The notes beneath the pieces are model-generated. The model made no database searches, was not told the DNA's origin, and worked only from the letters and a program-made list of their open reading frames with translations. A program made the translations under genes and the position numbers. Below are positions 1 through 64,000 of a stretch of 64,000 bases of DNA, in pieces. Positions within the stretch are counted from its first letter, which is position 1, and each line of letters opens with the position of its first letter. The DNA is from Escherichia phage vB_EcoM_G2469. The stretch lies in sequence record MK327934.1; one strand, 5' to 3'.

Positions 1-112
1 CGTCTAAACGAAGTGTACAGTACTGCTTGAGTACGTCTTCAAATGGTGGGACATAACCGTTCTTACAAATTTCTTCTACTCTAGCATCAGAATGGTGTGT
101 AAAAGCATTCAT
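1..112 (-). CDS. hypothetical protein, N-terminal fragment (gene runs past window start)
   Basis: ATG at 112..110 (complement), frame open to position 1, N-terminus MNAFTHHSDARVEEICKNGYVPPFEDVLKQ; no clear SD; early-type promoter upstream. Confidence 0.3.
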   Translation of the reverse strand, partial: MNAFTHHSDARVEEICKNGYVPPFEDVLKQYCTLRLD

Positions 113-229
113 CAGGGATAGATAAGGACCAGTTAAAAATGTTCTCATTTAGTTTCTCTTTTAGGTTGGGCCATTCCGTGGCGCATGAATTGTCCATTTC
201 TGTATTTACCCCTCCAAGTAATTATGAAT

Positions 230-259
230 ATACTATCACAATTCTAGGAGAAAGTAAAC
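230..259 (-). promoter_or_regulatory. sigma70-type early promoter
   Basis: GTTTAC-N18-TAGTAT on minus strand. Confidence 0.4.
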
Positions 260-261
260 TG

Positions 262-564
262 TTATTTACCTTTAATTACTTTAGCTGCTTCGATAGCCGC
301 TTGCTGAAGGTCATCCATAGACATACCGAATTTAGAAGCAAAGTTATCAATTTTCTTTTCGACAGCATTCAAAGGCTTGGCCTGTTTACCTTCATTAGCG
401 CCAGGAAGAGCGAGAATACGCTCTTTGTCAATATAAAGGCTTACAAGTTTCTTACGGTCTTTATCGGACAAATCATGAAATGAATGGGCCTTTTTATTTA
501 TAGCGGCTTCTAATTTACCTGCACTCACTCGCGCTTCAGTAATAAATTCTTGATATGTTTTCAT
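262..564 (-). CDS. CTS-bearing internal (capsid-packaged) protein, IPII-like by size and position
   Basis: 100 aa ORF; N-terminus MKTYQEFITEA matches the T4 capsid targeting sequence MKTYQEFIAE; lies beside denV and e. Confidence 0.7.
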   Translation of the reverse strand: MKTYQEFITEARVSAGKLEAAINKKAHSFHDLSDKDRKKLVSLYIDKERILALPGANEGKQAKPLNAVEKKIDNFASKFGMSMDDLQQAAIEAAKVIKGK

Positions 565-605
565 ATGTTTCCTTTAAATGTAAATAGGTCCGAGTATTAG
601 CTTTA

Positions 606-1184
606 TTAGGAATTACGGGCTGCATTAGCAACGGCGTAAGCGTACTGAACATTAGCGTCTTTAAACGTGCCCTTAGTTGTATCTAGTTCTACCTTAAAAC
701 CGCCTTTAGCCATAACATCGGCAAATTCTTTACGGAAAGCCATTGCATCAAGACCTTTCCATGATGATTTATGCTTGGCAAATTCAAGACCTGCGAAGTT
801 GACAGCTTTAGCTAATTTATTATCAATGACCCATTTACCTGCTTTAGGCACAAACTTCGGACCTTTTTGTTTAGAGAACAGTTTTAAATTCCAGCGACGA
901 AGGTCACTGTCGGCTTTAACAAAAGCTGCGTCTAAGTTACTAGCAACAACATCTTCAATATGAGCAAATTTAAGTCCGTCAACTTCAATATTTAGATCAT
1001 TACGCCAGCGTAGTCCTTCCCAAGCGAAGGCTTTAAAGTCGGAAGCCTTTGTAGCTAAGTACCGTTCAATAGGAGCTGTTTTAGGGTCAAAGCCGTTTCC
1101 GCCACGATAATTCCACTCGTCCTTATTAATGCCTTGAGCTTTTCCTGCAAAGGCTTCGGCGATAAATTCTTTATATGTTTTCAT
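606..1184 (-). CDS. CTS-bearing internal protein, IPIII-like by size
   Basis: 192 aa ORF; N-terminus MKTYKEFIAEA (CTS); sigma70-type promoter TTTAC-N18-TATAAT upstream at 1215..1244. Confidence 0.7.
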   Translation of the reverse strand: MKTYKEFIAEAFAGKAQGINKDEWNYRGGNGFDPKTAPIERYLATKASDFKAFAWEGLRWRNDLNIEVDGLKFAHIEDVVASNLDAAFVKADSDLRRWNLKLFSKQKGPKFVPKAGKWVIDNKLAKAVNFAGLEFAKHKSSWKGLDAMAFRKEFADVMAKGGFKVELDTTKGTFKDANVQYAYAVANAARNS

Positions 1185-1214
1185 TTTTGTTTCCTTGTTT
1201 GTTTTGATAGAGTA

Positions 1215-1244
1215 ATTATACCATATTAATACTTAAGCGTAAAC
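1215..1244 (-). promoter_or_regulatory. sigma70-type early promoter
   Basis: GTTTAC-N18-TATAAT on minus strand upstream of 606..1184. Confidence 0.5.
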
Positions 1245-1247
1245 AAT

Positions 1248-1508
1248 TTAAGCTTTACCGCCAGAAATAATTCCGAAGTTGTTAAAATCGTATCCAATAT
1301 CGTCAACATCTACTTTAGGACTTACTACAACATAAGCAATTTCACTACGTTTTGCATAGGTGTTGATTTCTTTACCATCGCCACCTAAGAAAGAATACCC
1401 ATTACGTTTTAATGAGCCAAAGTCTTCGGCATCACCAATGAAAGCTTTAACTTTAAATTTAGGACCTTTGGCATCTGCTTCAGCGATAAATTCTTGATAC
1501 ATTTTCAT
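1248..1508 (-). CDS. CTS-bearing small internal protein (novel member)
   Basis: 86 aa ORF; N-terminus MKMYQEFIAEA; immediately downstream of denV on the same strand. Confidence 0.6.
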   Translation of the reverse strand: MKMYQEFIAEADAKGPKFKVKAFIGDAEDFGSLKRNGYSFLGGDGKEINTYAKRSEIAYVVVSPKVDVDDIGYDFNNFGIISGGKA

Positions 1509-1514
1509 TTTTCC

Positions 1515-1928
1515 TTAGTAAATTGATTTACCATAGTATTTGTACCAAGTCGGACGTTGAGCAATTTTTTCATCTAAGCGTGCTTGACTTATCGCAATGG
1601 ACGCTTCAGACGGGACGTAATTATTACGAAATTCTATAGGAATGTCGGAAATATCCTGGACAGTCGTGTCCTTGATTTTGAAACCACGTTTCAAACATTC
1701 GGCTATTAGCTCGATTTGACGTAAACGTAAAAATTCGAGTTTGTCGTAAAAGAATGTTACGTGACCTGTGCCTAAGATAAATGTTGGAGAGATTTTAAAA
1801 TCCTTTACACGTTTACCGTTTTGAACATGTTTACGGACTGCACCAAATACGCGTGGTAATTCACGATACTCAGCCATAAGATGTTGGTCGGTCAGTTCAG
1901 AAACAAGTGTTAAATTGATACGGGTCAT
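1515..1928 (-). CDS. denV: endonuclease V (pyrimidine-dimer DNA glycosylase/AP lyase)
   Basis: [12 protein letters not shown]...[10 protein letters not shown] matches T4 DenV along its length; ATG taken at 1928 (track ORF starts 4 codons earlier). Confidence 0.93.
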
Positions 1929-1964
1929 AATTTCCTCCAAGTAGTTGATGAATGTATAGTATCA

Positions 1965-1994
1965 AAGTCCTTGGAGGAAGTAAACACTATTTTT
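1965..1994 (-). promoter_or_regulatory. sigma70-type early promoter for denV
   Basis: GTTTAC-N18-TACTAT on minus strand, flanked by a 10-bp inverted repeat TTCCTCCAAG/CTTGGAGGAA. Confidence 0.45.
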
Positions 1995-2268
1995 CTGAAG
2001 CGCCTGAAATATATTTTTCAAGACGCTGTTTCATCAACGAGCCGTTCTTAGCGATTTCTTCCGGTTTATCGCACATACGCAACAATGCTTCAAGCTTAAC
2101 GATATCACTGGTGCGCTCAAATTTGCGAGTATCTATCTTACTAGCAAGTTCAGAAATACGTGCTAATAGACTTTCGGCTTCAACCAAAGCTGCACCTAGC
2201 TTAGTTGCAAATGTGTCAGTAGCTTCGTTAAGAATAGATTCTGATAAAAATTCACTATATGTTTTCAT
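1987..2268 (-). CDS. CTS-bearing small internal protein (novel member)
   Basis: Internal ATG gives [11 protein letters not shown] (CTS-like); start overlaps the e stop codon as ATGA (translational coupling). Confidence 0.55.
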
Positions 2269-2753
2269 ATATACGCTTTCCAAGTTCCTGTTTTAAATGT
2301 TGAGATTACGCGTTTCGCGCGATTAGGTGTCTGACGATACCATTTAGATTGGGCTAGATTTACTGCCGCTTCGTCCCAACGTTTCTGTTGAAGCATACGA
2401 AGAGAATTAGTAAAACCGGCGACGCCTGCTACACCCATTTGGAAGACCATATTGACCAATGCACAACGACGAACCGCATCTAAAGAATCATATACCGGTT
2501 TAAGTTTAGCATTACCCAAGATTCCGCGAACGGCTTTATCAACGTCTTCATTAAATAGCTTTTCAGCCTCATCAAGGGTAATTGTACCGTTGCATTTACG
2601 ACCGATCATTCTGTCAAGTTCAGCTTTAGCTACGGCTAAAGACGGGTTCTTTGTTACCAAATGGCCTATGCCAATCGTCCAAAAGCCTTCAGTGTCTTTG
2701 TATAAAGTCAGTCTAAGACCTTCGTCATTACGAAGCATTTCAAATATATTCAT
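2265..2753 (-). CDS. e: endolysin (T4 lysozyme)
   Basis: [32 protein letters not shown]... near-identical to T4 lysozyme; GGAGG SD before the ATG at 2753. Confidence 0.97.
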
Positions 2754-2787
2754 AATACCTCCCACGTTTATAGGAGGTATTTATTAC

Positions 2788-3246
2788 TTATAGGAGGGTA
2801 GTGAGCACCTTATATAATGATTTGCCCATTACATATTCCCATTGAGAAGGTTTAATTAAAGCGAATGCATCAAATTCAGGAATCTGTCGTCCGTCTGGGA
2901 ATGTATGATAGGAATTACAAACACTGTTTCTGAATTGCTCGTGCTCTACAGGGATGGTATATTGGAACAGATGAATATTCTTATTGTCTGAGTAATGATG
3001 TTCACCTAGGTCTTTCAGGAAGGCAGGGTCATATTGTGTAAACCCAGTTTCTTCTTCGCATTCACGAATAGCGGCTTCAATAGGAGATTCGCCAGGTTCG
3101 ACACGGCCTTTAGGAATATCCCACCGATGAGCTAAAGAACCTTTAGGACGAGAACCAGTTACACGGCCCATGAATAATTCTTTATCTTCGGTAAGGAAAA
3201 TAATACCAGCTGATAGTTCTTTCACTTTATTTTTCTTACTCATCAT
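2788..3246 (-). CDS. nudE: Nudix hydrolase
   Basis: Nudix box GRVEPGESPIEAAIRECEEETGF; position directly downstream of e as in T4 (e.1). Confidence 0.85.
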   Translation of the reverse strand: MMSKKNKVKELSAGIIFLTEDKELFMGRVTGSRPKGSLAHRWDIPKGRVEPGESPIEAAIRECEEETGFTQYDPAFLKDLGEHHYSDNKNIHLFQYTIPVEHEQFRNSVCNSYHTFPDGRQIPEFDAFALIKPSQWEYVMGKSLYKVLTTLL

Positions 3247-3472
3247 CTCGGTCCCATGATTTGGCCATTAATTCGGACATAAATTCTTCAATGCGCGTTT
3301 CTTTAGATGGACTTTCACTATTAGAGACCGCAAGTTTGTAATCTGCAATAGGACAGAACATATCAAGGTCCATATTAAGATCGTCTTTGATTTTTTCTTC
3401 TGACACATCTTTATCGTATGTGTACAGATAACTATCACATGATTCTGATTTAATGTAAATTGCTATACTCAT
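3236..3472 (-). CDS. small acidic hypothetical protein
   Basis: ORF in track (3236..3487); the ATG at 3472 has an AGGAA SD and overlaps the upstream stop as ATGA, so 3472 is preferred. Confidence 0.5.
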   Translation of the reverse strand: MSIAIYIKSESCDSYLYTYDKDVSEEKIKDDLNMDLDMFCPIADYKLAVSNSESPSKETRIEEFMSELMAKSWDRDDE

Positions 3473-3867
3473 CTCAAATTCCTGCATTCGGTAATAAAAC
3501 GTTCAACTTCATTATTCTTGGCCTTTATCTTGTCTTTACGTTCCTGTAAACTACTTTTAACAAGATTAATAATGATGCCTACAGTACCTCCACCAATAAT
3601 ACCACCAATAATACTTACGATAGTAGATGCTAATAAGATAGCGATAATATCTAGTATAGCAAAGGCACTTACTTTAGTACTAAAAAACCACACTGACGGT
3701 ACAAATATAATCCATCCTGTTATCCATTGGCACTTATTGAAAAACTTTTCAAGCTCAGCTTGAGTTGTTCGTATTACTTCATCGATAGGTTGATATCCAT
3801 TAATGTATCTGTTCACGATAATACCTGCTGGCTGGTTGATTTTAAATTCTTGGCAAATATGTTTCAC
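3469..3867 (-). CDS. hypothetical membrane protein
   Basis: 132 aa; hydrophobic segments (WIIFVPSVWFF, AILDIIAILLASTIVSIIGGIIGGG). Confidence 0.6.
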   Translation of the reverse strand: MKHICQEFKINQPAGIIVNRYINGYQPIDEVIRTTQAELEKFFNKCQWITGWIIFVPSVWFFSTKVSAFAILDIIAILLASTIVSIIGGIIGGGTVGIIINLVKSSLQERKDKIKAKNNEVERFITECRNLR

Positions 3868-3948
3868 TAAGTAGGATGGACATCCTGTCCAATCTACTGA
3901 ATAATACGAAATACCTTCGTTGATTAGACCAATATGTTTTGTTAATCA

Positions 3949-4635
3949 TTACCAGCCTTCCATAGGGAATTCCAGATAAACTTGAGCGTTGACACGAATT
4001 TCATTGGTAATCTTTTTAACTCGGTCTGTATTACGAGATACACGTCCGAACCAACGCCATCCGTTACTAATTGCACGAGAACCAGTGTGCCATGTTTGCC
4101 AATCAAACTGAAGAAGAGTACGGTCTGGAGCTTCCCATTTCTCTAGTTCACCTTTTTCAATTTTTTCGAGGACTTCTTTGTGCCACTGACGATAGATAAG
4201 TTCGCCATCAGGAATCTGACTGAACTCTGCAGTTCCTGTTGCAAAATGAGTAGGACACACATCAGCGTTAACAAGACCAAGAATATGTTCAGACAAATAG
4301 CGAGGATTGTCATAATCTGGTTGTCCTGCTGTAATAAAGTGTTGACCGACTGGAATATCAGGGCGTGGTATGTCGTCATGGTGATATCCAGGAATAGCAG
4401 GATACCAACCAGGCATCAGCATGTGGACTCGTGAATCAAATACTACATCAGAGTCTTTCCAATCGTCAGGAAGATTTTGGATAAAGCTACGAGTAATTGG
4501 GCCGCCATTATCAAAAGCAAAATTCAAATCGCAGTTAAAGAACATAGGCTCGTTTTTAATCTGGTTGTTTTTAATCGCATGAGCAAAACCACCTACTGCA
4601 CGAGCTTGACTATTAAACACTTTAGAACTATTCAT
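3949..4635 (-). CDS. hypothetical protein (228 aa)
   Basis: Long ORF with GAGGAAAA SD upstream of the ATG at 4635. Confidence 0.65.
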   Translation of the reverse strand: MNSSKVFNSQARAVGGFAHAIKNNQIKNEPMFFNCDLNFAFDNGGPITRSFIQNLPDDWKDSDVVFDSRVHMLMPGWYPAIPGYHHDDIPRPDIPVGQHFITAGQPDYDNPRYLSEHILGLVNADVCPTHFATGTAEFSQIPDGELIYRQWHKEVLEKIEKGELEKWEAPDRTLLQFDWQTWHTGSRAISNGWRWFGRVSRNTDRVKKITNEIRVNAQVYLEFPMEGW

Positions 4636-4636
4636 A

Positions 4637-4942
4637 TTATTTTCCTCGACATTCTTTAATGAAATTTTCTAGATTGGTAGATTCAATAGCTTTTTTACGA
4701 GCTTCTGCGTGTTCTTCTTCTGACAATTTACATTTATAATTGACCCAGACATTATGGTCGAAACTAGTCGTGGCATATAATAACAAAGCTCCGACGAATA
4801 ATAAAAACGGTGATAAGAATACAAAACCAGGAACACCATCCATACTGTAAGCCTTTTGTAATACTGCAACAGAAAGAGTTGCGTAAAAAAGTGATGCAAA
4901 TATTGTTAAAAGACCAATTCGGTTGGTTTCGCCTAATTTCAT
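4637..4942 (-). CDS. hypothetical membrane protein
   Basis: 101 aa, two hydrophobic helices; GGAG SD; leader plus ATG identical over 24 bp to that of the 9377..9682 gene. Confidence 0.6.
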   Translation of the reverse strand: MKLGETNRIGLLTIFASLFYATLSVAVLQKAYSMDGVPGFVFLSPFLLFVGALLLYATTSFDHNVWVNYKCKLSEEEHAEARKKAIESTNLENFIKECRGK

Positions 4943-4962
4943 AATATTCTCCTCATGTTTTG
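4939..4962. repeat. 24-bp exact repeat, copy 1 (leader, SD and ATG)
   Basis: TCATAATATTCTCCTCATGTTTTG identical to 9679..9702. Confidence 0.85.
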
Positions 4963-4970
4963 GTAGGACT

Positions 4971-4999
4971 ACTATAACATAGTCCTATAATTGTGTAAA
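4971..4999 (-). promoter_or_regulatory. sigma70-type early promoter (cassette)
   Basis: TTTACA-N17-TATAGT with TGn extended -10; lies in the repeated TAGGACTACTATAACATAGTCCTA motif. Confidence 0.5.
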
Positions 5000-5012
5000 C
5001 AGTTTTGCGAAA

Positions 5013-5969
5013 TTATTTGAAAGGTTTTACCATATGGAAATTTTGTTTGAAACGTTTGACGTAATCGTCATGTCCTAAGCTTTGGTACATACTTACTACT
5101 TTGCTGTAGTTTTCCCAGGCGTATTCACGGAACCAACCGGAGGTGATGCTTGTGCAGACTTTTTCTAATGCCATCATGAAACTGGCTTCAGGGTTAATTT
5201 TAAAGTCATTAGGAATCTGAGAACGTTCTAATGCTAGTACACATGATTCTTCATATACACCGGCCAATTTGACCATTTCTGGTAACGATTCGAACTTCTC
5301 GCGTGAGGTCATGACTTCAGAACCGTCTTTCATATAAAATGTATAAGCCGGACGGTCTGTTAGTGCAATGGCTTCATGAATAGTATCATGGTCATATGTA
5401 TAGATGTCATCTTTAAAGAACGCACTTTTAGAAGTGTCAAGAACCGGGTGAGCATAGTTCAAGGTTTCTTTCTGGCGTTTCAGCATAATTTCAGTAAGTT
5501 CATCGTTCAGTGTAACACCTTTACCACGAAGATACTGAATATGGTTCATAGTCTTTAAAAAGAATGGATTATTTTTCTTGAAACGATGAGACATCTTAAT
5601 TGCAAGGCACATCTCAGGAGTTGCCCAGTAAAACCCGTTCAAACGGTCTTTAGTCAAATTTTTCTTGGCGTATTTTAAAAGGTCATAAGAAGACGTGAAA
5701 TCTTCAGGAGTGAGTTCACCAACTAATTCACGGACATTAGTGATTGCCGGAACAATATATGCTTCAAAATGAGTTTCGCGTCCATTATGGAAGCATTTGA
5801 AAACTTGGACATCAGGGTTATCTTGGTGAACATATACACCCATCATTTGATTTTTGAATGCATTCCAAGAACATTGGTCCGCAATAAAGTCCCAATCACT
5901 ATTTTTGATAGCGCTAGAATCAATAAGACCGTGATAGTGAAGTGCACGAGAACCAATAACCAACATCAT
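5013..5969 (-). CDS. hypothetical protein with possible nucleotidyltransferase-like GS...DxD motif
   Basis: 318 aa; N-terminal VIGSRALHYHGLIDSSAIKNSDWDFIAD; GAGGAAAA SD; function is inferred only. Confidence 0.65.
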   Translation of the reverse strand: MMLVIGSRALHYHGLIDSSAIKNSDWDFIADQCSWNAFKNQMMGVYVHQDNPDVQVFKCFHNGRETHFEAYIVPAITNVRELVGELTPEDFTSSYDLLKYAKKNLTKDRLNGFYWATPEMCLAIKMSHRFKKNNPFFLKTMNHIQYLRGKGVTLNDELTEIMLKRQKETLNYAHPVLDTSKSAFFKDDIYTYDHDTIHEAIALTDRPAYTFYMKDGSEVMTSREKFESLPEMVKLAGVYEESCVLALERSQIPNDFKINPEASFMMALEKVCTSITSGWFREYAWENYSKVVSMYQSLGHDDYVKRFKQNFHMVKPFK

Positions 5970-5997
5970 AATATTTTCCTCGGATTAATTCATTAAC

Positions 5998-6249
5998 TTA
6001 AATTTCACGACATGCGATATTATATTCATCCCAGAGGTCATCATGTGAAGCCTCTACCAAAGGAACGATTGTACCGTTTATGTCTTCATTATAAGGGCAA
6101 ATTGTACAGTGCGCATCTTCGAATCGGATGCCTTTGTGTTCAGATTTTTTATAACGCATATCGAATATCTTTGCAAACTTTTCACGAGTAATGGTTTTAC
6201 CAACCACTTTGGTTCCGATACTTTCGTAATAAATCATTGTGGACTCCAT
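5998..6249 (-). CDS. small hypothetical protein, Cys/His-containing
   Basis: 83 aa; early promoter at 6266..6294. Confidence 0.55.
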   Translation of the reverse strand: MESTMIYYESIGTKVVGKTITREKFAKIFDMRYKKSEHKGIRFEDAHCTICPYNEDINGTIVPLVEASHDDLWDEYNIACREI

Positions 6250-6265
6250 TTGTTTTGATAGGACT

Positions 6266-6294
6266 ACTATAACATAGCCCTATCTTGTTGTAAA
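6266..6294 (-). promoter_or_regulatory. sigma70-type early promoter (cassette)
   Basis: TTTACA-N17-TATAGT, same repeated motif. Confidence 0.5.
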
Positions 6295-6299
6295 CTGTT

Positions 6300-6497
6300 T
6301 TAGCAAGAATAACTAGATGATACCCAGCCTTGAACAGTGATACTATTGTGGGATAATGAGATCGCGTCCTGGAGATTCAGACCTGCGTTATCTTCAATCC
6401 ATAATGTAACTTCTTCGCGTTCTTCTGTTGCAATTTGGAACAGGTTTTCCAGGGCAGCTACTGCCGTACGTACAGCACAATCTAATTCACGAGACAT
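6300..6497 (-). CDS. small hypothetical protein, C-terminal WVSSSYSC tail (paralog 1 of 3)
   Basis: 65 aa; AAGGAA SD; conserved C-terminal tail shared with the next two ORFs. Confidence 0.55.
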   Translation of the reverse strand: MSRELDCAVRTAVAALENLFQIATEEREEVTLWIEDNAGLNLQDAISLSHNSITVQGWVSSSYSC

Positions 6498-6506
6498 ATG
6501 ATTTCC

Positions 6507-6779
6507 TTAACAAGTGTGAGAAGATGCAACCCAACCGCCATCTTCAAGGCTCAGGTTGTAGTCGTATTGGTAAACGTCGGCCCATTCAGCATAGCCGTTT
6601 TTTGTACAACGTTCAAGATCGGCTTTAAGATGTCCGGGTGAATGATAGGTTCCACCCATACCATAAGCTGGGTACAAGTCGAATGTTGTGTTTTGTTTAT
6701 CAGCAATTTCTTTGGCAGCCTCAATAGCTGCATAGATTTTTGCTACAGCTTCAGCCAGTTCGGTTTGTTCTTTAGACAT
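6507..6779 (-). CDS. small hypothetical protein, C-terminal WVASSHTC tail (paralog 2 of 3)
   Basis: 90 aa; AAGGAA SD. Confidence 0.6.
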   Translation of the reverse strand: MSKEQTELAEAVAKIYAAIEAAKEIADKQNTTFDLYPAYGMGGTYHSPGHLKADLERCTKNGYAEWADVYQYDYNLSLEDGGWVASSHTC

Positions 6780-6788
6780 AATGATTCC

Positions 6789-7094
6789 TTAGCACAACGC
6801 TGAAGACGAAACCCAAGCACCTTCAGTAATAACGTAACCATTACCTTCACGCTTAACATCGCCACCATTATTTTCAATTTCATTTTTCATCCACTGGGAT
6901 ACGATTTCACCCTTAGGATAATAAGTACGACCGCTACCATAATCACCTACAGAAAATGATACGGCATATTGGTCTGCGATCTTTGTTGCTTCTTCTTCAA
7001 TACGTTCAGCTTGATTCAGAAGTTTATAAATTGCATCTGAAGCGGATTTGGCATCATTAAACTCTGGTACTTTAATTTCAATAATCTTACTCAT
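6789..7094 (-). CDS. small hypothetical protein, C-terminal WVSSSALC tail (paralog 3 of 3)
   Basis: 101 aa; AAGGAA SD; promoter GTTTAC-N17-TATAAT at 7155..7183. Confidence 0.6.
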   Translation of the reverse strand: MSKIIEIKVPEFNDAKSASDAIYKLLNQAERIEEEATKIADQYAVSFSVGDYGSGRTYYPKGEIVSQWMKNEIENNGGDVKREGNGYVITEGAWVSSSALC

Positions 7095-7154
7095 TTTCTA
7101 CATTCCTTAATAAAGTTTTCTATTGTTTCATTTTCACGTCTAGCTAGGAGTTCA

Positions 7155-7183
7155 TTATAACTAATCATTTGAGAAGCGTAAAC
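7155..7183 (-). promoter_or_regulatory. sigma70-type early promoter
   Basis: GTTTAC-N17-TATAAT on minus strand. Confidence 0.5.
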
Positions 7184-7192
7184 AGCATAAAT

Positions 7193-7585
7193 TCAGTTCA
7201 GGCTTTTGCATCTTATTTCCTTAACGAATTCCATAGCTTCTTCATATTCATACTTTTTAACAGCTTCATCATACTGAGCTTTGGCTTTCGCGCACTGAAC
7301 TTTCCATTCACGAACTCGAGCTCTGTGATGACGGCCTTGGTACCAATATCCCACCAAGTTAATAGGCATTAATAAAAATGGCACAATAAACGACCCGGCT
7401 ATAATAAGTAAAAACACTGCATCAGACGATATAACTTCACTAGAATCTAAAACAGCTCCTATAATCATAAAGATTAAAAATGCTAAAGCTAAAATAGGGC
7501 CAAATAGTACTTCATTTGGGATTAATTTACGCTTGTATTCGTATGCCCAGGGCTTAATTGGCATGTACAGGGTTGGCTTTGACAT
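7193..7585 (-). CDS. hypothetical membrane protein
   Basis: Two hydrophobic helices; track start at 7615 is a TTG; in-frame ATGs at 7585 and 7564, so the start is uncertain. Confidence 0.5.
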   Translation of the reverse strand: MSKPTLYMPIKPWAYEYKRKLIPNEVLFGPILALAFLIFMIIGAVLDSSEVISSDAVFLLIIAGSFIVPFLLMPINLVGYWYQGRHHRARVREWKVQCAKAKAQYDEAVKKYEYEEAMEFVKEIRCKSLN

Positions 7586-8156
7586 ATTCTCTACATTCCA
7601 TAATAAATTGCTCAAGGATTAAATTGTTAGTGAAATTAGGACTAACAACCATAGTTTCATAAAGCGCATCAATAGCACTTAAAGCATCAACTCTTTTAAG
7701 CAAAGGCTTGCCTTCATACATAGTTTCAGAATCGATGATTAACGTAAAGTAATATTTTTTATTATCGACTAGAACTTCCGTATCGATATAAAACATATTA
7801 GACCTCAGAAGCTTATCTCTAAAACCATAATAATCTTCAGAGCGTTCGCTGATATATTCCCATTCAGTGTTTAAACAACAAACAGACCATGTAGGAGCAA
7901 CGAAATCAGTGAATCTAATATCATGGTCTGCAACTAGTTTAGCAATAGCTCCGATATCATGAATCATAATACCTGGGGCTAATAAAGATTTTCTGCTATG
8001 GCTAGCCGTTTTCTCAGTAGTCTCATAAGAAGACGACCAGTACCATTTACGTCCAGTTGCAACATATCGTAATGAATCAACTAAAGACGTAGGTGGATTT
8101 ACCTTATTTCGGAACTCTTCGAACATTGAGTCAATATCATTATTTTGGTTTCGCAT
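7554..8156 (-). CDS. hypothetical protein (about 200 aa)
   Basis: Track start at 8177 is TTG; the ATG at 8156 is preceded by AAAGGAG SD. Confidence 0.6.
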   Translation of the reverse strand: MRNQNNDIDSMFEEFRNKVNPPTSLVDSLRYVATGRKWYWSSSYETTEKTASHSRKSLLAPGIMIHDIGAIAKLVADHDIRFTDFVAPTWSVCCLNTEWEYISERSEDYYGFRDKLLRSNMFYIDTEVLVDNKKYYFTLIIDSETMYEGKPLLKRVDALSAIDALYETMVVSPNFTNNLILEQFIMECREYVKANPVHAN

Positions 8157-8180
8157 GTTAACTCCTTTATTATCCAAAAG

Positions 8181-8198
8181 GAGGACCGGAGTCCTCCG
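8181..8198 (-). terminator. stem-loop / terminator
   Basis: GGAGGACUCCGGUCCUCC followed by UUUUGG on minus strand, then SD and ATG of the next gene. Confidence 0.5.
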
Positions 8199-8205
8199 TA
8201 TTATT

Positions 8206-8799
8206 TTATTTCAAAGAGTTAATATATTCTTGTACATCAGCAGAAGTGGTTTCGACGCCAGCTGGAGTGCCATTGAACGTTTCAACACGAGTCAGAGTGT
8301 CTTCGATATCAACCTTAGTCAGTGCAGCGATTTCAATTACATCATCAGCCGTAGAGATACCAAGGGCATTGGCTGCTCGAGTTTCACGAATGTATTCGAG
8401 TTTGATTGCCAGATTCTGACGAGCATCATCAAGTTCAACCACCTTACGAGCAATTTCAATTCGCATAGCGGCGTACCCGTCAGCTTTTGTATTAAGTTGT
8501 TCGGCAGTTCGACGATACAGAAGACCAAGCTTAGCATGCATAGTAACATCTTGTCCTTCGGCCAGGAGCTTACGAATTTCACGTTCCTTAGAAGCGGCTT
8601 GCTTGTTCTTTTCATTAACAAGTTCGCGAATACGTTTTTCTTCATTAATAGATTTAACAGAAGCCGTTTTTAGTTCTTTGATTTGGGTAATCAACTTATC
8701 TGCAGCTGCGTTATACTGTTCTTCGACAGTCAGATTTTTAGCCATAGCAGTACCCAGTTTAGTGCGGATGAATTCAACAAGTTTCTTCAGTGTGTTCAT
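8206..8799 (-). CDS. coiled-coil protein, possibly PspA/IM30-like
   Basis: 197 aa, heptad-rich and K/E-rich; ATG at 8799 (track start 8814 is TTG); family assignment is a guess. Confidence 0.55.
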
Positions 8800-8869
8800 A
8801 TTATTACCTTTCAATTGGTGGTTTATTATCCAACGAGAGCATTATACTCTGCTCTCAAGAGTTTGTAAA

Positions 8870-9097
8870 TTATTTTTTAATCAAATTGACATAAAACTTG
8901 GCGTCTTCGGGGTGCATGCCTTCGCAGTATTCTTCAACCATGAACTTCTTAATAGCTTCATAAGGACCACTCAGATTAAGCTCAGTTGTCCAGAACTTGG
9001 AATCTTGGGCTGAATCGATACGAACTTCAGGGTGACGGTTGCGAATAACTTCTTCGGTGTATTCATAATCAACGACATCAATACTAACTGTAGCCAT
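8870..9097 (-). CDS. small hypothetical protein
   Basis: 75 aa ORF with early promoter at 9126..9154. Confidence 0.5.
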   Translation of the reverse strand: MATVSIDVVDYEYTEEVIRNRHPEVRIDSAQDSKFWTTELNLSGPYEAIKKFMVEEYCEGMHPEDAKFYVNLIKK

Positions 9098-9125
9098 TTT
9101 GTTTTCCTCTTGATTTGATAGGACT

Positions 9126-9154
9126 ACTATAACATAAACTTACTTAGATGTAAA
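9126..9154 (-). promoter_or_regulatory. sigma70-type early promoter (cassette)
   Basis: TTTACA-N17-TATAGT. Confidence 0.45.
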
Positions 9155-9308
9155 TTATTTCAACGTCACCTTTAGCTGCTTTATAACCTTCAGCCCAAGA
9201 TACAACAGAGTTTTTATCTGAGGATTCAAATTCAGGCATTGGACTTTCACCAATATTCACACAGTATGTTTCTTCATTTTCATCGAACCAAATAATTAAA
9301 GTAGTCAT
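9144..9308 (-). CDS. small hypothetical protein (54 aa), absent from the ORF track
   Basis: MTTLIIWFDENEETYCVNIGESPMPEFESSDKNSVVSWAEGYKAAKGDVEIIYI; its start and promoter region lie in a 47-bp exact repeat shared with the gene at 45236..45505. Confidence 0.45.
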   Translation of the reverse strand: MTTLIIWFDENEETYCVNIGESPMPEFESSDKNSVVSWAEGYKAAKGDVEIIYI

Positions 9309-9348
9309 TTTGTTTACTCCTCTGTAGTTGATAAGTCTATAGTATCAC
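9302..9348. repeat. 47-bp exact direct repeat, copy 1 (promoter -10, leader and ATG module)
   Basis: Identical to 45499..45545 by manual alignment. Confidence 0.85.
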
Positions 9349-9376
9349 CATCCTTGGTGCTTGTACATCATTATTT

Positions 9377-9682
9377 TTAATTTTTCCAACTTAACAACTT
9401 GTAGTGTCCTTCATTCATACGTGGTTTATCCCAAGAAATACTAATATATGATTCGCTGTCAATAGAAGTCGCCGGGTTTTTCTCTACCGTAAGACCTTCA
9501 CTTTCCAGCCATTCAATAGTATTTGCGCATAAATCAGAAGAACACCTAATCGGAAACCGGCAAGATTTTTCACCTTTAGCTGCAGTGTTATACATCTTTT
9601 CTAAAATACGCTTTTGCACGTTTTTAAAAATAGTTTCAGCAGATTCTTCAGATTTTTTATTCAGTTCAGTGTAAAGACTCAT
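9377..9682 (-). CDS. small hypothetical protein
   Basis: 101 aa; GGAG SD; early promoter at 9711..9739. Confidence 0.55.
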   Translation of the reverse strand: MSLYTELNKKSEESAETIFKNVQKRILEKMYNTAAKGEKSCRFPIRCSSDLCANTIEWLESEGLTVEKNPATSIDSESYISISWDKPRMNEGHYKLLSWKN

Positions 9683-9702
9683 AATATTCTCCTCATGTTT
9701 TG
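9679..9702. repeat. 24-bp exact repeat, copy 2
   Basis: Identical to 4939..4962. Confidence 0.85.
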
Positions 9703-9710
9703 ATAGGTCT

Positions 9711-9739
9711 ATAGTAACACATCTAGGGAAGAAGTAAAC
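9711..9739 (-). promoter_or_regulatory. sigma70-type early promoter
   Basis: GTTTAC-N17-TACTAT. Confidence 0.45.
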
Positions 9740-9767
9740 AACTTTTTCAGTAAGTTATAGACCCCCT

Positions 9768-9783
9768 AAAGGGGACCGAAGTC
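9768..9783 (-). terminator. stem-loop of a stem-loop/promoter cassette
   Basis: GGGGACUUCGGUCCCC followed by UUUAGGG; sits between a gene end and the next early promoter. Confidence 0.4.
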
Positions 9784-9791
9784 CCCATTCT

Positions 9792-10418
9792 TTACTTACG
9801 AGTTTTTGCATACTGAGCAGCGTCAGCAGCCAAACGACCTGCCTGACGAAGTTTTTCTTTAATCGCATCGTGAAGTGGTTGAGTGTACTTCAAACCTTCG
9901 ATAGTCAAATAAAGACGATAAAGGTCCGGGGTATCAAGGTTGTTGATATGTTGGCCATTACGAAGAATATTGAATTCACGAACGAGTGAAGATGTATCGG
10001 ATTCAATATCACGAACAAGCGAAGATAGTTGTTTATATTTTTTTTCCAGACTAGAAGTATCAAACTTAAGAGCAGGAGCTTTAGGAGTTGCTTTTACTTC
10101 AGGCTTAGGCTCAGGTTTTGCTATTGCTTTAGGGGTCGCAGGTTTAGGAATGGAAGGAGTAGGTTTTACTTTAGGCGAACCCGATTTAGCAGAAACACCA
10201 CCACTAACAATATCTTTGAATGCTTTAGAAGCTCTGTAATATTCTTTTTGGCTGGAAGTGTCGATACCGTACATGGCTTGAACGTTTTTGAAAAACTCTG
10301 TACTAGTTTTTGTACCAGAAATAGCATCGTAAGCAGCTTGCCATTTCTCTTTTGTCATACGTACACCGGCTTCGGTGATTACTTCCGTTTCGGCTAAAAA
10401 TTCATTAAAAGTATACAT
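9792..10418 (-). CDS. CTS-bearing internal protein with Pro/Lys-rich linker (novel member)
   Basis: 208 aa; N-terminus MYTFNEFLAETE (CTS-like); PKVKPTPSIPKPATPKAIAKPEPKPEVKATPKAP linker; TATAAATA late-promoter motif 36 nt upstream. Confidence 0.65.
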   Translation of the reverse strand: MYTFNEFLAETEVITEAGVRMTKEKWQAAYDAISGTKTSTEFFKNVQAMYGIDTSSQKEYYRASKAFKDIVSGGVSAKSGSPKVKPTPSIPKPATPKAIAKPEPKPEVKATPKAPALKFDTSSLEKKYKQLSSLVRDIESDTSSLVREFNILRNGQHINNLDTPDLYRLYLTIEGLKYTQPLHDAIKEKLRQAGRLAADAAQYAKTRK

Positions 10419-10453
10419 CGATGGTCCTTAGAAAGTAGGTTTATTGTTTACTA

Positions 10454-10461
10454 TATTTATA
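10454..10461 (-). promoter_or_regulatory. T4-type late promoter (TATAAATA)
   Basis: Exact TATAAATA on minus strand, 36 nt before the ATG at 10418. Confidence 0.6.
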
Positions 10462-10465
10462 CAAA

Positions 10466-10488
10466 AAAGCCCCAACCTTTCGGAAGGG
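10466..10488 (-). terminator. rho-independent terminator
   Basis: Minus-strand RNA AGCCCCUUCCGAAAGGUUGGGGCU followed by UUUUUU. Confidence 0.75.
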
Positions 10489-10495
10489 GCTATAT

Positions 10496-10793
10496 ACCTT
10501 GTCGGGGTTCCACCTGCTAAGGCAAGTGTTTGTACGAAACGCCGGGATTCGAACCCGGTTATTAAGTAGTTGACGCTACTCAATATTTTTAAAAGGCCAT
10601 ATCTCGACCATATCCGAACGTTCCGTCAAAAACGCTACTCGGCTTACGGCAAAGATATTTCCTCGAATCGATAATTCGGTGCGCCGTTTCTGCTGTGATA
10701 TAAGGGGGCATTAACAAAACATAAAGATTTATTAATGCCAGTCCTTACTCAGGGAACATCAGTCCGACGACTTACCGGTAGCGACCCGGCTTC
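10496..10793 (-). other. non-coding region with tRNA-like 3' half (possible stable RNA or tRNA remnant)
   Basis: Perfect T arm CCGGG-UUCGAAU-CCCGG plus acceptor 3' strand at 10535..10558, but no canonical D or anticodon arms fold; 8-bp palindrome GGCATTAA...TTAATGCC at 10708..10740. Confidence 0.35.
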
Positions 10794-11138
10794 TTATTTT
10801 GGCATATCATCAATTTGCTCTCGACGCCGACGCCATAGATTAATCGCTTCATAAACACATTCTGCGTTTGGTATATGACGGCAATAATATAATGATTCGC
10901 GTTTCTGGAATCGATGTTGCAATGGGATTTCGTTTAAAAGGTCTTTACGGTCAAAGTATTCAAAACTAGTTAACCTGGAACGGTTTTTAATGAACTTCCA
11001 ATGACCAAATTCATTTTGAACATAGATGTAATCTGCATGTTGGTATAACAAATTAATCAATCGGTCTGAAATAACTGTATCATGTTCGTTAAAATAAAAC
11101 GTTAAATCATGAACTACTAAGTAAACATTACCTTTCAT
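10794..11138 (-). CDS. hypothetical protein (114 aa)
   Basis: ATG at 11138 with GAGGAAAA SD; the longer track ORF would overlap the tRNA. Confidence 0.55.
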   Translation of the reverse strand: MKGNVYLVVHDLTFYFNEHDTVISDRLINLLYQHADYIYVQNEFGHWKFIKNRSRLTSFEYFDRKDLLNEIPLQHRFQKRESLYYCRHIPNAECVYEAINLWRRRREQIDDMPK

Positions 11139-11156
11139 ATTTTCCTCACTTAAAAT

Positions 11157-11233
<77 letters not shown>

Positions 11234-11333
11234 ATGATGCGGCTTTGGGTGTTTCAGTGTTACTCGTTTGTAGGTTCTACTTTTAACCCTTATTCGAACA
11301 ACTTACCTACCTAAGAGCGTACTCACCGCGAAT

Positions 11334-11408
11334 TGGTGGCCCTGGCTGGTTTCGATCCAGCTACCTATCAGTTATGAGCTGACAGCTCTCCCATTGAGCT
11401 ACAGGGCC
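11334..11408 (-). tRNA. tRNA with CAU anticodon (Met, or Ile if C34 is lysidine-modified)
   Basis: Acceptor GGCCCUG/CAGGGCC perfect, D arm GCUC-AAUGGGA-GAGC, anticodon loop CUCAUAA, T stem GCUGG/CCAGC with unusual loop AUCGAAA, encoded CCA. Confidence 0.7.
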
Positions 11409-11470
11409 TAAATAACTTTCTATTATGAAAGGCACTTGAGGGAGCACCTTTGGTAATAGAGGGTAGATTA

Positions 11471-11495
11471 ATAATAACACATAATTCTTAAAGCA
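11471..11495 (-). promoter_or_regulatory. candidate MotA-dependent middle promoter upstream of the tRNA genes
   Basis: Minus strand reads TTTGCTTTA, 12-nt spacer, TATTAT; about 55 nt upstream of the tRNA-CAU 5' end. Confidence 0.3.
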
Positions 11496-11504
11496 AATTA
11501 CGTT

Positions 11505-11795
11505 TTACCGTACCATATTAATGTAGTTATATTCAATGCAACGTAATTTCAAAGGGTTCTTGAAAATATCATATTCAAGAGGGCCTTTTTCTGTTTCAAT
11601 AAAGAAATCAAAGTTAACTGTGTTAAATTTAACGTCTTCACAGAGTAATTTAACTTGTGAAGATGAACGGTCGATATAAACCTTTTCAACCTCAAAGATA
11701 GTCAGAATACCGTAGTCATTAACCAGTGCTTTAGCTGCACGTTGGTCGCTTTCATATCCGTTCTCAATGGACGATACTTTAGCATAAAGAATCAT
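11505..11795 (-). CDS. small hypothetical protein
   Basis: 96 aa ORF in the early region. Confidence 0.5.
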   Translation of the reverse strand: MILYAKVSSIENGYESDQRAAKALVNDYGILTIFEVEKVYIDRSSSQVKLLCEDVKFNTVNFDFFIETEKGPLEYDIFKNPLKLRCIEYNYINMVR

Positions 11796-12154
11796 GAATG
11801 TTCCACCATTTCAAAGGTATGAGCATCAACAATATGATACCAGTCAAAATTTTCTTCCGCGTTTTTATAAATTTCGCGAAGAGCTTCAACAGTTTTTCCT
11901 GTAGCAACAAGATCGTCAATACCACCAAGAGGATAACAGTAATAACCAGCAAACAGAAGGAAATTAATAGTTTCTGTAGGTTCTGGATGCAGAACACCGT
12001 TATCATCTACCACTTCAAAGAAAGTGTAAGAAGGAGTACAAGTTTTAATCCAAACCCATGCTTGGGCTGCTGAATCAAATGGTCTGCGTATCAAACGACA
12101 ATCAGGGTCTTTAGAAGGATTTGCGTCAAAATCTGCATATACATGATATTTCAT
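11792..12154 (-). CDS. hypothetical protein
   Basis: 120 aa ORF, 4-nt overlap with the downstream gene. Confidence 0.55.
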   Translation of the reverse strand: MKYHVYADFDANPSKDPDCRLIRRPFDSAAQAWVWIKTCTPSYTFFEVVDDNGVLHPEPTETINFLLFAGYYCYPLGGIDDLVATGKTVEALREIYKNAEENFDWYHIVDAHTFEMVEHS

Positions 12155-12361
12155 TTACTCACCTTTTGCAATTTTATCCATAACGATAGCGATTAAGCCG
12201 ATTAGAAATGCTACTACCAATGAGATAGAATTTTCTGTTGTTGTCAGTAGTCCACAAATGAATCCTACAAACATCGAAAAACTAAAAGCCATTGAAGCAA
12301 TTACTACAGCAACATTACGAATCAGTTCAGCGCGTTTCATTTTATTTCTCCATTTACTCAT
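12155..12361 (-). CDS. small hypothetical membrane protein
   Basis: 68 aa, hydrophobic (AVVIASMAFSFSMFVGFICGLL, LVVAFLIGLIAIV); early promoter cassette upstream. Confidence 0.5.
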   Translation of the reverse strand: MSKWRNKMKRAELIRNVAVVIASMAFSFSMFVGFICGLLTTTENSISLVVAFLIGLIAIVMDKIAKGE

Positions 12362-12409
12362 TTGTTTTGATAGGACTACTATAACATATCCCTATAGGCT
12401 TGTATACCT

Positions 12410-12673
12410 TTATTTCAAATATATTGCGTATTTTTTATAGCCACCAGGCTCGTGTCGAAGACCTTTATCATTCGCAAAACGTTGAATGTTATTGAACTGA
12501 TTTTCATCAAGTTCGGATGTGTCAAATACGAAAAAGTTTCGTTTGTTACCAAGCGTGATATGCGGAGTTAAGTCAATGTTATACAAATTAAGAATATCAG
12601 CAATAACCTGATTGACCGCTTTGTTAATTTTCACACCAGATGATTCTGAGATGAATTCGTTGAAAGTTTTCAT
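12410..12673 (-). CDS. CTS-bearing small internal protein (novel member)
   Basis: Internal ATG gives MKTFNEFISES; early promoter TTTACA-N17-TATAGT at 12706..12734. Confidence 0.55.
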   Translation of the reverse strand: MKTFNEFISESSGVKINKAVNQVIADILNLYNIDLTPHITLGNKRNFFVFDTSELDENQFNNIQRFANDKGLRHEPGGYKKYAIYLK

Positions 12674-12690
12674 TTTAGGTTCCATTTGGT

Positions 12691-12723
12691 TGTTTTGATA
12701 GGACTACTATAACATAGTCCTAT
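12691..12723. repeat. recurrent about 33-bp promoter motif TGTTTTGATAGGACTACTATAACATAGTCCTAT
   Basis: Near-identical copies at 4956..4988, 6251..6283, 12363..12395 and a partial at 9113..9136; internal 8-bp inverted repeat ATAGGACT/AGTCCTAT. Confidence 0.8.
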
Positions 12724-12734
12724 CGTGTTGTAAA
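12706..12734 (-). promoter_or_regulatory. sigma70-type early promoter (cassette)
   Basis: TTTACA-N17-TATAGT upstream of CTS ORF 12410..12673. Confidence 0.5.
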
Positions 12735-13046
12735 TTATTTTATGCCTTTAGAAGAAATGGTATTTTGGCGTTTAACCCCTGTTTGTGAAAAATCGTGGTT
12801 ATCGATTTGGTCGACTCGCATAACACCAAATGCAGATTTAATTTTAGCCTTTGAACCTTTTTTGATACTAATTATCATATAAGTATCATTTTTCTTATAT
12901 TCGAAATTTGTTACTTCAACGCCTTGATTAGAAATTGACTTAATAATAGCATTAGCGTATTCATCATCTAACGGACCGGTGGTGTTAATAATAAAATTTT
13001 TATCGGCTTTAGTAGCTTCAGCGATAAACTCTTGATAAGTTTTCAT
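12735..13046 (-). CDS. CTS-bearing small internal protein (ipI-position member)
   Basis: 103 aa; N-terminus MKTYQEFIAEA is an exact CTS; next to the 57B-like gene; promoter at 13084..13112. Confidence 0.65.
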   Translation of the reverse strand: MKTYQEFIAEATKADKNFIINTTGPLDDEYANAIIKSISNQGVEVTNFEYKKNDTYMIISIKKGSKAKIKSAFGVMRVDQIDNHDFSQTGVKRQNTISSKGIK

Positions 13047-13083
13047 TTGTTTTTTCCGTTTGGTTTGTGATTTGATATGATGA

Positions 13084-13112
13084 TAGTATCACACCATCAT
13101 CCTTATGTAAAC
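13084..13112 (-). promoter_or_regulatory. sigma70-type early promoter
   Basis: GTTTAC-N17-TACTAT upstream of CTS ORF 12735..13046. Confidence 0.5.
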
Positions 13113-13125
13113 TGTTTTGTGAAAA

Positions 13126-13811
<686 letters not shown>

Positions 13812-13815
13812 TTTA

Positions 13816-14550
13816 TTACCTTAAGATTGTTTCAATTTTAGAATAAAGCTCTTCTAAAGAGCCGTCGTTTGTAATAACTAAATCGCCTTCTTCAATAGGC
13901 AACCCAGCTTCTGTAATATGTTTATCAGTGGATTCCGTACCAGAGCGAACAACATGAATAACTGTAGCACCCATCGCTCTAGCGGTTTCCATTTCATGGA
14001 CTTGACGTGTATCGGTTACAACATAGTAATCGAAATCACTTCCAATATAATCCATATAGTTTAATGCAAAAAGCTTAACCCAATACATACGGTCAAATAA
14101 ATTAACGACAACATCCGTACCGAGGGCTTGCATAAGACGGCGGATTGACCATGTGTCGTTGATATTATTTATAGCTTCACGCAGGGCTTCATATGGTTTA
14201 ATATCTAGATACGAATATCCACCTTCTAACGATGATAATACTTTAACATTATTAATTGGTAAATATTGACTTTGCAAATAAATTAGCGCTTCTTCCAATA
14301 ATTCAATAACATCCAACTTATTGATATTTAATGGCGTTTCACGGTCATATCCGATACCTTCAAAGTATTCGTATTTCAACTCTGTGAATACATCAGGATT
14401 TTCAGCATGCCTACGTCCCCAGGCTATTGCTAGAGCGTCTTTAATTGGATATGCTAATTGGTATTTTACGGATTTAAAGTTTGAATTGATGTAATCAGCA
14501 GTAGTGTCTTTACCACTACGTTTGATGCCACTTAAAAAGATTAGCTCCAT
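13816..14550 (-). CDS. 1: deoxynucleoside monophosphate kinase
   Basis: MELIFLSGIKRSGKDTTADYI P-loop N-terminus, T4 gp1-like throughout. Confidence 0.92.
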   Translation of the reverse strand: MELIFLSGIKRSGKDTTADYINSNFKSVKYQLAYPIKDALAIAWGRRHAENPDVFTELKYEYFEGIGYDRETPLNINKLDVIELLEEALIYLQSQYLPINNVKVLSSLEGGYSYLDIKPYEALREAINNINDTWSIRRLMQALGTDVVVNLFDRMYWVKLFALNYMDYIGSDFDYYVVTDTRQVHEMETARAMGATVIHVVRSGTESTDKHITEAGLPIEEGDLVITNDGSLEELYSKIETILR

Positions 14551-14603
14551 AGGTTTTCCTCATATAATTTATGAGTGATTATAACATACGGAGCTAGAAG
14601 CGA

Positions 14604-15194
14604 TTAACGCAAGGAAGGGTGTCTAGAAATGGATTTAGATTCGGCTGCTTGACGAGGCTGTTGAGATACAATGACTTCGCCATCTTTTTCTATCGTCATA
14701 TACGCATAGTGAATAGTTGCTACGCACGTAACGGCAGGGTCAGAGTCTTCGGTGTAACTAAATTCAATTTCACTCAAATCAGAAATCCATGGTTTATAGA
14801 AATTTGCCGTCAAAACTACTTCTGTCTTATTGTTGTTTAAAATGTGCAAAGTAACAAACTCAGGACCATCGGAGTGTGCAGTATTATGCCCAGTTATATA
14901 GTTATTAGTGCTGAGCATCCATTTATACATGTTCATCCAGGACGTCATGTCTTCATCAACTATAAATCGTACAACAAAAGGGTCATATTCAAATGTGGTG
15001 CCTGCACGCATTGCACGTCCTAACCCCATTGTGCCTGTCACAGTTTCAACAACAGGAATTCTCACACCTGGCAATGGTGCCGTTTGGGCATTGAGCACAA
15101 AACCTGAAGTTCGTGTACTATCTGGGATATCCACAACAAAGTTTGTTATATTTGTTTGGTTAAAAATCTGTCTCGTTGGACGAGTCATAAGCAC
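14604..15194 (-). CDS. 3: tail sheath stabiliser / tail tube terminator gp3
   Basis: T4 gp3-like sequence and synteny (1-3-2-4). Confidence 0.85.
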   Translation of the reverse strand: MLMTRPTRQIFNQTNITNFVVDIPDSTRTSGFVLNAQTAPLPGVRIPVVETVTGTMGLGRAMRAGTTFEYDPFVVRFIVDEDMTSWMNMYKWMLSTNNYITGHNTAHSDGPEFVTLHILNNNKTEVVLTANFYKPWISDLSEIEFSYTEDSDPAVTCVATIHYAYMTIEKDGEVIVSQQPRQAAESKSISRHPSLR

Positions 15195-15290
15195 CTCAAA
15201 AACGCTTTAATAAAAATGCAGTATAATGGTTTTAGGTCTCTTCCATTAATCTGGTTCAACAGAATATCAGAAGAACGGAAGAGAATAGAA

Positions 15291-16112
15291 TTAAGATTTC
15301 CAAACAGTATTCGCAGAGAAACGTTTTCCTTTTGACATAAACTGCTGAGTAGGTAACATGATTATGTTAGCCCAGTCTTTAGGAGCTATTTCTGTTATTG
15401 TTCCTCTAATGTGGCCTGGCAGGTATGCTTTAATCATTTTGTCAGCACCTTGAAATCCTTTCACCTTGCTCCAGTCTATCTTCAACTTTGTGTTATTAGT
15501 AATAGTAGTTGTGCTAGCATATTGCTTCAGCAATTCTTCAAGAAACTGTTGACGTGCTTTAGGCGGGATATAGTGCAAGTTTAACCCATACATCAAATTA
15601 TGTTTACCTAATCCTAAATAAATAATCAAAGGATATCTGTCCCAGTATGGCAGAGTATCTTTATGTTTAGCATCATACACGTAAGTATAAATTTTGCCTG
15701 GTGTAGGCTTGACTACTTTATGACCTTTTACACTTTTCTTAATTGTTTCAACAAACCACTTAGATGATTTGTTGTTTACTGCTGCGCCTTCATTTCTAAT
15801 CTTTTCTCGTATTGAACTGCGAAACGAGTTTATCATCAGAAGTTGACGTTCTTGCTTATTGAGTTTATTTTTAGGTTTAGATTCAAGCGTTTCAATTTTC
15901 TGTGCAGTCTTAATAGATGTTGCATATCTAGTCATTGCAGATGTAAACGACGAGTATTTTATTCCTTTTGATTCTGCAAATGCTTTTGCAGTGATTCCTT
16001 TCTCTTTAGCTTTCTTGTATTCTAATCCTATCTCAATCCATTTTCTTTCATTCATAGACTGAGCAATCTTAGGGGCTTGTACGCCTTCAGATATAATTTG
16101 GAATATGCTCAT
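15291..16112 (-). CDS. 2: DNA end protector protein gp2
   Basis: 273 aa, T4 gp2-like, synteny. Confidence 0.88.
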
Positions 16113-16114
16113 AA

Positions 16115-16564
16115 TTACCCCTTGTATCCGAGTTTTCTAAGACCATCTTCGGTTAGAACTCGAAATTTTATATTTCTCTTTTCAGCAACGGCAGAAGCGG
16201 CTTTCCATTTGTCACAGTTCACAGACCACGTGTAGATTTCATTCATATAACGTTTCTTAGCCGCAGTTGTAAGATTCACCGGTTTAATAGGTGGCTGAGT
16301 TTCTTTCTTTGGTTTTATTTCTACAAAAAACTCTTGACCTGATGCATCTTTCATCCATATGTCCATATAGTATCGACGTTTCTTACCTTCAGCATTACAA
16401 AAATATGGAATTACTGCCGTTTCGCTGCCCCATGCAATAATTTCTGGATTTTTATCCAACCATTCGAAAAAGAATTTTTCCCAGTTTGAACGATACGTTA
16501 TTTTGGTATGGTCTCCACGGTATTTTTTTAAATTTTTTGGGACCCATTTACCAGAGTAGGCCAT
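16115..16564 (-). CDS. 4: head completion protein gp4
   Basis: [19 protein letters not shown]...; ATG at 16564 with GGAGGA SD; late promoter 27 nt upstream. Confidence 0.88.
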
Positions 16565-16575
16565 GTTGTCCTCCT

Positions 16576-16583
16576 TATAAATA
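16576..16583 (+). promoter_or_regulatory. T4-type late promoter for gene 53
   Basis: TATAAATA 43 nt before the ATG at 16626. Confidence 0.65.
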
Positions 16584-16590
16584 GTATTAT

Positions 16591-16598
16591 TATTTATA
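16591..16598 (-). promoter_or_regulatory. T4-type late promoter for gene 4
   Basis: TATAAATA on minus strand 27 nt before the ATG at 16564; divergent from the gene 53 promoter. Confidence 0.65.
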
Positions 16599-16625
16599 CC
16601 AATTTCATATTGGAAGGAGACTATC

Positions 16626-17201
16626 TTGTTATTTACATTCTTCGACCCAATAGGATATAGTGCTAAAACAGTTAATAAGAATGCACCTACTATTCCTATG
16701 ACAGACATATTTCGTAACTATAAAGAGTACTTTAAGCGTGTGGCTGCCAATTATAGATTACGTTCTTATTACATTAAAGGCTCTCCACGTCCTGAAGAAC
16801 TAGCAAACATAATTTATGGCAACCCTCAATTATACTGGGTCCTTTTGATGTGCAATGATAACTACGACCCGTATTATGGTTGGATTACATCTCAGGAAGC
16901 AGCGTATCAAGCTTCTATTCAGAAATATGCTAATGCCGGTGGAGACCAAATTCTTTATCATATTAACGAGAACCGTGAGAAATTTTACAATTTGGTTTCA
17001 TATCCAGACGAGCCTTTAGTGTGGTACGATAAAGGTGATGAAGCTCGTAAGTATCCGCAATATAAAGGACCTTTAGCTGCAGTAGATACTTATGAAGCGG
17101 CTATATTGGATAATGAAAAACTTCGTAAAATAAAAATTGTTGCAAAAGAAGATATAAACTCGTTTATTACTGATTTGATTCGTGAGATGGAGATTGCATA
17201 A
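16626..17201 (+). CDS. 53: baseplate wedge subunit gp53
   Basis: MLFTFFDPIGYSAKTVNKNAPTIPMTDIF, T4 gp53-like. Confidence 0.93.
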   Translation: MLFTFFDPIGYSAKTVNKNAPTIPMTDIFRNYKEYFKRVAANYRLRSYYIKGSPRPEELANIIYGNPQLYWVLLMCNDNYDPYYGWITSQEAAYQASIQKYANAGGDQILYHINENREKFYNLVSYPDEPLVWYDKGDEARKYPQYKGPLAAVDTYEAAILDNEKLRKIKIVAKEDINSFITDLIREMEIA

Positions 17202-18934
17202 TGGAAATGATTAGCAGTAGCCTTAATTGGTTCGTGGGTGTTGTCGAGGACAGAATGGACCCATTAAAACAAGGGCGAGTTCGAGTGCGAGTAGTTGGGC
17301 TTCATCCCGCGCAGAGAGTACAAGGCGATGTGCAGGGTATTCCTACAGAAAAACTTCCATGGATGACTGTTATTCAACCTATTACGTCTGCATCAATGTC
17401 AGGTATTGGTGGTTCTGTTACAGGTCCTGTTGAAGGAACTCGAGTATATGGTCATTTCTTAGACAAATGGAAAACAAACGGGATTGTACTTGGTACATAT
17501 GGCGGAATCGTACGTGAAAAGCCTAATAGACTTGAAGGTTTTTCAGACCCGACAGGCCAGTATCCGCGACGTTTAGGTAATGATACGAACGTATTAAACC
17601 AAGGTGGTGAAGCTGGTTATTATTCGAACTCTAACGTAATTCAAGATAACAACTTAGATTATGGTATAAACCCAGACGATACAGATTTAGCAAATATTCC
17701 AGAAGATGATGACCCTAATTTTACAATAACAGAAATGTTACGTCGTGACGAAGGTCTTCGTGATAAAGTGTATTGGGACCATCTCGGGTATCCTACCGTA
17801 GGTATTGGACACCTTATCGTAATGGAAAAGACCCGAGATATGTCTCGAATTAATAAATTGTTATCTGACCAAGTAGGGCGTGAAGTAACAGGAAATCCAG
17901 GGACTATTACATTAGAAGAAGCAACAGCGTTATTTGAGAAAGACCTTGCTAAGATGCAGAAAGACATTCGTTCTAATTCTAAAGTAGGTCCTGTTTATGC
18001 TAAAATGAACAGGTCTCGTCAAATGGCATTAGAAAACATGTGTTTCCAAATGGGCGTTGGTGGTGTAGCAAAATTCAATACTATGCTTAACGCAATGGCC
18101 ATAGGTGATTGGAAAACTGCATACAAATCTGGGCGCGATTCATTATGGTTCCAACAGACTAAAGGACGCGCTTCACGTGTAACAACAATTATTTTAACCG
18201 GTAACATGGAATCATACGGTGTTCCTGTTAAAACACCGCCTTCACCAGGAGTTGGTGCCGATTTAGTTACTAGAAATACCGATCCAGAAGACCCAGCTGG
18301 TCCTCCTGTTCCATTAGATTCACGCATCCTTTTTAAAGAACCTGAATCAAGTTATCGTGGTGAGTATCCATACGTTCATGCTATGGAAACAGAAAGTGGT
18401 CATATCCAAGAATTTGACGATACTCCAGGTAATGAACGTTATCGCTTAGTTCATCCAACAGGGTCATATGAGGAAGTTTCTCCGTCTGGGCGTCGTACTC
18501 GTAAAACTGTAGAAGACCTTTTTGACATCACTAATGGTGATGGGAACTTCTTGATTTCTGGCGATAAGCTTGTTAACGTTGGTGCTAATGAAATATATTA
18601 TAACATGGCAGACCGCCTCCATCAAATAGACGGCAATGACACAATCTTTATTCGTGGTAACCAATCTAAAACTGTTGAAGGCGATGGAACTCTTTACGTT
18701 AAGGGTAATATCAAAATAGTTGTTGATGGAAATGCAGATATTCTTGTTAAAGGTGATGCTAAAACTCAGGTCGAAGGGAATCATGATTACACCGTCAACG
18801 GAAACGTTAAATGGACTGTTAATGGTAATGTTGATATGACTGTTGCCGGTGATTGGGCAGAAACAATGTCTACAATGAGCTCAGTAGCTTCAGGACAATA
18901 CACTGTTGACGGATCTCGTATTGATATCGGGTAA
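17201..18934 (+). CDS. 5: baseplate hub subunit and tail lysozyme gp5
   Basis: 577 aa; OB-fold N-terminus, internal lysozyme domain, C-terminal beta-helix VxGxxxxx repeats. Confidence 0.96.
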   Translation: MEMISSSLNWFVGVVEDRMDPLKQGRVRVRVVGLHPAQRVQGDVQGIPTEKLPWMTVIQPITSASMSGIGGSVTGPVEGTRVYGHFLDKWKTNGIVLGTYGGIVREKPNRLEGFSDPTGQYPRRLGNDTNVLNQGGEAGYYSNSNVIQDNNLDYGINPDDTDLANIPEDDDPNFTITEMLRRDEGLRDKVYWDHLGYPTVGIGHLIVMEKTRDMSRINKLLSDQVGREVTGNPGTITLEEATALFEKDLAKMQKDIRSNSKVGPVYAKMNRSRQMALENMCFQMGVGGVAKFNTMLNAMAIGDWKTAYKSGRDSLWFQQTKGRASRVTTIILTGNMESYGVPVKTPPSPGVGADLVTRNTDPEDPAGPPVPLDSRILFKEPESSYRGEYPYVHAMETESGHIQEFDDTPGNERYRLVHPTGSYEEVSPSGRRTRKTVEDLFDITNGDGNFLISGDKLVNVGANEIYYNMADRLHQIDGNDTIFIRGNQSKTVEGDGTLYVKGNIKIVVDGNADILVKGDAKTQVEGNHDYTVNGNVKWTVNGNVDMTVAGDWAETMSTMSSVASGQYTVDGSRIDIG

Positions 18935-18937
18935 TAT

Positions 18938-19453
18938 ATGGCACAAATACTTCCTTTAAATACCGACTTAGGAGAAGACATGGAAGGGGCGTCTATTGAC
19001 GTCCTTTTTACTCCACAGTTAGAAACAACCGAAACTTTAGTGTCAATAAATATAACAGATTATGAACCGACACAAGGCATTACGGTAGATGGTAATCGTT
19101 TATATGGAACATATGAAAGTGTGTTTAGCTTTTCTTCGGATGCATTGAAATACCGATTAAATGATGATTTTGAAACCGCATCTTCATGGGATGATTTACC
19201 AAAAGATGAATCCACACAGTTATATTTGTGGAGAGCTCCTCAGAATCTTCGTAAAGTGTTTAGTTATACGGTTGAAATGATTTATAACCACCAAGAAGAA
19301 AGTTCATCAGGCGGTTCTAGAAGTGACTCTGGTACAGAACCTCCACCGGCTCCAGTACAAAAAACTCTTACTAAAGTTTATACAAAAACTATAGTAGGAA
19401 ATTGGAGCAAATGGGCTCATCAATTACGAAACTATGTTTATGAGAGGCCGTGA
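18938..19453 (+). CDS. hypothetical protein between gp5 and the PAAR tip (5.1-like)
   Basis: 171 aa ORF, synteny. Confidence 0.7.
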
Positions 19454-19455
19454 AA

Positions 19456-19749
19456 ATGTCTGGATTAAGTTACGACAAGTGCGTTACAACAGGTCATGAA
19501 GCATGGCCTCCTACTGTAATAAATGCTTCCCAATCTAAAGTGTTCACCGGCGGTATTCCTGTTCTTGTGGCAGGAGACCAAATAACACCTCATACAGAAA
19601 TTAAAAACCCATACGAGACTCATGGAGGTGTTACTGAACCTCGTACATCTAAAGTATACGTCACCGGTAAAAAGGCCGTTCAAATGGCTGACCCAATTTC
19701 ATGCGGGGATACTGTTTCTCAGGCCTCGTCAAAAGTCTTTATCAAATAG
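19456..19749 (+). CDS. 5.4: PAAR-repeat spike tip protein gp5.4
   Basis: 97 aa from the ATG at 19456 (track start is GTG); PAAR-like fold, position after gp5. Confidence 0.85.
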
Positions 19750-19757
19750 GAATTAAA

Positions 19758-21731
19758 ATGGCAAACACTCCTGTAAATTATCAGTTAGTCAGAACAGCGA
19801 ATGCTATTCCCGAGATTTTTATCGGGGGCACATTTGCCGAAATCAAACAGAACATTATTGAATGGCTCAATGGGCAGAATGAATTTCTTGATTATGATTT
19901 TGAAGGTTCGCGTTTAAACGTATTGTGTGACCTTTTAGCATATAACACTCTTTACATCCAACAGTTTAGTAATAGCGCAGTGTATGAAAGTTTTATGCGC
20001 ACTGCAAACTTGCGTAGTTCTGTTGTACAAGCGGCTCAAGATAACGGATATCTGCCTTCATCTAAATCAGCAGCACAAACAGAAATTATGCTCACATGTA
20101 CGGATGCATTAAATAGAAACTATATCACCATTCCACGTGGCACTCGTTTCTTAGCATACGCTAAAGATACTTCTGTTAACCCGTATAACTTTGTTTCTAC
20201 TGAAGATGTCATTGTAGTTAAAGACAAAAATAACCAATATTTTCCACGTCTTCGATTAGCTCAAGGACGTATTGTTCGCACTGAATTAACATTTGATAGA
20301 TTAAAACCTATCATTATTCGTGATAAGAATATTGACCGTAATTTGGTTAAGTTGTATGTTGACGGAGCAGAATGGATTAACTGGACTCGTAAGTCGATGG
20401 TTCACGCTGGTTCTACGTCAACAATCTATTATATGCGTGAAACAGTTGATGGGAACACCGAATTTTATTTTGGTGAAGGCGAAATCTCTATTAACACATC
20501 AGAAGGTGCGTTAACATCTAACTATATTGGTGGCCTTAAACCTGTTCAGGGTTCTAAAATCGTAATTGAGTATATTTCTACTAATGGCGCAGATGCTAAC
20601 GGTGCTGTAGGATTTTCTTATGCTGATACATTAGCTAATATCACGGTAATCGATATTAATGAGAACCCTAGCAATAACCCAGACTTTGTCGGGGCTGATG
20701 GTGGCGGTGACCCTGAAGATATTGAACGTATTCGAGAATTAGGCACAATTAAACGCGAAACTCAACAACGTTGTGTAACCGCTTCCGACTATGACACATT
20801 CGTCTCTGAGCGGTTTGGTTCTATTATTCAAGCGGTTCAAACATTCACAGATTCATCTAAACCAGGGTACGCATATATTGCTGCTAAGCCTAAATCTGGA
20901 TTGTATTTGACTTCTGTTCAACGCGACGACATCAAAAACTATTTAAATGATTATAACTTAGGGACTATTACACCTGTTGTTATTTCGCCTGATTATTTGT
21001 TTATCAAAATGAATATCAAAGTTACATACGCGTTGAATAAACTTCAAGAATCAGAGCAATACCTTGAAGGGCAGATTATTAATAAAATAGACCGTTATTA
21101 TATTGAAGATGTAGAAATTTTTAACTCATCGTTTGCAAAATCTAAAATGCTAACTTATGTCGATGATGCAGATATTTCTATTATTGGTTCTTCGGCTACT
21201 ATTCAAATGGTTCGCGAAGTACAAAACTTTTATAAAACGCCTGAGGCCGGTATTAAATACAATAATCAGATTAAAGATAGATCGATGGAATCTAATATAT
21301 TCTCGTTTGATTCGCACAGACCTAATCCAGAAAATGCAAACGAAACTATTAAATATGGTGTTCGCATAGTATCTTCTGACCGTAATGACCGTGGCATAGG
21401 TCAAGTTATTATTGGTCCATTTGCAGACGGCGATGTTGTTGAAAACGAAAATATACAACCTTATACAGGTAATGATTTTAATAAACTTACTGTTACTGAC
21501 GGACGAAACAAATACTATTCAATTGGTGAAGTGAATTATCCTGCCGATTCGATTTATTGGAACATTGCTAAAATCGACCTCACTTCAGATCGTTTTGAAG
21601 TTCAAACAATTGAACTTTATTCCGACCCTGCAGATGATATTATTTTTACAAAGGATGGTTCTTTAATCGTATTCGAAAATGACTTACGTCCTCAGTACTT
21701 AACTATAGATTTGGAGCCTATTTCACAATGA
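19758..21731 (+). CDS. 6: baseplate wedge subunit gp6
   Basis: MANTPVNYQLVRTANAIPEIF...; ATG at 19758. Confidence 0.94.
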   Translation: MANTPVNYQLVRTANAIPEIFIGGTFAEIKQNIIEWLNGQNEFLDYDFEGSRLNVLCDLLAYNTLYIQQFSNSAVYESFMRTANLRSSVVQAAQDNGYLPSSKSAAQTEIMLTCTDALNRNYITIPRGTRFLAYAKDTSVNPYNFVSTEDVIVVKDKNNQYFPRLRLAQGRIVRTELTFDRLKPIIIRDKNIDRNLVKLYVDGAEWINWTRKSMVHAGSTSTIYYMRETVDGNTEFYFGEGEISINTSEGALTSNYIGGLKPVQGSKIVIEYISTNGADANGAVGFSYADTLANITVIDINENPSNNPDFVGADGGGDPEDIERIRELGTIKRETQQRCVTASDYDTFVSERFGSIIQAVQTFTDSSKPGYAYIAAKPKSGLYLTSVQRDDIKNYLNDYNLGTITPVVISPDYLFIKMNIKVTYALNKLQESEQYLEGQIINKIDRYYIEDVEIFNSSFAKSKMLTYVDDADISIIGSSATIQMVREVQNFYKTPEAGIKYNNQIKDRSMESNIFSFDSHRPNPENANETIKYGVRIVSSDRNDRGIGQVIIGPFADGDVVENENIQPYTGNDFNKLTVTDGRNKYYSIGEVNYPADSIYWNIAKIDLTSDRFEVQTIELYSDPADDIIFTKDGSLIVFENDLRPQYLTIDLEPISQ

Positions 21732-24700
21732 CAGTAAAAGCGCCAGCAGTCACAAGTCTCAGAATATCCAAGTTGTCCGCTAACCAAGTTCAAATACGCT
21801 GGGATGACGTTGGTGCTAATTTCTACTATTTCGTAGAAATCGCTGAGACTAAAACGGCAGACGGGGGAATAATTCCCCCTGCCAGCTACAGATGGATAAA
21901 TTTAGGATATACTCCTAATAGCAACTGGTTCGAAAGTAGCTTAGACCCATTAACTTCTTATATTATTCGTGTATCAACTGCCGCCGAAGGCTTCGAGAGA
22001 TCTGATTGGGTATATACCGAAATATTTGAATCATTTCAGACTAACGCGTATACATTTCAACATATGATTGAAATGCAATTGGCTAACACTTTTATTAGAG
22101 AAAAATTTACAAATAACAACATGGCTTATGTCGATTTTAATAACGACACTATAATGGCAGCTCTAATGAATGAATCGTTCCAATTTAGCCCTGCTTATGC
22201 GGATATTTCATCTATTAAAAATTTCATTATTGGCGAAAATGAGTATCATGAAATTCAAGGTTCGATTCAACAGGTGTGTCATGATATAAACCGTGTTTAT
22301 TTGATGGAATCCGAAGGAATTCTTTATTTGTTTGAACGGTATCAGCCTGTGGTTAAAGTCTCTAATGATAAGGGACAAACCTGGAAATCGGTTAAATTGT
22401 TTAATGACCGTGTAGGGTACCCTGTATCAAGAACAGTGTATTACCAGACAGGTTATACCACGTATGTTCTTGGGTATGATAAATTATTTTACGGCCGTAA
22501 ATCAACTGACGTTCGTTGGTCTGCTGATGATGTGAGATTTAGTTCCCAAGATATAACATTTGCTAAAATCGGCGACCAGTTAAATTTAGGATATGATGTA
22601 GAAATATTTGGTAACTATGCATCATTACCTGCTAACGTATCACGTATTGCAGAAGCTATCGTTTGCAATGACGATTATGTATACGTTGCTGCTCGAGATA
22701 AAGTTCGTTTTATTAAAACTAGTAATGCCCCTATCGATTCAGACCCGTTATCTCCGACATATTCCGAACGTTTGTTTGAACAAGAAACATTTAACATCAC
22801 AGGTAACCCTAAGGCAGTTTGTTATAAAATGGATTCTGTCGGTGGTAAAATATTTGCACTGATTATCGGTGAAGTTGTTAATCTTAACGATGACCCGAGG
22901 ACCACTCCTATTGTTGATTCTGCTGATAAGGGTGTTTACGTTCTAGACCATGATGCTGGCACATTTAAACGTGTGTTTGGTAATACTGAAGAAGAACGTC
23001 GTCGTATTGAACCTGGGTACACCAGTATGTCTACTGATGGTGTTGAGTTATCTATTTCATCTAGTAATTTTAAATTTCTAGAATCTGATATTGTTGATGA
23101 CCCAAAAACACAAATCAAGTACGGTTTAATCGGTGCTGTTAAATATGAGTATCCTAGTGAATGGCTGGCTGATAAACATTATCATATGATGGCATTTATT
23201 TCAACTGAAGACTCTCAATGGGAATCGTTCACTCCCCAACCAATGGAATACTATGCTGAGCCATTCTTTAGTTATTCTAGAAAGTCTGGTACTCGTTGTT
23301 GGATTAATAACTCAGACAAAGCCGTTGTAATTTATTCTGATTTACTTTACACTAAGGTTATTGAGAATCATCCACTTAGTTCTTTAGACCGTGAAGTTCA
23401 TGAATATTGGAAGGATGGCGACTGTACAATAGTGATGCCTAACGTAGATTTCACCGGATTTAAAAAATATGCATCCGGCATGATTTTCTATAAATCATCA
23501 GGTGAGATTATTTCTTATTATGATTTTAGTTATCGTGTTAGAGATAATGTTTCTATAATTTGGAAGCCTACTAATATATTCTTAACAGCATCGTTACAAA
23601 ACCAAGAAAAAGATACCACATGGACTCCTGTAGAAGAGAACGGCATTGCGGACCCAGATTTACGACCATTGCTCACTACAATGATGCCGGAGTCTTATCT
23701 TTTAGATAATACAAACTTCGAAGCATTCTGCGAGGCTTATATTCAGTATCTTTCTGACGGCTATGGGACCCATTATAACAACCTTTTAAATCTTATTAAA
23801 AATCAATATCCGCGCGAAGAACATGCGTGGGAATACTTATGGTCTGAGATTTATAAACGAAACATTTACTTAAACGCCGAAAAACGCGATTTAGTGTCTC
23901 GTTTCTTTGAATCAAGAAGTTATGACTTCTATTCAACTAAAGGAACTGAAGCATCATATAAATTCTTGTTTAAAGTGCTTTATAACGAAGATGTTGAAAT
24001 TGAAATTGAATCTAGTTCCGGGACCGAATATGATATCATCATTGAATCTGATTCGTTGACAGAAGATTTGGTCGGACAAACCATATATACCGCGACAGGA
24101 CGTTGTAATGTGACGTATATCGAGAGAAGTTACTCTAAAGGTAAATTACAATGGACTGTAACAATTCACAACCTTTTAGGACGTTTAATCCAAGGTCAAG
24201 AAGTTAAAGCTGAAAGACTCCCGGGTTTTGAAGGTGAAATTGTTCGTGGTATTAAAGGTAAAGAGCTTTCTCAGAACAACATCGATTACATAAATCGTGG
24301 TAGAGCATACTACGTAATGAAGATTAAATCTAAACTTCCATCATCTCGTTGGAAATCAGACGTATTACGTTTTGTTCATCCGGTTGGATTTGGATTTATC
24401 GCAATTACCCTTCTCACAATGTTTATTAACACCGGATTAACACTTAAACATGTTGAAACCATTATTAATAAATACAAAAACTATAAGTGGGATTCTGGAT
24501 TACCGACTAAATATGCAGACCGAGTGGCTAAATTAGACCCACAAGGAAATGTTGAGTTTAACCCTATTACAGGTGAAGCGATATACGAAATAGGCCCTAT
24601 GGCTGGTCAAGATTATCCATTGCCTGAAGATTATAACGCTGAAAACAATAACTCCATATTTCAAGGTCAACTTCCATCGGAACGACGTAAACTGATGAGC

Positions 24701-24826
24701 CCATTATTTGATGCGTCCGGAACAACATTCTCTAGATTTAGAGATTTGGTTGAACAACGGTTAATCGATAATGTAGGAAATCCAAGAGACCCCGTGAATC
24801 CACCACAGGTTAAATTAGATGAATGA
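21728..24826 (+). CDS. 7: baseplate wedge initiator gp7
   Basis: 1032 aa, same length as T4 gp7, synteny. Confidence 0.94.
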   Translation: MTVKAPAVTSLRISKLSANQVQIRWDDVGANFYYFVEIAETKTADGGIIPPASYRWINLGYTPNSNWFESSLDPLTSYIIRVSTAAEGFERSDWVYTEIFESFQTNAYTFQHMIEMQLANTFIREKFTNNNMAYVDFNNDTIMAALMNESFQFSPAYADISSIKNFIIGENEYHEIQGSIQQVCHDINRVYLMESEGILYLFERYQPVVKVSNDKGQTWKSVKLFNDRVGYPVSRTVYYQTGYTTYVLGYDKLFYGRKSTDVRWSADDVRFSSQDITFAKIGDQLNLGYDVEIFGNYASLPANVSRIAEAIVCNDDYVYVAARDKVRFIKTSNAPIDSDPLSPTYSERLFEQETFNITGNPKAVCYKMDSVGGKIFALIIGEVVNLNDDPRTTPIVDSADKGVYVLDHDAGTFKRVFGNTEEERRRIEPGYTSMSTDGVELSISSSNFKFLESDIVDDPKTQIKYGLIGAVKYEYPSEWLADKHYHMMAFISTEDSQWESFTPQPMEYYAEPFFSYSRKSGTRCWINNSDKAVVIYSDLLYTKVIENHPLSSLDREVHEYWKDGDCTIVMPNVDFTGFKKYASGMIFYKSSGEIISYYDFSYRVRDNVSIIWKPTNIFLTASLQNQEKDTTWTPVEENGIADPDLRPLLTTMMPESYLLDNTNFEAFCEAYIQYLSDGYGTHYNNLLNLIKNQYPREEHAWEYLWSEIYKRNIYLNAEKRDLVSRFFESRSYDFYSTKGTEASYKFLFKVLYNEDVEIEIESSSGTEYDIIIESDSLTEDLVGQTIYTATGRCNVTYIERSYSKGKLQWTVTIHNLLGRLIQGQEVKAERLPGFEGEIVRGIKGKELSQNNIDYINRGRAYYVMKIKSKLPSSRWKSDVLRFVHPVGFGFIAITLLTMFINTGLTLKHVETIINKYKNYKWDSGLPTKYADRVAKLDPQGNVEFNPITGEAIYEIGPMAGQDYPLPEDYNAENNNSIFQGQLPSERRKLMSPLFDASGTTFSRFRDLVEQRLIDNVGNPRDPVNPPQVKLDE

Positions 24827-25823
24827 TTCAAGTGTTATCTATCGTGCAATAGTTACATCAAAATTTAGAACAGAAAAAATGCTGAATTTTTATAATTCAG
24901 TTGGGGATGGAGATGATAAGAACTCCATTTATATTACGTTTGGACGTTCAGAGCCTTGGGCGTCAAATGAAAATGAGGTGGGCTTCGCCCCACCTTATCC
25001 TACAGATTCTGTTCTTGGTGTTACTGATATGTGGACCCATATGATGGGCACCGTTAAAGTTTTACCTTCAATGTTAGATTCTGTTATTCCTAGACGTGAT
25101 TGGGGAGATGTGCGATATCCAGACCCTTACACGTTTAGAATTAACGATATAGTCGCATGTAATACTGCTCCGTACAACGCGACAGAAGTTGGAGCCGGTT
25201 GGTTAATTTACCGTTGTTTAGATGTCCCTGACGTAGGGCTCTGTTCAATAGAATCTTTAGATAATAAAGATGAATGTCTTAAATTGGGTGGTAAATGGAC
25301 TCCGTCTGTTCGTTCTATGTCTCCTCCTGAAGGCAGAGGCGATGCTAATGGGGTTATCGAAACCGGTGATGGATATATTTGGGAATATCTTTATGAGATT
25401 CCTGCCGATGTGTCAATTAACCGTTGCACTAACGAATATCTTGTAGTTCCATGGCCGGAAGAAATTAAAGAAGACCCTACGCGTTGGGGATACGAAAATA
25501 ACTTAACTTGGCAACAAGATGACTATGGCTTGATTTATCGTGTTAAAGCTAATACGATGCGGTTTAAAGCATATTTTGATTCTGTTTATTTCCCTGAGGC
25601 AGCTTTGCCTGGTAACAAGGGTTTTAGACAGATATCAATTATCGCAAACCCGTTAGAAGCTAAGAAAAATCCAAATGACCTTAATGTTAAAGCAGAAAAG
25701 GATTATTACGACCCTAGAGACCTGCAACGTCATTCTGGTGAAATGATTTATATGGAAAACCGACCACCTGTTATTATGGCAATGGACCAAACAGAAGAAA
25801 TTAACATTTTGTTTATGTTTTAA
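24819..25823 (+). CDS. 8: baseplate wedge subunit gp8
   Basis: 334 aa, synteny. Confidence 0.94.
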   Translation: MNDSSVIYRAIVTSKFRTEKMLNFYNSVGDGDDKNSIYITFGRSEPWASNENEVGFAPPYPTDSVLGVTDMWTHMMGTVKVLPSMLDSVIPRRDWGDVRYPDPYTFRINDIVACNTAPYNATEVGAGWLIYRCLDVPDVGLCSIESLDNKDECLKLGGKWTPSVRSMSPPEGRGDANGVIETGDGYIWEYLYEIPADVSINRCTNEYLVVPWPEEIKEDPTRWGYENNLTWQQDDYGLIYRVKANTMRFKAYFDSVYFPEAALPGNKGFRQISIIANPLEAKKNPNDLNVKAEKDYYDPRDLQRHSGEMIYMENRPPVIMAMDQTEEINILFMF

Positions 25824-25826
25824 TTA

Positions 25827-25844
25827 GGGAGCCTTCGGGCTCCC
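25827..25844 (+). terminator. rho-independent terminator after gene 8
   Basis: GGGAGCCTTCGGGCTCCC followed by AATTTT. Confidence 0.7.
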
Positions 25845-25855
25845 AATTTTGTATC

Positions 25856-25863
25856 TATAAATA
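25856..25863 (+). promoter_or_regulatory. T4-type late promoter for gene 9
   Basis: TATAAATA between the gp8 terminator and the gp9 ATG. Confidence 0.65.
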
Positions 25864-25895
25864 GAATATAATATCGGACAACAAAAGGCAGAATT

Positions 25896-26768
25896 ATGGC
25901 ATTTTTTAAGCAAACTCCTAAACAATTAATCGATACTGGCGAAATTGGTAATGCCTCAACAGGTGATATCTTATTCGACGGTGGTAATAAAATAAATGAC
26001 GATATCAACGCTATTTACAATGCATTTGGCGATCAACGTAAAATGGCCGTAGCAGATGGAACCGGACCTACAGGTCAAACTATTCATGCCACAGGATATT
26101 ATCAAAAAGGAAAGGCTGTTGATTATCAAACTCCTATTAAACCCGGCACCATGCATGATATTGATGCTTCTGATGGTGGTGTGATTGTTATTATTGACCG
26201 TCCTGAATTAGGTGACTCGGTAGAATTCATAAACTCTAATGGGTCTATTTCTGTTAACAATCCTTTAAGTATCCAAGTAACTGATGGTTCAATTAAAGGT
26301 GTTCTTAATAATCTTGTTATTTCCACCCCTTATACCCATGTTGTTCTTCGTTGTGTTGAACTTAATGGGCCGACTTCAGTATGGAATTATTCTACTGATA
26401 GCATGTTTGGGCAGAAAGAATCTCCTGTCGATGGAACTTGGAGTCTTACAGGAAACACAGTTTCTATTCCTCTGTTTTATCGCACGGATTATAACATGGC
26501 TAAATTGCTTGTTACATGCCAATCCGCTGACGGTAGAAAAATAAAAACATGCGAAATAAATATTCTAATAGATACAATTAACTCAGAAGTTCTTTCTACC
26601 GAATTTGCAGTAATGCGAGTTGGTAATGTAGATGAAACCGACGAGATTGCTAATATTAGCTTTAGTATTATTAACAACTTTGCTACTATGACGATTACAT
26701 CAGATATTATTGGATTACGTGCAGCAGTTAAAATTATCTCAACTCAGAAAATTGGGGTCGCTCAATAA
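25896..26768 (+). CDS. 9: baseplate wedge, long tail fibre attachment gp9
   Basis: T4 gp9-like (LIDTGEIGNASTGDILFDGGNKIN); late promoter upstream. Confidence 0.95.
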   Translation: MAFFKQTPKQLIDTGEIGNASTGDILFDGGNKINDDINAIYNAFGDQRKMAVADGTGPTGQTIHATGYYQKGKAVDYQTPIKPGTMHDIDASDGGVIVIIDRPELGDSVEFINSNGSISVNNPLSIQVTDGSIKGVLNNLVISTPYTHVVLRCVELNGPTSVWNYSTDSMFGQKESPVDGTWSLTGNTVSIPLFYRTDYNMAKLLVTCQSADGRKIKTCEINILIDTINSEVLSTEFAVMRVGNVDETDEIANISFSIINNFATMTITSDIIGLRAAVKIISTQKIGVAQ

Positions 26769-28573
26769 TGAAACAAAATATTAAAATTGGTAACGTCGTT
26801 GATGACGGACAAGGCGATTACCTTCGTCGAGGTGGTGAAAAGATAAATGAGAACTTTGACGAAATCTATTATGAATTAGGTGATGGTGAAGTTCCTTATG
26901 CCGCTGGCGCATGGAAGACTTATGATGCGGCTGATGGTCTTAATCTTAAGGCTGCTTGGGGTAAATCTTATGCAATTAATACTACTTCTGGACGGGTTTC
27001 GGTAAATCTTCCTAAAGGGACAATTGCAGACTATAATAAAGTTATTCGTGCTCGTGACGTATTTGCAACTTGGAACATTAACCCTGTTACTTTAATTCCG
27101 GCAAACGGAGACACGATTAAAGGTTCTTCATCTCCGGTAGAAATTAACGTTCAGTTCTCTGATTTAGAATTAGTTTATTGTGCTCCTGGACGTTGGGAAT
27201 ACATCAAGAACAAACAAATTGACAAAATAGTTAGCTCTGACATTAGTAACGTTGCTCGTAGAGAATATCTGGTTGAAACCCAAGGTCAGACCGATTTCAT
27301 GGATGTTTTTAATGGAACCTCTTATAACGTTAACAACATTCGCGTAAAACATCGTGGCAACGAATTGTATTATGGCGATGTATTCAGTGATAATAGTGAT
27401 TTTGGTTCTCCAGGCGCTAATCCTGGTGAACTGGTTGCACTTGATGGATTTAATATTAGATTACGCCAACCATGTAATGTTGGGGACACTGTACAAATTG
27501 AGACATTCCTAGATGGTGTTTCTCAGTGGCGTAGTTCATATACTCGTCGCCAAGTTCGCATTTTAGATAGTAAATTGACTGCTAAAAAGTCTATTGATGG
27601 AAGTATTTACGTCACTGATTTGAGTACGTTCCGGTCTATTCCATTTACAGCATTTGGTATTAATCCTACAGAACCACCTAACCCGAATTCGTTAGAAGTT
27701 CGCTTCAATGGTATTCTCCAAGAATTAGCTGGTACTGTTGGAACTCCTATTTTCCGTTGTGAAGGTGTGGATGCTGATTCTGAAGAGTCATGCGCTAATC
27801 TCGGTGGGACATGGACCCAATCGTATACAGATTATGCGATTGAATATACTGATAATATCCCTAGCGCAATTCTGTTTGACCGTCAATTTGAAGACCAAGA
27901 CATTATTACCATCACATGGTTTAATAACGATTTAGGAACTCTTCTTGAAATGGAAGAAATCCTTGATGTCGCTGATGAGAAATATGTTTCTCAAGGGTCT
28001 AACATTGAAATTACTGGTGACGTTGCATTAACCGATTTCGATAAAATTGGATGGCCTAATGTAGAACCTGTTCCTAAGTATGAACGTGAATTCTCGACTA
28101 TCTCAGCAATATTTGATACAATTTATCCTGTTGGGACTATTTACGAAAATGCGGTTAACCCTAATAATCCGGCCACTTATTTAGGTTTTGGTTCGTGGAA
28201 AATTTGGGGACAAGGCAAAGTATTAGCAGGTTGGAATGACGACGCGTCGGATCCTAATTTTGCATTAAATAATAATGACCTTGACGTCAATGGTAACCCT
28301 ACTCATACCGCAGGTGGTACTGTTGGTGTAACAACCGTCACATTAGAAAATGCTGATTTACCGGCTACACAAACCGATGAAAAGGTTCTTATTTCTGATG
28401 ATAATGGTACAGTAATTATAGGCGGTTGCCAATATGACCCGGATGAAGAAGGTCCTATTTACACTAAATATCGTGAAGACCATGCAAAGACTAACGGATC
28501 TCATGTTCCAGCGCGTTCTATAACTAATATTCAGCCATCTATAACTGTATACCGTTGGGTAAGGATTGCATAA
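26768..28573 (+). CDS. 10: baseplate wedge subunit gp10
   Basis: 601 aa, synteny; stop overlaps gp11 start. Confidence 0.94.
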
Positions 28574-29232
28574 TGACTGTACTTAATACAAAGGCGGGAG
28601 TTATTTCCCGTCATGCTGATTTTTTGAATTACAGAAAAAATCCAGCTCAAATTGATGTTTTAAACAACCAAGCTGTAGGTTCCGTGACTATTTCTCAGTT
28701 AGCTCGTGGTTTTTATGACGCTAACGTAGAATCTGCAATAAATGATGTCCATAATATGGCACGAGCCGATATTGGTACTGTTGTCACAAACACTTCAGGC
28801 GTATCGCCTGAAGGTACAGCACAAGTTGATTATTGGACTTTTTCTGGTGATGTTCTCGACGATACTTTGGCCCCTGGAACGCCGGTCGTTATTAACGTAT
28901 TTGGACTTGCTGTTAAAGCAACAATCGGTATGACTGATAACGAATTAACGGCACAAGTTCGTATAGCTTTACAAGAAGCCATTGCTAATCAAATCGCTAT
29001 TTCTTCTTATAAAGACCATCCATCCGAAGGTAATAAACTTCAGGTGACATATTTAGATAACCAACGTCATGTGTTGCCAACATATGCTTCGTTTGGTGTA
29101 ACAATTTCGCAAGAAATTTTGTCTGAAGCAAAATCCGGATACGGAACATGGAATTTATTGGGTGCCCAAACGGTTACTCTTGATAACCATGATACTCCTA
29201 CCGTTTTCTACCACTTTGTGAGAGCCTCATGA
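28573..29232 (+). CDS. 11: baseplate wedge, short tail fibre attachment gp11
   Basis: [18 protein letters not shown]...; ATG at 28573. Confidence 0.94.
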
Positions 29233-30812
29233 GTAATAACAATACATACCAACACGTTTCAAATGAATCTATTTACGTTGAATTCGACCCTACGGGGTCG
29301 AATTTTCCAGACACAGTCACTAATGTCCAAGCCGCATTAGCTGCCATTTCTCCTTCAGGTGTTAATGGCGTACCGGAAGCAACAACTACTACACCTGGAA
29401 TTATTCAAATAGCTACTCCACAAGAAGTTATTGATGGATTAGATAATAGTAAAGCTGTTACTCCAGCATCACTGAATGCTCGTCTACAATATCCTAATGC
29501 AACCGAAACTCAATATGGCTTAACTCGTTATGCTACTGAAGATGAAGCAGTAACAGGAACTATTGACGATGCATCAATTACTCCGCTTAAATTGAATCAA
29601 AAAATAGACGATGTATTTCAGACAAAAGTGTCAACAGAAGCAACAAATGGTGTAATTAAAATTTCAACTTCTGCTGCGGCATTAGCCGGTTCTGACGATA
29701 CAACGGCAATGACCCCGTTAAAAACGCAACAATTAGCAATTAAACTTATTTCGCAAATTGCTCCAAATAATAGTGACGCCACCGAATCTATTACCGGTGT
29801 TGTTCGTTTGGCTACAGTTGCTCAAGCGCAACAAGGCACCCTGCGTGAAGGCTATGCAATTTCACCTTATACCTTTATGAATTCAGTAGCATCAGAAACT
29901 AATAAAGGTGTCGTTAAACTAGGGACACAGACAGAAGTAAATAGTAACAACTCTTCAGTTGTAGTGACCGGCGCAACATTAAACGGACGTGGTGCTACAA
30001 CTTCTTTACGTGGAGTTGTTCGTTTAACTACACAAGTGGGTAGCCAATCAGGCGGTGATGGTTCTTCTGCCCTTGCTTGGAATGCTGATGTTATCCACCA
30101 ACGAGGCGGCCAAACTATTAATGGCACGCTTCGCATTAATAATACGTTGACGGTTGGTTCTGGTGGTGCTAATATAACTGGTAATGTCAATATGACTGGT
30201 GGTTATATTCAAGGCAATCGTATTGTGACTCAAAACGAATTAGACCGAATTCTTCCAGTTGGCGCTATTACAATGTGGGCTGCAGATAGTTTACCGAGTT
30301 CTGATTGGCGCTTCTGTCATGGCGGGACCGTTTCTGCTTCAGAATGTCCGGTATATGCTTCCAGAATTGGGACACGATATGGCGGTAGTTCTTCTAACCC
30401 GGGCTTGCCTGATATGCGTGGATTATTTGTTCGTGGCTCAGGTCGTGGCTCTCACTTAACAAATCCAAATGTTAATGGTAATGACCAGTTTGGTAAGCCT
30501 AGATTAGGTGTAGGTTGTACTGGTGGATATGTTGGTGAAGTACAGAAACAACAGATGTCTTATCATAAACACGCTGGCGGATTTGGTGAGCATGATGATT
30601 CTGGAGCATTCGGTAATACCCGTAGATCAAATTTTGTTGGTACACGTAAAGGACTTGACTGGGATAACCGTTCATACTTCACCAATGACGGATATGAAAT
30701 TGACCCGGCATCACAACGAAATTCCAAATATACATTAAATCGTCCTGAATTAATTGGAAATGAAACACGTCCGTGGAACATTTCTTTAAACTATATCATT
30801 AAGGTAAAATAA
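29229..30812 (+). CDS. 12: short tail fibre gp12
   Basis: 527 aa, T4 gp12-like N- and C-termini. Confidence 0.96.
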
Positions 30813-32260
30813 TGGCTGATATAACTCTGGTAGATTTACCATATGTTGACGGCCCGCCAGACGCGGGTCAGAGTCGTATTGAATGGATTAAAAACGATGA
30901 AGAAATAACAGGTGCTGACACAAAATACGGTTCTGAAGGTGTAATGAACCGCCCTATTGTTGAAGTTCAACGTAACGTAGAAGCGTTAGATGTTAATATT
31001 AAAACTATAGCATCTTCTTTGAATACGGCCAATGAAGATATCAAAGCTATTCAAGGTATTTTAGATGTTTCTGGGGACGTTGATGCTCTTGCACAGATAG
31101 GCCAGAACACCCAAGATATTGATGTCATTAAAGTCACAGTTCAAACCCATGCTAGTGAATTGAATGATTTGAATGAACATATTGATGCGAATACTGATGA
31201 TATTGGTGTTTATAATCAGGAAACAGATTCAGTTTATAGAACGGTTCGTAACGACCTGCTTTGGATTAAAAACGAATTAGGACAATATACTGGCCAAGAT
31301 ATTAATGGGGTTCCTACTCCAGGAAATGATAGCACTGGTATGAAACGCCGTATTATGACTAATAGCTCCGTAATTGTTGACCATGGTGTTCGATTAACTG
31401 ATTTAGAAACTAAATTTGCTGATTCTGACGTCGGCTCTTTAACTATTGAAGTCGAACACTTGCGCGAAGAAATGGGGCCTCGTACTTCTTTCACTACTCC
31501 AGTGTTTAGTCGTCTTTCCAGTATTGATTTAACTTTGTCGCGTCAAAATGCTGACTTGGATGGCATTAAACAGTCTATTGGGTATCCTAATACGACTTCT
31601 ATTATTACTACAACTAATGCGAATAGTTCAGCAATAAACGACATTAATCTTGAGCTCAATCAATCCGGTGGTATTAAACCTCGTTTGACTACAGTAGAAA
31701 CTGCCATTGGCGCTGATGATTTGCCTACTACAATCCAAGGACGTATTAAACTCAATACTGATGCTATCGGAGCATTGAACACTGTTGTCGGCTCTGATTC
31801 TTCGTCAGGATTGCGTTTTAATGTGTCATGGTTAAATAACGTAGTTGGTGTTGACGCTTCAGGTGGGAAACCGGAACCAGACGGCTCTTTGCTTTATCGT
31901 ACTCGAGAGCTCGAAGGAACTATCGGTGGGCTGAGTAATGACATTCAGAACATTCAAACCGATGTTGGGACTAATTCCACAGGAATTAAGGGTTCTGTAA
32001 ACACATTAAATACTCTTATAAATGGCACCAACCCAAATGGTTCGACTGTTGAAGAACGCGGTATATTGCCTACAGTTAAAAGTCATGATACGACAATTAA
32101 TAGTTTAACTTCTAGAATTGCTACTCTTGAAACTGATTTGGCCGCTGCAGAAGCCGAAATCCAAACTCTTAAGGACGCTGGATATATTGAAGATGCTCCT
32201 TCAGACGGTAAATTCTATGTTCGCAAAGATGGTGCATGGGTTGAACTTCCTACAGCTTAA
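30812..32260 (+). CDS. wac: fibritin (whisker/neck fibre)
   Basis: 482 aa coiled-coil; C-terminal foldon-like GYIEDAPSDGKFYVRKDGAWVELPTA. Confidence 0.94.
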   Translation: MADITLVDLPYVDGPPDAGQSRIEWIKNDEEITGADTKYGSEGVMNRPIVEVQRNVEALDVNIKTIASSLNTANEDIKAIQGILDVSGDVDALAQIGQNTQDIDVIKVTVQTHASELNDLNEHIDANTDDIGVYNQETDSVYRTVRNDLLWIKNELGQYTGQDINGVPTPGNDSTGMKRRIMTNSSVIVDHGVRLTDLETKFADSDVGSLTIEVEHLREEMGPRTSFTTPVFSRLSSIDLTLSRQNADLDGIKQSIGYPNTTSIITTTNANSSAINDINLELNQSGGIKPRLTTVETAIGADDLPTTIQGRIKLNTDAIGALNTVVGSDSSSGLRFNVSWLNNVVGVDASGGKPEPDGSLLYRTRELEGTIGGLSNDIQNIQTDVGTNSTGIKGSVNTLNTLINGTNPNGSTVEERGILPTVKSHDTTINSLTSRIATLETDLAAAEAEIQTLKDAGYIEDAPSDGKFYVRKDGAWVELPTA

Positions 32261-32266
32261 TGAAAA

Positions 32267-32280
32267 GGGCCTTCGGGCCC
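32267..32280 (+). terminator. hairpin after wac (weak terminator)
   Basis: GGGCCTTCGGGCCC, weak T tract. Confidence 0.4.
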
Positions 32281-32292
32281 TAAAGGATTTAT

Positions 32293-33219
32293 ATGTCAGG
32301 TTATAATGCACAAAACCCTAAAGAATTAAAGGACGTAATATTACGTCGTTTAGGCGCTCCTATTGTAAATGTTGAATTAACTACAGACCAAATTTATGAT
32401 TGTATTTCACGAGCGTTAGAACTTTATGGCGAATACCATTTTGACGGGTTGAATAAAGGTTTCCATGTATTTTTTGTTGATGACGAAGAAAAATATCGTC
32501 ACGGCGTATTTGATATGCGTGGTTCTAACGTATTTGCTGTAACAAGAATTATAAGAACAAATGTTGGCTCTATTACTTCAATGGATGGTAATGCAACTTA
32601 TCCATGGTTCACTGATTTCCTTTTAGGAATGGCAGGTGTTTCAGGTGGTATGGGTAGTAATTGTGGTAAATTCTACGGTCCGAACGCTTTTGGCGCTGAC
32701 CTCGGGTATTATTCTCAATTAGTATCTTATATGGGTATGCTTCAAGATATGATTGCTCCTATTCCGGATTTTTGGTTTAACTCTGCAAACGAGCAATTAA
32801 AAGTAATGGGTAACTTTAGACAGAAAGATGTCATTATCGTTGAATCGTATGTTCGCTCTTATATCGAGACCCATAAGATGGTAGGAAACACAGTAGGGTA
32901 CGGTCAGGTCGGTCCTCGTGATTCGTGGTCTATTTCTGAACGTTATGATAATCCAGACCATAATTTGGTCGGACGACGAGTTGGTGAAGATCCTGCAACT
33001 AAACAAGGCGCATATAACAACCGCTGGGTTAAAGATTATGCAACTGCATTAGCTAAAGAGCTTAATGGACAAATTCTTGCTAAACATCAAGGTATGATGT
33101 TACCAGGTGGCGTCACTGTTGATGGTGTTCGATTAATTGAAGAAGCTCGTTTAGAGAAAGAAGCTTTACGAGAAGAGTTATATTTACTGGACCCTCCTGC
33201 AGGTATTTTGGTAGGTTAA
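32293..33219 (+). CDS. 13: neck protein gp13
   Basis: 308 aa, synteny. Confidence 0.93.
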
Positions 33220-33220
33220 T

Positions 33221-33985
33221 ATGGCAACTTATGATAAAAATCTTTTCGCCAAGCTAGAAAATCGTGGTGGGTATTCTCAGACAAATGAGACCGAAATCCT
33301 CAATCCATTTGTCAATTTTAATAATTATGAGAATAGTCAGACATTAGCCGATGTTCTAGTGGCAGAAAGCATACAGATGCGCGGTATTGAATGTTTTTAT
33401 GTTCCACGTGAATATGTTGCCGTGGACCTTATCTTTGGTGAGGACCTTAAAAATAAATTTACTAAAGCATGGAAATTTGCTGCATATCTGAACTCTTTTG
33501 AAGGTTATGAAGGAGCGAAATCGTTCTTCAGCAACTTCGGAATGCAAGTTCAAGACGAAGTTACATTATCTATTAACCCAGGTCTTTTCAAACACCAGGT
33601 CAACAATCAGGAGCCCAAGGAAGGTGATTTAATATACTTCCCAATGGACAACAGTTTGTTTGAGATTAACTGGGTTGAACCATATGACCCATTCTATCAA
33701 GTAGGTAAAAATGCGATTCGTAAAATTACTGCAGGCAAGTTTATTTACTCTGGCGAAGAAATCAATCCGGTGCTTCAGAAAAATGAAGGTATCAATATAC
33801 CTGAATTTAGTGACTTGGAACTTAACCCTGTTAGAAATCTTGACGGTATCCATGACATTAATATCGATGAATATTCTGAAGTTGAGCAAATCAATTCAGA
33901 GGCAAGTGAATACGTTGAGCCGTATGTAGTAGTTAACAACCATGGTAGACAAAATTCACCGTTTGACGACGTGTTTATGAATTAA
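33221..33985 (+). CDS. 14: neck protein gp14
   Basis: 254 aa, synteny. Confidence 0.93.
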
Positions 33986-34037
33986 TAAATAGATAAGATA
34001 AAGCAAACACCGGTCGAAAGGCCGGTTAGGAGAAATG

Positions 34038-34859
34038 ATGTTTGGTTATTTTTACAACTCGTCGTTCAGGCGATATATCACAATGATGGGCGATTTGTTT
34101 TCAAATATCCAAGTTAACCGTCAATTGTCTACAGGCAATAAATTAATTAGAGTTCCTATTACGTATGCATCTAAAGAGCACTTTATGATGAAACTTAATA
34201 AATGGACCTCTATAAACTCACAAGAAGATGTGGCTAAAGTCGAAACTATTCTACCACGTATAAATCTCCAAATGGTAGATTTCGTTTATAACCCAACGTT
34301 TAAAACGAATATATTGAATAACTCTCTTTTGAGTAAATCGACTAAGGATATTGTAGACCAATACAACCCATCACCAATTAAAATGATTTTTGAACTGAGC
34401 ATCTTTACTCGTTATGAAGATGATATGTTCCAAATCGTTGAGCAAATTATTCCATATTTTCAGCCGCATTTTAATACGACTATGATTGAGCAATATGGGC
34501 AGGATATTCCATTTGAAAGGGATATTAAAGTCGTATGGATGGCAGCAGCAATGGATGAACAAATAGACGGTGATAATTTATCCCGTCGACGTTTAGAGTG
34601 GTCATTAACATTTGAAGTAAATGGATGGATGTATCCTCCGGTAGGCGCAGCTGAAGGCCTTATTAAAACGACTTATCTTGATTTTCATGCTAATGAACGA
34701 GACCTTCAAACAGCCGCCAGCGTTTTTGAATCAGTTGATACAGAAATTAAACCGAGAGACGTTGAAGCACAAGATTGGAATGGTGAAGTTGAACAAACTT
34801 ATACTCATGATATTCCAATCCCGACTCCACCAACCCCTCCTGGTCCTAGAAAACAATAA
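34038..34859 (+). CDS. 15: tail sheath stabiliser / tail completion gp15
   Basis: MFGYFYNSSFRRY...; tandem ATGs at 34035 and 34038 after AGGAGAA SD. Confidence 0.93.
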   Translation: MFGYFYNSSFRRYITMMGDLFSNIQVNRQLSTGNKLIRVPITYASKEHFMMKLNKWTSINSQEDVAKVETILPRINLQMVDFVYNPTFKTNILNNSLLSKSTKDIVDQYNPSPIKMIFELSIFTRYEDDMFQIVEQIIPYFQPHFNTTMIEQYGQDIPFERDIKVVWMAAAMDEQIDGDNLSRRRLEWSLTFEVNGWMYPPVGAAEGLIKTTYLDFHANERDLQTAASVFESVDTEIKPRDVEAQDWNGEVEQTYTHDIPIPTPPTPPGPRKQ

Positions 34860-37185
<2,326 letters not shown>

Positions 37186-37212
37186 AAATAAAGCAAATTA
37201 AGAGGAATTAAA

Positions 37213-39195
37213 ATGTCACTTCTCTCTCCGGGCGTTGAGCTCAAAGAAACTACCGTACAGAGTACTGTAGTTAATAACTCCACTGGTACTGCTGCCCTGG
37301 CTGGAAAATTCCAATGGGGACCTGCATTCCAGATTAAACAAATCACTGATGAAGTTGCATTAGTTGATATGTTTGGTACTCCTAATACGGATACAGCAGA
37401 TTATTTCATGTCTGCTATGAACTTCCTTCAATATGGTAATGACCTTCGTGTTGTACGCGCAGTTGACCGTGATACTGCTAAGAACTCATCTCCTGTAGCA
37501 GGCAATATTGAATTCACAATCTCTGCTGCTGGTAGTAACTACGCAGTTGGTGATAAAATTATCGTTAAGTATTTGACCGAAACTGTTGAAGCAGATGGTT
37601 ATGTCACTTCAGTTGATGTCGATGGTAAAATTCTTAACATTTATATCCCAACCGGTAAAATTATTGCTCGTGCAAAAGAAATTAATGAATATCCGGCATT
37701 GGGTTCTAACTGGACCGCCGAAGTTGCCAGTTCTTCTTCTGGACTCTCTGGCGTTATTACAATTGGTTCTATCGTAACCGATTCGGGTATTCTGTTAACT
37801 GAAGTTGAAACTTCTGAAGAAGCTATTACTTCTCTAACTTTCCAAGAATCTATTAAAAAATATGGTGTCCCAGGCGTAGTTGCTCTTTATCCTGGTGAAC
37901 TTGGCGACCAGCTCGAAATTGAAATCGTATCTAAAGCAGACTACGACAAAGGTGCTTCAGCCCAGTTAAAAATTTATCCTGATGGTGGTACTCGCGCATC
38001 TACTGCTAAAGCAATATTTGGGTATGGCCCACAAACTGATGACCAATATGCAATTATCGTTCGTCGTAACGATGCTGTAGTCCAGAGTGTAGTTCTTTCT
38101 ACTAAACGAGGTGAACGCGATATTTATGGTAGTAATATCTTTATTGATGATTTCTTTGCTAAAGGTGCAAGCAATTATATTTTCGCTACTGCACAAGGTT
38201 GGCCAAAAGGTTTCTCTGGCGTAATCAAACTGGGTGGTGGCTTATCATCTAATGAAACGGTTGACGCTGGTGATTTAATGGAAGCTTGGGATTTGTTTGC
38301 TGACCGTGAATCTGTTAATGCGCAGTTGTTTATTGCCGGTTCTTGTGCAGGTGAATCTTTAGAAGTTGCTTCTACAGTTCAGAAACATGTTGTAGCAATT
38401 GGTGATTCTCGTCAAGATTGCTTGGTTCTTTGCTCACCACCACGTGCAACTATAGTCGGTATTCCTGTTAATCGTGCAGTTGATAATCTGGTTGATTGGC
38501 GTACTGCATCAGGAACTTACACTGATAATAACTTTAATGTAAGTTCTACTTACGCTGCTATTGACGGTAACTATAAATATCAATATGACAAATATAATGA
38601 TGTGAATCGTTGGGTTCCATTAGCTGCTGATATTGCTGGTCTTTGTGCTCGCACAGACAATATTTCTCAGCCTTGGATGTCTCCTGCCGGTTATAACCGT
38701 GGACAAATTCTTAACGTTATTAAGCTTGCAATTGAAACTCGCCAAGCGCAGCGTGATCGTTTGTACCAGGAAGCTATTAACCCTGTTACTGGTACCGGCG
38801 GTGATGGATATGTTCTGTATGGTGATAAAACTGCCACTTCTGTTCCTTCACCATTTGACCGTATTAACGTTCGTCGTTTGTTCAATATGGTTAAAACGAA
38901 CATTGGTTCAGCATCTAAATATCGCCTGTTTGAATTGAACAACGCATTTACCCGTTCTTCTTTCCGTACAGAGACTTCTCAATATCTACAGGGTATTAAA
39001 GCTCTCGGTGGTGTATATAACTTTAAAGTTGTTTGTGATACTACCAATAACACACCAGCAGTTATCGACCGTAATGAATTTGTAGCTACTTTCTACTTAC
39101 AACCTGCCCGCTCGATAAATTATATTACGTTGAACTTTGTAGCAACAGCAACCGGTGCCGATTTCGACGAACTGATTGGTGCTGTAGGCGGTTAA
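37213..39195 (+). CDS. 18: tail sheath protein gp18
   Basis: 660 aa; late promoter at 37178..37185. Confidence 0.96.
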   Translation: MSLLSPGVELKETTVQSTVVNNSTGTAALAGKFQWGPAFQIKQITDEVALVDMFGTPNTDTADYFMSAMNFLQYGNDLRVVRAVDRDTAKNSSPVAGNIEFTISAAGSNYAVGDKIIVKYLTETVEADGYVTSVDVDGKILNIYIPTGKIIARAKEINEYPALGSNWTAEVASSSSGLSGVITIGSIVTDSGILLTEVETSEEAITSLTFQESIKKYGVPGVVALYPGELGDQLEIEIVSKADYDKGASAQLKIYPDGGTRASTAKAIFGYGPQTDDQYAIIVRRNDAVVQSVVLSTKRGERDIYGSNIFIDDFFAKGASNYIFATAQGWPKGFSGVIKLGGGLSSNETVDAGDLMEAWDLFADRESVNAQLFIAGSCAGESLEVASTVQKHVVAIGDSRQDCLVLCSPPRATIVGIPVNRAVDNLVDWRTASGTYTDNNFNVSSTYAAIDGNYKYQYDKYNDVNRWVPLAADIAGLCARTDNISQPWMSPAGYNRGQILNVIKLAIETRQAQRDRLYQEAINPVTGTGGDGYVLYGDKTATSVPSPFDRINVRRLFNMVKTNIGSASKYRLFELNNAFTRSSFRTETSQYLQGIKALGGVYNFKVVCDTTNNTPAVIDRNEFVATFYLQPARSINYITLNFVATATGADFDELIGAVGG

Positions 39196-39227
39196 TAAGA
39201 CGCCTGATGGGCTATTTCGGTAGCCCA

Positions 39228-39235
39228 TATAAATA
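39228..39235 (+). promoter_or_regulatory. T4-type late promoter for gene 19
   Basis: TATAAATA directly after hairpin GGGCTATTTCGGTAGCCC. Confidence 0.6.
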
Positions 39236-39307
39236 TACTATATCGTTTAAAAATTAATTCTATGGGCATCCGGTTAATCCTAAGCCCATATTACTACAGA
39301 GGCTAAT

Positions 39308-39799
39308 ATGTTTGTAGATGACGTAACTCGCGCCTTCGAATCTGGTGATTTCGCTCGCCCTAACCTGTTCGAAGTAGAAATCTCTTATCTTGGGCAAAAC
39401 TTTAGCTTCCAGTGTCGTGCTACGGCTCTTCCTGCTGCGATCGTTGAAAAGGTTCCTGTTTCTTATATGAACCGTAAAATTAACGTGGCCGGTGATCGTA
39501 CATTCGATGATTGGACTATTACAGTAATGAACGATGATGCTCATAGCATTCGTCAGAAATTTGTTGATTGGCAAGGTATTGCAGCAGGACAAGGTAATGA
39601 AATTACCGGTGGTAAACCTGCTGAATATAAAAAGTCTGCTATCGTTCGTCAATTTGCTCGTGATGCTAAAACGGTCACTAAAGAAGTTGAAATTGTCGGC
39701 TTGTGGCCTACTAACGTTGGCGAAGTATCTCTTGACTGGGACAGCAATAACGAGATTGAAACGTTCGAAGTAACTCTTGCTCTTGATTGGTGGGAATAA
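39308..39799 (+). CDS. 19: tail tube protein gp19
   Basis: 163 aa, synteny. Confidence 0.96.
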   Translation: MFVDDVTRAFESGDFARPNLFEVEISYLGQNFSFQCRATALPAAIVEKVPVSYMNRKINVAGDRTFDDWTITVMNDDAHSIRQKFVDWQGIAAGQGNEITGGKPAEYKKSAIVRQFARDAKTVTKEVEIVGLWPTNVGEVSLDWDSNNEIETFEVTLALDWWE

Positions 39800-39847
39800 T
39801 CTGGTTGGGGAGAAATCCCCAGCTTCCCGTGATGACGGAGAAGTCCA

Positions 39848-39855
39848 TATAAATA
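39848..39855 (+). promoter_or_regulatory. T4-type late promoter for gene 20
   Basis: TATAAATA 29 nt before the ATG at 39884. Confidence 0.65.
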
Positions 39856-39883
39856 TAACTATAATTCCCATTCGGAGAATACA

Positions 39884-41455
39884 ATGAAATTTAATATCTT
39901 AAGTTTGTTTGCTCCATGGGCAAAAATGGACGAACGTGATTACAAAGACCAAGAAAAAGAAAATTTAGAATCTATCACCACACCAAAATTAGACGATGGT
40001 GCTAAAGAATACGAAGTATCTGAAAATGAAGCACAGCAAACATATAATGCTATGTTTCAGAGAATGTTTGGTAGTCAAGAACCAGGGCTCAAATCAACCC
40101 GTGAACTAATCGATACGTATCGAAATTTGATGACGAACTATGAAGTGGATAATGCAGTCTCTGAAATAGTTTCCGATGCTATCGTATATGAAGATGATAC
40201 AGAAGTCGTTTCTATAAATTTAGACAACACAAAATTTAGTCCAAATATAAAATCAATGATGTTGGATGAATTTAACGAAGTGTTGAATCATTTATCTTTC
40301 CAACGTAAAGGTTCAGACCATTTTAGGCGTTGGTATGTGGATTCTCGAATTTTCTTCCATAAAATTATTGACCCTAAACGCCCTAAAGAAGGTATTAAAG
40401 AGCTTCGTCGTTTAGACCCACGTCAAGTTCAATATGTCCGTGAAGTTATTACAACCACTGAAGCCGGTGTTAAAATAGTCAAGGGTTATAAAGAATATTT
40501 CATTTATGACACATCACACGAATCTTATGCTTGTGATGGTCGCATATATGAAGCGGGCACAAAAATAAAAATCCCTAAAGCCGCGATTGTTTACGCCCAT
40601 TCTGGTTTAGTTGATTGTTGTGGTAAAAATATCATTGGTTATTTGCATCGGGCTATTAAGCCAGCGAACCAATTAAAACTTCTTGAAGATGCCGTCGTAA
40701 TTTATCGTATTACTCGTGCTCCCGATCGTCGTGTATGGTACGTTGATACAGGTAATATGCCTTCAAGAAAAGCAGCAGAACATATGCAACATGTTATGAA
40801 TACGATGAAAAACCGTATTGCATATGATGCTACTACAGGCAAGATTAAAAACCAACAGCATATTATGTCGATGACCGAAGATTATTGGTTACAACGACGT
40901 GATGGTAAAGCAGTAACAGAAGTTGATACATTACCAGGTGCAGATAATACCGGAAATATGGAAGATGTACGTTGGTTCCGTAATGCGCTTTATATGGCTT
41001 TACGTATTCCTATTACCCGTATTCCAAGTGACCAAGGTGGTATACAGTTTGATGCTGGTACTTCTATTACACGAGATGAATTATCATTTGGTAAATTTAT
41101 TCGTGAGCTGCAACATAAATTTGAAGAGATATTCCTAGACCCGCTTAAAACTAATTTAATTCTTAAAGGAATTATTACAGAAGATGAGTGGAATGATGAA
41201 ATAAATAATATTAAGATAAAATTTCATCGGGATAGTTATTTCTCGGAATTAAAGGATGCTGAGATTCTGGAGCGTCGCATTAATATGCTTCAGATGGCCG
41301 AACCATTTATTGGTAAATATATTTCTCACAGAACAGCTATGAAAGATATTCTTCAGATGTCTGACGAGGAAATTGAACAAGAGGCTAAGCAAATTGAAGA
41401 AGAGTCGAAAGAGGCTCGTTTCCAAGACCCCGACCAAGAACAAGAGGATTTTTAA
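39884..41455 (+). CDS. 20: portal vertex protein gp20
   Basis: 523 aa; late promoter at 39848..39855. Confidence 0.96.
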
Positions 41456-41685
41456 TGGACGATTTAATTCAAGCTATTAAATCAAACGACCTCGTTGCTA
41501 CTCGAAAGTTTTTTGAAAGTGCAATGGCAGAAAAAACGGTTCGTTTGATTGAAGCACGCAAAGCAGAAATCGCTTCTCAATTTTTAATTGAAGGCGAAGA
41601 ACCTGAAGAAGAAAAGAAAGCTTCGGAAGACGACGCTGATGAAGGCGATGACGACGAAGACGAAGATGATGAGGACGATGAATAA
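41455..41685 (+). CDS. 67: prohead core protein gp67
   Basis: 76 aa with poly-acidic C-terminus. Confidence 0.9.
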
Positions 41686-42110
41686 TGTATCTTATCCCTG
41701 AATCTTATGAATTGGTACTCGAAAATGTCGAAGCACTTATTCCTGAAGCACAGGGCCGAATCGATGCATTGTCTTCTGCTCTCGATATTGACGATATAAA
41801 TACTATTATCGAGAACATGCTTGAAACTGAAACGGATTTAGCTGTTGCAATGGCTTCCATTATTAATGAAGAACAGTTAAATGAGTTTATCGTTAAACAT
41901 GTTTCTTCTCGTGGTGAAGTCACTCGCACTAAAGACCGTAAAACTCGTGAACGTAACGCGTTCCAAACCACTGGTCTTTCTAAAGCAAAACGTAGACAAA
42001 TCGCTCGTAAGGTCGTTAAAGCTAAAAAAGCTAACCCTTCAGGCCAAGTTAAAGGCTTGCGTAAGCGTAAAAAGGCTCTTAAACGTCGTAAAGCATTAGG
42101 ATTAAGCTAA
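41685..42110 (+). CDS. 68: prohead core protein gp68
   Basis: 141 aa, synteny. Confidence 0.9.
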
Positions 42111-42751
42111 TGAATAAACCCGAGTTACTTATTGAAACTTGGGGTCAACCCGGTGAGATTATTGATGGCGTTCCAATGTTGGAATCTCATGATGGAAAAG
42201 ATTCTGGCTTAAAACCAGGGCTTTATATAGAAGGTATTTTTCTTCAGGCAGAGGTTGTTAACCGAAATAAACGTTTATATCCTAAACGCGTTTTGGAAAA
42301 AGCAGTAAGTGACTATATTAAAGAACAAGTCGCAACCAAACAAGCCCTTGGAGAATTAAACCATCCACCTCGTGCAAATGTTGACCCTATGCAAGCCGCT
42401 ATCATTATTGAAGATATGTGGTGGAAAGGAAACGATGTATATGGACGTGCTAGAATTATTGAAGGCGACCATGGTCCCGGTGATAAATTAGCTGCTAATA
42501 TACGAGCTGGTTGGATTCCAGGTGTTTCCTCTCGTGGTCTTGGTTCTTTAACCGACACCAATAAAGGGTACCGTATCGTGAACGAAGGATTTAAATTAAC
42601 CGTCGGCGTAGATGCCGTATGGGGACCTTCTGCTCCAGATGCTTGGGTTACTCCTAAACAAATATCAGAATCAGAAAATTCGGTGGAAATCACCAAAAAC
42701 AGTGCTGATGAAGCATTTAAAGCTCTCGCAGAGAGTTTAAAAGCATTATAA
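42110..42751 (+). CDS. 21: prohead core protease gp21
   Basis: 213 aa; the protease expected to cleave CTS and scaffold substrates. Confidence 0.95.
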   Translation: MNKPELLIETWGQPGEIIDGVPMLESHDGKDSGLKPGLYIEGIFLQAEVVNRNKRLYPKRVLEKAVSDYIKEQVATKQALGELNHPPRANVDPMQAAIIIEDMWWKGNDVYGRARIIEGDHGPGDKLAANIRAGWIPGVSSRGLGSLTDTNKGYRIVNEGFKLTVGVDAVWGPSAPDAWVTPKQISESENSVEITKNSADEAFKALAESLKAL

Positions 42752-42784
42752 ATAATAATGTAATCTAAACCACAGGACACTAAA

Positions 42785-43597
42785 ATGATCAAAGAACAAC
42801 TTTTGAAAGAAGCTCAGAATATCGAGACTTCAGTTGCTCTTAATAGTGTTTTCGAATCAGTAGAACTGTCTCCGGACGTTAAAGCTAATTTCAGCACTGT
42901 ATTCGAAGCCACCGTTAAGCAGGAAGCAGTCAAACTAGCTGAATCTCATATCAAAGCTATCGCCGAAAAAGCCGAAGAAGAAGTTGAAAAGGCTAAAGAA
43001 GATGCTGAAGAGAAAGCTGATAAAAAATTGGCTGAACAAGCTTCTAAATTCCTAGACCATCTTGCAAAAGAATGGCTCGCAGAAAACCAAATCGCAGTTG
43101 ATAAAGGCATTAAAGCTGATTTGTTCGAATCCATGCTTGGTGGTCTGAAAGAACTGTTTGTTGAACATAACGTTGTTGTTCCAGAAGAATCTGTAGATGT
43201 TGTAGCAGAAATGGAAGAAGAGCTGGCCGAACATAAAGAAGAAACCGCTCGTTTGTTCGAAGAAGTTACCAAACGTGATGCATATATCAATTACGTTCAG
43301 CGTGAAACCGCTATTAATGAAAGCGTAAAAGACCTGACTGAATCTCAGAAAGAAAAAGTTATTGGCCTGGTTGAAGGTATGGATTATTCTGACGCATTTG
43401 GTACTAAGTTAACTGCTATTGTAGAAATGGTTAAAGGTTCTACTAAAGAAGAAGCCGCTATTACCGAAAGTATAAATACAGTTGACAATGACGCTGCCGG
43501 TCTTAATTTTGTTGCCGAAGCAGTTGACACTACCACAACTCAGGTAGAACAGAATTCTAATGTAAGTTTATATGCGAAAGTCGCATCTCGTTTCTAA
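42785..43597 (+). CDS. 22: prohead core scaffold protein gp22
   Basis: 270 aa acidic coiled-coil. Confidence 0.95.
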   Translation: MIKEQLLKEAQNIETSVALNSVFESVELSPDVKANFSTVFEATVKQEAVKLAESHIKAIAEKAEEEVEKAKEDAEEKADKKLAEQASKFLDHLAKEWLAENQIAVDKGIKADLFESMLGGLKELFVEHNVVVPEESVDVVAEMEEELAEHKEETARLFEEVTKRDAYINYVQRETAINESVKDLTESQKEKVIGLVEGMDYSDAFGTKLTAIVEMVKGSTKEEAAITESINTVDNDAAGLNFVAEAVDTTTTQVEQNSNVSLYAKVASRF

Positions 43598-43614
43598 TTT
43601 AAAGGTTAACACAA

Positions 43615-45183
43615 ATGACTACTATCAAAACTAAAGCTCAGCTCGTAGACAAATGGAAAGAACTGCTGGAAGGTGAAGGCCTGCCGGAAATCGCTAATAG
43701 CAAGCAGGCTATTATCGCTAAAATCTTCGAAAACCAGGAAAAAGATTTCGAAGTATCCCCTGAATATAAAGACGAGAAAATCGCTCAGGCATTTGGTTCT
43801 TTCTTGACCGAAGCTGAAATTGGTGGTGACCATGGTTATAATGCTCAGAACATCGCAGCAGGTCAAACCTCTGGTGCAGTAACCCAAATTGGGCCGGCAG
43901 TTATGGGTATGGTTCGTCGTGCTATTCCTAATCTGATCGCTTTTGATATTTGTGGTGTTCAGCCTATGAACAGCCCGACCGGCCAGGTATTTGCTCTCCG
44001 TGCAGTATATGGTAAAGACCCTATCGCTGCTGGCGCTAAAGAAGCTTTCCATCCGATGTATGCCCCAGACGCGATGTTCTCTGGTCAGGGTGCTGCTAAG
44101 AAATTCCCAGCTCTGGCTGCTGACACTACTACTGTTGTAGGTGATATCTATACTCACTTCTTCCAAGAAACTGGTACTGTATATCTGCAAGCTTCTGCTG
44201 TCGTAACACTTGATTCTGGTGCAACTGATGCAGCTAAATTAGATGCAGAAGTTAAGAAACAAATGGAAGCTGGTGCACTGGTAGAAATCGCTGAAGGTAT
44301 GGCTACTTCTATCGCTGAACTTCAGGAAGGTTTCAACGGTTCTACCGATAACCCATGGAATGAAATGGGCTTCCGTATCGATAAACAAGTTATCGAAGCT
44401 AAATCTCGCCAGCTGAAAGCTGCTTACTCTATCGAATTAGCACAAGACCTCCGTGCAGTACACGGTATGGATGCTGATGCTGAACTGAGCGGTATTCTGG
44501 CTACAGAAATTATGCTAGAAATCAACCGTGAAGTTGTTGATTGGATTAACTACTCAGCACAGGTTGGTAAATCTGGTATGACCCTGACTCCGGGTTCTAA
44601 AGCTGGCGTATTTGACTTCCAAGACCCGATTGATATCCGTGGTGCTCGTTGGGCCGGTGAAAGCTTTAAATCTCTGTTGTTCCAGATTGATAAAGAAGCA
44701 GTTGAAATTGCTCGTCAAACCGGTCGTGGTGAAGGTAACTTCATTATCGCTTCCCGTAACGTAGTTAACGTACTGGCTTCAGTTGATACTGGTATTTCTT
44801 ACGCTGCACAGGGTCTGGCTTCTGGTTTTAATACCGACACTACTAAGTCTGTATTTGCCGGTGTACTTGGTGGTAAATACCGCGTATACATCGACCAGTA
44901 TGCTAAACAGGATTACTTCACCGTTGGTTACAAAGGCGCTAACGAAATGGATGCAGGTATTTACTATGCTCCTTACGTTGCACTTACCCCGCTGCGTGGT
45001 TCCGATCCTAAGAACTTCCAGCCGGTAATGGGCTTTAAAACTCGTTACGGTATCGGTGTTAACCCGTTTGCTGAAAGTTCCCTGCAGGCTCCAGGTGCTC
45101 GCATCCAGTCCGGTATGCCATCTATCCTGAACAGCCTTGGTAAGAACGCTTACTTCCGCCGTGTATATGTAAAAGGCATCTAA
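43615..45183 (+). CDS. 23: major capsid protein gp23
   Basis: 522 aa; strong hairpin terminator downstream. Confidence 0.97.
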   Translation: MTTIKTKAQLVDKWKELLEGEGLPEIANSKQAIIAKIFENQEKDFEVSPEYKDEKIAQAFGSFLTEAEIGGDHGYNAQNIAAGQTSGAVTQIGPAVMGMVRRAIPNLIAFDICGVQPMNSPTGQVFALRAVYGKDPIAAGAKEAFHPMYAPDAMFSGQGAAKKFPALAADTTTVVGDIYTHFFQETGTVYLQASAVVTLDSGATDAAKLDAEVKKQMEAGALVEIAEGMATSIAELQEGFNGSTDNPWNEMGFRIDKQVIEAKSRQLKAAYSIELAQDLRAVHGMDADAELSGILATEIMLEINREVVDWINYSAQVGKSGMTLTPGSKAGVFDFQDPIDIRGARWAGESFKSLLFQIDKEAVEIARQTGRGEGNFIIASRNVVNVLASVDTGISYAAQGLASGFNTDTTKSVFAGVLGGKYRVYIDQYAKQDYFTVGYKGANEMDAGIYYAPYVALTPLRGSDPKNFQPVMGFKTRYGIGVNPFAESSLQAPGARIQSGMPSILNSLGKNAYFRRVYVKGI

Positions 45184-45207
45184 TCTTAATTGATTAAATC
45201 TTATTTT

Positions 45208-45225
45208 GGGAGACTTCGGTCTCCC
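45208..45225 (+). terminator. rho-independent terminator after gene 23
   Basis: GGGAGACTTCGGTCTCCC followed by ATTTTTGGTTTT. Confidence 0.8.
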
Positions 45226-45235
45226 ATTTTTGGTT

Positions 45236-45505
45236 TTATTTCTGTGCAATTTCGATGTAAGTTTTCAAAATATTTTGCCAATTAGGCATACCTTCTTGGA
45301 CATATGCCGGAGAACCATCTTTGTTTTTGAATGATGCAAGTTTATCAGTGGCCCAATAACCTTTAGCTCGAGCTTCAGAACCAACTTTCATCCATACTTT
45401 GTTGAAGGCATTACCATTAACTTTTGCACCATATTTTTCTACTAACTTAATTGCTTCAGCTTCCAGAACTTTTAAAGTATCTCGTAAGAAACGTGCTTTA
45501 GTCAT
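45236..45505 (-). CDS. small hypothetical protein between genes 23 and 24 (cassette ORF)
   Basis: 89 aa MTKARFLRDTLKVLEAEAIKLVEKYGAK...; start, leader and sigma70-type promoter lie in a 47-bp exact repeat shared with 9302..9348. Confidence 0.55.
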   Translation of the reverse strand: MTKARFLRDTLKVLEAEAIKLVEKYGAKVNGNAFNKVWMKVGSEARAKGYWATDKLASFKNKDGSPAYVQEGMPNWQNILKTYIEIAQK

Positions 45506-45545
45506 TTTGTTTACTCCTCTGTAGTTGATAAGTCTATAGTATCAC
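45499..45545. repeat. 47-bp exact direct repeat, copy 2
   Basis: Identical to 9302..9348. Confidence 0.85.
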
Positions 45546-45564
45546 ATACCAAATACGTTGTAAA
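45536..45564 (-). promoter_or_regulatory. sigma70-type early promoter within the 23-24 intergenic cassette
   Basis: TTTACA-N17-TACTAT; the -10 lies in the 47-bp exact repeat. Confidence 0.45.
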
Positions 45565-45571
45565 CAATCTT

Positions 45572-45579
45572 TATAAATA
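45572..45579 (+). promoter_or_regulatory. T4-type late promoter for gene 24
   Basis: TATAAATA 28 nt before the ATG at 45607. Confidence 0.65.
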
Positions 45580-45606
45580 ATCTATATCACATAAGGAAAA
45601 AATGCA

Positions 45607-46890
45607 ATGAGTAAAATCCAAAAATTATTGCGTGAATCTACAACGTCTACTAGCAACTCAATTGGTCGCCCAAATCTCGTTGCTTTGACTCGCGCTACGA
45701 CTAAATTAATATATTCTGACATTGTAGCAACACAAAGAACTAATCAACCTGTTGCTGCTTTTTATGGTATCAAATATCTTAACCCGGATAACGAATTCAC
45801 ATTTAAAACTGGTGCTACTTATGCTGGCGAAGTTGGATATGTAGACCGAGAAAAAATTACTGAACTCACAGAAGAATCAAAAGTCACACTAAATAAAGGT
45901 GATTTTTTCAAATATAATAATATCGTCTATAAAGTGTTAGAAGATACACCATTTGCAGATATTCAAGAAAGTGATCTAGAATTAGCTCTTCAGATTGCAG
46001 TCGTTCATTTAAAGGTACGGTTATTTTCAGATGCAGCGGTAACAAGCAAATTTGAAAGCTCTGATAGCGAAATTTCTGATGCAAGATTCCAGATTAATAA
46101 ATGGCAAACTTCAGTCAAATCTCGCAAACTTAAAACTGGTCTCACGGTTGAATTAGCGCAAGATTTGGAAGCGAATGGATTTGATGCCCCTAACTTCTTA
46201 GAGGATTTGCTTGCTACTGAAATGGCTGATGAAATTAATAAAGATATTCTTCAGTCTTTAATTACTGTATCGAAACGTTATAAAGTTACTGGAATTACTG
46301 ACACCGGATTTATTGACTTGAGCTATGCATCCGCTCCAGAAGCAGGTCGTTCATTATATCGAATGGTGTGTGAAATGGTATCACACATTCAAAAAGAGAC
46401 AACTTATACTGCAACGTTTTGTGTAGCCTCAGCTCGTGCAGCTGCTATTCTTGCTGCTTCCGGTTGGTTAAAACATAAGCCAGAAGATGACAAGTATCTT
46501 TCACAAAATGCTTATGGATTCTTGGCAAATGGATTACCTCTTTACTGCGATACCAACAGTCCGTTAGATTATGTTATTGTTGGTGTTGTAGAAAATATCG
46601 GCGAAAAAGAAATTGTAGGGTCCATCTTTTATGCTCCATACACTGAAGGAGTAGATTTAGATGACCCGGAACATGTTGGTGCATTTAAAGTTGTAGTTGA
46701 TCCAGAAAGCTTGCAACCGTCTATCGGATTATTGGTTAGATATGCTTTATCAGCAAATCCTTACACAGTAGCAAAAGACGAAAAAGAAGCGAGAATAATT
46801 GATGGTGGGGACATGGATAAAATGGCAGGACGTTCAGACTTGTCTGTTTTACTCGGTGTTAAATTGCCTAAAATTATTATAGATGAATAA
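45607..46890 (+). CDS. 24: capsid vertex protein gp24
   Basis: 427 aa; late promoter at 45572..45579. Confidence 0.96.
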   Translation: MSKIQKLLRESTTSTSNSIGRPNLVALTRATTKLIYSDIVATQRTNQPVAAFYGIKYLNPDNEFTFKTGATYAGEVGYVDREKITELTEESKVTLNKGDFFKYNNIVYKVLEDTPFADIQESDLELALQIAVVHLKVRLFSDAAVTSKFESSDSEISDARFQINKWQTSVKSRKLKTGLTVELAQDLEANGFDAPNFLEDLLATEMADEINKDILQSLITVSKRYKVTGITDTGFIDLSYASAPEAGRSLYRMVCEMVSHIQKETTYTATFCVASARAAAILAASGWLKHKPEDDKYLSQNAYGFLANGLPLYCDTNSPLDYVIVGVVENIGEKEIVGSIFYAPYTEGVDLDDPEHVGAFKVVVDPESLQPSIGLLVRYALSANPYTVAKDEKEARIIDGGDMDKMAGRSDLSVLLGVKLPKIIIDE

Positions 46891-46901
46891 ACAAAAAAAA
46901 A

Positions 46902-46919
46902 AGGGACCGTAAGGTCCCT
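46902..46919. terminator. bidirectional terminator between gene 24 and rnlB
   Basis: A10 tract, AGGGACCGTAAGGTCCCT, TTTTT. Confidence 0.8.
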
Positions 46920-46925
46920 TTTTCG

Positions 46926-47924
46926 TTATGATACTAATTCAATCCATGCAGGACGCAGAACATCTTGCACCATTCGGACTAATTCTTTCTTAACAAGATT
47001 CGGATTATCGGATGATGTTAATACAATACCTTCACGAGAAGTTTCTTCCAGAATATCTTGAACAGTCAATCCCATCACTTTGCCAAAATCTTTTGGCGTT
47101 ACAGACCCAATCTTAGAAATCACATTATTAACACGGTTTAATGTAACATAACAAGCTAGGACATCAAGCAAGTTTTTGTCAATTTCGGTTAATGGAACCT
47201 GAGTTTTAATAGGCTTATCAGACTTTTTCTTTTCACTGAATTTAGAGTTCTTACACTTAATAGCTACACGAGTACCGTTTGGCAGCCATTTAGGGAAACA
47301 AGGCTTCAGAACATAACCTTCTGCCGTATTATCGCCAATAACATTAGCATCAAATACACAATTATTTGCTTCTACAAGGTCTTCTGACGCAGTAGCATTA
47401 TAAGCGGCTAAAACGGAATCAAGGTCATTTGGAATCATGATAAGAGAATCAAATGTTCCACGACCAAGCATTGGTGCCATTTTAAAACCGAATTCATTAC
47501 AGAAATCTTGCATTTCGTAATCGGTCAAATACGTATTATCACCACTTTCTGTATTGATAAGGATATCGAACACATAAAAATCTTTTTCACCGTAGTCAAC
47601 ACCTTTCTGGATTCCACCACCAGCGAATTCACCAAAGACCTGATATGATACAGCTCGAGAACTACCCATTACTTCTTGAACGTTTTTAATAGCCTTATCA
47701 TACTTCTTGAGTACAATTTCATAACCATAAAAATCTTCTGCTGGAAGAATAGGGCCTGTGCGCTTGGCGCATGTGACGTTGTCACGTTCAATTATTAACG
47801 AGAAGTTAGTCCCATGGATTTTCTCACGTGCTACCCAAACACCAGTAGTCAAACCATTAGTGTAGAGTTTTTCAATAAACTTAGAGTTGTAGTGGTTTTC
47901 AAGACTGCTGTATTTCTTAAACAT
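46926..47924 (-). CDS. rnlB: RNA ligase 2
   Basis: [21 protein letters not shown]...[10 protein letters not shown] (lysine nucleotidyltransferase motif KxHGxN), T4 Rnl2-like throughout. Confidence 0.95.
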
Positions 47925-48043
47925 AAATCACCATTATAAATAATAATATCAAAATAATTAGCAGAGACTCTATCTCTGACCGGATGTTTAATTTGAATGG
48001 ATAGAACCTAGATTCATTATACCATCAAAAATTGTAAAGCATA

Positions 48044-48295
48044 TTAGAACTTGATTTCTATCCAATGACCATCACGCTGGTCGTGATTAATTTTGTACTG
48101 AAAGCCATTATCACGAAGCCATTGACCGACTTGTTCAGTTATAGTTAAATCGTTCTTTGACGGGTAGTACGTGAATTGTGTCTGGCCTTTATCAGCGGCT
48201 TTCTCTGCCATCACAGAGAAGTTAGTAATAAAATCACTCAACAAATTAGCTTTAGTGGCCAGTGCCCTTTCTCTTAATTCCTGTGCAAAACTCAT
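48044..48295 (-). CDS. small hypothetical protein
   Basis: 83 aa ORF between rnlB and hoc. Confidence 0.6.
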   Translation of the reverse strand: MSFAQELRERALATKANLLSDFITNFSVMAEKAADKGQTQFTYYPSKNDLTITEQVGQWLRDNGFQYKINHDQRDGHWIEIKF

Positions 48296-48492
48296 TTCTT
48301 CACCTTTTTGTTAATCAAACGTTTACGGTATACAACTTTTTCTTTTGCTTTAAACTTTGACCGAGCTGTCTCGGCTTTAGTCCATAGTAATCCAACTTCT
48401 TTAGGTTGTAAACCAATTTTTTGAGCAATTTCTACGAATGAAAATCCCGCCTCATGTAATGTATAAACTTCAACTTCAGCTCTCATAATCAA
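48292..48492 (-). CDS. small basic protein, possible HTH
   Basis: 66 aa; GFSFVEIAQKIGLQPKEV resembles a helix-turn-helix; K-rich tail. Confidence 0.5.
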   Translation of the reverse strand: MIMRAEVEVYTLHEAGFSFVEIAQKIGLQPKEVGLLWTKAETARSKFKAKEKVVYRKRLINKKVKK

Positions 48493-48566
48493 TCCCGTAT
48501 TATTTGGTTTGTGCCATTATATACATCAATCTCAAGTTGTGTTTTTGTATGCTTTAAAAACGAAGA

Positions 48567-48584
48567 AAGGGGCCGAAGCCCCTT
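48567..48584 (-). terminator. rho-independent terminator after hoc
   Basis: AAGGGGCUUCGGCCCCUU followed by UCUUCGUUUUU on minus strand. Confidence 0.7.
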
Positions 48585-48588
48585 ACGA

Positions 48589-49719
48589 TTATGGATATGT
48601 ATAGATGATACCAGTTTCCAAAGCAGTTTTATGGATGATGTATCCATTACGTGATTCTTGAACATCAACTTCCGGATAGTCTTTCATCATTTTCTGAAGA
48701 GTGTAACGATGCAGGTAGTATTTACTATCTGGATCTTCAGTTTTCCAATCTTTACCTTCTTCAGTCATTTTTTGGATTTCATCCATAACCCACCAACCGC
48801 ACCAGATGTAAGCTGAAGTACGATGTGGAAGAGGATGAACATAAGGTAATTCACCTTCTGGTTCCGGAGCAACTTTATCAGTTACCTGAACTTGACCTTC
48901 TGCTGTAATAGTTTTGCTATCGTAATCAGTTGCAGTAATAGTTGCAGTAACTTCAATAGTTTGACTTCCAATAGACGAGGTATCAACGGTATATACATTA
49001 GTTGACCCTTCTACAGGAGAAGAATCTTTCTTCCATGAATACGCAATTTGCGCTTCTTCTGGAGCATCCGTAACATTAGCCGTAAATGTAGCCGAAGCAT
49101 CTTGTTGAACATTAATAGAAGGAGGAGTCAATGTAACCTGTGGATTCATTGTCTTCTTATTAACCGTTAATGATACTTCATTCGAAGTAACTTCCTTTGC
49201 ATCATAATCTGTCGCAGTTACTTGGGCTACACATTTAATTCTTTTTACTCCACTTGTAGTTGGAGTATAGCTAAATGTAGAGTTAGTTTCTCCACCAACC
49301 TGTGAATCATCTACATACCACTGATACGTAGCAGACGCTCCAGCTGGTTGAGAAGCTAAGGCAGCAGTAAATTGAACTGGGGTTCCAATTACTCCAGCTG
49401 AAGGACTATTGGGAGTTACAGCTAAGGTAGTCGTTTGTGTCTTGTTTTGAACTGTGATGGTTGTAGAAGCTTCTGCTGTTTCAGCTTCAGCTTCTGGAAC
49501 TGTATTTGTTGCAACTACTTTAATAGTCTTTTGACCGGCAGGTCCTTTTAGTACATAACTAAAAGTTGCTTCAGCTCCATCTTGCGGAACATCATCTACA
49601 GTCCAAGCATATGTAATAGTTCCGCCTCCAGTTTCACCACTGGGTGTAGCAGTAAACTGCTGAGTCTGATCTATAACTCCAGTAGGTGTTTTAGGAGTTA
49701 TATCAACTGTAAAAGCCAT
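48589..49719 (-). CDS. hoc: highly immunogenic outer capsid protein (Ig-like domains)
   Basis: 376 aa; repeated Ig-like modules (TATDYD repeats) and conserved C-terminal capsid-binding region. Confidence 0.92.
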   Translation of the reverse strand: MAFTVDITPKTPTGVIDQTQQFTATPSGETGGGTITYAWTVDDVPQDGAEATFSYVLKGPAGQKTIKVVATNTVPEAEAETAEASTTITVQNKTQTTTLAVTPNSPSAGVIGTPVQFTAALASQPAGASATYQWYVDDSQVGGETNSTFSYTPTTSGVKRIKCVAQVTATDYDAKEVTSNEVSLTVNKKTMNPQVTLTPPSINVQQDASATFTANVTDAPEEAQIAYSWKKDSSPVEGSTNVYTVDTSSIGSQTIEVTATITATDYDSKTITAEGQVQVTDKVAPEPEGELPYVHPLPHRTSAYIWCGWWVMDEIQKMTEEGKDWKTEDPDSKYYLHRYTLQKMMKDYPEVDVQESRNGYIIHKTALETGIIYTYP

Positions 49720-49728
49720 AAGTTATCC

Positions 49729-50397
49729 TTATTTTAATGTTACGAAAGAAGAATTACGAGTTTCACGAATTAGAACTGATCCATCGCGGTTAATATAATA
49801 AATTAAGCTAAATAATGTTTGGTGAGCAGAAGCATGCACAAAACTAGTTGGGCGAGATTTCCAATCTGGGGTTTCGGCTATCCATTGATAAATCCACCAA
49901 GGAACAGTAACATATCCTGGACCTTTGCCTAATTTAATGAGTGTAGGACTAAAATTTTCAGGCAGAACAAATTTTACTTCTTTATTTACCTCTGCCTCAG
50001 GCTCTTTTTCAGATTCAACAACCTGAGTAATTGCTTCTTCGAATTTATCATGGTCGAATTCTTTTTCTTGTTCGACAACTTCTAATACTTCAACTTGTTC
50101 TGTTGGAGAATCAAACAACAGAATAGCTTCTTCTTTAACTTCTTCGTTGGTGAAATTAACACCGTCCACATCATCTGCGGCAGTAATTAAATCGGTGATA
50201 GATAATCCATCAGTTTCAGGTAATGGTTCATCAGCCAGTGCGTTAAGAGCTTCTTCGATATCAATAACAATATTATCGAATGATTTTGTTTTCTTAACAC
50301 TAATGCCAAATTGTTCTGCATATTCAAACAGTTTAGCTTTGGCTTCCTTTTTATCAGAAAGAGCACGTAACTCTTCAATATAGTCTTTATCGATCAT
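49729..50397 (-). CDS. inh: inhibitor of prohead protease
   Basis: 222 aa, position between hoc and uvsW. Confidence 0.85.
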   Translation of the reverse strand: MIDKDYIEELRALSDKKEAKAKLFEYAEQFGISVKKTKSFDNIVIDIEEALNALADEPLPETDGLSITDLITAADDVDGVNFTNEEVKEEAILLFDSPTEQVEVLEVVEQEKEFDHDKFEEAITQVVESEKEPEAEVNKEVKFVLPENFSPTLIKLGKGPGYVTVPWWIYQWIAETPDWKSRPTSFVHASAHQTLFSLIYYINRDGSVLIRETRNSSFVTLK

Positions 50398-50410
50398 GAT
50401 ATTTCCTCAT

Positions 50411-50418
50411 TATAAATA
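50411..50418 (+). promoter_or_regulatory. T4-type late promoter for uvsW
   Basis: TATAAATA 30 nt before the ATG at 50448. Confidence 0.6.
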
Positions 50419-50447
50419 TAACTATATTTATTACATGGTAATTTGAC

Positions 50448-51962
50448 ATGACTGACATTAAAGTACATTTTTATGATTTTAGTCACGTGCGCATTGAATG
50501 CGACGAAAGTACGTTTTACGAACTTCGTGACTTTTTTAGCTTTGAAGCTGACGGGTATAAATTTAACCCAAAATATCGCTATGGGAACTGGGATGGTAGA
50601 ATTCGACTTTTAGATTACAATCGTTTGTTACCATATGGACTTGTAGGACAAATAAAAAAGTTCTGTAACAATATGAGTTATTCTGTATGGATTGACCCTA
50701 AAATCTTTGAGACCGAAGACCTTACCAGGGAAGATTTTGACGCGTGGCTTTCTAAACAAGAAATTTATTCAGGCAACGCCAAAATCGAACCACATTGGTA
50801 TCAAAAAGATGCAGTATATGAAGGTCTGGTTAATCGTCGTCGAATTTTAAACCTTCCGACATCAGCAGGTAAATCACTAATCCAAGCACTTTTAGCTCGA
50901 TATTATCTAGAGAACTATGAAGGTAAAATTCTCATTATCGTCCCTACAACAGCATTGACAACCCAAATGGCTAATGATTTTGTTGATTATCGCTTGTTTA
51001 GTCATTCGATGATTAAGAAAATTGGCGGTGGTGCTGATAAAGCGGACAAATCTAAAAACGACGCTCCAATTATTGTTGGCACATGGCAAACGGTAGTTAA
51101 GCAGCCTAAAGAATGGTTCTCTCAGTTCGGTATGATGATGAACGATGAATGCCACTTAGCAACAGGCAAAAGTATTTCTTCAATCATCTCAGGATTAAAT
51201 AATTGCATGTTTAAATTCGGTTTATCTGGCTCATTAAGAGACGGAAAAGCCAATGTAATGCAGTACGTAGGTATGTTCGGCGAAATCTTCCGTCCTGTTA
51301 GCACGTCTAAATTAATGGAAGACGGACAGGTAACTGAGCTTAAGATTAATAGTATTTTCCTTCGTTATCCGGACGAATTCGCCATTAAATTAAAAGGTAA
51401 AACATACCAAGAAGAAGTTAAAATTATTACCGGACTAAAACGACGTACAAAGTGGATTGCTCAACTTTCGGTCAAATTGGCTAAGAAAGACGAGAACGCC
51501 TTTGTAATGTTTAAACACGTTACACACGGTAAAGAAATATTTGAAGCTATTAAAGAGCTTGGATACGAAAAAGTTTATTACGTATCAGGTGAAGTTGATA
51601 CTGAAACACGTAACGCGCTTAAAGTCATGGCAGAAAATGGTAAAGGCATTATTATTGTTGCATCATATGGAGTATTCTCTACTGGTATTTCAGTCAAGAA
51701 TCTTCATCATGTTATTTTTGCCCATGGTGTTAAATCAAAAATTATCGTACTTCAAACCGTAGGTCGCGTGCTTCGTAAGCATGGTTCTAAAGCTGTTGCT
51801 ACAGTTTGGGATCTCATCGATGACGCAGGTGTAAAACCTAAATCATTAAATACTAAAAAGAAGTATACTCATCTTAATTACTTGTTAAAACACGGTATTG
51901 ATCGTATCCAACGTTACGCTGATGAGAAATTTAACTATGTAATGAAAACAATTAATTTATAA
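50448..51962 (+). CDS. uvsW: DNA/RNA helicase UvsW
   Basis: 504 aa; Walker A TSAGKS, DECH box; late promoter at 50411..50418. Confidence 0.95.
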   Translation: MTDIKVHFYDFSHVRIECDESTFYELRDFFSFEADGYKFNPKYRYGNWDGRIRLLDYNRLLPYGLVGQIKKFCNNMSYSVWIDPKIFETEDLTREDFDAWLSKQEIYSGNAKIEPHWYQKDAVYEGLVNRRRILNLPTSAGKSLIQALLARYYLENYEGKILIIVPTTALTTQMANDFVDYRLFSHSMIKKIGGGADKADKSKNDAPIIVGTWQTVVKQPKEWFSQFGMMMNDECHLATGKSISSIISGLNNCMFKFGLSGSLRDGKANVMQYVGMFGEIFRPVSTSKLMEDGQVTELKINSIFLRYPDEFAIKLKGKTYQEEVKIITGLKRRTKWIAQLSVKLAKKDENAFVMFKHVTHGKEIFEAIKELGYEKVYYVSGEVDTETRNALKVMAENGKGIIIVASYGVFSTGISVKNLHHVIFAHGVKSKIIVLQTVGRVLRKHGSKAVATVWDLIDDAGVKPKSLNTKKKYTHLNYLLKHGIDRIQRYADEKFNYVMKTINL

Positions 51963-51987
51963 GGGCTGAAGCCCTTAGGAGATAAAA

Positions 51988-52221
51988 ATGGTACTTGAAT
52001 TTAAACAATTTTTATACGAAGCATCTATTGACGAATTCATGGGTAAAATTGCTAGTTGTCATACCTTAGAAGGGCTTGAAGAATTGGAAGCTTATTATAA
52101 GAAACGTATAAAAGAAACGGAATTAAAAGATACAGATGATATTTCTGTCAGGGATGCCTTAGCAGGTAAGCGTGCCGAACTTGAAGGCGACGATGATGAG
52201 GATGTGGAAGAAGACTTCTAA
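51988..52221 (+). CDS. uvsW.1: UvsW.1 small acidic protein
   Basis: 77 aa, acidic C-terminus. Confidence 0.85.
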   Translation: MVLEFKQFLYEASIDEFMGKIASCHTLEGLEELEAYYKKRIKETELKDTDDISVRDALAGKRAELEGDDDEDVEEDF

Positions 52222-52229
52222 TTAAAAAA

Positions 52230-52252
52230 GGCCCGACCTTTTTGGAAGGGCC
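52230..52252 (-). terminator. rho-independent terminator of the uvsY transcription unit
   Basis: GGCCC/GGGCC stem followed by UUUUUU on minus strand. Confidence 0.65.
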
Positions 52253-52278
52253 AAAAACCATAGGCAAAAAAGGTAACA

Positions 52279-52446
52279 CTATAGTAAAAGTTGGGTTTCG
52301 TTCAATTGCTCTTCTGAACTTTCTGAAACCGGCAATTGTTGGACATAATTATAACAAGGACCAGGATGTGCTGGACCTTTGTCTGTTTCAACAACCAATG
52401 CAGAATCGATTGGAGTTTTACAGACAACACAAATCTTATCTGACAT
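52279..52446 (-). CDS. small Cys-containing protein (55 aa), absent from the ORF track
   Basis: MSDKICVVCKTPIDSALVVETDKGPAHPGPCYNYVQQLPVSESSEEQLNETQLLL; AGGAGG SD; TATAAATA late-promoter motif 30 nt upstream; hairpin terminator downstream. Confidence 0.55.
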   Translation of the reverse strand: MSDKICVVCKTPIDSALVVETDKGPAHPGPCYNYVQQLPVSESSEEQLNETQLLL

Positions 52447-52475
52447 GATTGCCTCCTAAGTTGAAATTACATATC

Positions 52476-52483
52476 TATTTATA
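52476..52483 (-). promoter_or_regulatory. T4-type late promoter
   Basis: TATAAATA on minus strand 30 nt before the ATG at 52446. Confidence 0.55.
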
Positions 52484-52703
52484 CAACTCTCATATGCATA
52501 TCAATGCCCATATCTTTAGAATAAAAATATTCATCAAGATATCCGGCAAATTTTCCTTTAATATAAAGGACATCTTCACCACACGGGTGGTCTGCCAGGA
52601 TACGAATATCCTGACGACGTAGACGATACTTTTCCATTAAGAATTTAATTTCAGTTTCAAATTCTTCATCATTATTAAAGGCATCTTCAATTGAATAACG
52701 CAT
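52479..52703 (-). CDS. small hypothetical protein upstream neighbour of uvsY
   Basis: 74 aa ORF; stop overlaps the next start. Confidence 0.6.
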   Translation of the reverse strand: MRYSIEDAFNNDEEFETEIKFLMEKYRLRRQDIRILADHPCGEDVLYIKGKFAGYLDEYFYSKDMGIDMHMRVV

Positions 52704-53116
52704 TATTGCCCCGCTTCAAATTCTCGCATATCCTGGATATGTTTAAGTGCAAAACTACGAGACTTAACTGCGTCAAGTGCACCACTACAGAACTCAAGTA
52801 AAATTCCCCAGTATTGTAAAGTAGTCTCTATTTTAAGCACATCTTTATCTGCAGCCAAGACAGTTTTCATTTCAGATTTCTCATATCGGTCCATACTGAA
52901 TTCATCACCGTCACCTCGTCCCGAGTAGTAGTCTAATCTTGCTTTTAGAGCAGTTTTCTTCTTAGTCTCTATACGCAACATTTCTTTACGAATAAATGAG
53001 TGCTTACGTAGCCATTTGCTGTATAACTTAACATTATTCGCCGTCTCATATTGCAACTTTGTCATATCAATAGCTAAGTCTGCGTCTAACTCTTCCTGTA
53101 AATCTTCCAGCTTCAT
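52703..53116 (-). CDS. uvsY: recombination mediator UvsY
   Basis: MKLEDLQEEL...DMREFEAGQ, 137 aa from the ATG at 53116. Confidence 0.93.
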   Translation of the reverse strand: MKLEDLQEELDADLAIDMTKLQYETANNVKLYSKWLRKHSFIRKEMLRIETKKKTALKARLDYYSGRGDGDEFSMDRYEKSEMKTVLAADKDVLKIETTLQYWGILLEFCSGALDAVKSRSFALKHIQDMREFEAGQ

Positions 53117-53196
53117 AATGTTCTCTCTTTTAACTAATAATCTCCCGGCTGTATCGGAAGGACCTAAAACCATTATACATATGTTGCCTTGAAGCA

Positions 53197-53595
53197 TTAC
53201 ACTCTATTGCTTGACGCTAACTGAAGTTTAATTTGTTCAATATCGTCAGGGTTGTCTATGACCGAAAATCTAATCTCTACTATAACCGTATAGTCGTCAT
53301 ATACTGGCGTTACACTTACAGAAAGTTTGTCGATGCGTGGCTCATAGTTACGAACAGCTGCCTGGATATTACGCTCAATCGTATCGGCTGTAAGTGGTGT
53401 CATGTTCTCGAAAAGTTCATCAACCAAATCGCATCCAAATTCAGGGTCGAAGGGGCGCGAGCCTTTTCTAGTTGTCACTATGCCAAGAAGACTATTTTTA
53501 ATAGAACGAAGTCCTACAGAACGAGCAACGTCCTTGTTCCAATCCATACGCATTTCTGGGTCGATATCTGAATAAAGTTTATTGATATTAGACAT
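53197..53595 (-). CDS. 25: baseplate wedge protein gp25
   Basis: 132 aa, same length as T4 gp25. Confidence 0.94.
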   Translation of the reverse strand: MSNINKLYSDIDPEMRMDWNKDVARSVGLRSIKNSLLGIVTTRKGSRPFDPEFGCDLVDELFENMTPLTADTIERNIQAAVRNYEPRIDKLSVSVTPVYDDYTVIVEIRFSVIDNPDDIEQIKLQLASSNRV

Positions 53596-54221
53596 TATAG
53601 TAACTCAAAGAATTCTTTGAGGCCTCGTATTGTGTGAACGTGTGACGCCCCACATTTGGGACATTTAATAGGGGTTGCCAGATAAATTGATGGCGACACC
53701 AAAAGATTTTTAATATTGATTATGTCATCTTCTGTTATAAGGCCATAAAGGTCGTTTATTTCTGCTTCAGTTAAATCTTCAACAGGGATGGACTCTCCAT
53801 TGACAAAAACAGCCTCAATACATGAAGCAATCATTAATGCGATATTTTTATCATCAAATAATTTAGGTTGACGGAACTTAATTTTAATACCACTAAACGA
53901 ATACCAGGGATCGGCCTGTTCATCTAATTGAGTGTGCAATAAATTCATATAGACTTGAAATGAATGCCCACAGGAACAATTCCAGGTGTGTTCTTGATTC
54001 ACTTCACCTAATGAATGTGCCCAAAGATTTACCAACAATAACTCGGCTTCTTGTTTAGTCAAGTTTTTAGCATTAGAGCAATTAGTGATAATATTGTTCA
54101 CTGCGGATTCAATAGTACCGGTAGCCCGCGCACCTATGAGTCCTAAATATTCTTTTAAAGTAAAGGCTCTACAATTCACTTCTTTATCGCCTAAACGTAC
54201 TGTAAACGTATATTTGTACAT
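53595..54221 (-). CDS. 26: baseplate hub subunit gp26
   Basis: 208 aa, synteny; late promoter at 54240..54247. Confidence 0.9.
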   Translation of the reverse strand: MYKYTFTVRLGDKEVNCRAFTLKEYLGLIGARATGTIESAVNNIITNCSNAKNLTKQEAELLLVNLWAHSLGEVNQEHTWNCSCGHSFQVYMNLLHTQLDEQADPWYSFSGIKIKFRQPKLFDDKNIALMIASCIEAVFVNGESIPVEDLTEAEINDLYGLITEDDIINIKNLLVSPSIYLATPIKCPKCGASHVHTIRGLKEFFELL

Positions 54222-54239
54222 GTTAACTCCTTTATTGTG

Positions 54240-54251
54240 TATTTATAAATA
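54240..54251. promoter_or_regulatory. overlapping divergent late promoters for gene 26 (minus) and gene 51 (plus)
   Basis: TATTTATAAATA holds TATAAATA on both strands, offset by 4 bp. Confidence 0.6.
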
Positions 54252-54268
54252 ATAGAAAAGGAGTAATT

Positions 54269-55021
54269 ATGGCTAATATAATTCGTTGTAAATTACCGGA
54301 TGGTGTTCATCGTTTCAAGCCGTTCACCGTAGCGGATTATAGAGACTTTTTACTAGTTAGAAATGATATCGAACATCGTTCGCCACAAGAACAAAAAGAA
54401 ATAATTGCCGATCTGATTGATGATTATTTTAACGAATACCCTAAAACATGGCAACCATTTATATTCCTGCAAGTTTTTGCAGGCTCTATAGGCAAAACAA
54501 AAGTTCCCGTTATTTTCACTTGCCCTAAATGCTCTAAAGAAAAAACTACACCATTTGAGATATATCAAAAAGAACTAGTCGAACCTGAACTTGATGTTGC
54601 TGGTATAAAAATACGTTTTTCTTTCCCTGAAAAGTTTTATGACAACAAAGCATTAATGATAAGTGAAAACATAAAAGAAATATATTATAATGACGAATGG
54701 TACCCATGGAATGATTTGACTGAAGAGAACCAAATCCAAGTAATAGAAGCAATAGACATTGACTCGCTCGAGAAGGTTATTGCTTCTATGAATCCTATTA
54801 ATTTGACCCTTAGATTAGGATGTTGTGAACGACATGTTAAAACATATACTGATATCTTAGAGGTTTTTAAATTGTTAGTTAACCCTGATGAGATTTTTAC
54901 ATTCTATCAGATAAACCATTCACTGGTAAAGAGTCAATACACATTGGATTCTATTATGCAAATGATTCCTGTTGAACGTGGTATTGCTTTAACATTAGTA
55001 GAAAAGGACCATAAAAAATGA
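54269..55021 (+). CDS. 51: baseplate hub assembly catalyst gp51
   Basis: 250 aa, divergent from gene 26. Confidence 0.9.
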
Positions 55022-56190
55022 AAGTATTCCAACGTCCAGGATATCCTAACTTAAGCGTTAAATTATACCAAGATTATTCGGCTTGGCAAGAAAATAGATA
55101 CGTTGAACTCGCGGCAACAATAACAACTTTAACCATGCGAGATTCGCTATATGGAAGAAATGAAGGGATTCTTCAATTTTATGACACTAAAAACATCCAC
55201 ACTAAAATGGACGGTAGACAGATAGTTCAAATCTCTGTTTCAAATTCAAACACACCTCTCCAAGTTAGAACTCGAATTTATGGATGTAGACATTATTCTG
55301 TGTCTGTGGACTCAAAAGGTGACAATATTATTGCAATTGAGCTTGGAACAATACATTCTATAGAGAACCTTAAATTTGGGCGTCCATTCTTCCCGGACGC
55401 AGGCGAATCTATACGTGAAATGTTAGGTGTCATATACAAAGACCGTGCGTTAATTACTCCGCCAATAAACACTATTAATGCTTATGTTCCTGATATCCCT
55501 TGGACAAGCACATTTGATGATTATTTGGCATATGTCAGAGAATTAGGACTTGCTACAGCGAGTGATAAGTTCGTATTCGTATGGCAAGATATTTTAGGCG
55601 TAAACATGATTGACTACGATACTCTTATTGGTCAGGAAGGCATTAAGATGGTTGTAGGTGAGCCAAATACTGTAGGTCAGTATATTCAAGAGCTTGAGTA
55701 TCCATTAGTATGGGATTTTACCTGGATGACTAAAGCCAACCAATTTACAAGAGACCCTATTAAAAACGCCACAATATTCGCCCATTCATTTTTAGATACA
55801 TCTATTCCGGTTATTGTTACAGGCGACGGTGATAATGCTATTGTTGTGTCAAGATCCGGTGGATATTCCGAAATGACCTATCGTAATGGATTTGAAGAAG
55901 CAAGTCGTCTTCAGACAATGGCTCAATATGACGGATATGCTAAATGCACTACTACAGGCAATTTTAACATAACTCCTGCTACTAAAATTATATTTGTTGA
56001 CCAAAAGAACCAATTCAAATCCGAATTTTACGTGGATGAAGTTATTCATGAGTTATCAAATAACAACTCACAAACTCATCTGTACATGTTTACCAACTCA
56101 ATGGTGTTAGAACCTGTTAACCCAGTTAAGGTTAAAAATGAACTTAAATCTGATTCTACCTCTAAAGAAAATAATTCTACCACAGTCTAA
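55018..56190 (+). CDS. 27: baseplate hub subunit gp27
   Basis: 390 aa, synteny. Confidence 0.94.
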
Positions 56191-56671
56191 TAAAAAGGTA
56201 ATGATTCCTAAATTAGGGCTCAAACATTATAATCTTTTAAAGGACGTTAAAGGTCCTGATGAAAATATGAAAATCTTAGCTGATTCTATTTGTAAAAATA
56301 TGAGTCCCGCAGATTTTGATTTTGCATGTCTACACATATTGGAATTTAATAACAAACTTAAGTCTGAAGTTGAAAAAGACGGATTCACGTATAAACTAGA
56401 TGACGTCTATGTATGCCAACGAACAGAATTCCAATTCCAAGGCAATACTTTTTATTTTAGACCTCCAGGCAAATTTGAGCAATTCGCTACAATCAGTGAA
56501 ATGCTATCAAATTGCTTAATAAAAGTTAATGACGAAGAGAAAGAAATTTCTTTCCTTGAGATGCCTGCTTTTGTAATCAAATGGGCAGAAGACCTTTCGA
56601 CAACTATTGCTATTCCAGGCCCCAATGGTCCTATTAAGGGTATAGCAGAAATTATTGGATTGCTTGAATGA
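56138..56671 (+). CDS. 28: baseplate hub distal subunit gp28
   Basis: [19 protein letters not shown]..., 177 aa; overlaps the gp27 3' end. Confidence 0.92.
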
Positions 56672-58440
56672 AACCTGAAGAAATGAAATCCATGCGTAGA
56701 AATAAGGTCATTGCCGATAATAAACCACAAAAAGTAGCTGCTGATGCAGCTACCGATTCATTAGAAGCATTGAATAACATTTCATCAAAACTAGACGATG
56801 TCCAAGCCGCGTCTGAACTCACATCACAAAGTGTAGAAGATAAAGGCAATGGAATTATTGAATCAATTGGAGACTTAAAGAATTCGACAGATAATACTGC
56901 TGAAGGCACAGAGCTTATCGCAGAAGTTATTGAAAAACAAACTGAAGTCACTAAAAGTATAAACGAAGTTTCTAGTGCAATAAGCTCTAAGTTAGACCGA
57001 TTAGCTACATTATTAGAGCAAAAATTACAAACATCTACCGCTATTCAAAATACAGGAGGCACCTCTCTTGAAGTAATTGAGAACGCAATACCTGTTAAAG
57101 TGGTTGAGAATGAAACTTCTGATGAGCTGTTTAAAGCATTCCCTACACCTGAAAAGATTGATAATAAGCCAGACGAAGATTTCTTCCCGGCTCCGGTTCA
57201 AGAAAGTGCTAATTCTACTTCCGATTCTAAAGGTGGAATTAGCTTTAAATTGAGCGATAAAATTGCAATGCTCACCAAAACAGTTCAAACCGGGTTTAAT
57301 AAATCAATATCAATTTCAGACAGAATTGCTGGAATGCTTTTCAAATACACTATAACGGCTGCTATTGAAGCAGCAAAAATGGCCGCACTTATTCTTGGTA
57401 TTGTTATCGGTATTGATTTATTGATAGTCCATTTCAAATATTGGACAGACAAGTTCACTTCTGCCTGGGATTTATTTGATGAAAACTTTACTAAATTCTC
57501 CGATGAAGCTAAAGAGTGGGGTAAATTCTTAAGTGATATATTCACTTCTATTGACTCGATAAAACAATTGTGGGAAGCTGGAGACTGGGGTGGTTTAACC
57601 GTTGCTATTGTCAAAGGTGTAGGAACAGCATTAATGAACTTAGGTGAACTAATTCAATTAGGAATGGCTAAACTCTCTGCGTCTATATTGCGTGCTATAG
57701 GTTTTGGCGATACCGCGGACGAAATAGAAGGACGTGCTTTGGAAGGATTCCAAGAAACTACTGGGAACAAATTAAAGAAAGAAGACCAAGAGAAAGTCGC
57801 TAAATATCAAATGAAGCGTGACGATGGGGAATTAGGAACCGTTTCTAAAGGTCTTGATATGCTACAACGCGGCAAAACATTCGTTACTAACTGGGTTCGT
57901 GGTAATGACAATAAAGAAGAGTTTAGTACAAGTGATGAGCGTGCTGCGGAATCGGCAAAATTAAAAGAGTTACCTGAAGAGGAGCGTAAAGAGGCATATA
58001 TAAAAGCTAATGAAACTCGTGCGGCACTGGTTAGATTTGAGGATTATATCGATAAAATCGATATGACTAATCCGGAAAATGCTAAAAACGTCGAGAAGTC
58101 TTATGCTGATTTAAGTAAACTTATTAAAGACCCTGAACTTAATAAAACTCCTGTTGTTAAAAAGGAATTAGATGCTAGATTTGAAAAGCTAAATAATAAA
58201 ATGGCTGAAGCCAAAAAGGCTCAGACAACAGTTAAGCCTGAATCTTCGTCTAAATCTCCGGAAGCAAAACAAGTTCAGTCAATAGAGAAAGGACGTGCTT
58301 CTGAATCTAAACAACAGCAACCGGTAGCGGCGATTAGTAACACAAATAATGTCGTCAAAAAGAATACCGTAGTCCAGAATATGACCCCTGTAACAAGTAC
58401 AACGGCTCCTGGAATTTTCCATGCCACCGGTGTTAATTAA
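56668..58440 (+). CDS. 29: baseplate hub subunit / tail length determinator gp29
   Basis: 590 aa, synteny. Confidence 0.94.
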   Translation: MKPEEMKSMRRNKVIADNKPQKVAADAATDSLEALNNISSKLDDVQAASELTSQSVEDKGNGIIESIGDLKNSTDNTAEGTELIAEVIEKQTEVTKSINEVSSAISSKLDRLATLLEQKLQTSTAIQNTGGTSLEVIENAIPVKVVENETSDELFKAFPTPEKIDNKPDEDFFPAPVQESANSTSDSKGGISFKLSDKIAMLTKTVQTGFNKSISISDRIAGMLFKYTITAAIEAAKMAALILGIVIGIDLLIVHFKYWTDKFTSAWDLFDENFTKFSDEAKEWGKFLSDIFTSIDSIKQLWEAGDWGGLTVAIVKGVGTALMNLGELIQLGMAKLSASILRAIGFGDTADEIEGRALEGFQETTGNKLKKEDQEKVAKYQMKRDDGELGTVSKGLDMLQRGKTFVTNWVRGNDNKEEFSTSDERAAESAKLKELPEEERKEAYIKANETRAALVRFEDYIDKIDMTNPENAKNVEKSYADLSKLIKDPELNKTPVVKKELDARFEKLNNKMAEAKKAQTTVKPESSSKSPEAKQVQSIEKGRASESKQQQPVAAISNTNNVVKKNTVVQNMTPVTSTTAPGIFHATGVN

Positions 58441-58448
58441 GGATTATT

Positions 58449-59558
58449 ATGATTAGTGTAAAAGAAATAGTAGTAGATGCAAAGGATTTAAATAAAGCAA
58501 TCCCAGTCTCAGAAAGTGCCGGGCAAAGCACTAAAACCGAAACAACTACTAAAACTTATGTTGCTCAATTTCCTACAGGAAGAGCAGCCGGAAATGACTC
58601 CACAGGAGACTTCCAGGTAACAGACCTTTATAAGAATGGATTATTATTTACCGCGTACAATATGTCTGCACGCGATTCAGGATCCCTCAGGAATTTACGT
58701 CCGGCATATGCCGGTACTTCATCTAATGGTATCATATCAGATTTAACTGATAATGTTAAAGATGCAGTGACTAAATTCTCTAATGGATTGCTTCCTGCCG
58801 GGGCTAATAAATCTACTATAAATAAAACTCCTGTTGCTAATATACTTTTGCCACGTTCCAAATCTGACGTCGATACAACTTCACATCGTTTTAATGATAT
58901 CGGTGATAGCCTTATTACTAAAGGTGGAGGTACTGCTACGGGTGTTTTAAGTAACATTGCTTCTACTGCAGTCTTTGGTGCATTAGATTCTATTACTCAA
59001 GGGCTTATGGCTGATAATAACGAACAGATTTATACGACTTCTCGTAGTATGTACGGTGGTGCTGAGAACCGTACCAAAGTCTTTACATGGGATTTAACTC
59101 CGCGTTCAACTGAAGACCTTATGGCTATTATAAACATTTACCAGTATTTTAACTATTTCTCATATGGTGAGACCGGTAAATCACAGTACGCCCAAGAGAT
59201 TAAAAGTTATTTAGACGAATGGTACCGTTCAACGTTTATTGAGCCTATGACACCTGACGATGCAGTAAAAAATAAGACATTGTTTGAAAAGATTACTGCG
59301 TCATTAACAAATGTATTAGTTGTAAGCAACCCTACAATTTGGATGGTTAAAAACTTTGGTTATACGTCTAAATTTGATGGATTAACTGACGTATTTGGTC
59401 CATGTCAAATTCAAAGCGTACGTTTTGATAAAACTCCAAATGGACAATTTAATGGTCTCGCTGTTGCTCCTAACTTACCATCAACATTTACGTTAGAGAT
59501 AACAATGCGAGAAATTATTACATTAAACCGTTCTTCACTTTATGCGGGGACTTTCTAA
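58449..59558 (+). CDS. 48: baseplate tail tube cap gp48
   Basis: 369 aa, synteny. Confidence 0.93.
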   Translation: MISVKEIVVDAKDLNKAIPVSESAGQSTKTETTTKTYVAQFPTGRAAGNDSTGDFQVTDLYKNGLLFTAYNMSARDSGSLRNLRPAYAGTSSNGIISDLTDNVKDAVTKFSNGLLPAGANKSTINKTPVANILLPRSKSDVDTTSHRFNDIGDSLITKGGGTATGVLSNIASTAVFGALDSITQGLMADNNEQIYTTSRSMYGGAENRTKVFTWDLTPRSTEDLMAIINIYQYFNYFSYGETGKSQYAQEIKSYLDEWYRSTFIEPMTPDDAVKNKTLFEKITASLTNVLVVSNPTIWMVKNFGYTSKFDGLTDVFGPCQIQSVRFDKTPNGQFNGLAVAPNLPSTFTLEITMREIITLNRSSLYAGTF

Positions 59559-60520
59559 TGTACTCTTTAGAAGAATTTAATAACCAAGCTATAAATGCAG
59601 ATTTCCAACGAAACAATATGTTTAGTTGTGTATTTGCTACTACACCATCGACTAAATCATCTTCACTAATTTCGTCAATTGGTAGTTTTGCTTATAGTAA
59701 CTTAGGGTTGGATTCCGATTGGCTAGGATTGTCTCAAGGTGATATCAATCAGGGCGTAACAACCCTGATTACAGCAGGAACACAGAAATTAATTCGAAAA
59801 TCAGGTGTAAGTAAATATCTGATTGGAGCAATGAGTCAACGTACGGTACAAAGCTTGTTAGGTGAGTTCACAGTAGGAACTTATCTGATAGACTTCTTCA
59901 ATATGGCATATAATAATACAGGTTTAATGATTTATTCTGTAAAAATGCCTGAGAACCGATTATCTTATGAAACGGATTTCAACTATAACTCCCCGAACAT
60001 CCGAATTACCGGCCGTGAAATGGACCCGTTAGTAATAAGCTTTAGAATGGATTCTGAAGCATCTAACTTTAGAGCAATGCAAGACTGGGTAAACTCAGTC
60101 CAAGACCCTGTAACAGGTCTTCGTGCTTTACCACAAGACGTCGAAGCAGATATTCAGGTTAATTTACATGCACGAAATGGTTTACCACATACCGCTGTTA
60201 TGTTCACCGGATGTATTCCTGTTAGCGTCTCTTCTCCTGAGTTAACGTATGATGGTGATAATCAGATAACAGTTTTTGATGTAACATTTGCTTATCGTGT
60301 TATGCAATCAGGTGCTGTAAATAGACAGGCTGCTTTAGAATGGCTGGAATCAGGACTTATTAGTAGTGTTTCAGGAATGTTTGGAAATAATCAGAATGAT
60401 TCTGGACTAGGAAGTGCAGTATCAAGACTTTCTAGATTAGGTGGGACTGCTGGTGGTGTGTCTAATATAAACACATTGACAGGTGTGGTGAATTCTGCGT
60501 CAAGAGTTTTAGGACTATAA
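59558..60520 (+). CDS. 54: baseplate tail tube initiator gp54
   Basis: 320 aa, synteny. Confidence 0.93.
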   Translation: MYSLEEFNNQAINADFQRNNMFSCVFATTPSTKSSSLISSIGSFAYSNLGLDSDWLGLSQGDINQGVTTLITAGTQKLIRKSGVSKYLIGAMSQRTVQSLLGEFTVGTYLIDFFNMAYNNTGLMIYSVKMPENRLSYETDFNYNSPNIRITGREMDPLVISFRMDSEASNFRAMQDWVNSVQDPVTGLRALPQDVEADIQVNLHARNGLPHTAVMFTGCIPVSVSSPELTYDGDNQITVFDVTFAYRVMQSGAVNRQAALEWLESGLISSVSGMFGNNQNDSGLGSAVSRLSRLGGTAGGVSNINTLTGVVNSASRVLGL

Positions 60521-60526
60521 GAAAAA

Positions 60527-60543
60527 GGGAGACGTTGTCTCCC
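60527..60543. terminator. bidirectional terminator between gene 54 and the alt-proximal ORF
   Basis: GGGAGACGTTGTCTCCC flanked by A5 and T-rich tracts. Confidence 0.7.
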
Positions 60544-60552
60544 TTTAGGGGT

Positions 60553-60846
60553 TTATTTACGGAATGAAAGGAATGCTGGTGCTCGGAATGGAGTATCATC
60601 TTTAGAGTATTTAACTAATACGACCATTGGTACCTCTGTTTCTAAATGACCTGTCACTACACCGATAAAAATTTGATCAGTGTGCTCAGGGTCACGAAAG
60701 TTTTTAAGAGGTTCCATAGCAATATGGAATGCACCTGGGAATACTCGATTCAATTCGTCAATCACAGCTTCGTTAAAAACATCATCCGCTGGGATAGCAT
60801 CTTCAACTACTAGTTCTTGACCATTAAAGCGAAGCATAGATTTCAT
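60553..60846 (-). CDS. small hypothetical protein downstream of alt
   Basis: 97 aa from the ATG at 60846 with GAGGAAAA SD; promoter at 60876..60905. Confidence 0.6.
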   Translation of the reverse strand: MKSMLRFNGQELVVEDAIPADDVFNEAVIDELNRVFPGAFHIAMEPLKNFRDPEHTDQIFIGVVTGHLETEVPMVVLVKYSKDDTPFRAPAFLSFRK

Positions 60847-60875
60847 AACGTTTTCCTCATGTTGTTGATGGGACA

Positions 60876-60905
60876 ATAGTATCACACATCCATGTGTTTG
60901 TAAAC
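60876..60905 (-). promoter_or_regulatory. sigma70-type early promoter
   Basis: GTTTAC-N18-TACTAT inside the 3' end of alt. Confidence 0.4.
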
Positions 60906-62992
60906 TATCCTTGGACAAATTTAAACGGAACTGATTCTAAATCCATTAAAGATGCTAACAATTTCAAACCTTTAGGTGCACTAGTTTTTTCTACAAATGA
61001 GGAGAACGATACCGGCTCAACTGATTCGATTTCACCCGTCATAGCAACCACCTCGCCTGTTTCCATGAGAACATCACCATCGTAAATGACAGCTTCATCT
61101 AACTGGTCTGAGGACATGACTTCAGCTTGAATAAATTTAAGGTTGGATTCTAAACCTGCACCAGTGTCAGATGACGCATCTGTAATTTTATTTATCTGCA
61201 AGAGAATGCCTCTAGGCAAAATAATTTCTTGCTCATTAGGGTGATTACTCAACTGTCCCGGATAAATCACGTTAACTTTATGGGCGCCATCAATAGCCCA
61301 TCCAACGTTAACACGGATTTGTTCTGGTGCATGCATAGCTGTTCTTACTTGACTAGGAGAAATAGTAACACCTTCGTCATTATTGTCAATGTTAAGCTCT
61401 TTGCGAACTTCTTCAGGAGCAAGTCCAAGGGCAACGTTCTCTTTAAACCCACCGAAAATAATAGGAGCTAGTGAAGTGGAAACATAGTTTCTGAAATAGA
61501 ATACCTTATTTTTAACCATTGCTTCGTAAATAGGCATTCTGATAGACTGAGCTCTATATAACGTTAGTCCTTCAGGTAAACGGTCTCCATTTAAAAACGC
61601 CGAATCAAGACCATCAATAGCGCGTTTAACTTCATCTTCATCTGCAACATCGTAAAAATCTGGTTTATAACGACCTAACAACATATTATTGATATCGGTA
61701 TACGCAGAAGAGGCATATTCACGAATAGCTCGTTTTTCAGCAACAGAGTATTGTTTAGGGTCCCGATTCATTGTTATATTAAAGGTGCCTCTAGCCGATT
61801 CTCGTGCATAAGTATACATCACATTAGACAAGAACGCTGATTTACGTTGTTTCCAAGTTTTTTCAGATACTTCAGCTAAAACATCGTCGGCCAGTTGGAA
61901 ATTATCACGTCTAAAATCTTCAAACCATTCGTCTTTAATAGAGTCTGCAATTTCATTTGCAGCTTCAACAAAAGCAGCTAATGCTTTAACAGATGTTGTT
62001 TTTTCAGTTTTAATTTTCTTAGCAAACTTTTCTAAAGTTGGCTTAATAACACTACCATAAGAAACTTCATCAGCAAATCTAAAGGATTCATCAATACGAT
62101 TATAAATCTTATTTTCGATATCAGCAACTAAAGTGCCTTTTGCTGTGGATGATGCTTGGGCCAGTACGATTTCATATGCTTCAGGAAGTAATTCGGCTGT
62201 AGCTGGGCCACTAACTTCTTTAGCAGAATTTTCGTATTTCTGGAATAACTCACCTTCTTGTCGGTCAGCTTCTAAAGATTGACTTGCTGCAATAGCACGA
62301 CGAGAAATTTTAGTACGAGCAATAACAGGCTTATCTTTACGTTTTTCTTCTACAGCAGCAATAGAACCAGCGATAGCCGTTTCTTTGGTGACCTTTTCGC
62401 CGGTCTTTTTACTCACATAAACTTCGCCAACATCAGAATCTACTTTCGTGTACAACTCTGTGTTAATGTTAGGGATGCCTTTAATATCTTCAATGTTGGC
62501 ATTTTTACGAACCATCATCACATAGGTGTGTTTACCTGTGAATTGATACATTGCCGACAATACTTTAAAACGACCACCGGTTTTAGTAGAAACTAAACGA
62601 GCAAGAAGAGTTTGAAGCTGCTGACCACGTCCTTTCAATTTCTTGGTAGGGAATCGGAACAGAACTGCATCCATACGAAGAGCTTTAACCTGTTCATATA
62701 CTGTATTGAAAATGGTGTTGATTGCATCAATAGGAGCAGGACCAAGGCCATTTTTCAATTCAGCGAGATTACCCTTTTCAGACAGACTCATAATAACAAC
62801 ATGAGCGTATTTGTCGCCAAGTTTAACTTGTTTTACGGCGTCGCCTTCGGAAAGGTAAGAGAATAAACGAACTACGATGTTTGTATCGATATCACCAATT
62901 TTCCAGACTTGTGGAACTTTAGCTTTAGGGTTCAAATTGACGACAGGAAGACTGCCTTCAGATTCAAACACTTCATTTAATTGTTCAGACAT
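60905..62992 (-). CDS. alt: ADP-ribosyltransferase Alt (packaged and injected)
   Basis: 695 aa; ART motifs R (LYRAQS), STS (YVSTSL), ExE-like (NEQEI); position after gene 54. Confidence 0.88.
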   Translation of the reverse strand: MSEQLNEVFESEGSLPVVNLNPKAKVPQVWKIGDIDTNIVVRLFSYLSEGDAVKQVKLGDKYAHVVIMSLSEKGNLAELKNGLGPAPIDAINTIFNTVYEQVKALRMDAVLFRFPTKKLKGRGQQLQTLLARLVSTKTGGRFKVLSAMYQFTGKHTYVMMVRKNANIEDIKGIPNINTELYTKVDSDVGEVYVSKKTGEKVTKETAIAGSIAAVEEKRKDKPVIARTKISRRAIAASQSLEADRQEGELFQKYENSAKEVSGPATAELLPEAYEIVLAQASSTAKGTLVADIENKIYNRIDESFRFADEVSYGSVIKPTLEKFAKKIKTEKTTSVKALAAFVEAANEIADSIKDEWFEDFRRDNFQLADDVLAEVSEKTWKQRKSAFLSNVMYTYARESARGTFNITMNRDPKQYSVAEKRAIREYASSAYTDINNMLLGRYKPDFYDVADEDEVKRAIDGLDSAFLNGDRLPEGLTLYRAQSIRMPIYEAMVKNKVFYFRNYVSTSLAPIIFGGFKENVALGLAPEEVRKELNIDNNDEGVTISPSQVRTAMHAPEQIRVNVGWAIDGAHKVNVIYPGQLSNHPNEQEIILPRGILLQINKITDASSDTGAGLESNLKFIQAEVMSSDQLDEAVIYDGDVLMETGEVVAMTGEIESVEPVSFSSFVEKTSAPKGLKLLASLMDLESVPFKFVQG

Positions 62993-63032
62993 AGAGTTTT
63001 CCTTTTAGTAATAATTTATATTTATGCCAAAA

Positions 63033-63048
63033 AGAGCCCGAAGGCTCT
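63033..63048 (-). terminator. rho-independent terminator
   Basis: AGAGCCUUCGGGCUCU followed by UUUUUGG on minus strand. Confidence 0.6.
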
Positions 63049-63236
63049 TAATCCACAATCGGGAGCAAAGTACGATAAACTTCAAAATTAGGGCCTTTTT
63101 CGTACTTATCAAAATTGTCCATAAAAATATGATAGGAATCGTTATTAGGAAAATCTAATATAATCTGAGAGCAAGAGGTGGAAACATCTCCACCATCCTT
63201 CTTAGCTACAATAACTGTTTCTAAATAAGCTTTCAT
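63048..63236 (-). CDS. small hypothetical protein
   Basis: ATG at 63236 overlaps the ligase stop (TAATG); the longer track ORF starts at 63257. Confidence 0.55.
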   Translation of the reverse strand: MKAYLETVIVAKKDGGDVSTSCSQIILDFPNNDSYHIFMDNFDKYEKGPNFEVYRTLLPIVD

Positions 63237-64000
63237 TATAAACCTGTCTGGGACCACGGTCCAAATACGTCTTCAAACGAATCCGCTTCTGTTTTATCAA
63301 AACGGAACCCTTTAATAATTGGGAGGAAAATACCCACAGTACCTTCACGGCCTTTAGAATGAACCCAACCATTACATTCACAATCAGCGATACGTCCAAT
63401 TAATTTACCTTCACGAGCTTCAGCCATTAATCGTTCACGGTCTAAATCATGACGCTCGTCTAAAGGAATAAGAACCTTTACACCGTCAACTGTTTTATGA
63501 GTTGTATCTTTAAAACCTGAACCACAATCGGTTGTAATACGACGACAACGTGATACGAGTTCGACACCACCTAATTTGTTAGGGTCTTTAGAGTGTTCAT
63601 AGTATCCTACAACTTCTAAAGCGATATCAATAACTTCTTTAAATTTAATTAGATTCTTAGAGCGTTTGTTTTCCCAATATGAATCACGGTTTTTAAGGAT
63701 AATACCTTCAAGACCTTGGTCAACATATTTTTTATAAACCACTTTAGCTTCGTCAAGATTACGAACTAACTGATTTTCAATTGGCTCAATTCGCTTAAAG
63801 CCTTCAGCCATATTTTCAAGAGCAGCAAAACGAACATCGTATTTCTGACCTTTAATTTTGCCATCAGAATAGACTTCATCTAAAGGAACATAGTCCCAGG
63901 CTTGAAGAACCATACCTTCCGCTTCTTTAGGAGAAATAGTCCCTTGAAGAGATTTATTTGCTAAACCATTTGAAGTGCTACGGTCTGCAACTTGTACTTC
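63236..64000 (-). CDS. 30: DNA ligase, C-terminal part (5' end beyond window)
   Basis: CECNGW, FLPI and FEDVFG motifs as in T4 DNA ligase C-terminus; frame open to 64000. Confidence 0.85.
   Translation of the reverse strand, partial: EVQVADRSTSNGLANKSLQGTISPKEAEGMVLQAWDYVPLDEVYSDGKIKGQKYDVRFAALENMAEGFKRIEPIENQLVRNLDEAKVVYKKYVDQGLEGIILKNRDSYWENKRSKNLIKFKEVIDIALEVVGYYEHSKDPNKLGGVELVSRCRRITTDCGSGFKDTTHKTVDGVKVLIPLDERHDLDRERLMAEAREGKLIGRIADCECNGWVHSKGREGTVGIFLPIIKGFRFDKTEADSFEDVFGPWSQTGL

Follow-up and report, generated by a model that had tools for sequence, protein, structure and literature searches.

The window analysed here, a 64,000-nucleotide stretch of Escherichia phage vB_EcoM_G2469 (MK327934.1), was assigned to Mosigvirus (RB69/JS09-like). 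This RB69-like phage of the T4 type encodes seven minus-strand ORFs carrying an N-terminal capsid-targeting sequence (CTS), located exactly where an earlier sequence-only reading had placed them. Four of them occupy the e-denV-vs.8 region (locus A), which comprises the ipV-like, RB69p125-type, IpIII and IpII genes. ORF1 (262..564; 100 aa, leader MKTYQEFITE|A with the bar at the predicted cleavage site, mature pI 9.7) and ORF2 (606..1184; 192 aa, MKTYKEFIAE|A, mature pI 9.6), previously considered IPII/IPIII-like, proved to be true orthologues of T4 IpII and IpIII, with 94% and 91% identity, respectively. ORF1 matches phrog_7857 'internal virion protein' (E 4.5e-55) and is annotated ipII in mogra, while ORF2 matches phrog_5341 (E 2.7e-117) and is preceded by a sigma-70 extended -10 promoter at 1243..1215. 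The near-neutral ORF3 product (1248..1508; 86 aa, MKMYQEFIAE|A, mature pI 6.4), whose start lies 7 nt past the denV stop, shares 96.5% identity with an RB69 region annotated 'internal head protein' (RB69p125), is present in 217 phage records and matches phrog_2667 (E 4e-21). ORF4 (1987..2268; 93 aa, predicted leader cut before S), whose ATG overlaps the stop of the lysozyme gene e, matches phrog_3499 'internal head protein' (E 1e-46); Tequatrovirus relatives that are ~48% identical to it carry the label 'ipV: internal head protein', and there are 496 records in all. Four L/I-x-E motifs fall within its first 40 residues, so that ORF4 may be fragmented in the manner of a core protein instead of being retained.

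Two further ORFs are found in the 57B-tRNA.4 region (locus B). ORF6, or Ip9 (12410..12673; 87 aa, MKTFNEFISE|S, mature pI 9.0, promoter at 12734..12706), matches phrog_7673 'internal head protein' (E 5e-49) and is named 'Ip9 putative internal head protein' in mogra. ORF7, or Ip7 (12735..13046; 103 aa, MKTYQEFIAE|A, mature pI 9.5, promoter at 13111..13083), matches phrog_2667 (E 2e-38) and appears in public records as 'Ip7 protein' or 'internal head protein 7'. The names Ip7, Ip9, Ip10 and ipV were taken from GenBank annotations and from later papers citing Repoila et al. 1994. Loci A and B are known hypervariable internal-protein (Ip) loci, and the six ORFs that they hold belong to families already labelled internal head proteins. 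Four of the five ORFs once proposed as novel effectors (Ip7, Ip9, ipV-like and RB69p125) are therefore not new, since their families carry that annotation. The view that the five have unrelated bodies agreed with pairwise BLAST, but PHROGs puts ORF3 and Ip7 in one remote-homology family. None of the five non-T4 bodies gave an informative fold or family match. The AF2 model of Ip7 (pLDDT 75) resembled only generic ferredoxin/ACT-like folds (E 2e-3 or weaker), IPI* was not among its listed structural matches, and sequence and profile searches against the PDB returned no match. Similarity of the mature bodies to the IPI* fold was not found, the Ip7 model not being IPI*-like and that of ORF5 being all-helical.

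The seventh gene, ORF5 (9792..10418; 208 aa, mature pI 9.7), lies outside both recognised Ip loci: rnaC and the e.8-side genes flank it, and its site, here called locus C, comes directly after the terminator of rnaC. The ORF5 product consists of the leader MYTFNEFLAE|TEVITE|AG, a helical N-domain (residues 23-72), a disordered Pro/Ala/Lys linker (74-112) and a helical C-domain (122-206), and was modelled by AF2 with a mean pLDDT of 72; no fold or family match was obtained beyond phrog_2280 'unknown function'. The family occurs in 138 phage records, being 'hypothetical' in every annotated record among those listed, and its members exchange C-domains. In nearly all members shown the leader follows M-x-x-[FY]-x-[ED]-[FI]-[IL]-x-E, with one exception caused by a one-residue shift, and Dhakavirus members bear the canonical MKTYNEFLNE. 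A second (I/L/V)-(T/S)-E|(A/S) site before the conserved body is kept across genera, as in T4 IPI, and the ORF5 body itself contains a single L/I-x-E (IKE, residues 186-188), which the family alignment shows not to be conserved. An exact T4-type late promoter, TATAAATA, is located at 10454..10461 on the minus strand, ~36 nt upstream of the ATG, and (T)ATAAATA was found at the same position in 7/7 homologues from different genera. No T4-type late promoter was detected within 200 nt of the other six Ip ORFs, and in T4 the promoters within that distance of ipI, ipII and ipIII are all of the early type. Immediately upstream of the late promoter, a minus-strand terminator hairpin with a U-run (10463..10490; -16.5 kcal/mol, z -3.1), a homologue of the hairpin that follows rnaC in T4, ends the rnaC/rnaD/tRNA unit; just downstream of the ORF5 stop lies a weakly supported UUCG-loop hairpin on the same strand (9771..9786; -12 kcal/mol, no better than shuffles). 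Locus C is empty in T4, and its other alleles, RB69ORF149c (MKTYAEFLTE) and mogra_134 (MKSYAEFLTE), also bear a CTS and are tied to ORF5 through intermediates (E 1e-12 to 2e-24). It is a polymorphic site of a divergent, modular family with its own late promoter, and not a recognised Ip locus.

Six of the seven leaders fit MK[TM][YF]xEF[IL]xE, a pattern previously attributed to all of them; ORF5 departs from it with MYTFNEFLAE, where Tyr replaces Lys at position 2 and the register is unchanged. The identification of the motif as the T4 CTS stands. In every leader position 4 is aromatic (Y or F), position 7 is Phe, position 8 is Ile or Leu and position 10 is Glu. In the account of the suppressor analysis by Mullaney & Black given in PMC9026906, positions 4 and 7 serve targeting and positions 8 and 10 serve gp21 processing, Glu10 being needed for cleavage. 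The six frames contain 439 Met starts that open onto 60 codons or more; M..[YFW]..F[IL].E was seen in 7 of them, against 0.019 expected from composition, and 50 shuffles gave no match. At the DNA level, the seven leaders constitute a family of direct repeats of 30-41 nt with 71-80% identity. The L/I-x-E sites at positions 8-10 read ITE, IAE (three ORFs), LSE, LAE and ISE, followed at P1' by A, S or T, and ORF5 has a second site, ITE|A, with ITE at residues 14-16. The leader MKTYQEFIAE had been wrongly ascribed to T4 IPI, which begins MKTFKEFTSTTTPVSTITE|A and has a 19-residue propeptide. Mature pI values range from 9.0 to 9.7 for IpII, IpIII, ORF5, Ip9 and Ip7, and from 6.3 to 6.4 for ORF3 and ORF4, which are not basic, unlike classical Ips, a feature that counts against reading these two as Ips.

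The machinery with which such leaders would interact is encoded in the same window. As anticipated, the ORF at 42110..42751 (+) encodes the gp21 prohead protease, which cleaves after L/I-x-E (Pfam Peptidase_S77, E 2.9e-107). It belongs to a plus-strand core/scaffold block (41455..43597) in which gp67 (41455..41685), gp68 (41685..42110) and gp22 (42785..43597) match PHROGs described as 'prohead' and 'head scaffolding protein' (E 1e-25 to 7e-92). The Alt ADP-ribosyltransferase, whose presence in the window had also been foreseen, maps at 60905..62992 on the minus strand (phrog_802, E 1.4e-261; syntenic annotation in mogra), and Inh is present as well. In T4, Alt is packaged and injected.

Taken together, we consider it probable (about 0.8) that the seven ORFs constitute the Ip complement of a Mosigvirus. 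What the analysis establishes is how the sequences relate and to which families they belong, that leader and cleavage motif are conserved, that the protease/core machinery is present, which promoter types occur and that locus C is polymorphic. From these we infer that the five non-T4 proteins, ORF5 included, would be packaged, processed and injected; neither virion proteomics of any phage carrying these genes nor N-terminal sequencing of the five products was found in the searchable literature. Seven CTS-like ORFs also occur in the same region of RB69 and mogra, so that seven per genome is normal and the 'expanded set' suggested by the sequence-only reading does not hold within the genus. The novelty left over resides in ORF5 only, the remaining six being known Ip families. 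ORF5, whose family is widespread, has never been annotated and occupies a third site in the genome, represents a reasonable new candidate; the lack of Lys2, the late promoter and the position outside the two recognised loci count against it.

According to the mechanism that we propose, the N-terminal CTS of ~10 residues would bind the assembling prohead core (gp22, gp67, gp68) and bring the protein in while the gp23 shell is still open. Cleavage by gp21 after L/I-x-E, at Glu10, would follow, and in ORF5 the final cut would likely fall after Glu16 at ITE|A, mirroring T4 IPI, where the cut after ITE falls at residue 19. Once mature, the proteins would remain in the head with the DNA, to be injected along with it, and by analogy with T4 Ip1-Ip3 they might neutralise defences against the incoming modified DNA, chiefly type IV enzymes of the GmrSD type. 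An anti-defence role for injected Ips, suggested in the sequence-only reading, is documented in T4, where Ip1, Ip2 and Ip3 inhibit GmrSD enzymes, a different one in each case (Silas et al. 2025, PMC12373910). The same study reports 'at least 10' further Ips, and the description of diverse CTS-tagged Ips in T-even phages goes back to Repoila et al. 1994, a paper cited in both PMC3012670 and PMC12373910. Ten ip genes assayed by Silas et al. against five further GmrSD systems gave no new inhibition (PMC12373910), hence not every Ip can be presumed to inhibit GmrSD. Of the seven, ORF1 and ORF2 alone are orthologous to Ips whose GmrSD target has been demonstrated, and alignments of the other five ORFs to T4 Ips cover no more than the leader; an anti-defence activity of these five proteins may be supposed by analogy.

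Other explanations of the shared leader deserve consideration. ORF5 and its locus-C relatives could be accessory prohead-core or scaffold components instead of injected effectors, the leader recruiting them to the core for gp21 cleavage and a role in head assembly or DNA condensation, either with the basic Pro/Ala/Lys linker as a DNA-binding tether or with ORF5 expelled like gp22, gp67 and gp68. The late promoter, which ORF5 shares with structural genes and which is unlike the early-type promoters of classical ip genes, is consistent with such a role, as are the basic pI, the two cleavage motifs in the leader and the predicted architecture, in which a long disordered linker joins domains that are all-helical and coiled-coil-like, much as in scaffold proteins. 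Nevertheless, we regard this role as unlikely. The gene is dispensable at the genus level, being absent from T4 and having its place taken in mogra and RB69 by strongly divergent alleles, a variability not expected of essential assembly proteins; C-domain swapping is more typical of arms-race proteins, and a body devoid of conserved internal L/I-x-E motifs would survive gp21 intact.

Somewhat less probable is a reading of part of the set, ORF3 and ORF4 in particular, as remnants of Ip genes that are in decay or have lost function, and not as active effectors. Signs of decay do exist among relatives, such as the scrambled leader (MKTYMNFYQN) of the RB69 copy of ORF4, the loss of Glu10 in RB69p123, the truncation to 36 aa of the JS09 copy of ORF3 and the apparently frameshifted RB69ORF149c/148c, and the pI values of ORF3 and ORF4 are atypical; however, both are full length in the window with intact leaders, and show 95-100% conservation in ~125 (ORF3) and ~230 (ORF4) phage records. 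Most improbable of all is that the common N-terminus arose as a side effect of the shuffling of cassettes, with the initial 30 nt riding on a mobile promoter/leader/RBS module so that unrelated cytoplasmic early genes gain the same ten codons without being packaged. The leaders are indeed a DNA repeat family, several cassettes are flanked by repeated early-promoter stem-loop elements, and Ip9 here and RB69 ipI have the same upstream leader, including an in-frame MEPK. Yet the nucleotide identity of the leaders reaches only 71-80%, with synonymous differences (ACA/ACT, ATT/ATC, GAA/GAG, TTT/TTC) around four invariant functional residues, which argues for selection on the peptide. The upstream regions differ too, some genes having an early promoter, some being translationally coupled to e or denV and one having a late promoter; no single module is being moved. 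Moreover, since the first 10 residues alone package foreign proteins in T4 (PMC9026906), any protein bearing a CTS should load.

Compared with known systems, ORF3, ORF4, ORF6 and ORF7 show no substantive difference from the polymorphic Ip cassettes of T-even phages (Ip7, Ip9, Ip10, ipV and others): they share the two recognised loci, the conserved CTS and the unrelated bodies, and are members of named families. ORF1 and ORF2 are alike T4 IPII/IPIII (Ip2, Ip3) in the 10-residue CTS, the IxE|A site, the early-type promoters and the neighbourhood beside e and denV, although the T4 order is e, ipIII, ipII, denV and here it is e, ipV-like, denV, RB69p125-type, ipIII, ipII; unlike Ip2 and Ip3, they reside in a phage with arabinosylated DNA. 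ORF5 resembles T4 gp67, gp68 and gp22, which are late proteins recruited to the core and cleaved there by gp21 at L/I-x-E, in its late promoter and its helical, disordered character. Those core proteins, however, are conserved, needed for head shape, cut at many internal sites and largely expelled, whereas ORF5 varies or is missing from one close relative to the next, with motifs that do not extend beyond the leader. Relative to T4 IPI (Ip1), ORF5 is ~2.5 times larger, occupies a different locus under a late instead of an early-type promoter, and shows two helical domains with a disordered linker in place of the compact alpha/beta fold of IPI*, with no similarity between the bodies, but both proteins have the same two-part leader, composed of MxxFxEF, a short spacer and ITE|A.

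We favour, with a probability of about 0.8, the reading that the seven minus-strand ORFs with an N-terminal capsid-targeting sequence (CTS), ORF1 to ORF7, encode the T4-type internal proteins (Ips) of this phage, distributed over three loci: e-denV-vs.8 (locus A), 57B-tRNA.4 (locus B) and the site directly after the rnaC terminator (locus C). The leader would load each Ip onto the prohead core, the prohead protease gp21 would trim it off, and the trimmed proteins would be injected together with the DNA. All seven ORFs lie where the sequence-only reading had placed them, and its description of their common start holds for six, which fit MK[TM][YF]xEF[IL]xE, but not for ORF5, which begins MYTFNEFLAE and keeps the register. 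Every one of the seven carries Y/F at position 4, F at 7, I/L at 8 and E at 10. In the IPIII leader, suppressor analysis has shown that residues 4 and 7 act in targeting and residues 8 and 10 in processing; gp21 recognises L/I-x-E, and the propeptides of Ips comprise 10-19 residues (PMC9026906). The window has 439 Met starts followed by 60 or more codons, and seven of them fit this pattern, against 0.019 predicted from composition, and none was found in 50 shuffles, figures which rule out a chance N-terminal match, named beforehand as a possible objection, as the source of the shared leader.

The first 14 kb of the window are 95-98% identical to RB69/JS09-like coliphages (Mosigvirus), with FL31 and mogra matching best, and the remainder is a T4-type structural module. 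The presence of both gp21 (42110..42751; Peptidase_S77, E 3e-107) and Alt in the same window, as the sequence-only reading had proposed, is borne out, and gp67, gp68, gp22 and Inh were also confirmed, in agreement with mogra synteny.

As judged from matches and annotations, six of the seven ORFs are members of families already filed as internal proteins. ORF1 (262..564) and ORF2 (606..1184), rightly singled out as IPII/IPIII-like, share 94% and 91% identity with T4 IpII and IpIII, and their assignment rests on orthology to these experimentally studied proteins; for the other five, packaging, trimming and injection are predicted from the leader and family annotation. ORF3 (1248..1508) is 96.5% identical to RB69p125, an "internal head protein" in RefSeq, and occurs in 217 phage records. 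ORF4 (1987..2268) is ipV-like and falls into phrog_3499, "internal head protein" (496 records), with relatives at about 48% identity annotated "ipV" in Tequatrovirus. ORF6 (12410..12673; phrog_7673) is Ip9 in the mogra annotation, and ORF7 (12735..13046) bears the name Ip7 in mogra and several protein records; these names were taken from GenBank annotations and later papers citing Repoila et al. 1994. ORF5 (9792..10418; 208 aa) is unannotated, its sole match being phrog_2280, "unknown function". Pfam, NCBIfam and PDB sequence searches with all seven proteins returned nothing above threshold; a TonB-linker match for ORF5 was spurious and a DUF7412 match for IpII was weak and below threshold.

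The sequence-only interpretation is thus upheld in part: the proposal of five novel effectors has to be corrected, since four of the five (RB69p125-type, ipV-like, Ip9, Ip7) already belong to Ip families. Nor is the set expanded within the genus: the homologous region holds seven CTS-like ORFs in RB69 and again in mogra, and five or six in JS09, while T4 has three, as the sequence-only reading stated. The concept of diverse Ips in T-even phages was already established in 1994 work, as cited in PMC3012670. More recently, Silas et al. 2025 (PMC12373910) recognised by signal sequence "at least 10" further Ips in related phages, showed that Ip1, Ip2 and Ip3 each block a different enzyme of the GmrSD type IV restriction family, and obtained no new pairs with ten ip genes against five more GmrSD systems; the leader sequences of our ORFs are absent as text from the supplements of that study. 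We found no virion proteomics in the literature for JS98, RB69, fHe-Yen9-01, Kosakonia phage 305 and related phages.

Behind the leader the mature bodies look largely unrelated in pairwise BLAST, as had been proposed: it detected no similarity except a marginal one between Ip9 and Ip7. In PHROGs, ORF3 and Ip7 fall into one cluster. A remote relationship between Ip7, Ip9 and ORF3 (weak hhalign hits at probabilities of 87% and 53%; BLAST E 6e-4 in a tiny database) is not robust, and neither is the common beta-alpha-beta module that it suggests. The AF2 model of Ip7 (pLDDT 75) has the beta-alpha-beta-beta-alpha-beta topology of a ferredoxin/ACT-like fold and does not resemble IPI*, the mature form of IPI; its Foldseek matches were ferredoxin/ACT-like folds of a generic kind, without IPI* among them, and no functional inference was drawn. 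Mature pI is 9.0-9.7 for five proteins and near neutral (6.3-6.4) for ORF3 and ORF4. Sigma-70 extended -10 promoters precede IpIII, Ip9 and Ip7, similar to T4 ipI, ipII and ipIII, which have early-type promoters upstream and no late promoter within 200 nt. ORF3 begins 7 nt past denV. The start codon of ORF4 and the stop of lysozyme e (2265-2765) share the sequence ATGA, an overlap which suggests translational coupling. Four L/I-x-E motifs within its first 40 residues raise the possibility that ORF4 might be cut into pieces by the protease, beyond mere trimming. An in-frame upstream ATG of Ip9 (12674-12685) would yield MEPKMKTF…, an extension also annotated for RB69 ipI, and its use would leave the CTS no longer N-terminal; both candidate starts are without a strong Shine-Dalgarno sequence. 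An exact TATAAATA within the IpII coding sequence (495-502, minus strand) is probably a chance match, though it could serve as a late promoter for downstream genes.

Six copies of a ~65-nt repeat (4952-5016, 6247-6311, 9107-9171, 12359-12423, 12687-12751 and 13064-13128), each comprising an early-type promoter and a stem-loop with the core GATAGGACTACTATAACATAGTCCTATC, bracket small-ORF cassettes, Ip7 and Ip9 among them; we take them to resemble the promoter-stem-loop elements proposed for modular shuffling in T4-type phages. On the minus strand, three small paralogues lie in tandem (6300-6497, 6507-6779 and 6789-7094; 65, 90 and 101 aa); they are equivalent to RB69ORF136c, 137c and 139c and have a common C-terminus, GWV(S/A)SSxxC.

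The ORF5 family was found in 138 phage records from at least eight genera, including Mosig-, Dhaka-, Winkler-, Karam-, Kanagawa- and Marfavirus and a Yersinia Tequatrovirus, and is a "hypothetical protein" in every annotated row among the matches listed; no paper was found that mentions RB69ORF149c, JS98 gp135 or phrog_2280. Nearly all members carry the leader M-x-x-[FY]-x-[ED]-[FI]-[IL]-x-E, in canonical form (MKTYNEFLNE) in the Dhakavirus members. A few residues on, directly before a conserved ERMTKxKWQ body, stands a second conserved motif, (I/L/V)-(T/S)-E with (A/S) after the cleavage point, the same two-motif layout as in the T4 IPI leader (MKTFKEFTSTTTPVSTITE, with A after the cut). At 10454..10461, about 36 nt upstream of the ORF5 ATG, TATAAATA matches the T4 late promoter exactly and is immediately preceded by a terminator hairpin (-16.5 kcal/mol); (T)ATAAATA occupies the equivalent position in all seven genera examined, and the remaining six Ip genes lack such a late promoter within 200 nt. 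In the AF2 model (pLDDT 72) the leader is followed by a small domain of helices at residues 23-72, which a disordered linker rich in Pro, Ala and Lys (74-112) connects to a C-domain of three helices (122-206). Foldseek against PDB and BFVD retrieved only its own uncharacterised family, in keeping with the lack of any structure or family match in Pfam, NCBIfam and PDB. Mature ORF5 has a basic pI of 9.7, and the single internal L/I-x-E (IKE, 186-188) is not kept across the family. When 1.8 billion representatives were searched exhaustively with the family profile, only 13 clusters emerged, several with swapped C-terminal domains.

Locus C is itself polymorphic. The segment 9746..10495 is swapped in mogra for a different 154-aa ORF (mogra_134, starting MKSYAEFLTE), RB69 has ORF149c (MKTYAEFLTE), and T4 (L010 8624-8908) shows an empty site, with only the e.8 early promoter after the rnaC terminator hairpin and both late promoter and ORF absent. 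T4 homology spans rnaD/rnaC and the terminator and stops at the ORF5 promoter: positions 10459-10799 (minus strand), which include a tRNA-like T-arm (GGTTCGAATCC), are 91% identical to the T4 rnaC/rnaD small stable RNA region and the terminator downstream of rnaC, with no Rfam family match and no ARAGORN call. Near-copies of the GGTTGGGGCTTTTT hairpin on either side of the mogra cassette hint at recombination at terminators. A direct search with the ORF5 profile gave 8 bits only against mogra_134; through the intermediates P0033 and P0030 (ORF5-P0033, 1e-13; P0033-mogra_134, 2e-24; P0030-RB69ORF149c, 2e-12), the three Mosigvirus alleles are joined in one divergent family. Adjoining locus C directly is an indel polymorphism in an RB69ORF146c-like ORF (9377..9682), 101 aa here and 167 aa in mogra, where a ~220 bp internal or C-terminal segment is in excess (9392-9422 versus L001 9644-9862). 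RB69ORF149c and ORF148c overlap (L011 13429-13991) and resemble one locus-C gene split by a frameshift, the leader of RB69p127 is scrambled (MKTYMNFYQN) and RB69p123 is without Glu10, so that several RB69 Ip genes look degraded or mis-sequenced.

At the DNA level the seven leaders form a repeat family of 30-41 nt with 71-80% identity, and since their differences are partly synonymous, this speaks for selection at the level of the peptide and against a recent copying event. That the leader is shared purely through cassette hitchhiking is highly improbable, because the regions upstream differ from ORF to ORF and the T4 leader by itself packages foreign proteins (PMC9026906). The main rival concerns ORF5, whose late promoter and scaffold-like helical, disordered architecture would also suit an accessory core or DNA-condensing protein; we regard this role as unlikely in view of the dispensability of the gene and the turnover of its alleles and domains. 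Leader, late promoter and polymorphic site mark ORF5 instead as a putative capsid-targeted protein, probably packaged and processed, for which an anti-defence role is proposed more tentatively. The family is a new candidate among the packaged proteins: it lies outside the usually screened loci, shows all the sequence hallmarks and has no prior annotation as such.

Injected internal proteins are the earliest phage molecules to confront host immunity, and to our knowledge targets have become known in fifty years for only three, T4 Ip1, Ip2 and Ip3, a different GmrSD each. Mosigviruses, whose cytosines are arabinosylated, not glucosylated, remain open to cleavage by BrxU and other enzymes of the GmrSD family, which makes the Mosigvirus Ips (Ip7, Ip9, ipV-like and RB69p125-type) obvious candidates for new inhibitor-enzyme pairs. 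The gain is modest but concrete: most of the finding is known biology, with the count of novel effectors corrected and seven Ips recognised as the genus norm, and the locus-C family is flagged as a new candidate. We see an even chance that locus C is an overlooked third hypervariable Ip locus of the Tevenvirinae, whose products form a distinct packaged and injected class. Such products would have their own late promoter, an IPI-like two-step processing and, as modelled, exchangeable helical domains at the N- and C-terminus with a basic linker of Pro, Ala and Lys between them, a design far from that of the small single-domain Ips, so that they might be aimed at a host function other than GmrSD.

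Follow-up and report, generated by a model that had tools for sequence, protein, structure and literature searches.

Repeated predicted T4-type early promoters with an embedded PeSL-like stem-loop in a Mosigvirus genome

The window analyzed here is a single stretch of 64,000 nucleotides of Escherichia phage vB_EcoM_G2469 (MK327934.1), which was assigned to Mosigvirus, i.e. the RB69-like T-even phages, and is 96-99% identical to Mosigvirus genomes. The 33-mer TGTTTTGATAGGACTACTATAACATAGTCCTAT gave four matches with at most two mismatches, all of them on the plus strand of the window (one mismatch at 4956-4988, one at 6251-6283, two at 12363-12395 and none at 12691-12723), while the number expected by chance, as estimated from 100 dinucleotide shuffles, was 0. 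A fifth copy, with five mismatches to the 33-mer and without the upstream dyad arm, was found at 9111-9143, so that the earlier note was right to count at least five copies ahead of small minus-strand genes. The conserved unit, which runs from the -35 box to +9, is longer than 33 bp and measures about 44 bp; over this length the four best copies are near-identical. The copies and the genes that follow them are:

12691-12734, minus strand: promoter copy A, with the perfect dyad; -35 box TTTACA at 12734-12729, TGn and -10 box TATAGT at 12711-12706
12724-12716 and 12705-12697: the 5' arm (GATAGGACT) and the 3' arm (AGTCCTATC) of the copy A dyad
12699, minus strand: predicted start site of copy A (+1 = A)
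12410-12673, minus strand: target gene of copy A, an internal-head-protein gene, annotated so in phage F27
12363-12406, minus strand: promoter copy B; -35 box TATACA, 5' arm ATAGGGAT, 6 of 8 pairs; the target is a small tRNA.4-like minus-strand ORF ending at 12155
6251-6294, minus strand: promoter copy; 5' arm GATAGGGCT with one G.U pair, target ORF 5998-6249, RB69 orthologue Pe:69254
4956-4999, minus strand: promoter copy; 3' arm AGTCCTAC with an outermost A.C pair, target ORF 4637-4942, RB69 orthologue Pe:67959
9111-9154, minus strand: promoter copy without the dyad; it has -16 to +9 in common with the family, but the unrelated spacer TCTAAGTAAGTTT
8870-9097, minus strand: target ORF of copy 9111-9154, frd.3-like; the RB69 orthologue of the promoter is Pe:72354

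The five copies of the window, as well as about nine promoters with ATAGGRYT arms found genome-wide in the closest relative, phage F27, all precede small hypothetical or internal-protein genes, and three promoters of the window are followed by genes starting with MKT(F/Y).EF, the internal-protein leader.

Read on the minus strand, all five copies consist of TTTACA (TATACA at 12363), a 17-bp spacer and TATAGT, with a TG at -15/-14, and they show the features of T4-type early promoters, i.e. a GTTTAC-like -35 box, the 17-bp spacer, a TGn extended -10 and a -10 box of the form TAnnnT. An A-rich UP-like stretch (AAAACAG or AAATAA) is present upstream of the -35 box, and each copy is followed, within about 40 nt, by a Shine-Dalgarno (SD) sequence and the ATG of a small minus-strand ORF. 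The same motif is carried by Pe:67959, 69254, 72354, 76459 and 76812 of RB69, direct orthologues of the window copies that appear on a published list of early promoters (Nolan 2006, PMC1524935, Additional file 3), these sites being predictions rather than mapped 5' ends. The preference for C at positions -3 to -1 reported for RB69 early promoters (Nolan 2006, PMC1524935) corresponds to the CC of the 3' arm, and the text of that paper contains no dyad or stem-loop (0 occurrences of 'dyad', 'palindrom' and 'inverted repeat'). Both the T4-type architecture and the RB69 orthologues agree with the sigma70-like promoter with an extended -10 that the earlier note had read from this sequence. Judged by its sequence, the repeat forms the core (from -35 to around +9) of T4-type early promoters that are paralogues of one another, their promoter activity and start site being predicted.

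The 8-bp inverted repeat ATAGGACT/AGTCCTAT, which had been described as bracketing the -10 box of the motif, is exact in the copy at 12691 only. It is imperfect at 6251 (one G.T pair), 4956 (one A.C pair) and 12363 (two pairs lost, one of them a G.T), and missing at 9111. At the RNA level the stem is longer than 8 bp, comprising 11 bp (GAUAGGACUAU/GUAGUCCUAUC) closed by a 6-nt loop, and the predicted hairpins amounted to -16.9 kcal/mol (z = -5.3) for copy A, -16.1 kcal/mol (z = -3.5) for copy 6251 and -14.0 kcal/mol (z = -2.3) for copy 4956. The hairpin of copy B (12363) was weak (-9.1 kcal/mol, z = -0.55), and RNA folding gave no hairpin for copy 9111. Since the start site, as placed from the consensus, lies at the 3' edge of the hairpin, the 11-bp stem would be present only in transcripts that read through from upstream; the minimum free energies were 0 to about -2 kcal/mol for the promoters' own transcripts vs -13 to -17 kcal/mol for the read-through RNA. 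The stem of the five copies reaches no further than +3, which leaves 10-20 nt between it and the SD sequence; both the SD sequence and the start codon are outside it, so that masking of translation is not applicable to these copies.

Related arrangements occur at other early promoters of the window:

13068-13111, minus strand: sibling promoter with the dyad ATGATG/CATCAT around the -10 box TACTAT (-11.4 kcal/mol, z = -2.1); it precedes the internal-protein-like gene 12735-13046 (minus strand)
8835-8869, minus strand: sibling promoter TTTACA-N17-TATAAT with the dyad GAGAGC/GCTCTC in the same register; RB69 Pe:72069
1926-1984, minus strand: sibling promoter of an anti-Shine-Dalgarno type, in which the spacer, CUUCCUCCAAG, base-pairs with CUUGGAGGAAA in the ribosome-binding site of denV; RB69 Pe:64934
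195-268, minus strand: sibling promoter of an anti-Shine-Dalgarno type, GTTTAC-TTTCTCCTAG...TTGGAGGGG (-20.3 kcal/mol, z = -4.1)

The difference between the two kinds of transcript was also seen here, with -14.4 kcal/mol for the read-through RNA and -2.2 kcal/mol for the own transcript at 8835-8869, and -17.8 and 0.0 kcal/mol, respectively, at 1926-1984. A stem hiding the SD sequence is present in siblings 1926-1984 and 195-268, and this feature is enriched throughout the family: 7.3% of cognate vs 0.4% of permuted pairs formed anti-SD duplexes with an energy of -15 kcal/mol or below.

Co-variation of the arms was one of the two points on which the earlier note had made its proposal depend, and the arms do co-vary across the T-even promoter sets. 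Among 41 promoters of the closest relative, the duplex between spacer and downstream sequence was -9.9 kcal/mol for cognate vs -7.0 kcal/mol for non-cognate partners (p<=5e-5). The pairing excess was repeated in F27 (n = 37, p<=5e-5) and in T4 (n = 28, -11.95 vs -7.2 kcal/mol, p<=5e-5), the latter two sets having been chosen without reference to spacer or discriminator. At least six of nine Watson-Crick pairs in the exact register were found in 38 of 239 unique T-even-type promoters, against 14.6 expected, and the covariation score of a random 150 of the 239 was 0.228 vs 0.166, a value reached by 0 of 500 shuffles and peaking at zero slide, though the shuffle statistics of this large sample are inflated by the many paralogues and orthologues in it. 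Arms that are unrelated in sequence are nevertheless complementary, as in T4 ipI (GATGAGGTA/TACCTCATC), another T4 promoter (AGTTGACAAGATT/AATCTTGTCAACT) and F27 (GGTGGAGTT/AACTCTACC), and one genome alone contains the unrelated arms ATAGGACT, ATGATG, GAGAGC, GGTGGAGTT and TTGGTACAGGT. Selection on the dyad is therefore for pairing and not for sequence, and complementarity that is kept while the arm sequences differ is the signature of a nucleic-acid stem rather than of a protein half-site. The view that the dyad goes beyond what sigma-70 needs was borne out as well. About half of the early promoters are devoid of it; together with the weak or absent dyad in two of the five copies (12363 and 9111), this indicates that the stem is dispensable for promoter function.

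The promoters also delimit gene cassettes:

12407-12690, minus strand: internal-head-protein gene cassette between copies A and B, absent from phage p000v
268-1155: variable gene cassette bounded by promoters, the sibling 195-268 doubling as its left border

Where the window has copy A, the internal-protein (IP) gene and copy B, p000v has a single chimeric promoter that corresponds to copy A upstream and to copy B downstream, with the crossover within their shared 26-nt core. Thus, the promoter cassette is a recombination junction for the gain or loss of a gene cassette. This is the one chimeric junction resolved to the nucleotide, and its position in a 26-nt identical stretch fits homologous recombination equally well as a site-specific event. 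Accordingly, the idea of a recombination site put forward in the earlier note stands for the whole conserved promoter cassette, which is the crossover point in p000v, while the dyad itself gives no sign of being a site-specific target.

The combination of promoter and stem-loop matches the published architecture of the PeSLs (promoter-early stem-loops) of T4-type phages (Arbiol et al. 2010, PMC2839356; Comeau et al. 2014, PMC4122927), in particular the subclass in which the stem-loop overlaps the -10 box. [quoted passage not shown] However, the phages for which PeSLs were described are RB49/phi1, T4/PST and KVP40/nt-1, RB69-type phages not being among them, the stems of RB49 consist of G/C tracts whereas the stem of the window is A+T-rich with a ATAGGACT core, and the T4/PST stems were drawn upstream of the promoter by the authors. 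PeSL-like elements have also been described at T-even internal-protein loci. According to Repoila et al. (1994), as represented in Arbiol et al. (2010, PMC2839356), T-even internal-protein genes are flanked by conserved promoter-containing sequences, and to judge from that account the resemblance extends to the IP gene, which here too is a cassette whose presence between copies A and B varies. For T4 e, soc, 49 and I-TevI, the ribosome-binding site is sequestered by a hairpin that has a promoter within it (Uzan and Miller 2010, PMC3014915). As in the window, the 5' arm is upstream of the proximal start, so only read-through RNA folds, and siblings 1926-1984 and 195-268 similarly hide the SD sequence; the T4 internal promoter is, however, a late one, and in the five window copies the SD sequence is not part of the stem.

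These findings led us to favor, as the probable explanation, an early promoter with an embedded PeSL-type stem-loop whose hairpin acts in read-through RNA and whose cassette serves as a recombination linker. The promoters, located in the hyperplastic internal-protein/tRNA/e region of this Mosigvirus, would be recognized by the sigma-70 RNA polymerase of the host as soon as infection has taken place. The 5' arm would come from the free part of the spacer (-25 to -17), the loop from the TGn/-10, and the 3' arm from the discriminator with the start (-6 to +3). As initiation would fall at the 3' edge of the 3' arm, the own mRNA would be unstructured, and the 11-bp hairpin would form just in RNA begun at an upstream promoter. 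There it may be an intercistronic element that marks and insulates the read-through RNA, by attenuating transcription, by blocking 3'-exonucleases, or both; a role as insulator, attenuator or RNA stabilizer is what we infer. In the siblings, the same spacer position would act as an anti-Shine-Dalgarno arm, masking the ribosome-binding site in read-through RNA only. Finally, about 45-70 bp of near-identical promoter sequence would provide a portable linker for phage homologous recombination, by which small cassettes could be inserted, deleted and exchanged.

As a sub-case of this explanation, the stem-loop might simply be a terminator or attenuator of upstream transcription, as proposed for PeSLs, which we regard as unlikely, if conceivable. 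An RB49 PeSL stem-loop lowered lacZ expression to the same degree as rrnB T1 did (Arbiol 2010, PMC2839356), the hairpin immediately follows the stop codon of the preceding gene, and an embedded stem is lacking in promoters that have a separate G+C-rich terminator hairpin ahead of them (9771-9786, before the 9716 promoter). Against this, the stem is A+U-rich, and the sequence next to it is CAAAACAA on the sense strand and CGTGTTGTAAA on the opposite one; CAAAACAA contains no U-tract, and a scan with a terminator consensus gave no match to the hairpin. A canonical intrinsic (Rho-independent) terminator, with its G+C-rich stem and U-tract, was thereby ruled out.

It is rather improbable that the dyad works in DNA, where a hairpin or cruciform would place the TGn/-10 in a single-stranded loop and help sigma-70 to open the promoter, or would offer a structure-specific target (e.g. 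for endonuclease VII) that stimulates recombination. The stem does close exactly around the TGn/-10 in most cases, but this placement is also expected if only spacer and discriminator are free to vary. Neither the excess of G.U pairs over A.C mismatches in the 239-promoter set (18 vs 8, null fraction 0.63, p = 0.31) nor the difference between sense and antisense duplex energies (p = 0.16) was significant, so that an RNA-only reading is not forced and a role of single-stranded DNA is compatible with these data. Furthermore, a 10-bp inversion of the loop between the arms in phage 348Ecol098PP, and the 'inverted complement' note of the T4 record, which covers exactly the loop of Pe133295, show that the arms can interact in DNA. 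However, the DNA hairpins are weak in comparison with the duplex that they would replace (-7.6 and -7.9 kcal/mol per strand, 8-nt loop), the sibling spacers pair with an SD region 20-40 nt downstream, which is sensible only in RNA, and many consensus promoters of equal strength have no dyad.

We consider it improbable, too, and slightly more so, that the dyad is functionless, i.e. that one quasi-palindromic promoter was spread by duplication and gene conversion while templated mutation kept its arms matched. Templated mutation at quasi-palindromes is established in T4. The near-identity of the four best copies, the demonstrable recombination of the cassette, the few arm changes within the family and the decay of the dyad in two copies all speak for such a history; however, unrelated arms occur in the same register at unrelated promoters (8846 and 13088 of the window, F27 and T4), and partner-shuffled controls are exceeded 2.6-fold to 10-fold. 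Most improbable by far is the dimeric-regulator site suggested in the earlier note, i.e. an operator for a phage DNA-binding protein that regulates (e.g. shuts off) this subset of early promoters: although how early promoters are shut off in T4 has yet to be explained (Hinton 2010, PMC2988021; Uzan and Miller 2010, PMC3014915) and ATAGGRYT arms are common to about nine promoters of the closest relative, there is no shared symmetric half-site, completely different arms occupy the same register at other promoters of the same genome, changes within the family are compensatory or wobble (GGTAGGACT/AGTCCTACC, GATAGGGTT/AGCCCTATC) instead of symmetrically conserved, and the half-sites would be split by a -10 box whose sequence is fixed by sigma-70.

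Beyond the promoter with an embedded stem-loop and linker function that we favor, we tentatively raise the broader possibility, which we hold to be somewhat doubtful, that T-even early promoters, those of T4 included, are systematically built as RNA switches that sense the origin of the transcript. The 'free' spacer would then be complementary to the promoter's own discriminator, leader or Shine-Dalgarno sequence, and the RNA of a gene would be open if initiated at the gene's own early promoter, but folded, i.e. masked, attenuated or differently degraded, if it resulted from read-through. If true, some of the additional conservation of T4 early promoters, for which there is as yet no explanation, would be accounted for, and the rapid shut-off of early protein synthesis, likewise still unexplained, would gain a post-transcriptional component, since after the silencing of early promoters the same genes would be transcribed from upstream middle promoters, in the folded form.

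A search for the 33-mer with 0-2 mismatches returned four matches, all on the plus strand (4956, 6251, 12363 and 12691), where none was expected by chance, and a fifth, more diverged copy was found at 9111. Read on the minus strand, all copies consist of TTTACA (TATACA at 12363), 17 nt and TATAGT, with TG at -15/-14. The -10 box is followed in each copy by AGTCCTATCAAAACA, then by a Shine-Dalgarno (SD) sequence and the start codon (ATG) of a small ORF on the minus strand. The conserved unit, which begins at the -35 box and extends to +9, is about 44 bp long. The recurrence of the motif at least five times ahead of small minus-strand genes, proposed in the earlier note, is confirmed, with one reservation: only three of the five copies have an intact or nearly intact dyad. 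The bracketing of the -10 box by an 8-bp inverted repeat, also proposed there, holds for these three copies, but the repeat is degraded in the fourth and missing from the fifth, as listed below.

Copies of the motif, state of the 8-bp dyad and minimum free energy of the RNA
12691, minus strand, copy A: dyad perfect (the sole perfect copy); -16.9 kcal/mol, z -5.3
6251, minus strand: one G.T pair; -16.1 kcal/mol, z -3.5
4956, minus strand: one A.C pair; -14.0 kcal/mol, z -2.3
12363, minus strand, copy B: two non-Watson-Crick pairs; -9.1 kcal/mol, z not significant
9111, minus strand: dyad absent; RNA hairpin absent

The reading of the motif as a sigma70-like promoter with a TGn element was borne out, since this architecture is present in all five copies and their RB69 orthologues (Pe:67959, 69254, 72354, 76459 and 76812) are all among the 58 early promoters predicted in RB69 (Nolan 2006, PMC1524935). 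The same study reports that C is preferred at -3 to -1, which corresponds to the CC of the 3' arm (the arm on the start-site side), and makes no mention of a dyad. Its 51-nt promoter windows have the A of ATCAAAACA as their last base, so this A was taken as +1, which would place the start site of copy A at 12699. A generic sigma-70/terminator consensus scan was uninformative overall (58 promoter-like sites vs 47 expected), and the motif copies ranked top among its minus-strand sites with TG. In Rfam, the motif matched no family, the sole matches being two tRNAs.

The region shares 96-99% identity with Mosigvirus genomes (RB69-like T-even phages), with vB_Eco_F27 (F27) as the best match. The motif copies have denV, e, e.x ORFs, two tRNA genes, internal head protein (IP) genes and 57B as neighbors, and the region that bears them is a classical hyperplastic region. 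In the F27 record, tRNA-Arg(TCT) and tRNA-Met/Ile2(CAT), which lie at 11157-11233 and 11334-11408 in the window, are listed on the plus strand with coordinates that are shifted; both ARAGORN and Rfam put them on the minus strand, in agreement with the RB69 and 348Ecol098PP records, and the F27 placement is probably an annotation error. Downstream of tRNA-Arg, a minus-strand stretch without ORFs (10500-10790) contains the T-arm-like sequence ACCGGGTTCGAATCCCGGC and has a good terminator at its end, near 10455-10480. In T4, the equivalent position is occupied by the small stable RNAs C and D, and a search of this stretch against Rfam gave no match.

Early promoters were then gathered from the whole F27 genome and from T4. 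In many of these promoters, an inverted repeat is present at the same place, with arms that are unrelated in sequence.

Sibling dyads (5' arm/3' arm)
Window: ATGATG/CATCAT (13088); GAGAGC/GCTCTC (8846)
F27: GGTAGGACT/AGTCCTACC; GATAGGGTT/AGCCCTATC; GGTGGAGTT/AACTCTACC; TTGGTACAGGT/ACCTGTACCAA
T4: GATGAGGTA/TACCTCATC (ipI promoter); AGTTGACAAGATT/AATCTTGTCAACT; AGCTGACAAGACT/AGTCTTGTCGGTT (two G.U pairs)

With few exceptions, the 3' arm of these dyads directly follows the -10 hexamer and the 5' arm, on the spacer side, stops four bases before it. Kinship among promoters inflates all of the following shuffle and permutation statistics: the RNA duplex energy of spacers with their own downstream sequence was -9.9 kcal/mol vs -7.0 kcal/mol with the downstream sequences of other promoters (F27, n=41; permutation p<=5e-5); in sets defined by a pattern blind to spacer and discriminator, the cognate values were -9.4 vs -6.8 kcal/mol for F27 (n=37; p<=5e-5) and -11.95 vs -7.2 kcal/mol for T4 (n=28; p<=5e-5); and among 239 unique promoters, reached by adding loci from a pattern scan of IMG/VR, 38 had at least 6 of 9 Watson-Crick pairs in the exact register vs 14.6 after partner shuffling, while the covariation score (random 150 of the 239) was 0.228 vs 0.166, a value reached by 0 of 500 shuffles and maximal at zero slide. 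The arms do co-vary in relatives, whereas a lack of covariation was what the earlier note would have counted against its dyad. Because the arm sequences are so diverse, it is complementarity, and not sequence, that is conserved; the proposal that the dyad is the site of a dimeric regulator was not supported. A second register, in which spacer positions 3-9 pair with the final two -10 bases plus 5 nt, was marginal over all promoters, with higher slide controls, and was clear in one subfamily (GGGTTAT/ATAACCC and GGTCTAT/ATAGACC). Some early promoters have an inverted repeat entirely within the spacer, e.g., CACCAAGGATGGTG at 9344-9368 of the window, and CCACAAGGATGTGG and the perfect palindrome CATAAAGCTTTATG among those of T4 (2434, 50949, 55360 and 146851); these correspond to another published subclass of promoter-early stem-loops (PeSLs).

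Other promoters show a second form of this design, in which the 5' arm starts directly after the -35 box and its pairing partner is the ribosome-binding site.

Promoters with an anti-SD arm
F27: TTCTCCTCTAGTTG/CAACTAGAGGAGAA; TTCTCCAGTAGTTG/CAACTACTGGAGAA (14 bp each)
T4: regB, denV/ipII-region and ndd.4-region promoters
Window: 1926-1984 (denV); 195-268

Duplexes of -15 kcal/mol or lower between the spacer and the SD region made up 7.3% of the cognate vs 0.4% of the permuted pairs.

As RNA, the stem of the motif extends to 11 bp (GAUAGGACUAU/GUAGUCCUAUC) with a GUUAUA loop. Transcripts from the inferred +1 are essentially unstructured (0 to -2 kcal/mol), so that in RNA the hairpin would be confined to read-through transcripts begun upstream. 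No U-tract is present 3' of the stem, where CAAAACAA stands instead, and the terminator scan misses it. The arm pair in single-stranded DNA is worth -7.6 to -7.9 kcal/mol, and the weakness of such hairpins makes cruciform extrusion unattractive. On the sense strand, G.U mismatches outnumbered A.C mismatches (18 vs 8) without reaching significance (composition-driven null fraction 0.63, p=0.31), and sense and antisense duplex energies did not differ significantly either (p=0.16); in helices with seven or more of the 9 positions paired, which are related paralogues, about 15 G.U and 2 A.C pairs were counted by eye, a surplus that is only suggestive of pairing in RNA. We favor the RNA reading for two reasons: the anti-SD siblings make no sense except as RNA, and hairpins formed in DNA are weak. 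Our best guess is that the hairpin around the -10 box would be an intercistronic RNA structure, formed on read-through transcripts only, where it could act as an attenuator and/or a barrier to decay.

The earlier note had also suggested that the dyad may be a recombination site, and the window was compared with F27, 348Ecol098PP and p000v. Copy A, an IP gene (12410-12673) and copy B of the window are represented by one promoter in p000v. This promoter is chimeric: its upstream flank and 5' arm are like those of copy A, its leader and gene like those of copy B, and the crossover lies within a 26-nt stretch identical between the two copies. No more than about 16-19 phage records have this IP gene junction. 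Another cassette, at 268-1155, is also variable; it holds a further IP-like gene and is bordered by a promoter at about 262 and by a promoter with leader codons at 1152-1243. From these alignments, the conserved promoter cassette is a recombination junction; the suggestion thus stands for the cassette as a whole, as in the p000v chimera, but nothing points to the dyad itself as the target. F27 (record L001, 8384-8635) is about 250 bp longer than the window at 7154-7195, and this early-promoter-bordered indel has its junction at the -35 box of a promoter-like GTTTACG-N17-TATAAT (RB69 Pe:70143). Some indels are unlinked to promoters, e.g., that in denV (endonuclease V), which is intact in the window (1515-1940) and lacks about 300 bp in F27 (L001, ~3109-3121), with the junction at a repeated CCCGT.

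A different kind of rearrangement was seen between the arms. In 348Ecol098PP (record L130, ~13830-13860; orthologous to window 12697-12724), the 10-nt loop is ACTATATCAT, the reverse complement, at 9 of 10 positions, of ATGTTATAGT in the window, and both flanks are collinear, a pattern that reads as a small inversion between inverted repeats. The inverted loop retains a TATCAT -10 box at 17-bp spacing. This form is a singleton among phage records, with 0 matches in IMG/VR vs 10 loci for the normal form, and could be either a genuine but rare event or an artefact of assembly. The same kind of flip is documented in T4, where NC_000866 annotates 133300-133313 (L008, 33300-33313) as 'inverted complement of previously reported sequence; corrects the early promoter Pe133295'; those 14 bases coincide exactly with the loop TTGTGATATTATAG that separates the Pe133295 arms GGTAGAG/CTCTACC.

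PeSLs were defined in RB49/phi1 by Arbiol et al. (2010, PMC2839356), who read the stem-loop as a terminator/attenuator of upstream transcription, with one example tested in a lacZ fusion, and the whole PeSL as a linker through which modules are shuffled and mini-circles excised. As they cite it, Repoila et al. (1994) described analogous, A+T-richer elements at T-even IP loci, and PeSLs were later extended to T4/PST and KVP40/nt-1 (Comeau et al. 2014, PMC4122927). The motif cassette fits this class on every feature tested: a stem-loop that can form within the promoter, many copies in a hyperplastic region, and gain or loss of flanked genes with a junction inside the element. The G+C-rich hairpins at 8180-8197 (GGAGGAC...GTCCTCC) and 9771-9786 (GGGGAC...GTCCCC, then TTT) resemble the GGGG/CCCC stems of RB49 PeSLs, and the latter is located immediately upstream of the 9716 early promoter, itself without an embedded stem. 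The T4 e/soc/49/I-TevI group (Uzan and Miller 2010, PMC3014915) likewise has a promoter inside a hairpin; however, the five copies are not members of it, because their stem excludes the ribosome-binding site and their promoter is early, whereas those of the group are late.

The element is an RB69-type addition to the known PeSL class, and the finding adds such an example to this class and to the known promoter-flanked IP cassettes, which is of use for annotation and for understanding the exchange of small accessory genes in therapeutic-type coliphages. Complementarity between the spacer and downstream sequence is statistically pervasive in T-even early promoters, including those of T4, and takes two forms, one bracketing the -10 box and one with an anti-SD arm. 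This complementarity suggests a simple rule: what becomes of an mRNA depends on the promoter from which it was transcribed. It is conceivable, though we incline somewhat against it, that T-even early promoters share a general design in which an RNA is open or folded according to the promoter it came from. If true, such origin-dependent folding could contribute to the shut-off of early gene expression, which is still unexplained (Hinton 2010, PMC2988021).

Follow-up and report, generated by a model that had tools for sequence, protein, structure and literature searches.

Several enzymes with a nucleotidyltransferase (NTase) fold act on hydroxyl groups. ANT and Lnu, which belong to the same fold group as the enzyme considered here, O-nucleotidylylate hydroxyl groups, GlnD uridylylates a Tyr of PII, and CitX and MdcG attach a phosphodiester to a Ser of apo-acyl-carrier protein. 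The synthesis of lanthipeptides follows a comparable logic, in that the Ser hydroxyl is activated before elimination. Among the toxin–antitoxin enzymes, MenT toxins can phosphorylate an active-site Ser/Thr, and the phosphoacceptor motif of MenT1 reads T39-R-D41-x-D43 (PMC11375011). A minimal partner can be enough to regulate such a toxin, the precedent being the 7.4-kDa antitoxin MenA1 (PMC7450476, PMC11375011). Here, we describe a locus in the window (the whole stretch of 64,000 nt of Escherichia phage vB_EcoM_G2469 that was analysed, MK327934.1), in which three small genes with a common C-terminal tail lie upstream of a gene for a predicted NTase. The tail proteins and the downstream NTase point to a self-contained two-component module that has not been described before.

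The trio of small genes in the window

The genome from which the window derives is that of a Mosigvirus (RB69-like T4-type phage), and the 4-kb region around the trio was 97–98.5% identical to RB69 and many of its relatives. On the RB69 map the trio is located between e.2 and e.3, where it corresponds to RB69ORF136c, ORF137c and ORF138c+139c. The features of the locus, listed in the direction of transcription, are as follows:

7154..7182, minus strand: promoter-like site of the sigma-70 / T4-early type, TTTACG-17-TATAAT, upstream of the trio (consensus match only)
7103..7108, minus strand: AAGGAA Shine-Dalgarno of the 101-aa gene
6789..7094, minus strand: tail protein 1, 101 aa; phrog_899; ortholog of the frameshifted RB69 ORF139c/138c
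6792-6815, minus strand: tail of the 101-aa protein, GAWVSSSALC
6785..6790, minus strand: AAGGAA Shine-Dalgarno of the 90-aa gene; shares bases with the TAA that ends the 101-aa gene
6507..6779, minus strand: tail protein 2, 90 aa; phrog_899; RB69ORF137c
6510-6533, minus strand: tail of the 90-aa protein, GGWVASSHTC
6503..6508, minus strand: AAGGAA Shine-Dalgarno of the 65-aa gene; shares bases with the TAA that ends the 90-aa gene
6300..6497, minus strand: tail protein 3, 65 aa; phrog_4882; RB69ORF136c; probably a short, diverged paralogue
6303-6326, minus strand: tail of the 65-aa protein, QGWVSSSYSC
6266..6294, minus strand: second promoter-like site, TTTACA-17-TATAGT with a TG extension, downstream of the trio and ahead of the 83-aa and 318-aa genes
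5998..6249, minus strand: 83-aa ORF; RB69ORF135c; phrog_3723; between the trio and the enzyme gene
5013..5969, minus strand: predicted partner enzyme, 318 aa; DUF7277 (residues 2-101) and DUF7275 (residues 120-305); RB69ORF134c; phrog_2141

The initial annotation had reported three adjacent minus-strand ORFs of 65, 90 and 101 aa, each with its own AAGGAA Shine-Dalgarno and with the endings given above, and all of these were found again in the window. The ending W-x-x-[ST]-[STG]-x(0-3)-C was restricted to the trio: six-frame translation of the 64 kb gave 398 ORFs of 35 aa or longer, and no other ORF carried it. The genes are tightly packed: the ATG of the 101-aa gene at 7094 shares bases with the stop of a 25-codon remnant ORF (ATGA), and in the 90- and 65-aa genes the Shine-Dalgarno and the preceding stop merge into TAAGGAA, with a spacer of 9 nt to the ATG. 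Both promoter-like sites presumably resemble T4 early promoters and, judging from these sites alone, the module in the window probably sits among early genes. Because the 83-aa ORF is lineage-restricted, it probably does not belong to the core of the module but is a passenger.

Two other readings of the neighbourhood were discarded. One was that of T4 internal head proteins, which are encoded nearby in RB69 and carry an N-terminal capsid-targeting sequence that the prohead protease cleaves; the N-termini of the trio (MSKIIEIKV, MSKEQTELA and MSRELDCAV) do not fit, showing no evident resemblance to this sequence. The other was a ‘sulfurtransferase’ label found in two related genomes, where it refers to an e.4-like membrane ORF outside the module.

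The tail proteins as a family of small acidic proteins

The 90- and 101-aa proteins matched each other in BLASTP (E 2e-6), and their bodies, with the tails removed, scored 99.4% in hhalign (E 1e-21). The internal pattern that had been pointed out in these two proteins is real and corresponds to a YG-x-G-x-TY hairpin. The 65-aa protein, once its tail was removed, gave no more than a weak match (28%, P 6e-4, with a collinear N-terminal helix). Nevertheless, the 65-aa protein is probably a shortened, diverged paralogue, because 164 of the 182 tail-stripped family members fell into one BLAST-linked cluster.

The trio represents only part of the family. Related loci contained a further type of 69–75 aa ending in G-F-W-F-S-S-M-S-C, which is unannotated in JS98, and another of 72–79 aa that carries an internal D-W-L-x-S-S-C-Y-G-E in addition to a terminal W-x-x-S-S-C. 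Counting these two-motif proteins, up to six paralogue types occurred per genome, and the 101-type, 90-type, 65-type and two-motif classes were each kept across genera. The proteins are acidic (median pI about 4.4) and have a median length of 90 aa (range 52–207 aa); the N-terminal extensions of the longer members had no match in Pfam. Both the number of paralogue types and the gene for the partner enzyme, which lies 330 nt downstream of the trio, had been overlooked in the initial annotation.

The family had been described as unrecognised, and our searches agree with this: none of the three small proteins had a significant match in Pfam, NCBIfam or PADLOC. The PHROG families that they matched, 899 for the 101-aa (E 1.8e-22) and 90-aa (E 4.8e-19) proteins and 4882 for the 65-aa protein (E 7.7e-37), are families of unknown function. 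The tail proteins made up at least 146 clusters at 90% identity, in which every member was labelled hypothetical. They are a phage-specific superfamily of small acidic proteins, defined here by a C-terminal W-x-x-S-S-(x-x)-C in which the Cys is the last or, rarely, the penultimate residue, a definition that includes the trio.

Conservation of the C-terminal tail

Homologues were collected by single-protein searches followed by a profile, which yielded 146 clusters, and 122 of the sequences were read. The exact ending G-W-x-[SAP]-S-S-x-x-C was present in about 112 of the 122, distant homologues included; a few had one extra residue, and the other non-conforming homologues were mainly frameshifted or truncated entries. 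The absence of the tail from homologues in related phages, which the initial annotation had named as grounds for giving up the idea, was therefore not what we found. Among 182 non-redundant tail ORFs from related loci, 176 fitted the motif, 146 in the long form and 30 in the short form, and in all 146 long-form tails W(-7), S(-4), S(-3) and C(0) were conserved without exception. The spacing between the Ser pair and the Cys is less strict, with 0 or 2 residues and, rarely, 1 or 3, and internal copies of the motif exist in the two-motif type.

The conservation had been proposed to act at the protein level, and the larger sample bears this out: in the 146 long-form tails, Ser was encoded by every one of its six codons (TCN and AGY) and Cys by either of its two, and synonymous sites between genera were near saturation (pS 0.6–0.85). 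Such codon diversity rules out a nucleotide-level cause. The motif also provides a simple rule for recovering genes overlooked by annotators, such as the unannotated ORF of JS98.

Predicted fold of the small proteins

The AlphaFold model of the 90-aa protein had a pLDDT of 93.9, based on an alignment of 119 sequences. It comprises a helix (residues 3–29), two strands (32–38 and 41–46) that form the YGMGGTY hairpin, two further helices (48–60 and 68–71) and a last strand (81–85), which consists of G-G-W-V-A and is the third strand of the beta sheet; S-S-H-T-C follows this strand with somewhat lower confidence. From the model, the fold of the family is predicted to consist of an N-terminal helix, the YG-x-G-x-TY beta hairpin, a variable insert and a final strand (G-W-h) that would present an exposed C-terminal hook, S-S-x-x-C-COOH. 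The suggestion that the conserved ending is a C-terminal tag needs to be amended in this respect, since a free, floppy element is not what the model indicates: the G-W-V-A part of the tail is predicted to lie within the sheet, with S-S-x-x-C alone protruding. The model had no significant structural match in the PDB, and its matches among viral models were uncharacterised members of the same family.

Synteny of the tail proteins and the enzyme

Loci were gathered in two directions. When the tail proteins were used as the starting point, the gene for the 318-aa enzyme family was found directly downstream on the same strand in 30 of 31 loci, the exception being a truncated contig; the 30 sources included a 371-kb jumbo-phage contig and short metagenomic viral contigs. 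When the enzyme was used instead (88 loci, comprising 80 from IMG/VR and 8 metagenome-assembled genome contigs), one to six tail ORFs were located within 3 kb upstream in 79 loci by the strict pattern. Four of the nine apparent exceptions possessed variant tails (W-E-S-S-E-S-S-E-C, W-N-S-S-D-C, W-S-S-S-N-L-N-C and W-N-S-S-N-C-F), raising the count to 83 of 88. True absences were confined to one locus in which tRNA genes occupy the site (L052) and to a single lineage (L071, L072, L074 and L100), which includes one frameshifted copy of the enzyme. No tail ORFs were found elsewhere in the 88 enzyme loci, which amount to about 0.8 Mb.

With the enzymes grouped into 26 lineages at 60% identity, the tail family was the sole co-conserved neighbour, present in 18 lineages, and any other family was present in at most 3. 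The pairing spans T4-like phages, Otagovirus, Phapecoctavirus, Acinetobacter phages and jumbo phages of about 360 kb, and the same layout occurs in the isolates Pseudomonas phiPsa374, Escherichia phage nepoznato and Acinetobacter KARL-1. The tail genes often end just 10–60 nt from the start of the enzyme gene, and no fusion of the tail module with the enzyme was seen among 150 representatives. The module was almost confined to lytic phages, with 313 viral loci as compared with 8 metagenome-assembled genome contigs. Some loci had tRNA genes, an RNA ligase or Thg1 nearby, but the signal from tRNA genes was weak, since no more than 7 of 60 loci had one at a distance of up to 4 kb from the enzyme.

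The tail proteins and the NTase are very probably functionally linked. On the contrary reading, the tail would be unconnected with the enzyme and would form a structural or metal-binding end of an independent family of small proteins, or a tag for a host factor such as a protease, the synteny reflecting shared inheritance in a plastic early region. The W-h part of the tail is indeed a core beta strand in the model, this region of T4-type genomes is known as a plastic zone, it holds many small ORFs, and the trio in the window is set apart from the enzyme by a promoter-like site and another gene. However, shared inheritance accounts poorly for synteny that extends across unrelated phage groups in which other genes are common to so few lineages, and for the restriction of tail ORFs to the vicinity of the enzyme, so that we regard an unrelated tail as very unlikely.

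The partner enzyme

The 318-aa enzyme matched DUF7275 with 265 bits and DUF7277 with 96.7 bits (cut-off 27 each), and both domains were matched by all 11 diverse homologues scanned. Beyond these two Pfam families and phrog_2141, the family libraries gave no match for the enzyme. NTase families of Pfam, including AbiEii/DUF1814, matched none of the 11 homologues even at E 10, and sequence and profile searches of the enzyme against the PDB found nothing.

Invariant residues include G6 and S7, D25-x-D27, E69 and K125/S127/H128/R129 and, in the C-terminal part, D193-H194-D195, H198, E240/E241, E248/R249 and the motif KVCTSITSGW. The enzyme has the arrangement by which pol-beta-type NTases are recognised, namely hG[GS] ... 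Dh[DE]h and a third acidic residue on an alpha/beta core. An AlphaFold model computed from an alignment of representative-library homologues (pLDDT 93.6, pTM 0.90) shows an alpha/beta core at the N-terminus, followed by a C-terminal half made of helices. In the comparison of this model with solved structures, the listed figures were 10.5 for MenT1, 9.0 for TglT/MenT3, 8.9 for ANT(2''), 8.3 for MenT4, 8.1 for an H. pylori NTase and 7.5 for LnuA. On the strength of the model, the enzyme is predicted to be an NTase of the pol-beta type, with the MenT/AbiEii and ANT groups nearest to it. Its helical region of about 140 aa carries an invariant His/Asp/Glu cluster, and K125-x-S-H-R129 and D193-H-D195 could, from their sequence, correspond to the C-terminal motifs III and IV of MenT. 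The MenT Ser/Thr phosphoacceptor before the DxD was not found as a conserved residue, positions -2/-1 of D25 being variable (N/S, D/M, I/R, S/K and P/L).

The enzyme family is large, with about 1,240 representative clusters at 50% identity, nearly all of about 300 aa, and was found in 733 GenBank phage records; among species-representative genomes, it was limited to 8 metagenome-assembled contigs. A short subfamily (KVP40, Gordonia ClubL and Streptomyces Faust) lacks the tail genes and has a different common neighbour of about 100 aa. We also considered whether the tail Cys must pair with the invariant C272 of the enzyme (KVCTSITSG) and rejected this, because four Ser-272 enzymes keep Cys-ending tails upstream. 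The short tail-less enzymes have Ile at this position.

The resemblance to MenT brings in the main alternative to the reading that we prefer, which is a regulatory, antitoxin-like role: the small acidic proteins would restrain a tRNA-modifying NTase of the MenT/AbiEii type, and the tail would plug or remodel the active site as a pseudo-substrate, as MenA does on MenT. The phage might then use the enzyme for host shut-off, for example, or against a tRNA-directed defence. That three of the closest solved structures are the toxins MenT1, MenT3 and MenT4 agrees with such a role, as do the minimal size and acidity of the partners, their position upstream on the same strand and often so close to the enzyme start, the occurrence of tRNA genes, RNA ligase or Thg1 near some loci, and the swapping of partner families, which is known from MenT and recurs here in the other neighbour of the KVP40, Gordonia and Streptomyces enzymes. 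On the other hand, up to six distinct paralogues kept for so long in one genome would be unexpected for an antitoxin. The Ser/Thr located two residues before the DxD, through which MenA-induced inactivation proceeds (PMC11375011), is not conserved, no DUF1814 match was obtained, the enzyme is not basic (median pI 6.2), intact enzymes occur without tail genes, and in the window separate promoter-like sites and an intervening gene divide the two components. We consider this regulatory role somewhat unlikely.

Proposed role of the C-terminal hook

Our preferred reading, which we hold tentatively and at somewhat less than an even chance, is that the hook is recognised by the NTase as a substrate, with transfer of a nucleotidyl or phosphoryl group to Ser and with one enzyme serving several paralogues. 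In this scheme, S-S-x-x-C would be the element read by the NTase; the terminal Cys, with its free carboxylate, and the Trp-anchored strand would place the invariant Ser pair at the DxD metal site; the nucleotidyl or phosphoryl group would be moved onto a Ser hydroxyl; and a single enzyme could service several paralogous small effectors with different bodies. What was observed here is the conserved motif, the modelled folds, the fold and motifs that mark the enzyme as an NTase, and the strictness of the synteny; the physical interaction, the covalent modification and the role of the small proteins are inferred.

The hook-as-substrate reading is favoured because the only invariant residues of the tail are nucleophiles (Ser, Ser and Cys) and Trp, because enzymes of the NTase fold act on hydroxyls, because the motif stays invariant while the enzymes diverge to 40% identity, and because the synteny holds in both directions of collection. 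The well-modelled enzyme with its invariant GS, DxD and third acidic residue, and the position of S-S-x-x-C right behind a strand of the fold, also speak for it. Moreover, the retention of distinct paralogue classes over long evolutionary distances fits several substrates or effectors better than redundant inhibitors. Several points weigh against it. Small ORFs upstream of a MenT-like NTase are also the classic toxin–antitoxin layout; the rigid geometry of an active site would have to tolerate the varying spacing between the Ser pair and the Cys; in the window, the trio and the enzyme each have a promoter-like site of their own and are interrupted by the unrelated 83-aa gene; and the enzyme has a function independent of the tail proteins, because intact tail-less enzymes exist (L052; L071/L072/L100; the KVP40, Gordonia and Streptomyces subfamily).

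The same conserved ending could instead serve for docking, with the tail as a C-terminal peptide ligand on the NTase and the variable bodies as adaptors that bring in targets (host proteins or RNAs) or tune specificity. An invariant tail on highly divergent bodies, some with extra N-terminal domains, would be expected of such adaptors; nearly all members end exactly at the Cys, which suggests a free C-terminus read by a dead-end pocket; and strict co-occurrence with an enzyme that can exist without tail proteins is consistent with a basal activity. Yet a pure docking peptide has no obvious need for two invariant Ser and a Cys, its targets would be hypothetical, and the N-terminal extensions match no Pfam domain. 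In addition, the short form (S-S-C) and the internal D-W-L-x-S-S-C-Y-G-E are cases in which the motif lacks a free carboxylate at a constant spacing. Docking is quite unlikely in our view, and less likely than the antitoxin-like role.

As for the kind of C-terminal tag that the initial annotation had envisaged, recognition or modification gains strong, if indirect, support from the genomic coupling to an NTase, and nothing supports degradation. Returning to the hook as a substrate, a more specific version of it is possible but more doubtful: the module would be a widespread phage protein-modification system in which the MenT-like NTase activates the hook Ser across the whole family of small early proteins, giving either a stable Ser-O-nucleotide or Ser-phosphate, or, by elimination, a dehydroalanine that goes on to form an intramolecular thioether ring with the terminal Cys. 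If true, the thioether outcome would give folded viral proteins a cross-link resembling lanthionine, produced by a new route. The paralogues, with their different bodies, would then be effectors matured by the enzyme, which might counter host defences or act in host takeover.

Implications for phage biology

Literature searches covering phage NTases, phage RiPPs, the two DUFs and the RB69 ORF designations retrieved nothing on the module, and both the motif and its link to the enzyme were absent from the databases and the literature searched. The enzyme and the tail proteins are widespread, yet they are annotated just as hypothetical proteins or DUFs. Linking the hook with the NTase offers a concrete hypothesis for several ‘dark’, probably early genes per genome in T4-like, rV5-like and jumbo phages. 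That the module represents a new viral protein-modification system is a realistic prospect; should the tail prove to be the site of modification, it would define a new viral post-translational modification system. If, on the other hand, the small proteins are inhibitors, lytic phages would carry MenT-type NTases with their own regulators, which would bear on the interplay with AbiE, among the commonest anti-phage systems.

Comparison with known systems

Existing entries for the components (PHROG 899/4882, DUF7277/DUF7275 and PHROG 2141) record no function, C-terminal motif or enzyme link. ANT(2'') and LnuA differ from the phage enzyme in having small-molecule substrates and no partner proteins, and the phage enzyme is larger and carries the DUF7275 helical domain.

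The module shares with RiPP loci the tandem small genes directly upstream of one enzyme and, with lanthipeptides in particular, an invariant S-S-x-x-C in which the Ser at i-3/i-4 from the Cys has the spacing of a lanthionine ring. In RiPPs, however, the arrangement of the precursor is the reverse, since the conserved part of the phage proteins is the C-terminal ‘core’ and the variable part is the body. The phage proteins are also folded domains of 52–207 aa, and the only co-conserved gene is the NTase, with no dehydratase, cyclase, protease or exporter; known RiPP-enzyme Pfam domains were not found among the window neighbours.

The likeness to MenAT and AbiE (MenT1–MenA1, MenT3–MenA3 and AbiEii–AbiEi) lies in pol-beta motifs I and II of the phage enzyme, the similarity of its model to solved MenT toxins, the small ORFs upstream on the same strand and the interchangeable partner families (PMC7450476). 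In contrast, the phage enzyme has no DUF1814 HMM match, possesses the extra helical region of about 140 aa with its invariant His/Asp/Glu cluster and does not conserve the regulatory Ser/Thr phosphoacceptor. Its partners number one to six, have a common invariant C-terminal motif and lack a DNA-binding domain, and the module is almost confined to lytic phages. The one-to-one operon of toxin–antitoxin systems is likewise not seen, given one to six small genes per enzyme and, in the window, a promoter-like site and the 83-aa gene in between.

MntA–HepT, in which the NTase poly-AMPylates a Tyr of its small partner protein (PMC11586414), comes close to the proposed mechanism. MntA–HepT, GlnD–PII and CitX/MdcG all pair an NTase-fold enzyme with a small protein, frequently acidic, that serves as its dedicated substrate and receives the modification on the hydroxyl of a side chain, as is proposed for the phage module. 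They have no sequence or family relationship to the phage proteins, and differ from them further in that the candidate site in the phage would be a Ser in a C-terminal hook, rather than a Tyr or an internal Ser, and that the phage enzyme would have several paralogous putative substrates.

Tail-protein variants in related phages

In the RB69 reference (L001, NC_004928; 5790-6096), the ortholog of the window's 101-aa gene, which is the first of the trio of tail proteins (small ORFs ending W-x-x-S-S-x-x-C), is split into ORF139c and ORF138c by a single-T insertion, and the invariant Ser(-3), the second Ser of the tail motif, is replaced by Pro. In this record the ortholog has the appearance of a pseudogene or of a sequencing error. 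JS98 (L003, NC_010105) has five tail proteins in tandem when a 69-aa unannotated ORF (2708-2917), ending GFWFSSSMSC and placed between the annotated orf127 and orf126, is counted. The array of Acinetobacter phage KARL-1 (L122) includes a 58-aa member (2030-2206) ending VWHNSNWSNSES, without the Cys, which looks like a decayed tail protein among intact ones.

Genes and junctions around the trio

The following window ORFs surround the trio.

3469-3867, minus strand: 132-aa ORF, C-terminal [NRQ]-F-I-x-E-C-R
4637-4942, minus strand: RB69ORF133c, C-terminal [NRQ]-F-I-x-E-C-R
5998-6249, minus strand: 83-aa ORF (RB69ORF135c, phrog_3723), between the trio and the enzyme, a MenT/ANT-like NTase of 318 aa
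7095-7169, minus strand: 25-codon remnant ORF (MISYNELLARRENETIENFIKECRK), carrying [NRQ]-F-I-x-E-C-R
7193-7615, minus strand: e.3/e.4-like predicted membrane ORF, adjoining the trio
7554-8177, minus strand: e.5, C-terminal [NRQ]-F-I-x-E-C-R

A second recurring C-terminal motif, [NRQ]-F-I-x-E-C-R, was observed at the ends of three neighbouring ORFs, and was noted also in the related loci L004, L016 and L026. Many e.3/e.4-like membrane ORFs of related phages have the same ending. The remnant ORF's stop and the 101-aa gene's ATG overlap each other. The DNA encoding the motif (TTTATTAAGGAATGTAGAAAATGA) includes an ATGA overlap and the Shine-Dalgarno site of the next gene, so a conserved cassette at gene junctions may have produced the motif as a side effect.

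The 83-aa ORF is preceded by its own promoter-like site. Mosigvirus and Dhakavirus loci carry this ORF, as do some Karam-like ones, and it is absent elsewhere. At the e.3/e.4-like ORF, the window lacks about 240 bp (one e.3-like gene) relative to RB69 and F27. The annotations of phages F27 and JK45 call this ORF a 'sulfurtransferase' (noted at L119 2930-3325), a label for which Pfam gave no support.

Neighbours of the enzyme in other loci

Seven of 60 loci (L052, L051, L098, L101, L114, L118 and L123) have tRNA genes no more than 4 kb from the enzyme; in L052 (2615-3567), seven tRNA genes stand at the site of the tail array. An RNA ligase is encoded near the enzyme in Streptomyces phage Faust (L125 1857-2504), and a ligase-like gene and Thg1 in L130 (2157-2780 and 4802-5635). 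Together, these neighbours weakly hint at a tRNA-related role for the NTase.

A shorter enzyme subfamily, of about 250-263 aa, is without tail proteins and has Ile at the position of C272.

KVP40: L124 2360-3417
Gordonia phage ClubL: L123 2809-3890
Streptomyces phage Faust: L125 2878-3968

Beside the short enzymes another conserved protein is encoded, ~100 aa long (KVP40.0036, ClubL gp17 and Faust gp205), with the common pattern ...R-[YH]-[FY]-[KR]...G-Y...S-[YW]...V-E-V-x-P..., and this neighbour may be an alternative partner.

Follow-up and report, generated by a model that had tools for sequence, protein, structure and literature searches.

Promoter-linked gene exchange in T4-like phages

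The shuffling of accessory genes via look-alike early promoters is already known in T4-like phages, the closest described system being the promoter early stem-loop (PeSL), for which crossovers have been mapped between the -10 element and the ATG or Shine–Dalgarno (SD) sequence (Arbiol 2010, PMC2839356; Comeau 2014, PMC4122927). T4 recombination is cited in the PeSL literature as needing less than 50 bp of homology. Homing endonucleases of the Seg type co-convert flanking DNA. In T4, as a preliminary description of the DNA studied here had correctly stated, the interval that separates genes 23 and 24 contains segD, encoded by the minus strand; a review reports that no segD-specific promoter was found (Edgell et al., 2010, PMC2988022).

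The stretch of DNA that was analyzed (64,000 nucleotides of Escherichia phage vB_EcoM_G2469, record MK327934.1; hereafter the window) derives from a Mosigvirus, an RB69-like T-even phage. It holds an exact repeat shared by an early gene in the capsid gene block and an early gene in an accessory region 36 kb away.

Exact repeats in the window

An exact 47-bp direct repeat (TAGTCATTTTGTTTACTCCTCTGTAGTTGATAAGTCTATAGTATCAC) occupies positions 9302–9348 (copy A) and 45499–45545 (copy B) and, as first described, extends from the -10 element to the first codons of two unrelated minus-strand genes. A second exact direct repeat, of 24 bp (TCATAATATTCTCCTCATGTTTTG), is found at 4939–4962 and 9679–9702. 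The longest exact direct repeat in 30 first-order Markov versions of the 64-kb window was 14–20 bp, versus 47 bp in the real sequence. There are nine exact direct repeats of at least 20 bp in the window, all nine of which lie in minus-strand early promoter/leader units; inverted repeats of at least 20 bp were absent from the window. Exact matches to the 47-mer occur in 126 phage records (those listed are all Mosigvirus), and a scan of IMG/VR with an exact 28-mer returned no match. Both copies occur in MM02, moskry, and RB69, with 1–3 private mismatches, and the repeat shows 0–3 private differences when LF82-8 is considered together with these three phages. At the gathering threshold, Rfam identified two tRNAs only in the window.

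Anatomy of the 47-bp unit

Read on the minus strand, the 47-mer comprises TGn, a -10 element (TACTAT), a 24-nt leader, the SD sequence GAGGAG, and ATG ACT A. In copy A, TGn and the -10 element occupy 9339–9347 (hexamer 9339–9344), the SD 9317–9322, and the ATG 9306–9308, the last followed by four more bases of a 54-aa early ORF (9144..9308, minus strand; phrog_5461, RB69ORF145c) in the e.6–e.8 accessory region. The corresponding elements of copy B are at 45536–45544, 45514–45519, and 45503–45505, with four further bases of an 89-aa early ORF (45236..45505, minus strand; phrog_6003) that lies antisense between genes 23 and 24 (g23 and g24). In each copy 8 nt separate the SD from the ATG, and the 24-nt leader is unstructured as RNA (folding, z = +1.2 for copy B). 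A promoter scan gave TGTACA-17-TACTAT with TGn for copy A and TTTACA-17-TACTAT with TGn for copy B, both oriented with the early-gene (minus) strand of the window. From the consensus, we infer that both copies are active sigma-70-type T-even early promoter/leaders, with transcription predicted to start ~7 nt downstream of the -10 element (at ~9332 and ~45529, respectively). For both RB69 equivalents, an independent HMM had already predicted early promoters, Pe:72567 corresponding to copy A and Pe:109605 to copy B (Nolan et al., 2006, PMC1524935).

The -35/UP parts lie outside the repeat and differ between the two copies. For promoter A, the unrepeated part (9349..9376, minus strand) consists of the spacer and the -35 element TGTACA (9362–9367), and directly adjoins the upstream ORF at its stop codon, no stem-loop intervening. 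For promoter B, it (45546..45590, minus strand) consists of the spacer, the -35 element GTTTAC (45560–45565), and an A/T-rich UP-like region, and is positionally conserved in T4, VR20, QL01, L013, L015, and L016. The gene 24 late-promoter motif TATAAATA (45572..45579, plus strand), read directly in the sequence, lies within this UP-like region. The -35/UP half of promoter B and the late promoter of g24 thus point away from each other, and this half keeps its position even in T4. In RB69, likewise, Pe:109605 and the late promoter Pl:109573 overlap (Nolan et al., 2006, PMC1524935). The 70 nt upstream of each 47-bp copy contain no GC-rich hairpin (folding z = +1.3 and +1.8).

The promoter-leader family and its breakpoints

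Both 47-bp copies belong to a family of ~15 homologous minus-strand early promoter-leader units in the window, 15 of which fit the pattern GTTTAC-N17/18-TA...T followed by a conserved yATCAA, the SD, and the ATG. The other units are only 62–66% identical to the 47-mer over the same span, and promoter-leaders of other genera are 80–87% identical to it (85–87% for those of T4 denV and Dhakavirus alc) and precede the unrelated early genes alc, regB, denV, and frd.3. Exact matches of 23–30 bp are shared by the units at 5000, 6295, 9155, 12407, and 12735, the last two being the promoter starts of a pair of units at 12359..12751 (minus strand).

The 24-bp repeat is also part of this family. Its first copy (4939..4962, minus strand) contains the leader CAAAACATGAGGAGAATATT and the ATGA of a 101-aa ORF (4637–4942), with the promoter at 4971–5000; the second (9679..9702, minus strand) places the same leader before another 101-aa ORF (9377–9682), with the promoter at 9711–9739, both on the minus strand. 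The two 101-aa proteins are unrelated. The preliminary description had this repeat cover the same elements as the 47-bp repeat, which holds for the leader, SD, and ATG but not for the -10 element, which is located in the flank and is similar without being identical. A stem-loop (GGGGAC-UUCG-GUCCCC; 9771..9786, minus strand) is situated 31 nt upstream of the 9739 promoter, and this is the only one of the 15 units with full PeSL architecture, i.e., a stem-loop upstream of the -35 element. Homology with RB69 ends at 9696, inside the leader of the second 24-bp copy, and that with MM02 is interrupted at 9745, a position between the -35 element of the 9739 unit and its stem-loop. Inverted repeats flanking the -10 element were considered as a hidden stem-loop, with three independent examples (the D1 family and units 13112 and 8870); this structure is not claimed because complementarity within units was not clearly above that between units (mean longest stem 4.7 vs. 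4.3 bp).

When the hyperplastic region (window positions 1–14500) was compared with two close relatives, 9 of 18 homology-block ends fell in promoter/leader/CTS units, which cover 8.9% of the DNA (P ~8e-6). Copy A itself is in the e.x/tRNA hyperplastic region, and the neighboring ORF differs from that of MM02 and RB69. Additionally, IP-type CTS/leader repeats (535–575, 1153–1223, 13015–13085, and others) were observed at the ends of indels.

The 23–24 interval

Copy B is located in the conserved capsid block between gene 23 (major capsid protein; 43615..45183, plus strand) and gene 24 (capsid vertex protein; 45607..46890, plus strand), for which annotations were transferred from MM02, although the content of the 23–24 interval varies among mosigviruses. 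The interval in the window contains the 89-aa ORF only, without an endonuclease gene. Folding identified a GC-rich UUCG-loop hairpin between g23 and this ORF (45207..45226; -16.1 and -13.5 kcal/mol), which constitutes an intrinsic terminator for g23 on the plus strand and has no U-tract on the minus strand. The 89-aa protein is unrelated to the 54-aa protein; in Pfam it matched DUF4859 below threshold only, and PHROGs lists it as of "unknown function". An AF2 model (pLDDT 85.6) has an H-H-hairpin-H topology, with no significant match among PDB folds (best E = 0.42, TM at most 0.36).

Genes of phrog_6003 are located in the g23–g24 interval, in antisense orientation, in Mosigvirus, Gaprivervirus, Dhakavirus, and uncultured relatives, with a different leader in each; VR20, QL01, L013, L015, and L016 all have the gene in this position behind other leaders. 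Judging from this distribution, the 89-aa ORF appears to be a resident of the interval rather than a new insertion. Similarly, the 54-aa protein is 98% identical in Tequatrovirus RB5-type phages, and the RB5 gene has a homologous -35/spacer and -10 element but a different leader. Relatives from other genera therefore carry the same genes in the same places behind other leaders, contrary to what the preliminary description had expected of a mobile cassette. Its view of the interval as an insertion hotspot filled by a cassette ORF is borne out as far as varying content is concerned (segD alone in T4, segD plus the ORF in LF82-type phages, the ORF alone in the window), but not for the ORF, which is resident in three genera.

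The mosigviruses LF82-2 and ATK48 encode in this interval a SegD ortholog (57% identical to T4 SegD) together with a divergent phrog_6003 allele, ~93% identical to the protein of Dhakavirus QL01. In these phages segD is directly downstream of the phrog_6003 ORF, with transcription predicted from the early promoter, and an early-type promoter is also predicted at the matching 23–24 spot in T4, upstream of segD. The LF82-2 block of segD plus allele joins window-type sequence exactly after GAGGAG (45514), and the imported block of ATK48 does so after TATCAA. At the other end, alignment places the left limit of the LF82-type imported tract 28 nt before the g23 stop codon, in coding sequence, and rules out a junction at the terminator hairpin as suggested by BLAST. 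Because this junction is in g23 coding rather than regulatory sequence, crossovers appear to use any available homology.

Origin of the 47-bp repeat

The 47-bp identity is probably the product of one old gene-conversion patch between two resident promoter-leaders. Because the other units of the window, and even the best-matching leaders of other genera, fall well short of identity with the 47-mer, the match suggests identity by descent and not a shared consensus. The genes are resident, and the shared part is a regulatory patch extending from the -10 element to codon 3. Under this reading, a non-reciprocal homologous exchange between the two resident units would have taken place in an ancestor of the genus Mosigvirus, leaving each copy with its own, different -35/UP region, while the repeat would supply the promoter core, leader, and translation start to two unrelated immediate-early genes. 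The same short homologies would act as crossover points for the gain, loss, and swapping of accessory genes among T-even phages, including across genera. The repeat, its anatomy, its family membership, its genus-wide presence, and the breakpoints within units are direct observations, and recombination as the cause is inferred. In a comparison of orthologous genes in RB5, QL01, VR20, T4, L013, L015, and L016, the 47-mer leader was about equally similar to the RB5 leader of the 54-aa gene and the QL01 leader of the 23–24 gene. The ACT second codon seemed to indicate the 54-aa gene as donor, but ACT is also present in L016 behind a different leader; either copy may have been the donor. In relatives the two copies have not stayed identical, which gives no hint that homogenization is still going on. 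Conservation surely also owes something to purifying selection, which would act on a strong promoter and start of translation, given the similarity of the T4 denV and Dhakavirus alc leaders.

It is improbable that a strict PeSL cassette, comprising promoter, stem-loop, and 89-aa ORF, was inserted in the 23–24 interval, for example from a mini-circle. The PeSL papers document mini-circles and insertion via PeSLs in RB49/phi1, the interval varies among T4, LF82-type phages, and the window, and the 89-aa ORF has a promoter at one end and a hairpin at the other. However, neither 47-bp copy has an upstream stem-loop, the phrog_6003 ORF is antisense at this very site, behind different leaders, in uncultured relatives and at least three genera, and the -35/UP half of the promoter is outside the repeat and conserved in position down to T4. 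Moreover, the direct repeats are 36 kb apart, and essential genes would be lost if they recombined, so no viable deletion or mini-circle could arise from these two copies. Of the original proposal of a mobile PeSL-type cassette, what stands is that promoter/leader units are a substrate for shuffling, at which breakpoints cluster.

Tight purifying or convergent selection acting alone, without recombination, is distinctly improbable as the cause. T4 early promoters do have an extended consensus beyond the -35 and -10 elements, and the similar leaders before alc, regB, denV, and frd.3 in other genera fit such selection; but the remaining units of this genome diverge across the same span, the orthologs of other genera stand behind different leaders, and convergence would not be expected to yield a 47/47 match, non-consensus positions and first codons included.

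SegD-type homing with co-conversion of flanks, as a source of both the 23–24 variability and the shared leader, is very unlikely. Seg endonucleases co-convert flanking DNA (PMC2988022), and LF82-2 and ATK48 carry segD next to a foreign allele within a tract imported from the end of g23 up to the leader. Yet the window, RB69, and most mosigviruses have the 47-bp repeat with no endonuclease gene in the interval, and the copy at 9.3 kb has none nearby. Homing thus explains the LF82-type variant and not the repeat. An assembly or sequencing artefact has practically no chance of being the explanation, because the 126 records are independent and both loci carry the sequence wherever checked, as in MM02, moskry, and RB69.

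Beyond the single gene-conversion patch, a broader proposal is that promoter-leader units are preferred exchange points, more than passive stretches of homology, that let T-even genera swap early accessory genes, even in the capsid block, perhaps aided by the short inverted repeats flanking the -10 element in several units, with SegD under early control and the 23–24 promoter as a conserved docking site. We consider this unlikely; if it were true, the 23–24 early promoter, including the site upstream of T4 segD, would dock foreign early genes.

Comparison with known systems

Because shuffling via look-alike early promoters is established in T4-like phages, the repeat is real but ordinary, and it reveals no new mechanism. 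It is a clean natural example of the reuse of ~50-bp regulatory homologies by T4-like phages for the exchange or re-wiring of small early genes. Here no cassette would have delivered genes; residents would instead have swapped regulatory sequence. This leader was also the crossover point at which a SegD-containing block from another genus entered the capsid gene cluster. These observations are useful for insertion-site design and for the annotation of genomes of Mosigvirus, a genus in wide use in phage therapy collections.

T4 SegD, a free-standing GIY-YIG homing endonuclease (Edgell et al., 2010, PMC2988022), shares with the 89-aa ORF its interval and antisense orientation, whereas the window has no endonuclease gene and mosigvirus segD follows the phrog_6003 ORF. 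The T4 "uber" UP/-35/TGn/-10 early promoters (Hinton, 2010, PMC2988021) resemble the units described here in GTTTAC, TGn, the -10 element, the A/T-rich upstream region, and the extended consensus; the portions of that work and of Nolan et al. (2006, PMC1524935) drawn on here catalogue promoters and do not report exact sharing from the -10 element to the start codon. Flanks of T-even IP genes (Repoila et al., 1994, as cited in PMC4122927) are comparable in that short regulatory/N-terminal repeats flank interchangeable genes, although the 47-bp repeat involves neither IP genes nor CTS. With respect to PeSLs, 14 of the 15 window units, including both 47-bp copies, lack the defining upstream stem-loop/terminator, one 47-bp copy is inside a conserved capsid gene block, and the ORFs downstream of the 47-bp copies are residents and not newly inserted ORFans. 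Nevertheless, as in PeSLs, a sigma-70-like early promoter, SD, and start codon are repeated before unrelated small ORFs; the predicted 47-bp promoters fit the T-even consensus TTTACW-N17-TAYWAT; the units as a family appear concentrated in hyperplastic regions, where copy A lies but copy B does not, with indel and replacement breakpoints between close relatives falling within the units; and crossovers lie between the -10 element and the ATG or SD. This pattern is consistent with a PeSL-type mechanism that would operate here without the stem-loop.

Phage Group and Gene Layout

The region at 44-47 kb is 99% identical, and the region near 9 kb 98-99.8% identical, to the Mosigvirus genomes MM02, NicPhage, FL31, and mar005P1; thus, the window belongs to an RB69-like T-even phage. 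The former region carries gene 23 (43615-45183) and gene 24 (45607-46890), with a 270-nt minus-strand ORF between them; the latter is an accessory e.x/tRNA region, with denV/ipII-type genes on one side and genes 57/1/3 on the other. The left 14 kb of the window is one hyperplastic region of the RB69-like T-even group. The window has two tRNAs (11160-11233 and 11337-11408); a 516-nt ORF that lies beside the tRNA genes in MM02 and moskry is absent from the window (11498-11507). Positions 10459-10795 show 94% identity to an RB5 region annotated as the small RNAs rnaC/rnaD, and Rfam gave no match for this segment.

Exact Repeats and Early Promoter-Leader Units

The 47-bp repeat (copy A, 9302-9348; copy B, 45499-45545) and the 24-bp repeat (4939-4962 and 9679-9702), described beforehand as exact, were verified as identical within each pair. 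The chance level was estimated by simulating the window 30 times under a first-order Markov model; exact direct repeats in these simulations reached a maximum length of 14-20 bp, and both repeats are therefore far above chance. All exact direct repeats of at least 20 bp in the window lie within minus-strand promoter/leader units, named here by promoter start. Copy A precedes a 54-aa ORF (9144-9308) and copy B an 89-aa ORF (45236-45505), and these two proteins show no relationship, as the preliminary description had claimed. In the 5000 and 9739 units, the 24-bp repeat spans the leader, SD, and ATG, with mutually unrelated 101-aa ORFs downstream (4637-4942 and 9377-9682).

The minus-strand sequence of the 47-mer is GTGATACTATAGACTTATCAACTACAGAGGAGTAAACAAAATGACTA. 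Both copies include TGn with TACTAT as the -10 hexamer, the initial transcribed region, a leader of 24 nt whose RNA proved unstructured on folding, an SD (GAGGAG) with ATG 8 nt downstream, and four coding bases 3' of the ATG. The SD contains GGAG, the motif targeted by RegB. From spacing only, we infer start sites near 45529 (copy B) and 9332 (copy A). The -35/UP parts differ between the copies: the -35 of copy B is GTTTAC (45560-45565), within an A/T-rich stretch that also holds, on the opposite strand, the gene 24 late-promoter motif TATAAATA (45572-45579); the -35 of copy A is TGTACA (9362-9367), which adjoins the stop codon of the ORF upstream.

A search for the pattern GTTTAC-N16-19-TAnnnT, followed by inspection of matches, identified about 15 minus-strand units in the window, starting at 259, 1244, 1985, 5000, 6295, 7183, 8870, 9155, 9367, 9739, 12407, 12735, 13112, 45565, and 60905. 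The units have in common yATCAA soon 3' of the -10, a GGAG/GAGG-type SD, and ATG, and members of unit subfamilies share exact matches of 23-30 bp. In Dhakavirus, Tequatrovirus, and others, early genes including alc, regB, denV, and frd.3 have sequences upstream that match the 47-mer at 80-87% identity. According to Hinton (2010; PMC2988021), the consensus of T4 early promoters extends past the canonical elements, and some SD sequences are sites of RegB cleavage. The 57 early promoters predicted for RB69 by Nolan et al. (2006; PMC1524935) include Pe:109605, in the 23-24 interval, and Pe:72567, 5' of ORF145c (the 54-aa gene); a late promoter predicted there, Pl:109573, overlaps Pe:109605. In early promoters (e.g., 12706-12735, 13083-13112, and 8841-8870), the -10 hexamer lies between short inverted repeats, the pairs GATAGGACT/AGTCCTATC, ATGATG/CATCAT, and GAGAGC/GCTCTC being three sequences in one common register; the signal is not clearly higher than in cross-unit controls.

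Genes Downstream of the 47-bp Copies

The 54-aa ORF is phrog_5461 (RB69ORF145c), with 98% protein identity and ~86% DNA identity (including the promoter) between Mosigvirus and RB5-type Tequatrovirus. In the RB5-type phages the gene lies between e.8 and e.6, in a neighborhood unlike that of the window; its -35/spacer/-10 is homologous to the window's, and its leader is different.

The 89-aa ORF is a member of phrog_6003. The earlier proposal that it is a cassette ORF filling an insertion hotspot does not hold: it is a conserved resident. Gaprivervirus VR20, Dhakavirus QL01, and three uncultured T-even contigs (60-69% identical) have homologs in the g23-g24 interval, likewise in antisense orientation, and the -10/leader differs in each of these. 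RB69 holds the window-type allele in frameshifted form, annotated as fragments ORF188c and ORF189c (RB69 extract L008, 7292-7532, corresponding to window 45236-45505); either a pseudogene or an error in the reference sequence may account for this.

T4 does carry segD between genes 23 and 24, as had been described, in the orientation of the window's 89-aa ORF. Edgell et al. (2010; PMC2988022) report that a segD-specific promoter could not be found in T4. Directly 5' of T4 segD (T4 extract L007, 3734-3823, minus) lies TTTACA, a 17-nt spacer ending in TGA, and TATTAT, which by sequence is a good sigma-70/early-type promoter-like site. It is homologous to window 45506-45600, occupies the position of the Mosigvirus 23-24 early promoter, and is back to back with the g24 late promoter.

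In the mosigviruses LF82-2 and ATK48, the 23-24 interval contains an imported block (564-1493 in both extracts, L004 and L005, corresponding to window about 45155-45514) with a SegD ortholog (57% identity to T4 SegD) and a foreign phrog_6003 allele (32% identity to the window's, about 93% to that of Dhakavirus QL01). The left end of the block is in coding sequence, 28 nt 5' of the g23 stop (about 45155); the right junction to window-type sequence follows GAGGAG (45514) in LF82-2 and TATCAA in ATK48. The SegD gene directly follows the Dhakavirus-like phrog_6003 allele without a promoter of its own, and the interval's early promoter would drive both genes; such predicted transcription is unusual compared with T4, in which endonuclease-specific promoters are middle or late (Edgell et al., 2010; PMC2988022). 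Because mosigvirus SegD begins at the residue aligned with Met4 of annotated T4 SegD, translation of T4 segD may begin at the second ATG.

GC-rich hairpins occur at gene ends in the window (45207-45226, 9771-9786, 8180-8197, 48567-48584, and 46897-46924). Tetraloops of the UUCG/UCCG type are present in four of these five hairpins, and the stems of the set are alike (GGGAGAC, GGGGAC, GGAGGAC, and AAGGGGC). The hairpin 3' of g23 is kept in LF82-2 and ATK48, although its flanks are replaced there.

Recombination Breakpoints and Origin of the Repeat

In window 1-14500, comparison with MM02 and moskry gave 18 homology-block ends, of which 9 fall in promoter/leader/CTS units, which constitute 8.9% of the DNA (rough binomial test, P about 8e-6, the ends not being fully independent). 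These ends, and the block junctions in the 23-24 interval, support the units as crossover points. For example, the -35 of the 5000 unit and that of the 7183 unit are the precise sites at which relatives have extra ORFs inserted; a replacement begins at 9745, just 5' of the -35 of the 9739 unit; and RB69 homology stops at 9696, within the 24-bp leader. The left junction of the LF82-2/ATK48 block lies in coding sequence; thus, crossovers exploit whatever homology exists, and on the right side the promoter-leader is simply the homology on offer.

Repeats of the SD and first ~10 codons (MKTYQEFI...), which we take to be a capsid-targeting sequence, occur in minus-strand internal-protein-like genes (535-575, 1153-1223, 1477-1547, 2239-2279, 12642-12712, and 13015-13085). 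Several are at indel ends versus MM02 and moskry, and two flank an extra 192-aa ORF in the window (606-1184).

The 47-bp repeat is present in RB69, MM02, moskry, and LF82-8, with 0-3 private differences per genome, confined to one copy, and the event is therefore older than the sampled genus; these four genomes give no sign of continuing homogenization of the two copies. Both ORFs are resident and their leaders vary, so the shared part is a regulatory patch, not a gene-carrying cassette. An exchange of regulatory sequence between genes already resident is the most likely source of the repeat.

Comparison with PeSL Cassettes

This has an already-known explanation: T-even early promoter-leader homologies serve recombination, i.e., promoter-early stem-loop (PeSL)-type shuffling. 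By definition, a PeSL has a stem-loop terminator directly upstream of a strong early promoter of sigma-70-like type, and ends with an SD and start codon; PeSLs are over-represented in hyperplastic regions and at indels, and their crossovers were located in the stretch from the -10 to the ATG or SD (Arbiol, 2010, PMC2839356; Comeau, 2014, PMC4122927). A hairpin in the PeSL position was found only at the 9739 unit (GGGGAC-UUCG-GUCCCC, 9771-9786); within 70 nt upstream of copies A and B none was found, and these upstream regions fold worse than shuffles. The initial assignment to a PeSL-type cassette is thus sustained in part: copies A and B differ from PeSLs by lacking the upstream stem-loop, but share with them the promoter, the SD/ATG, and the breakpoints.
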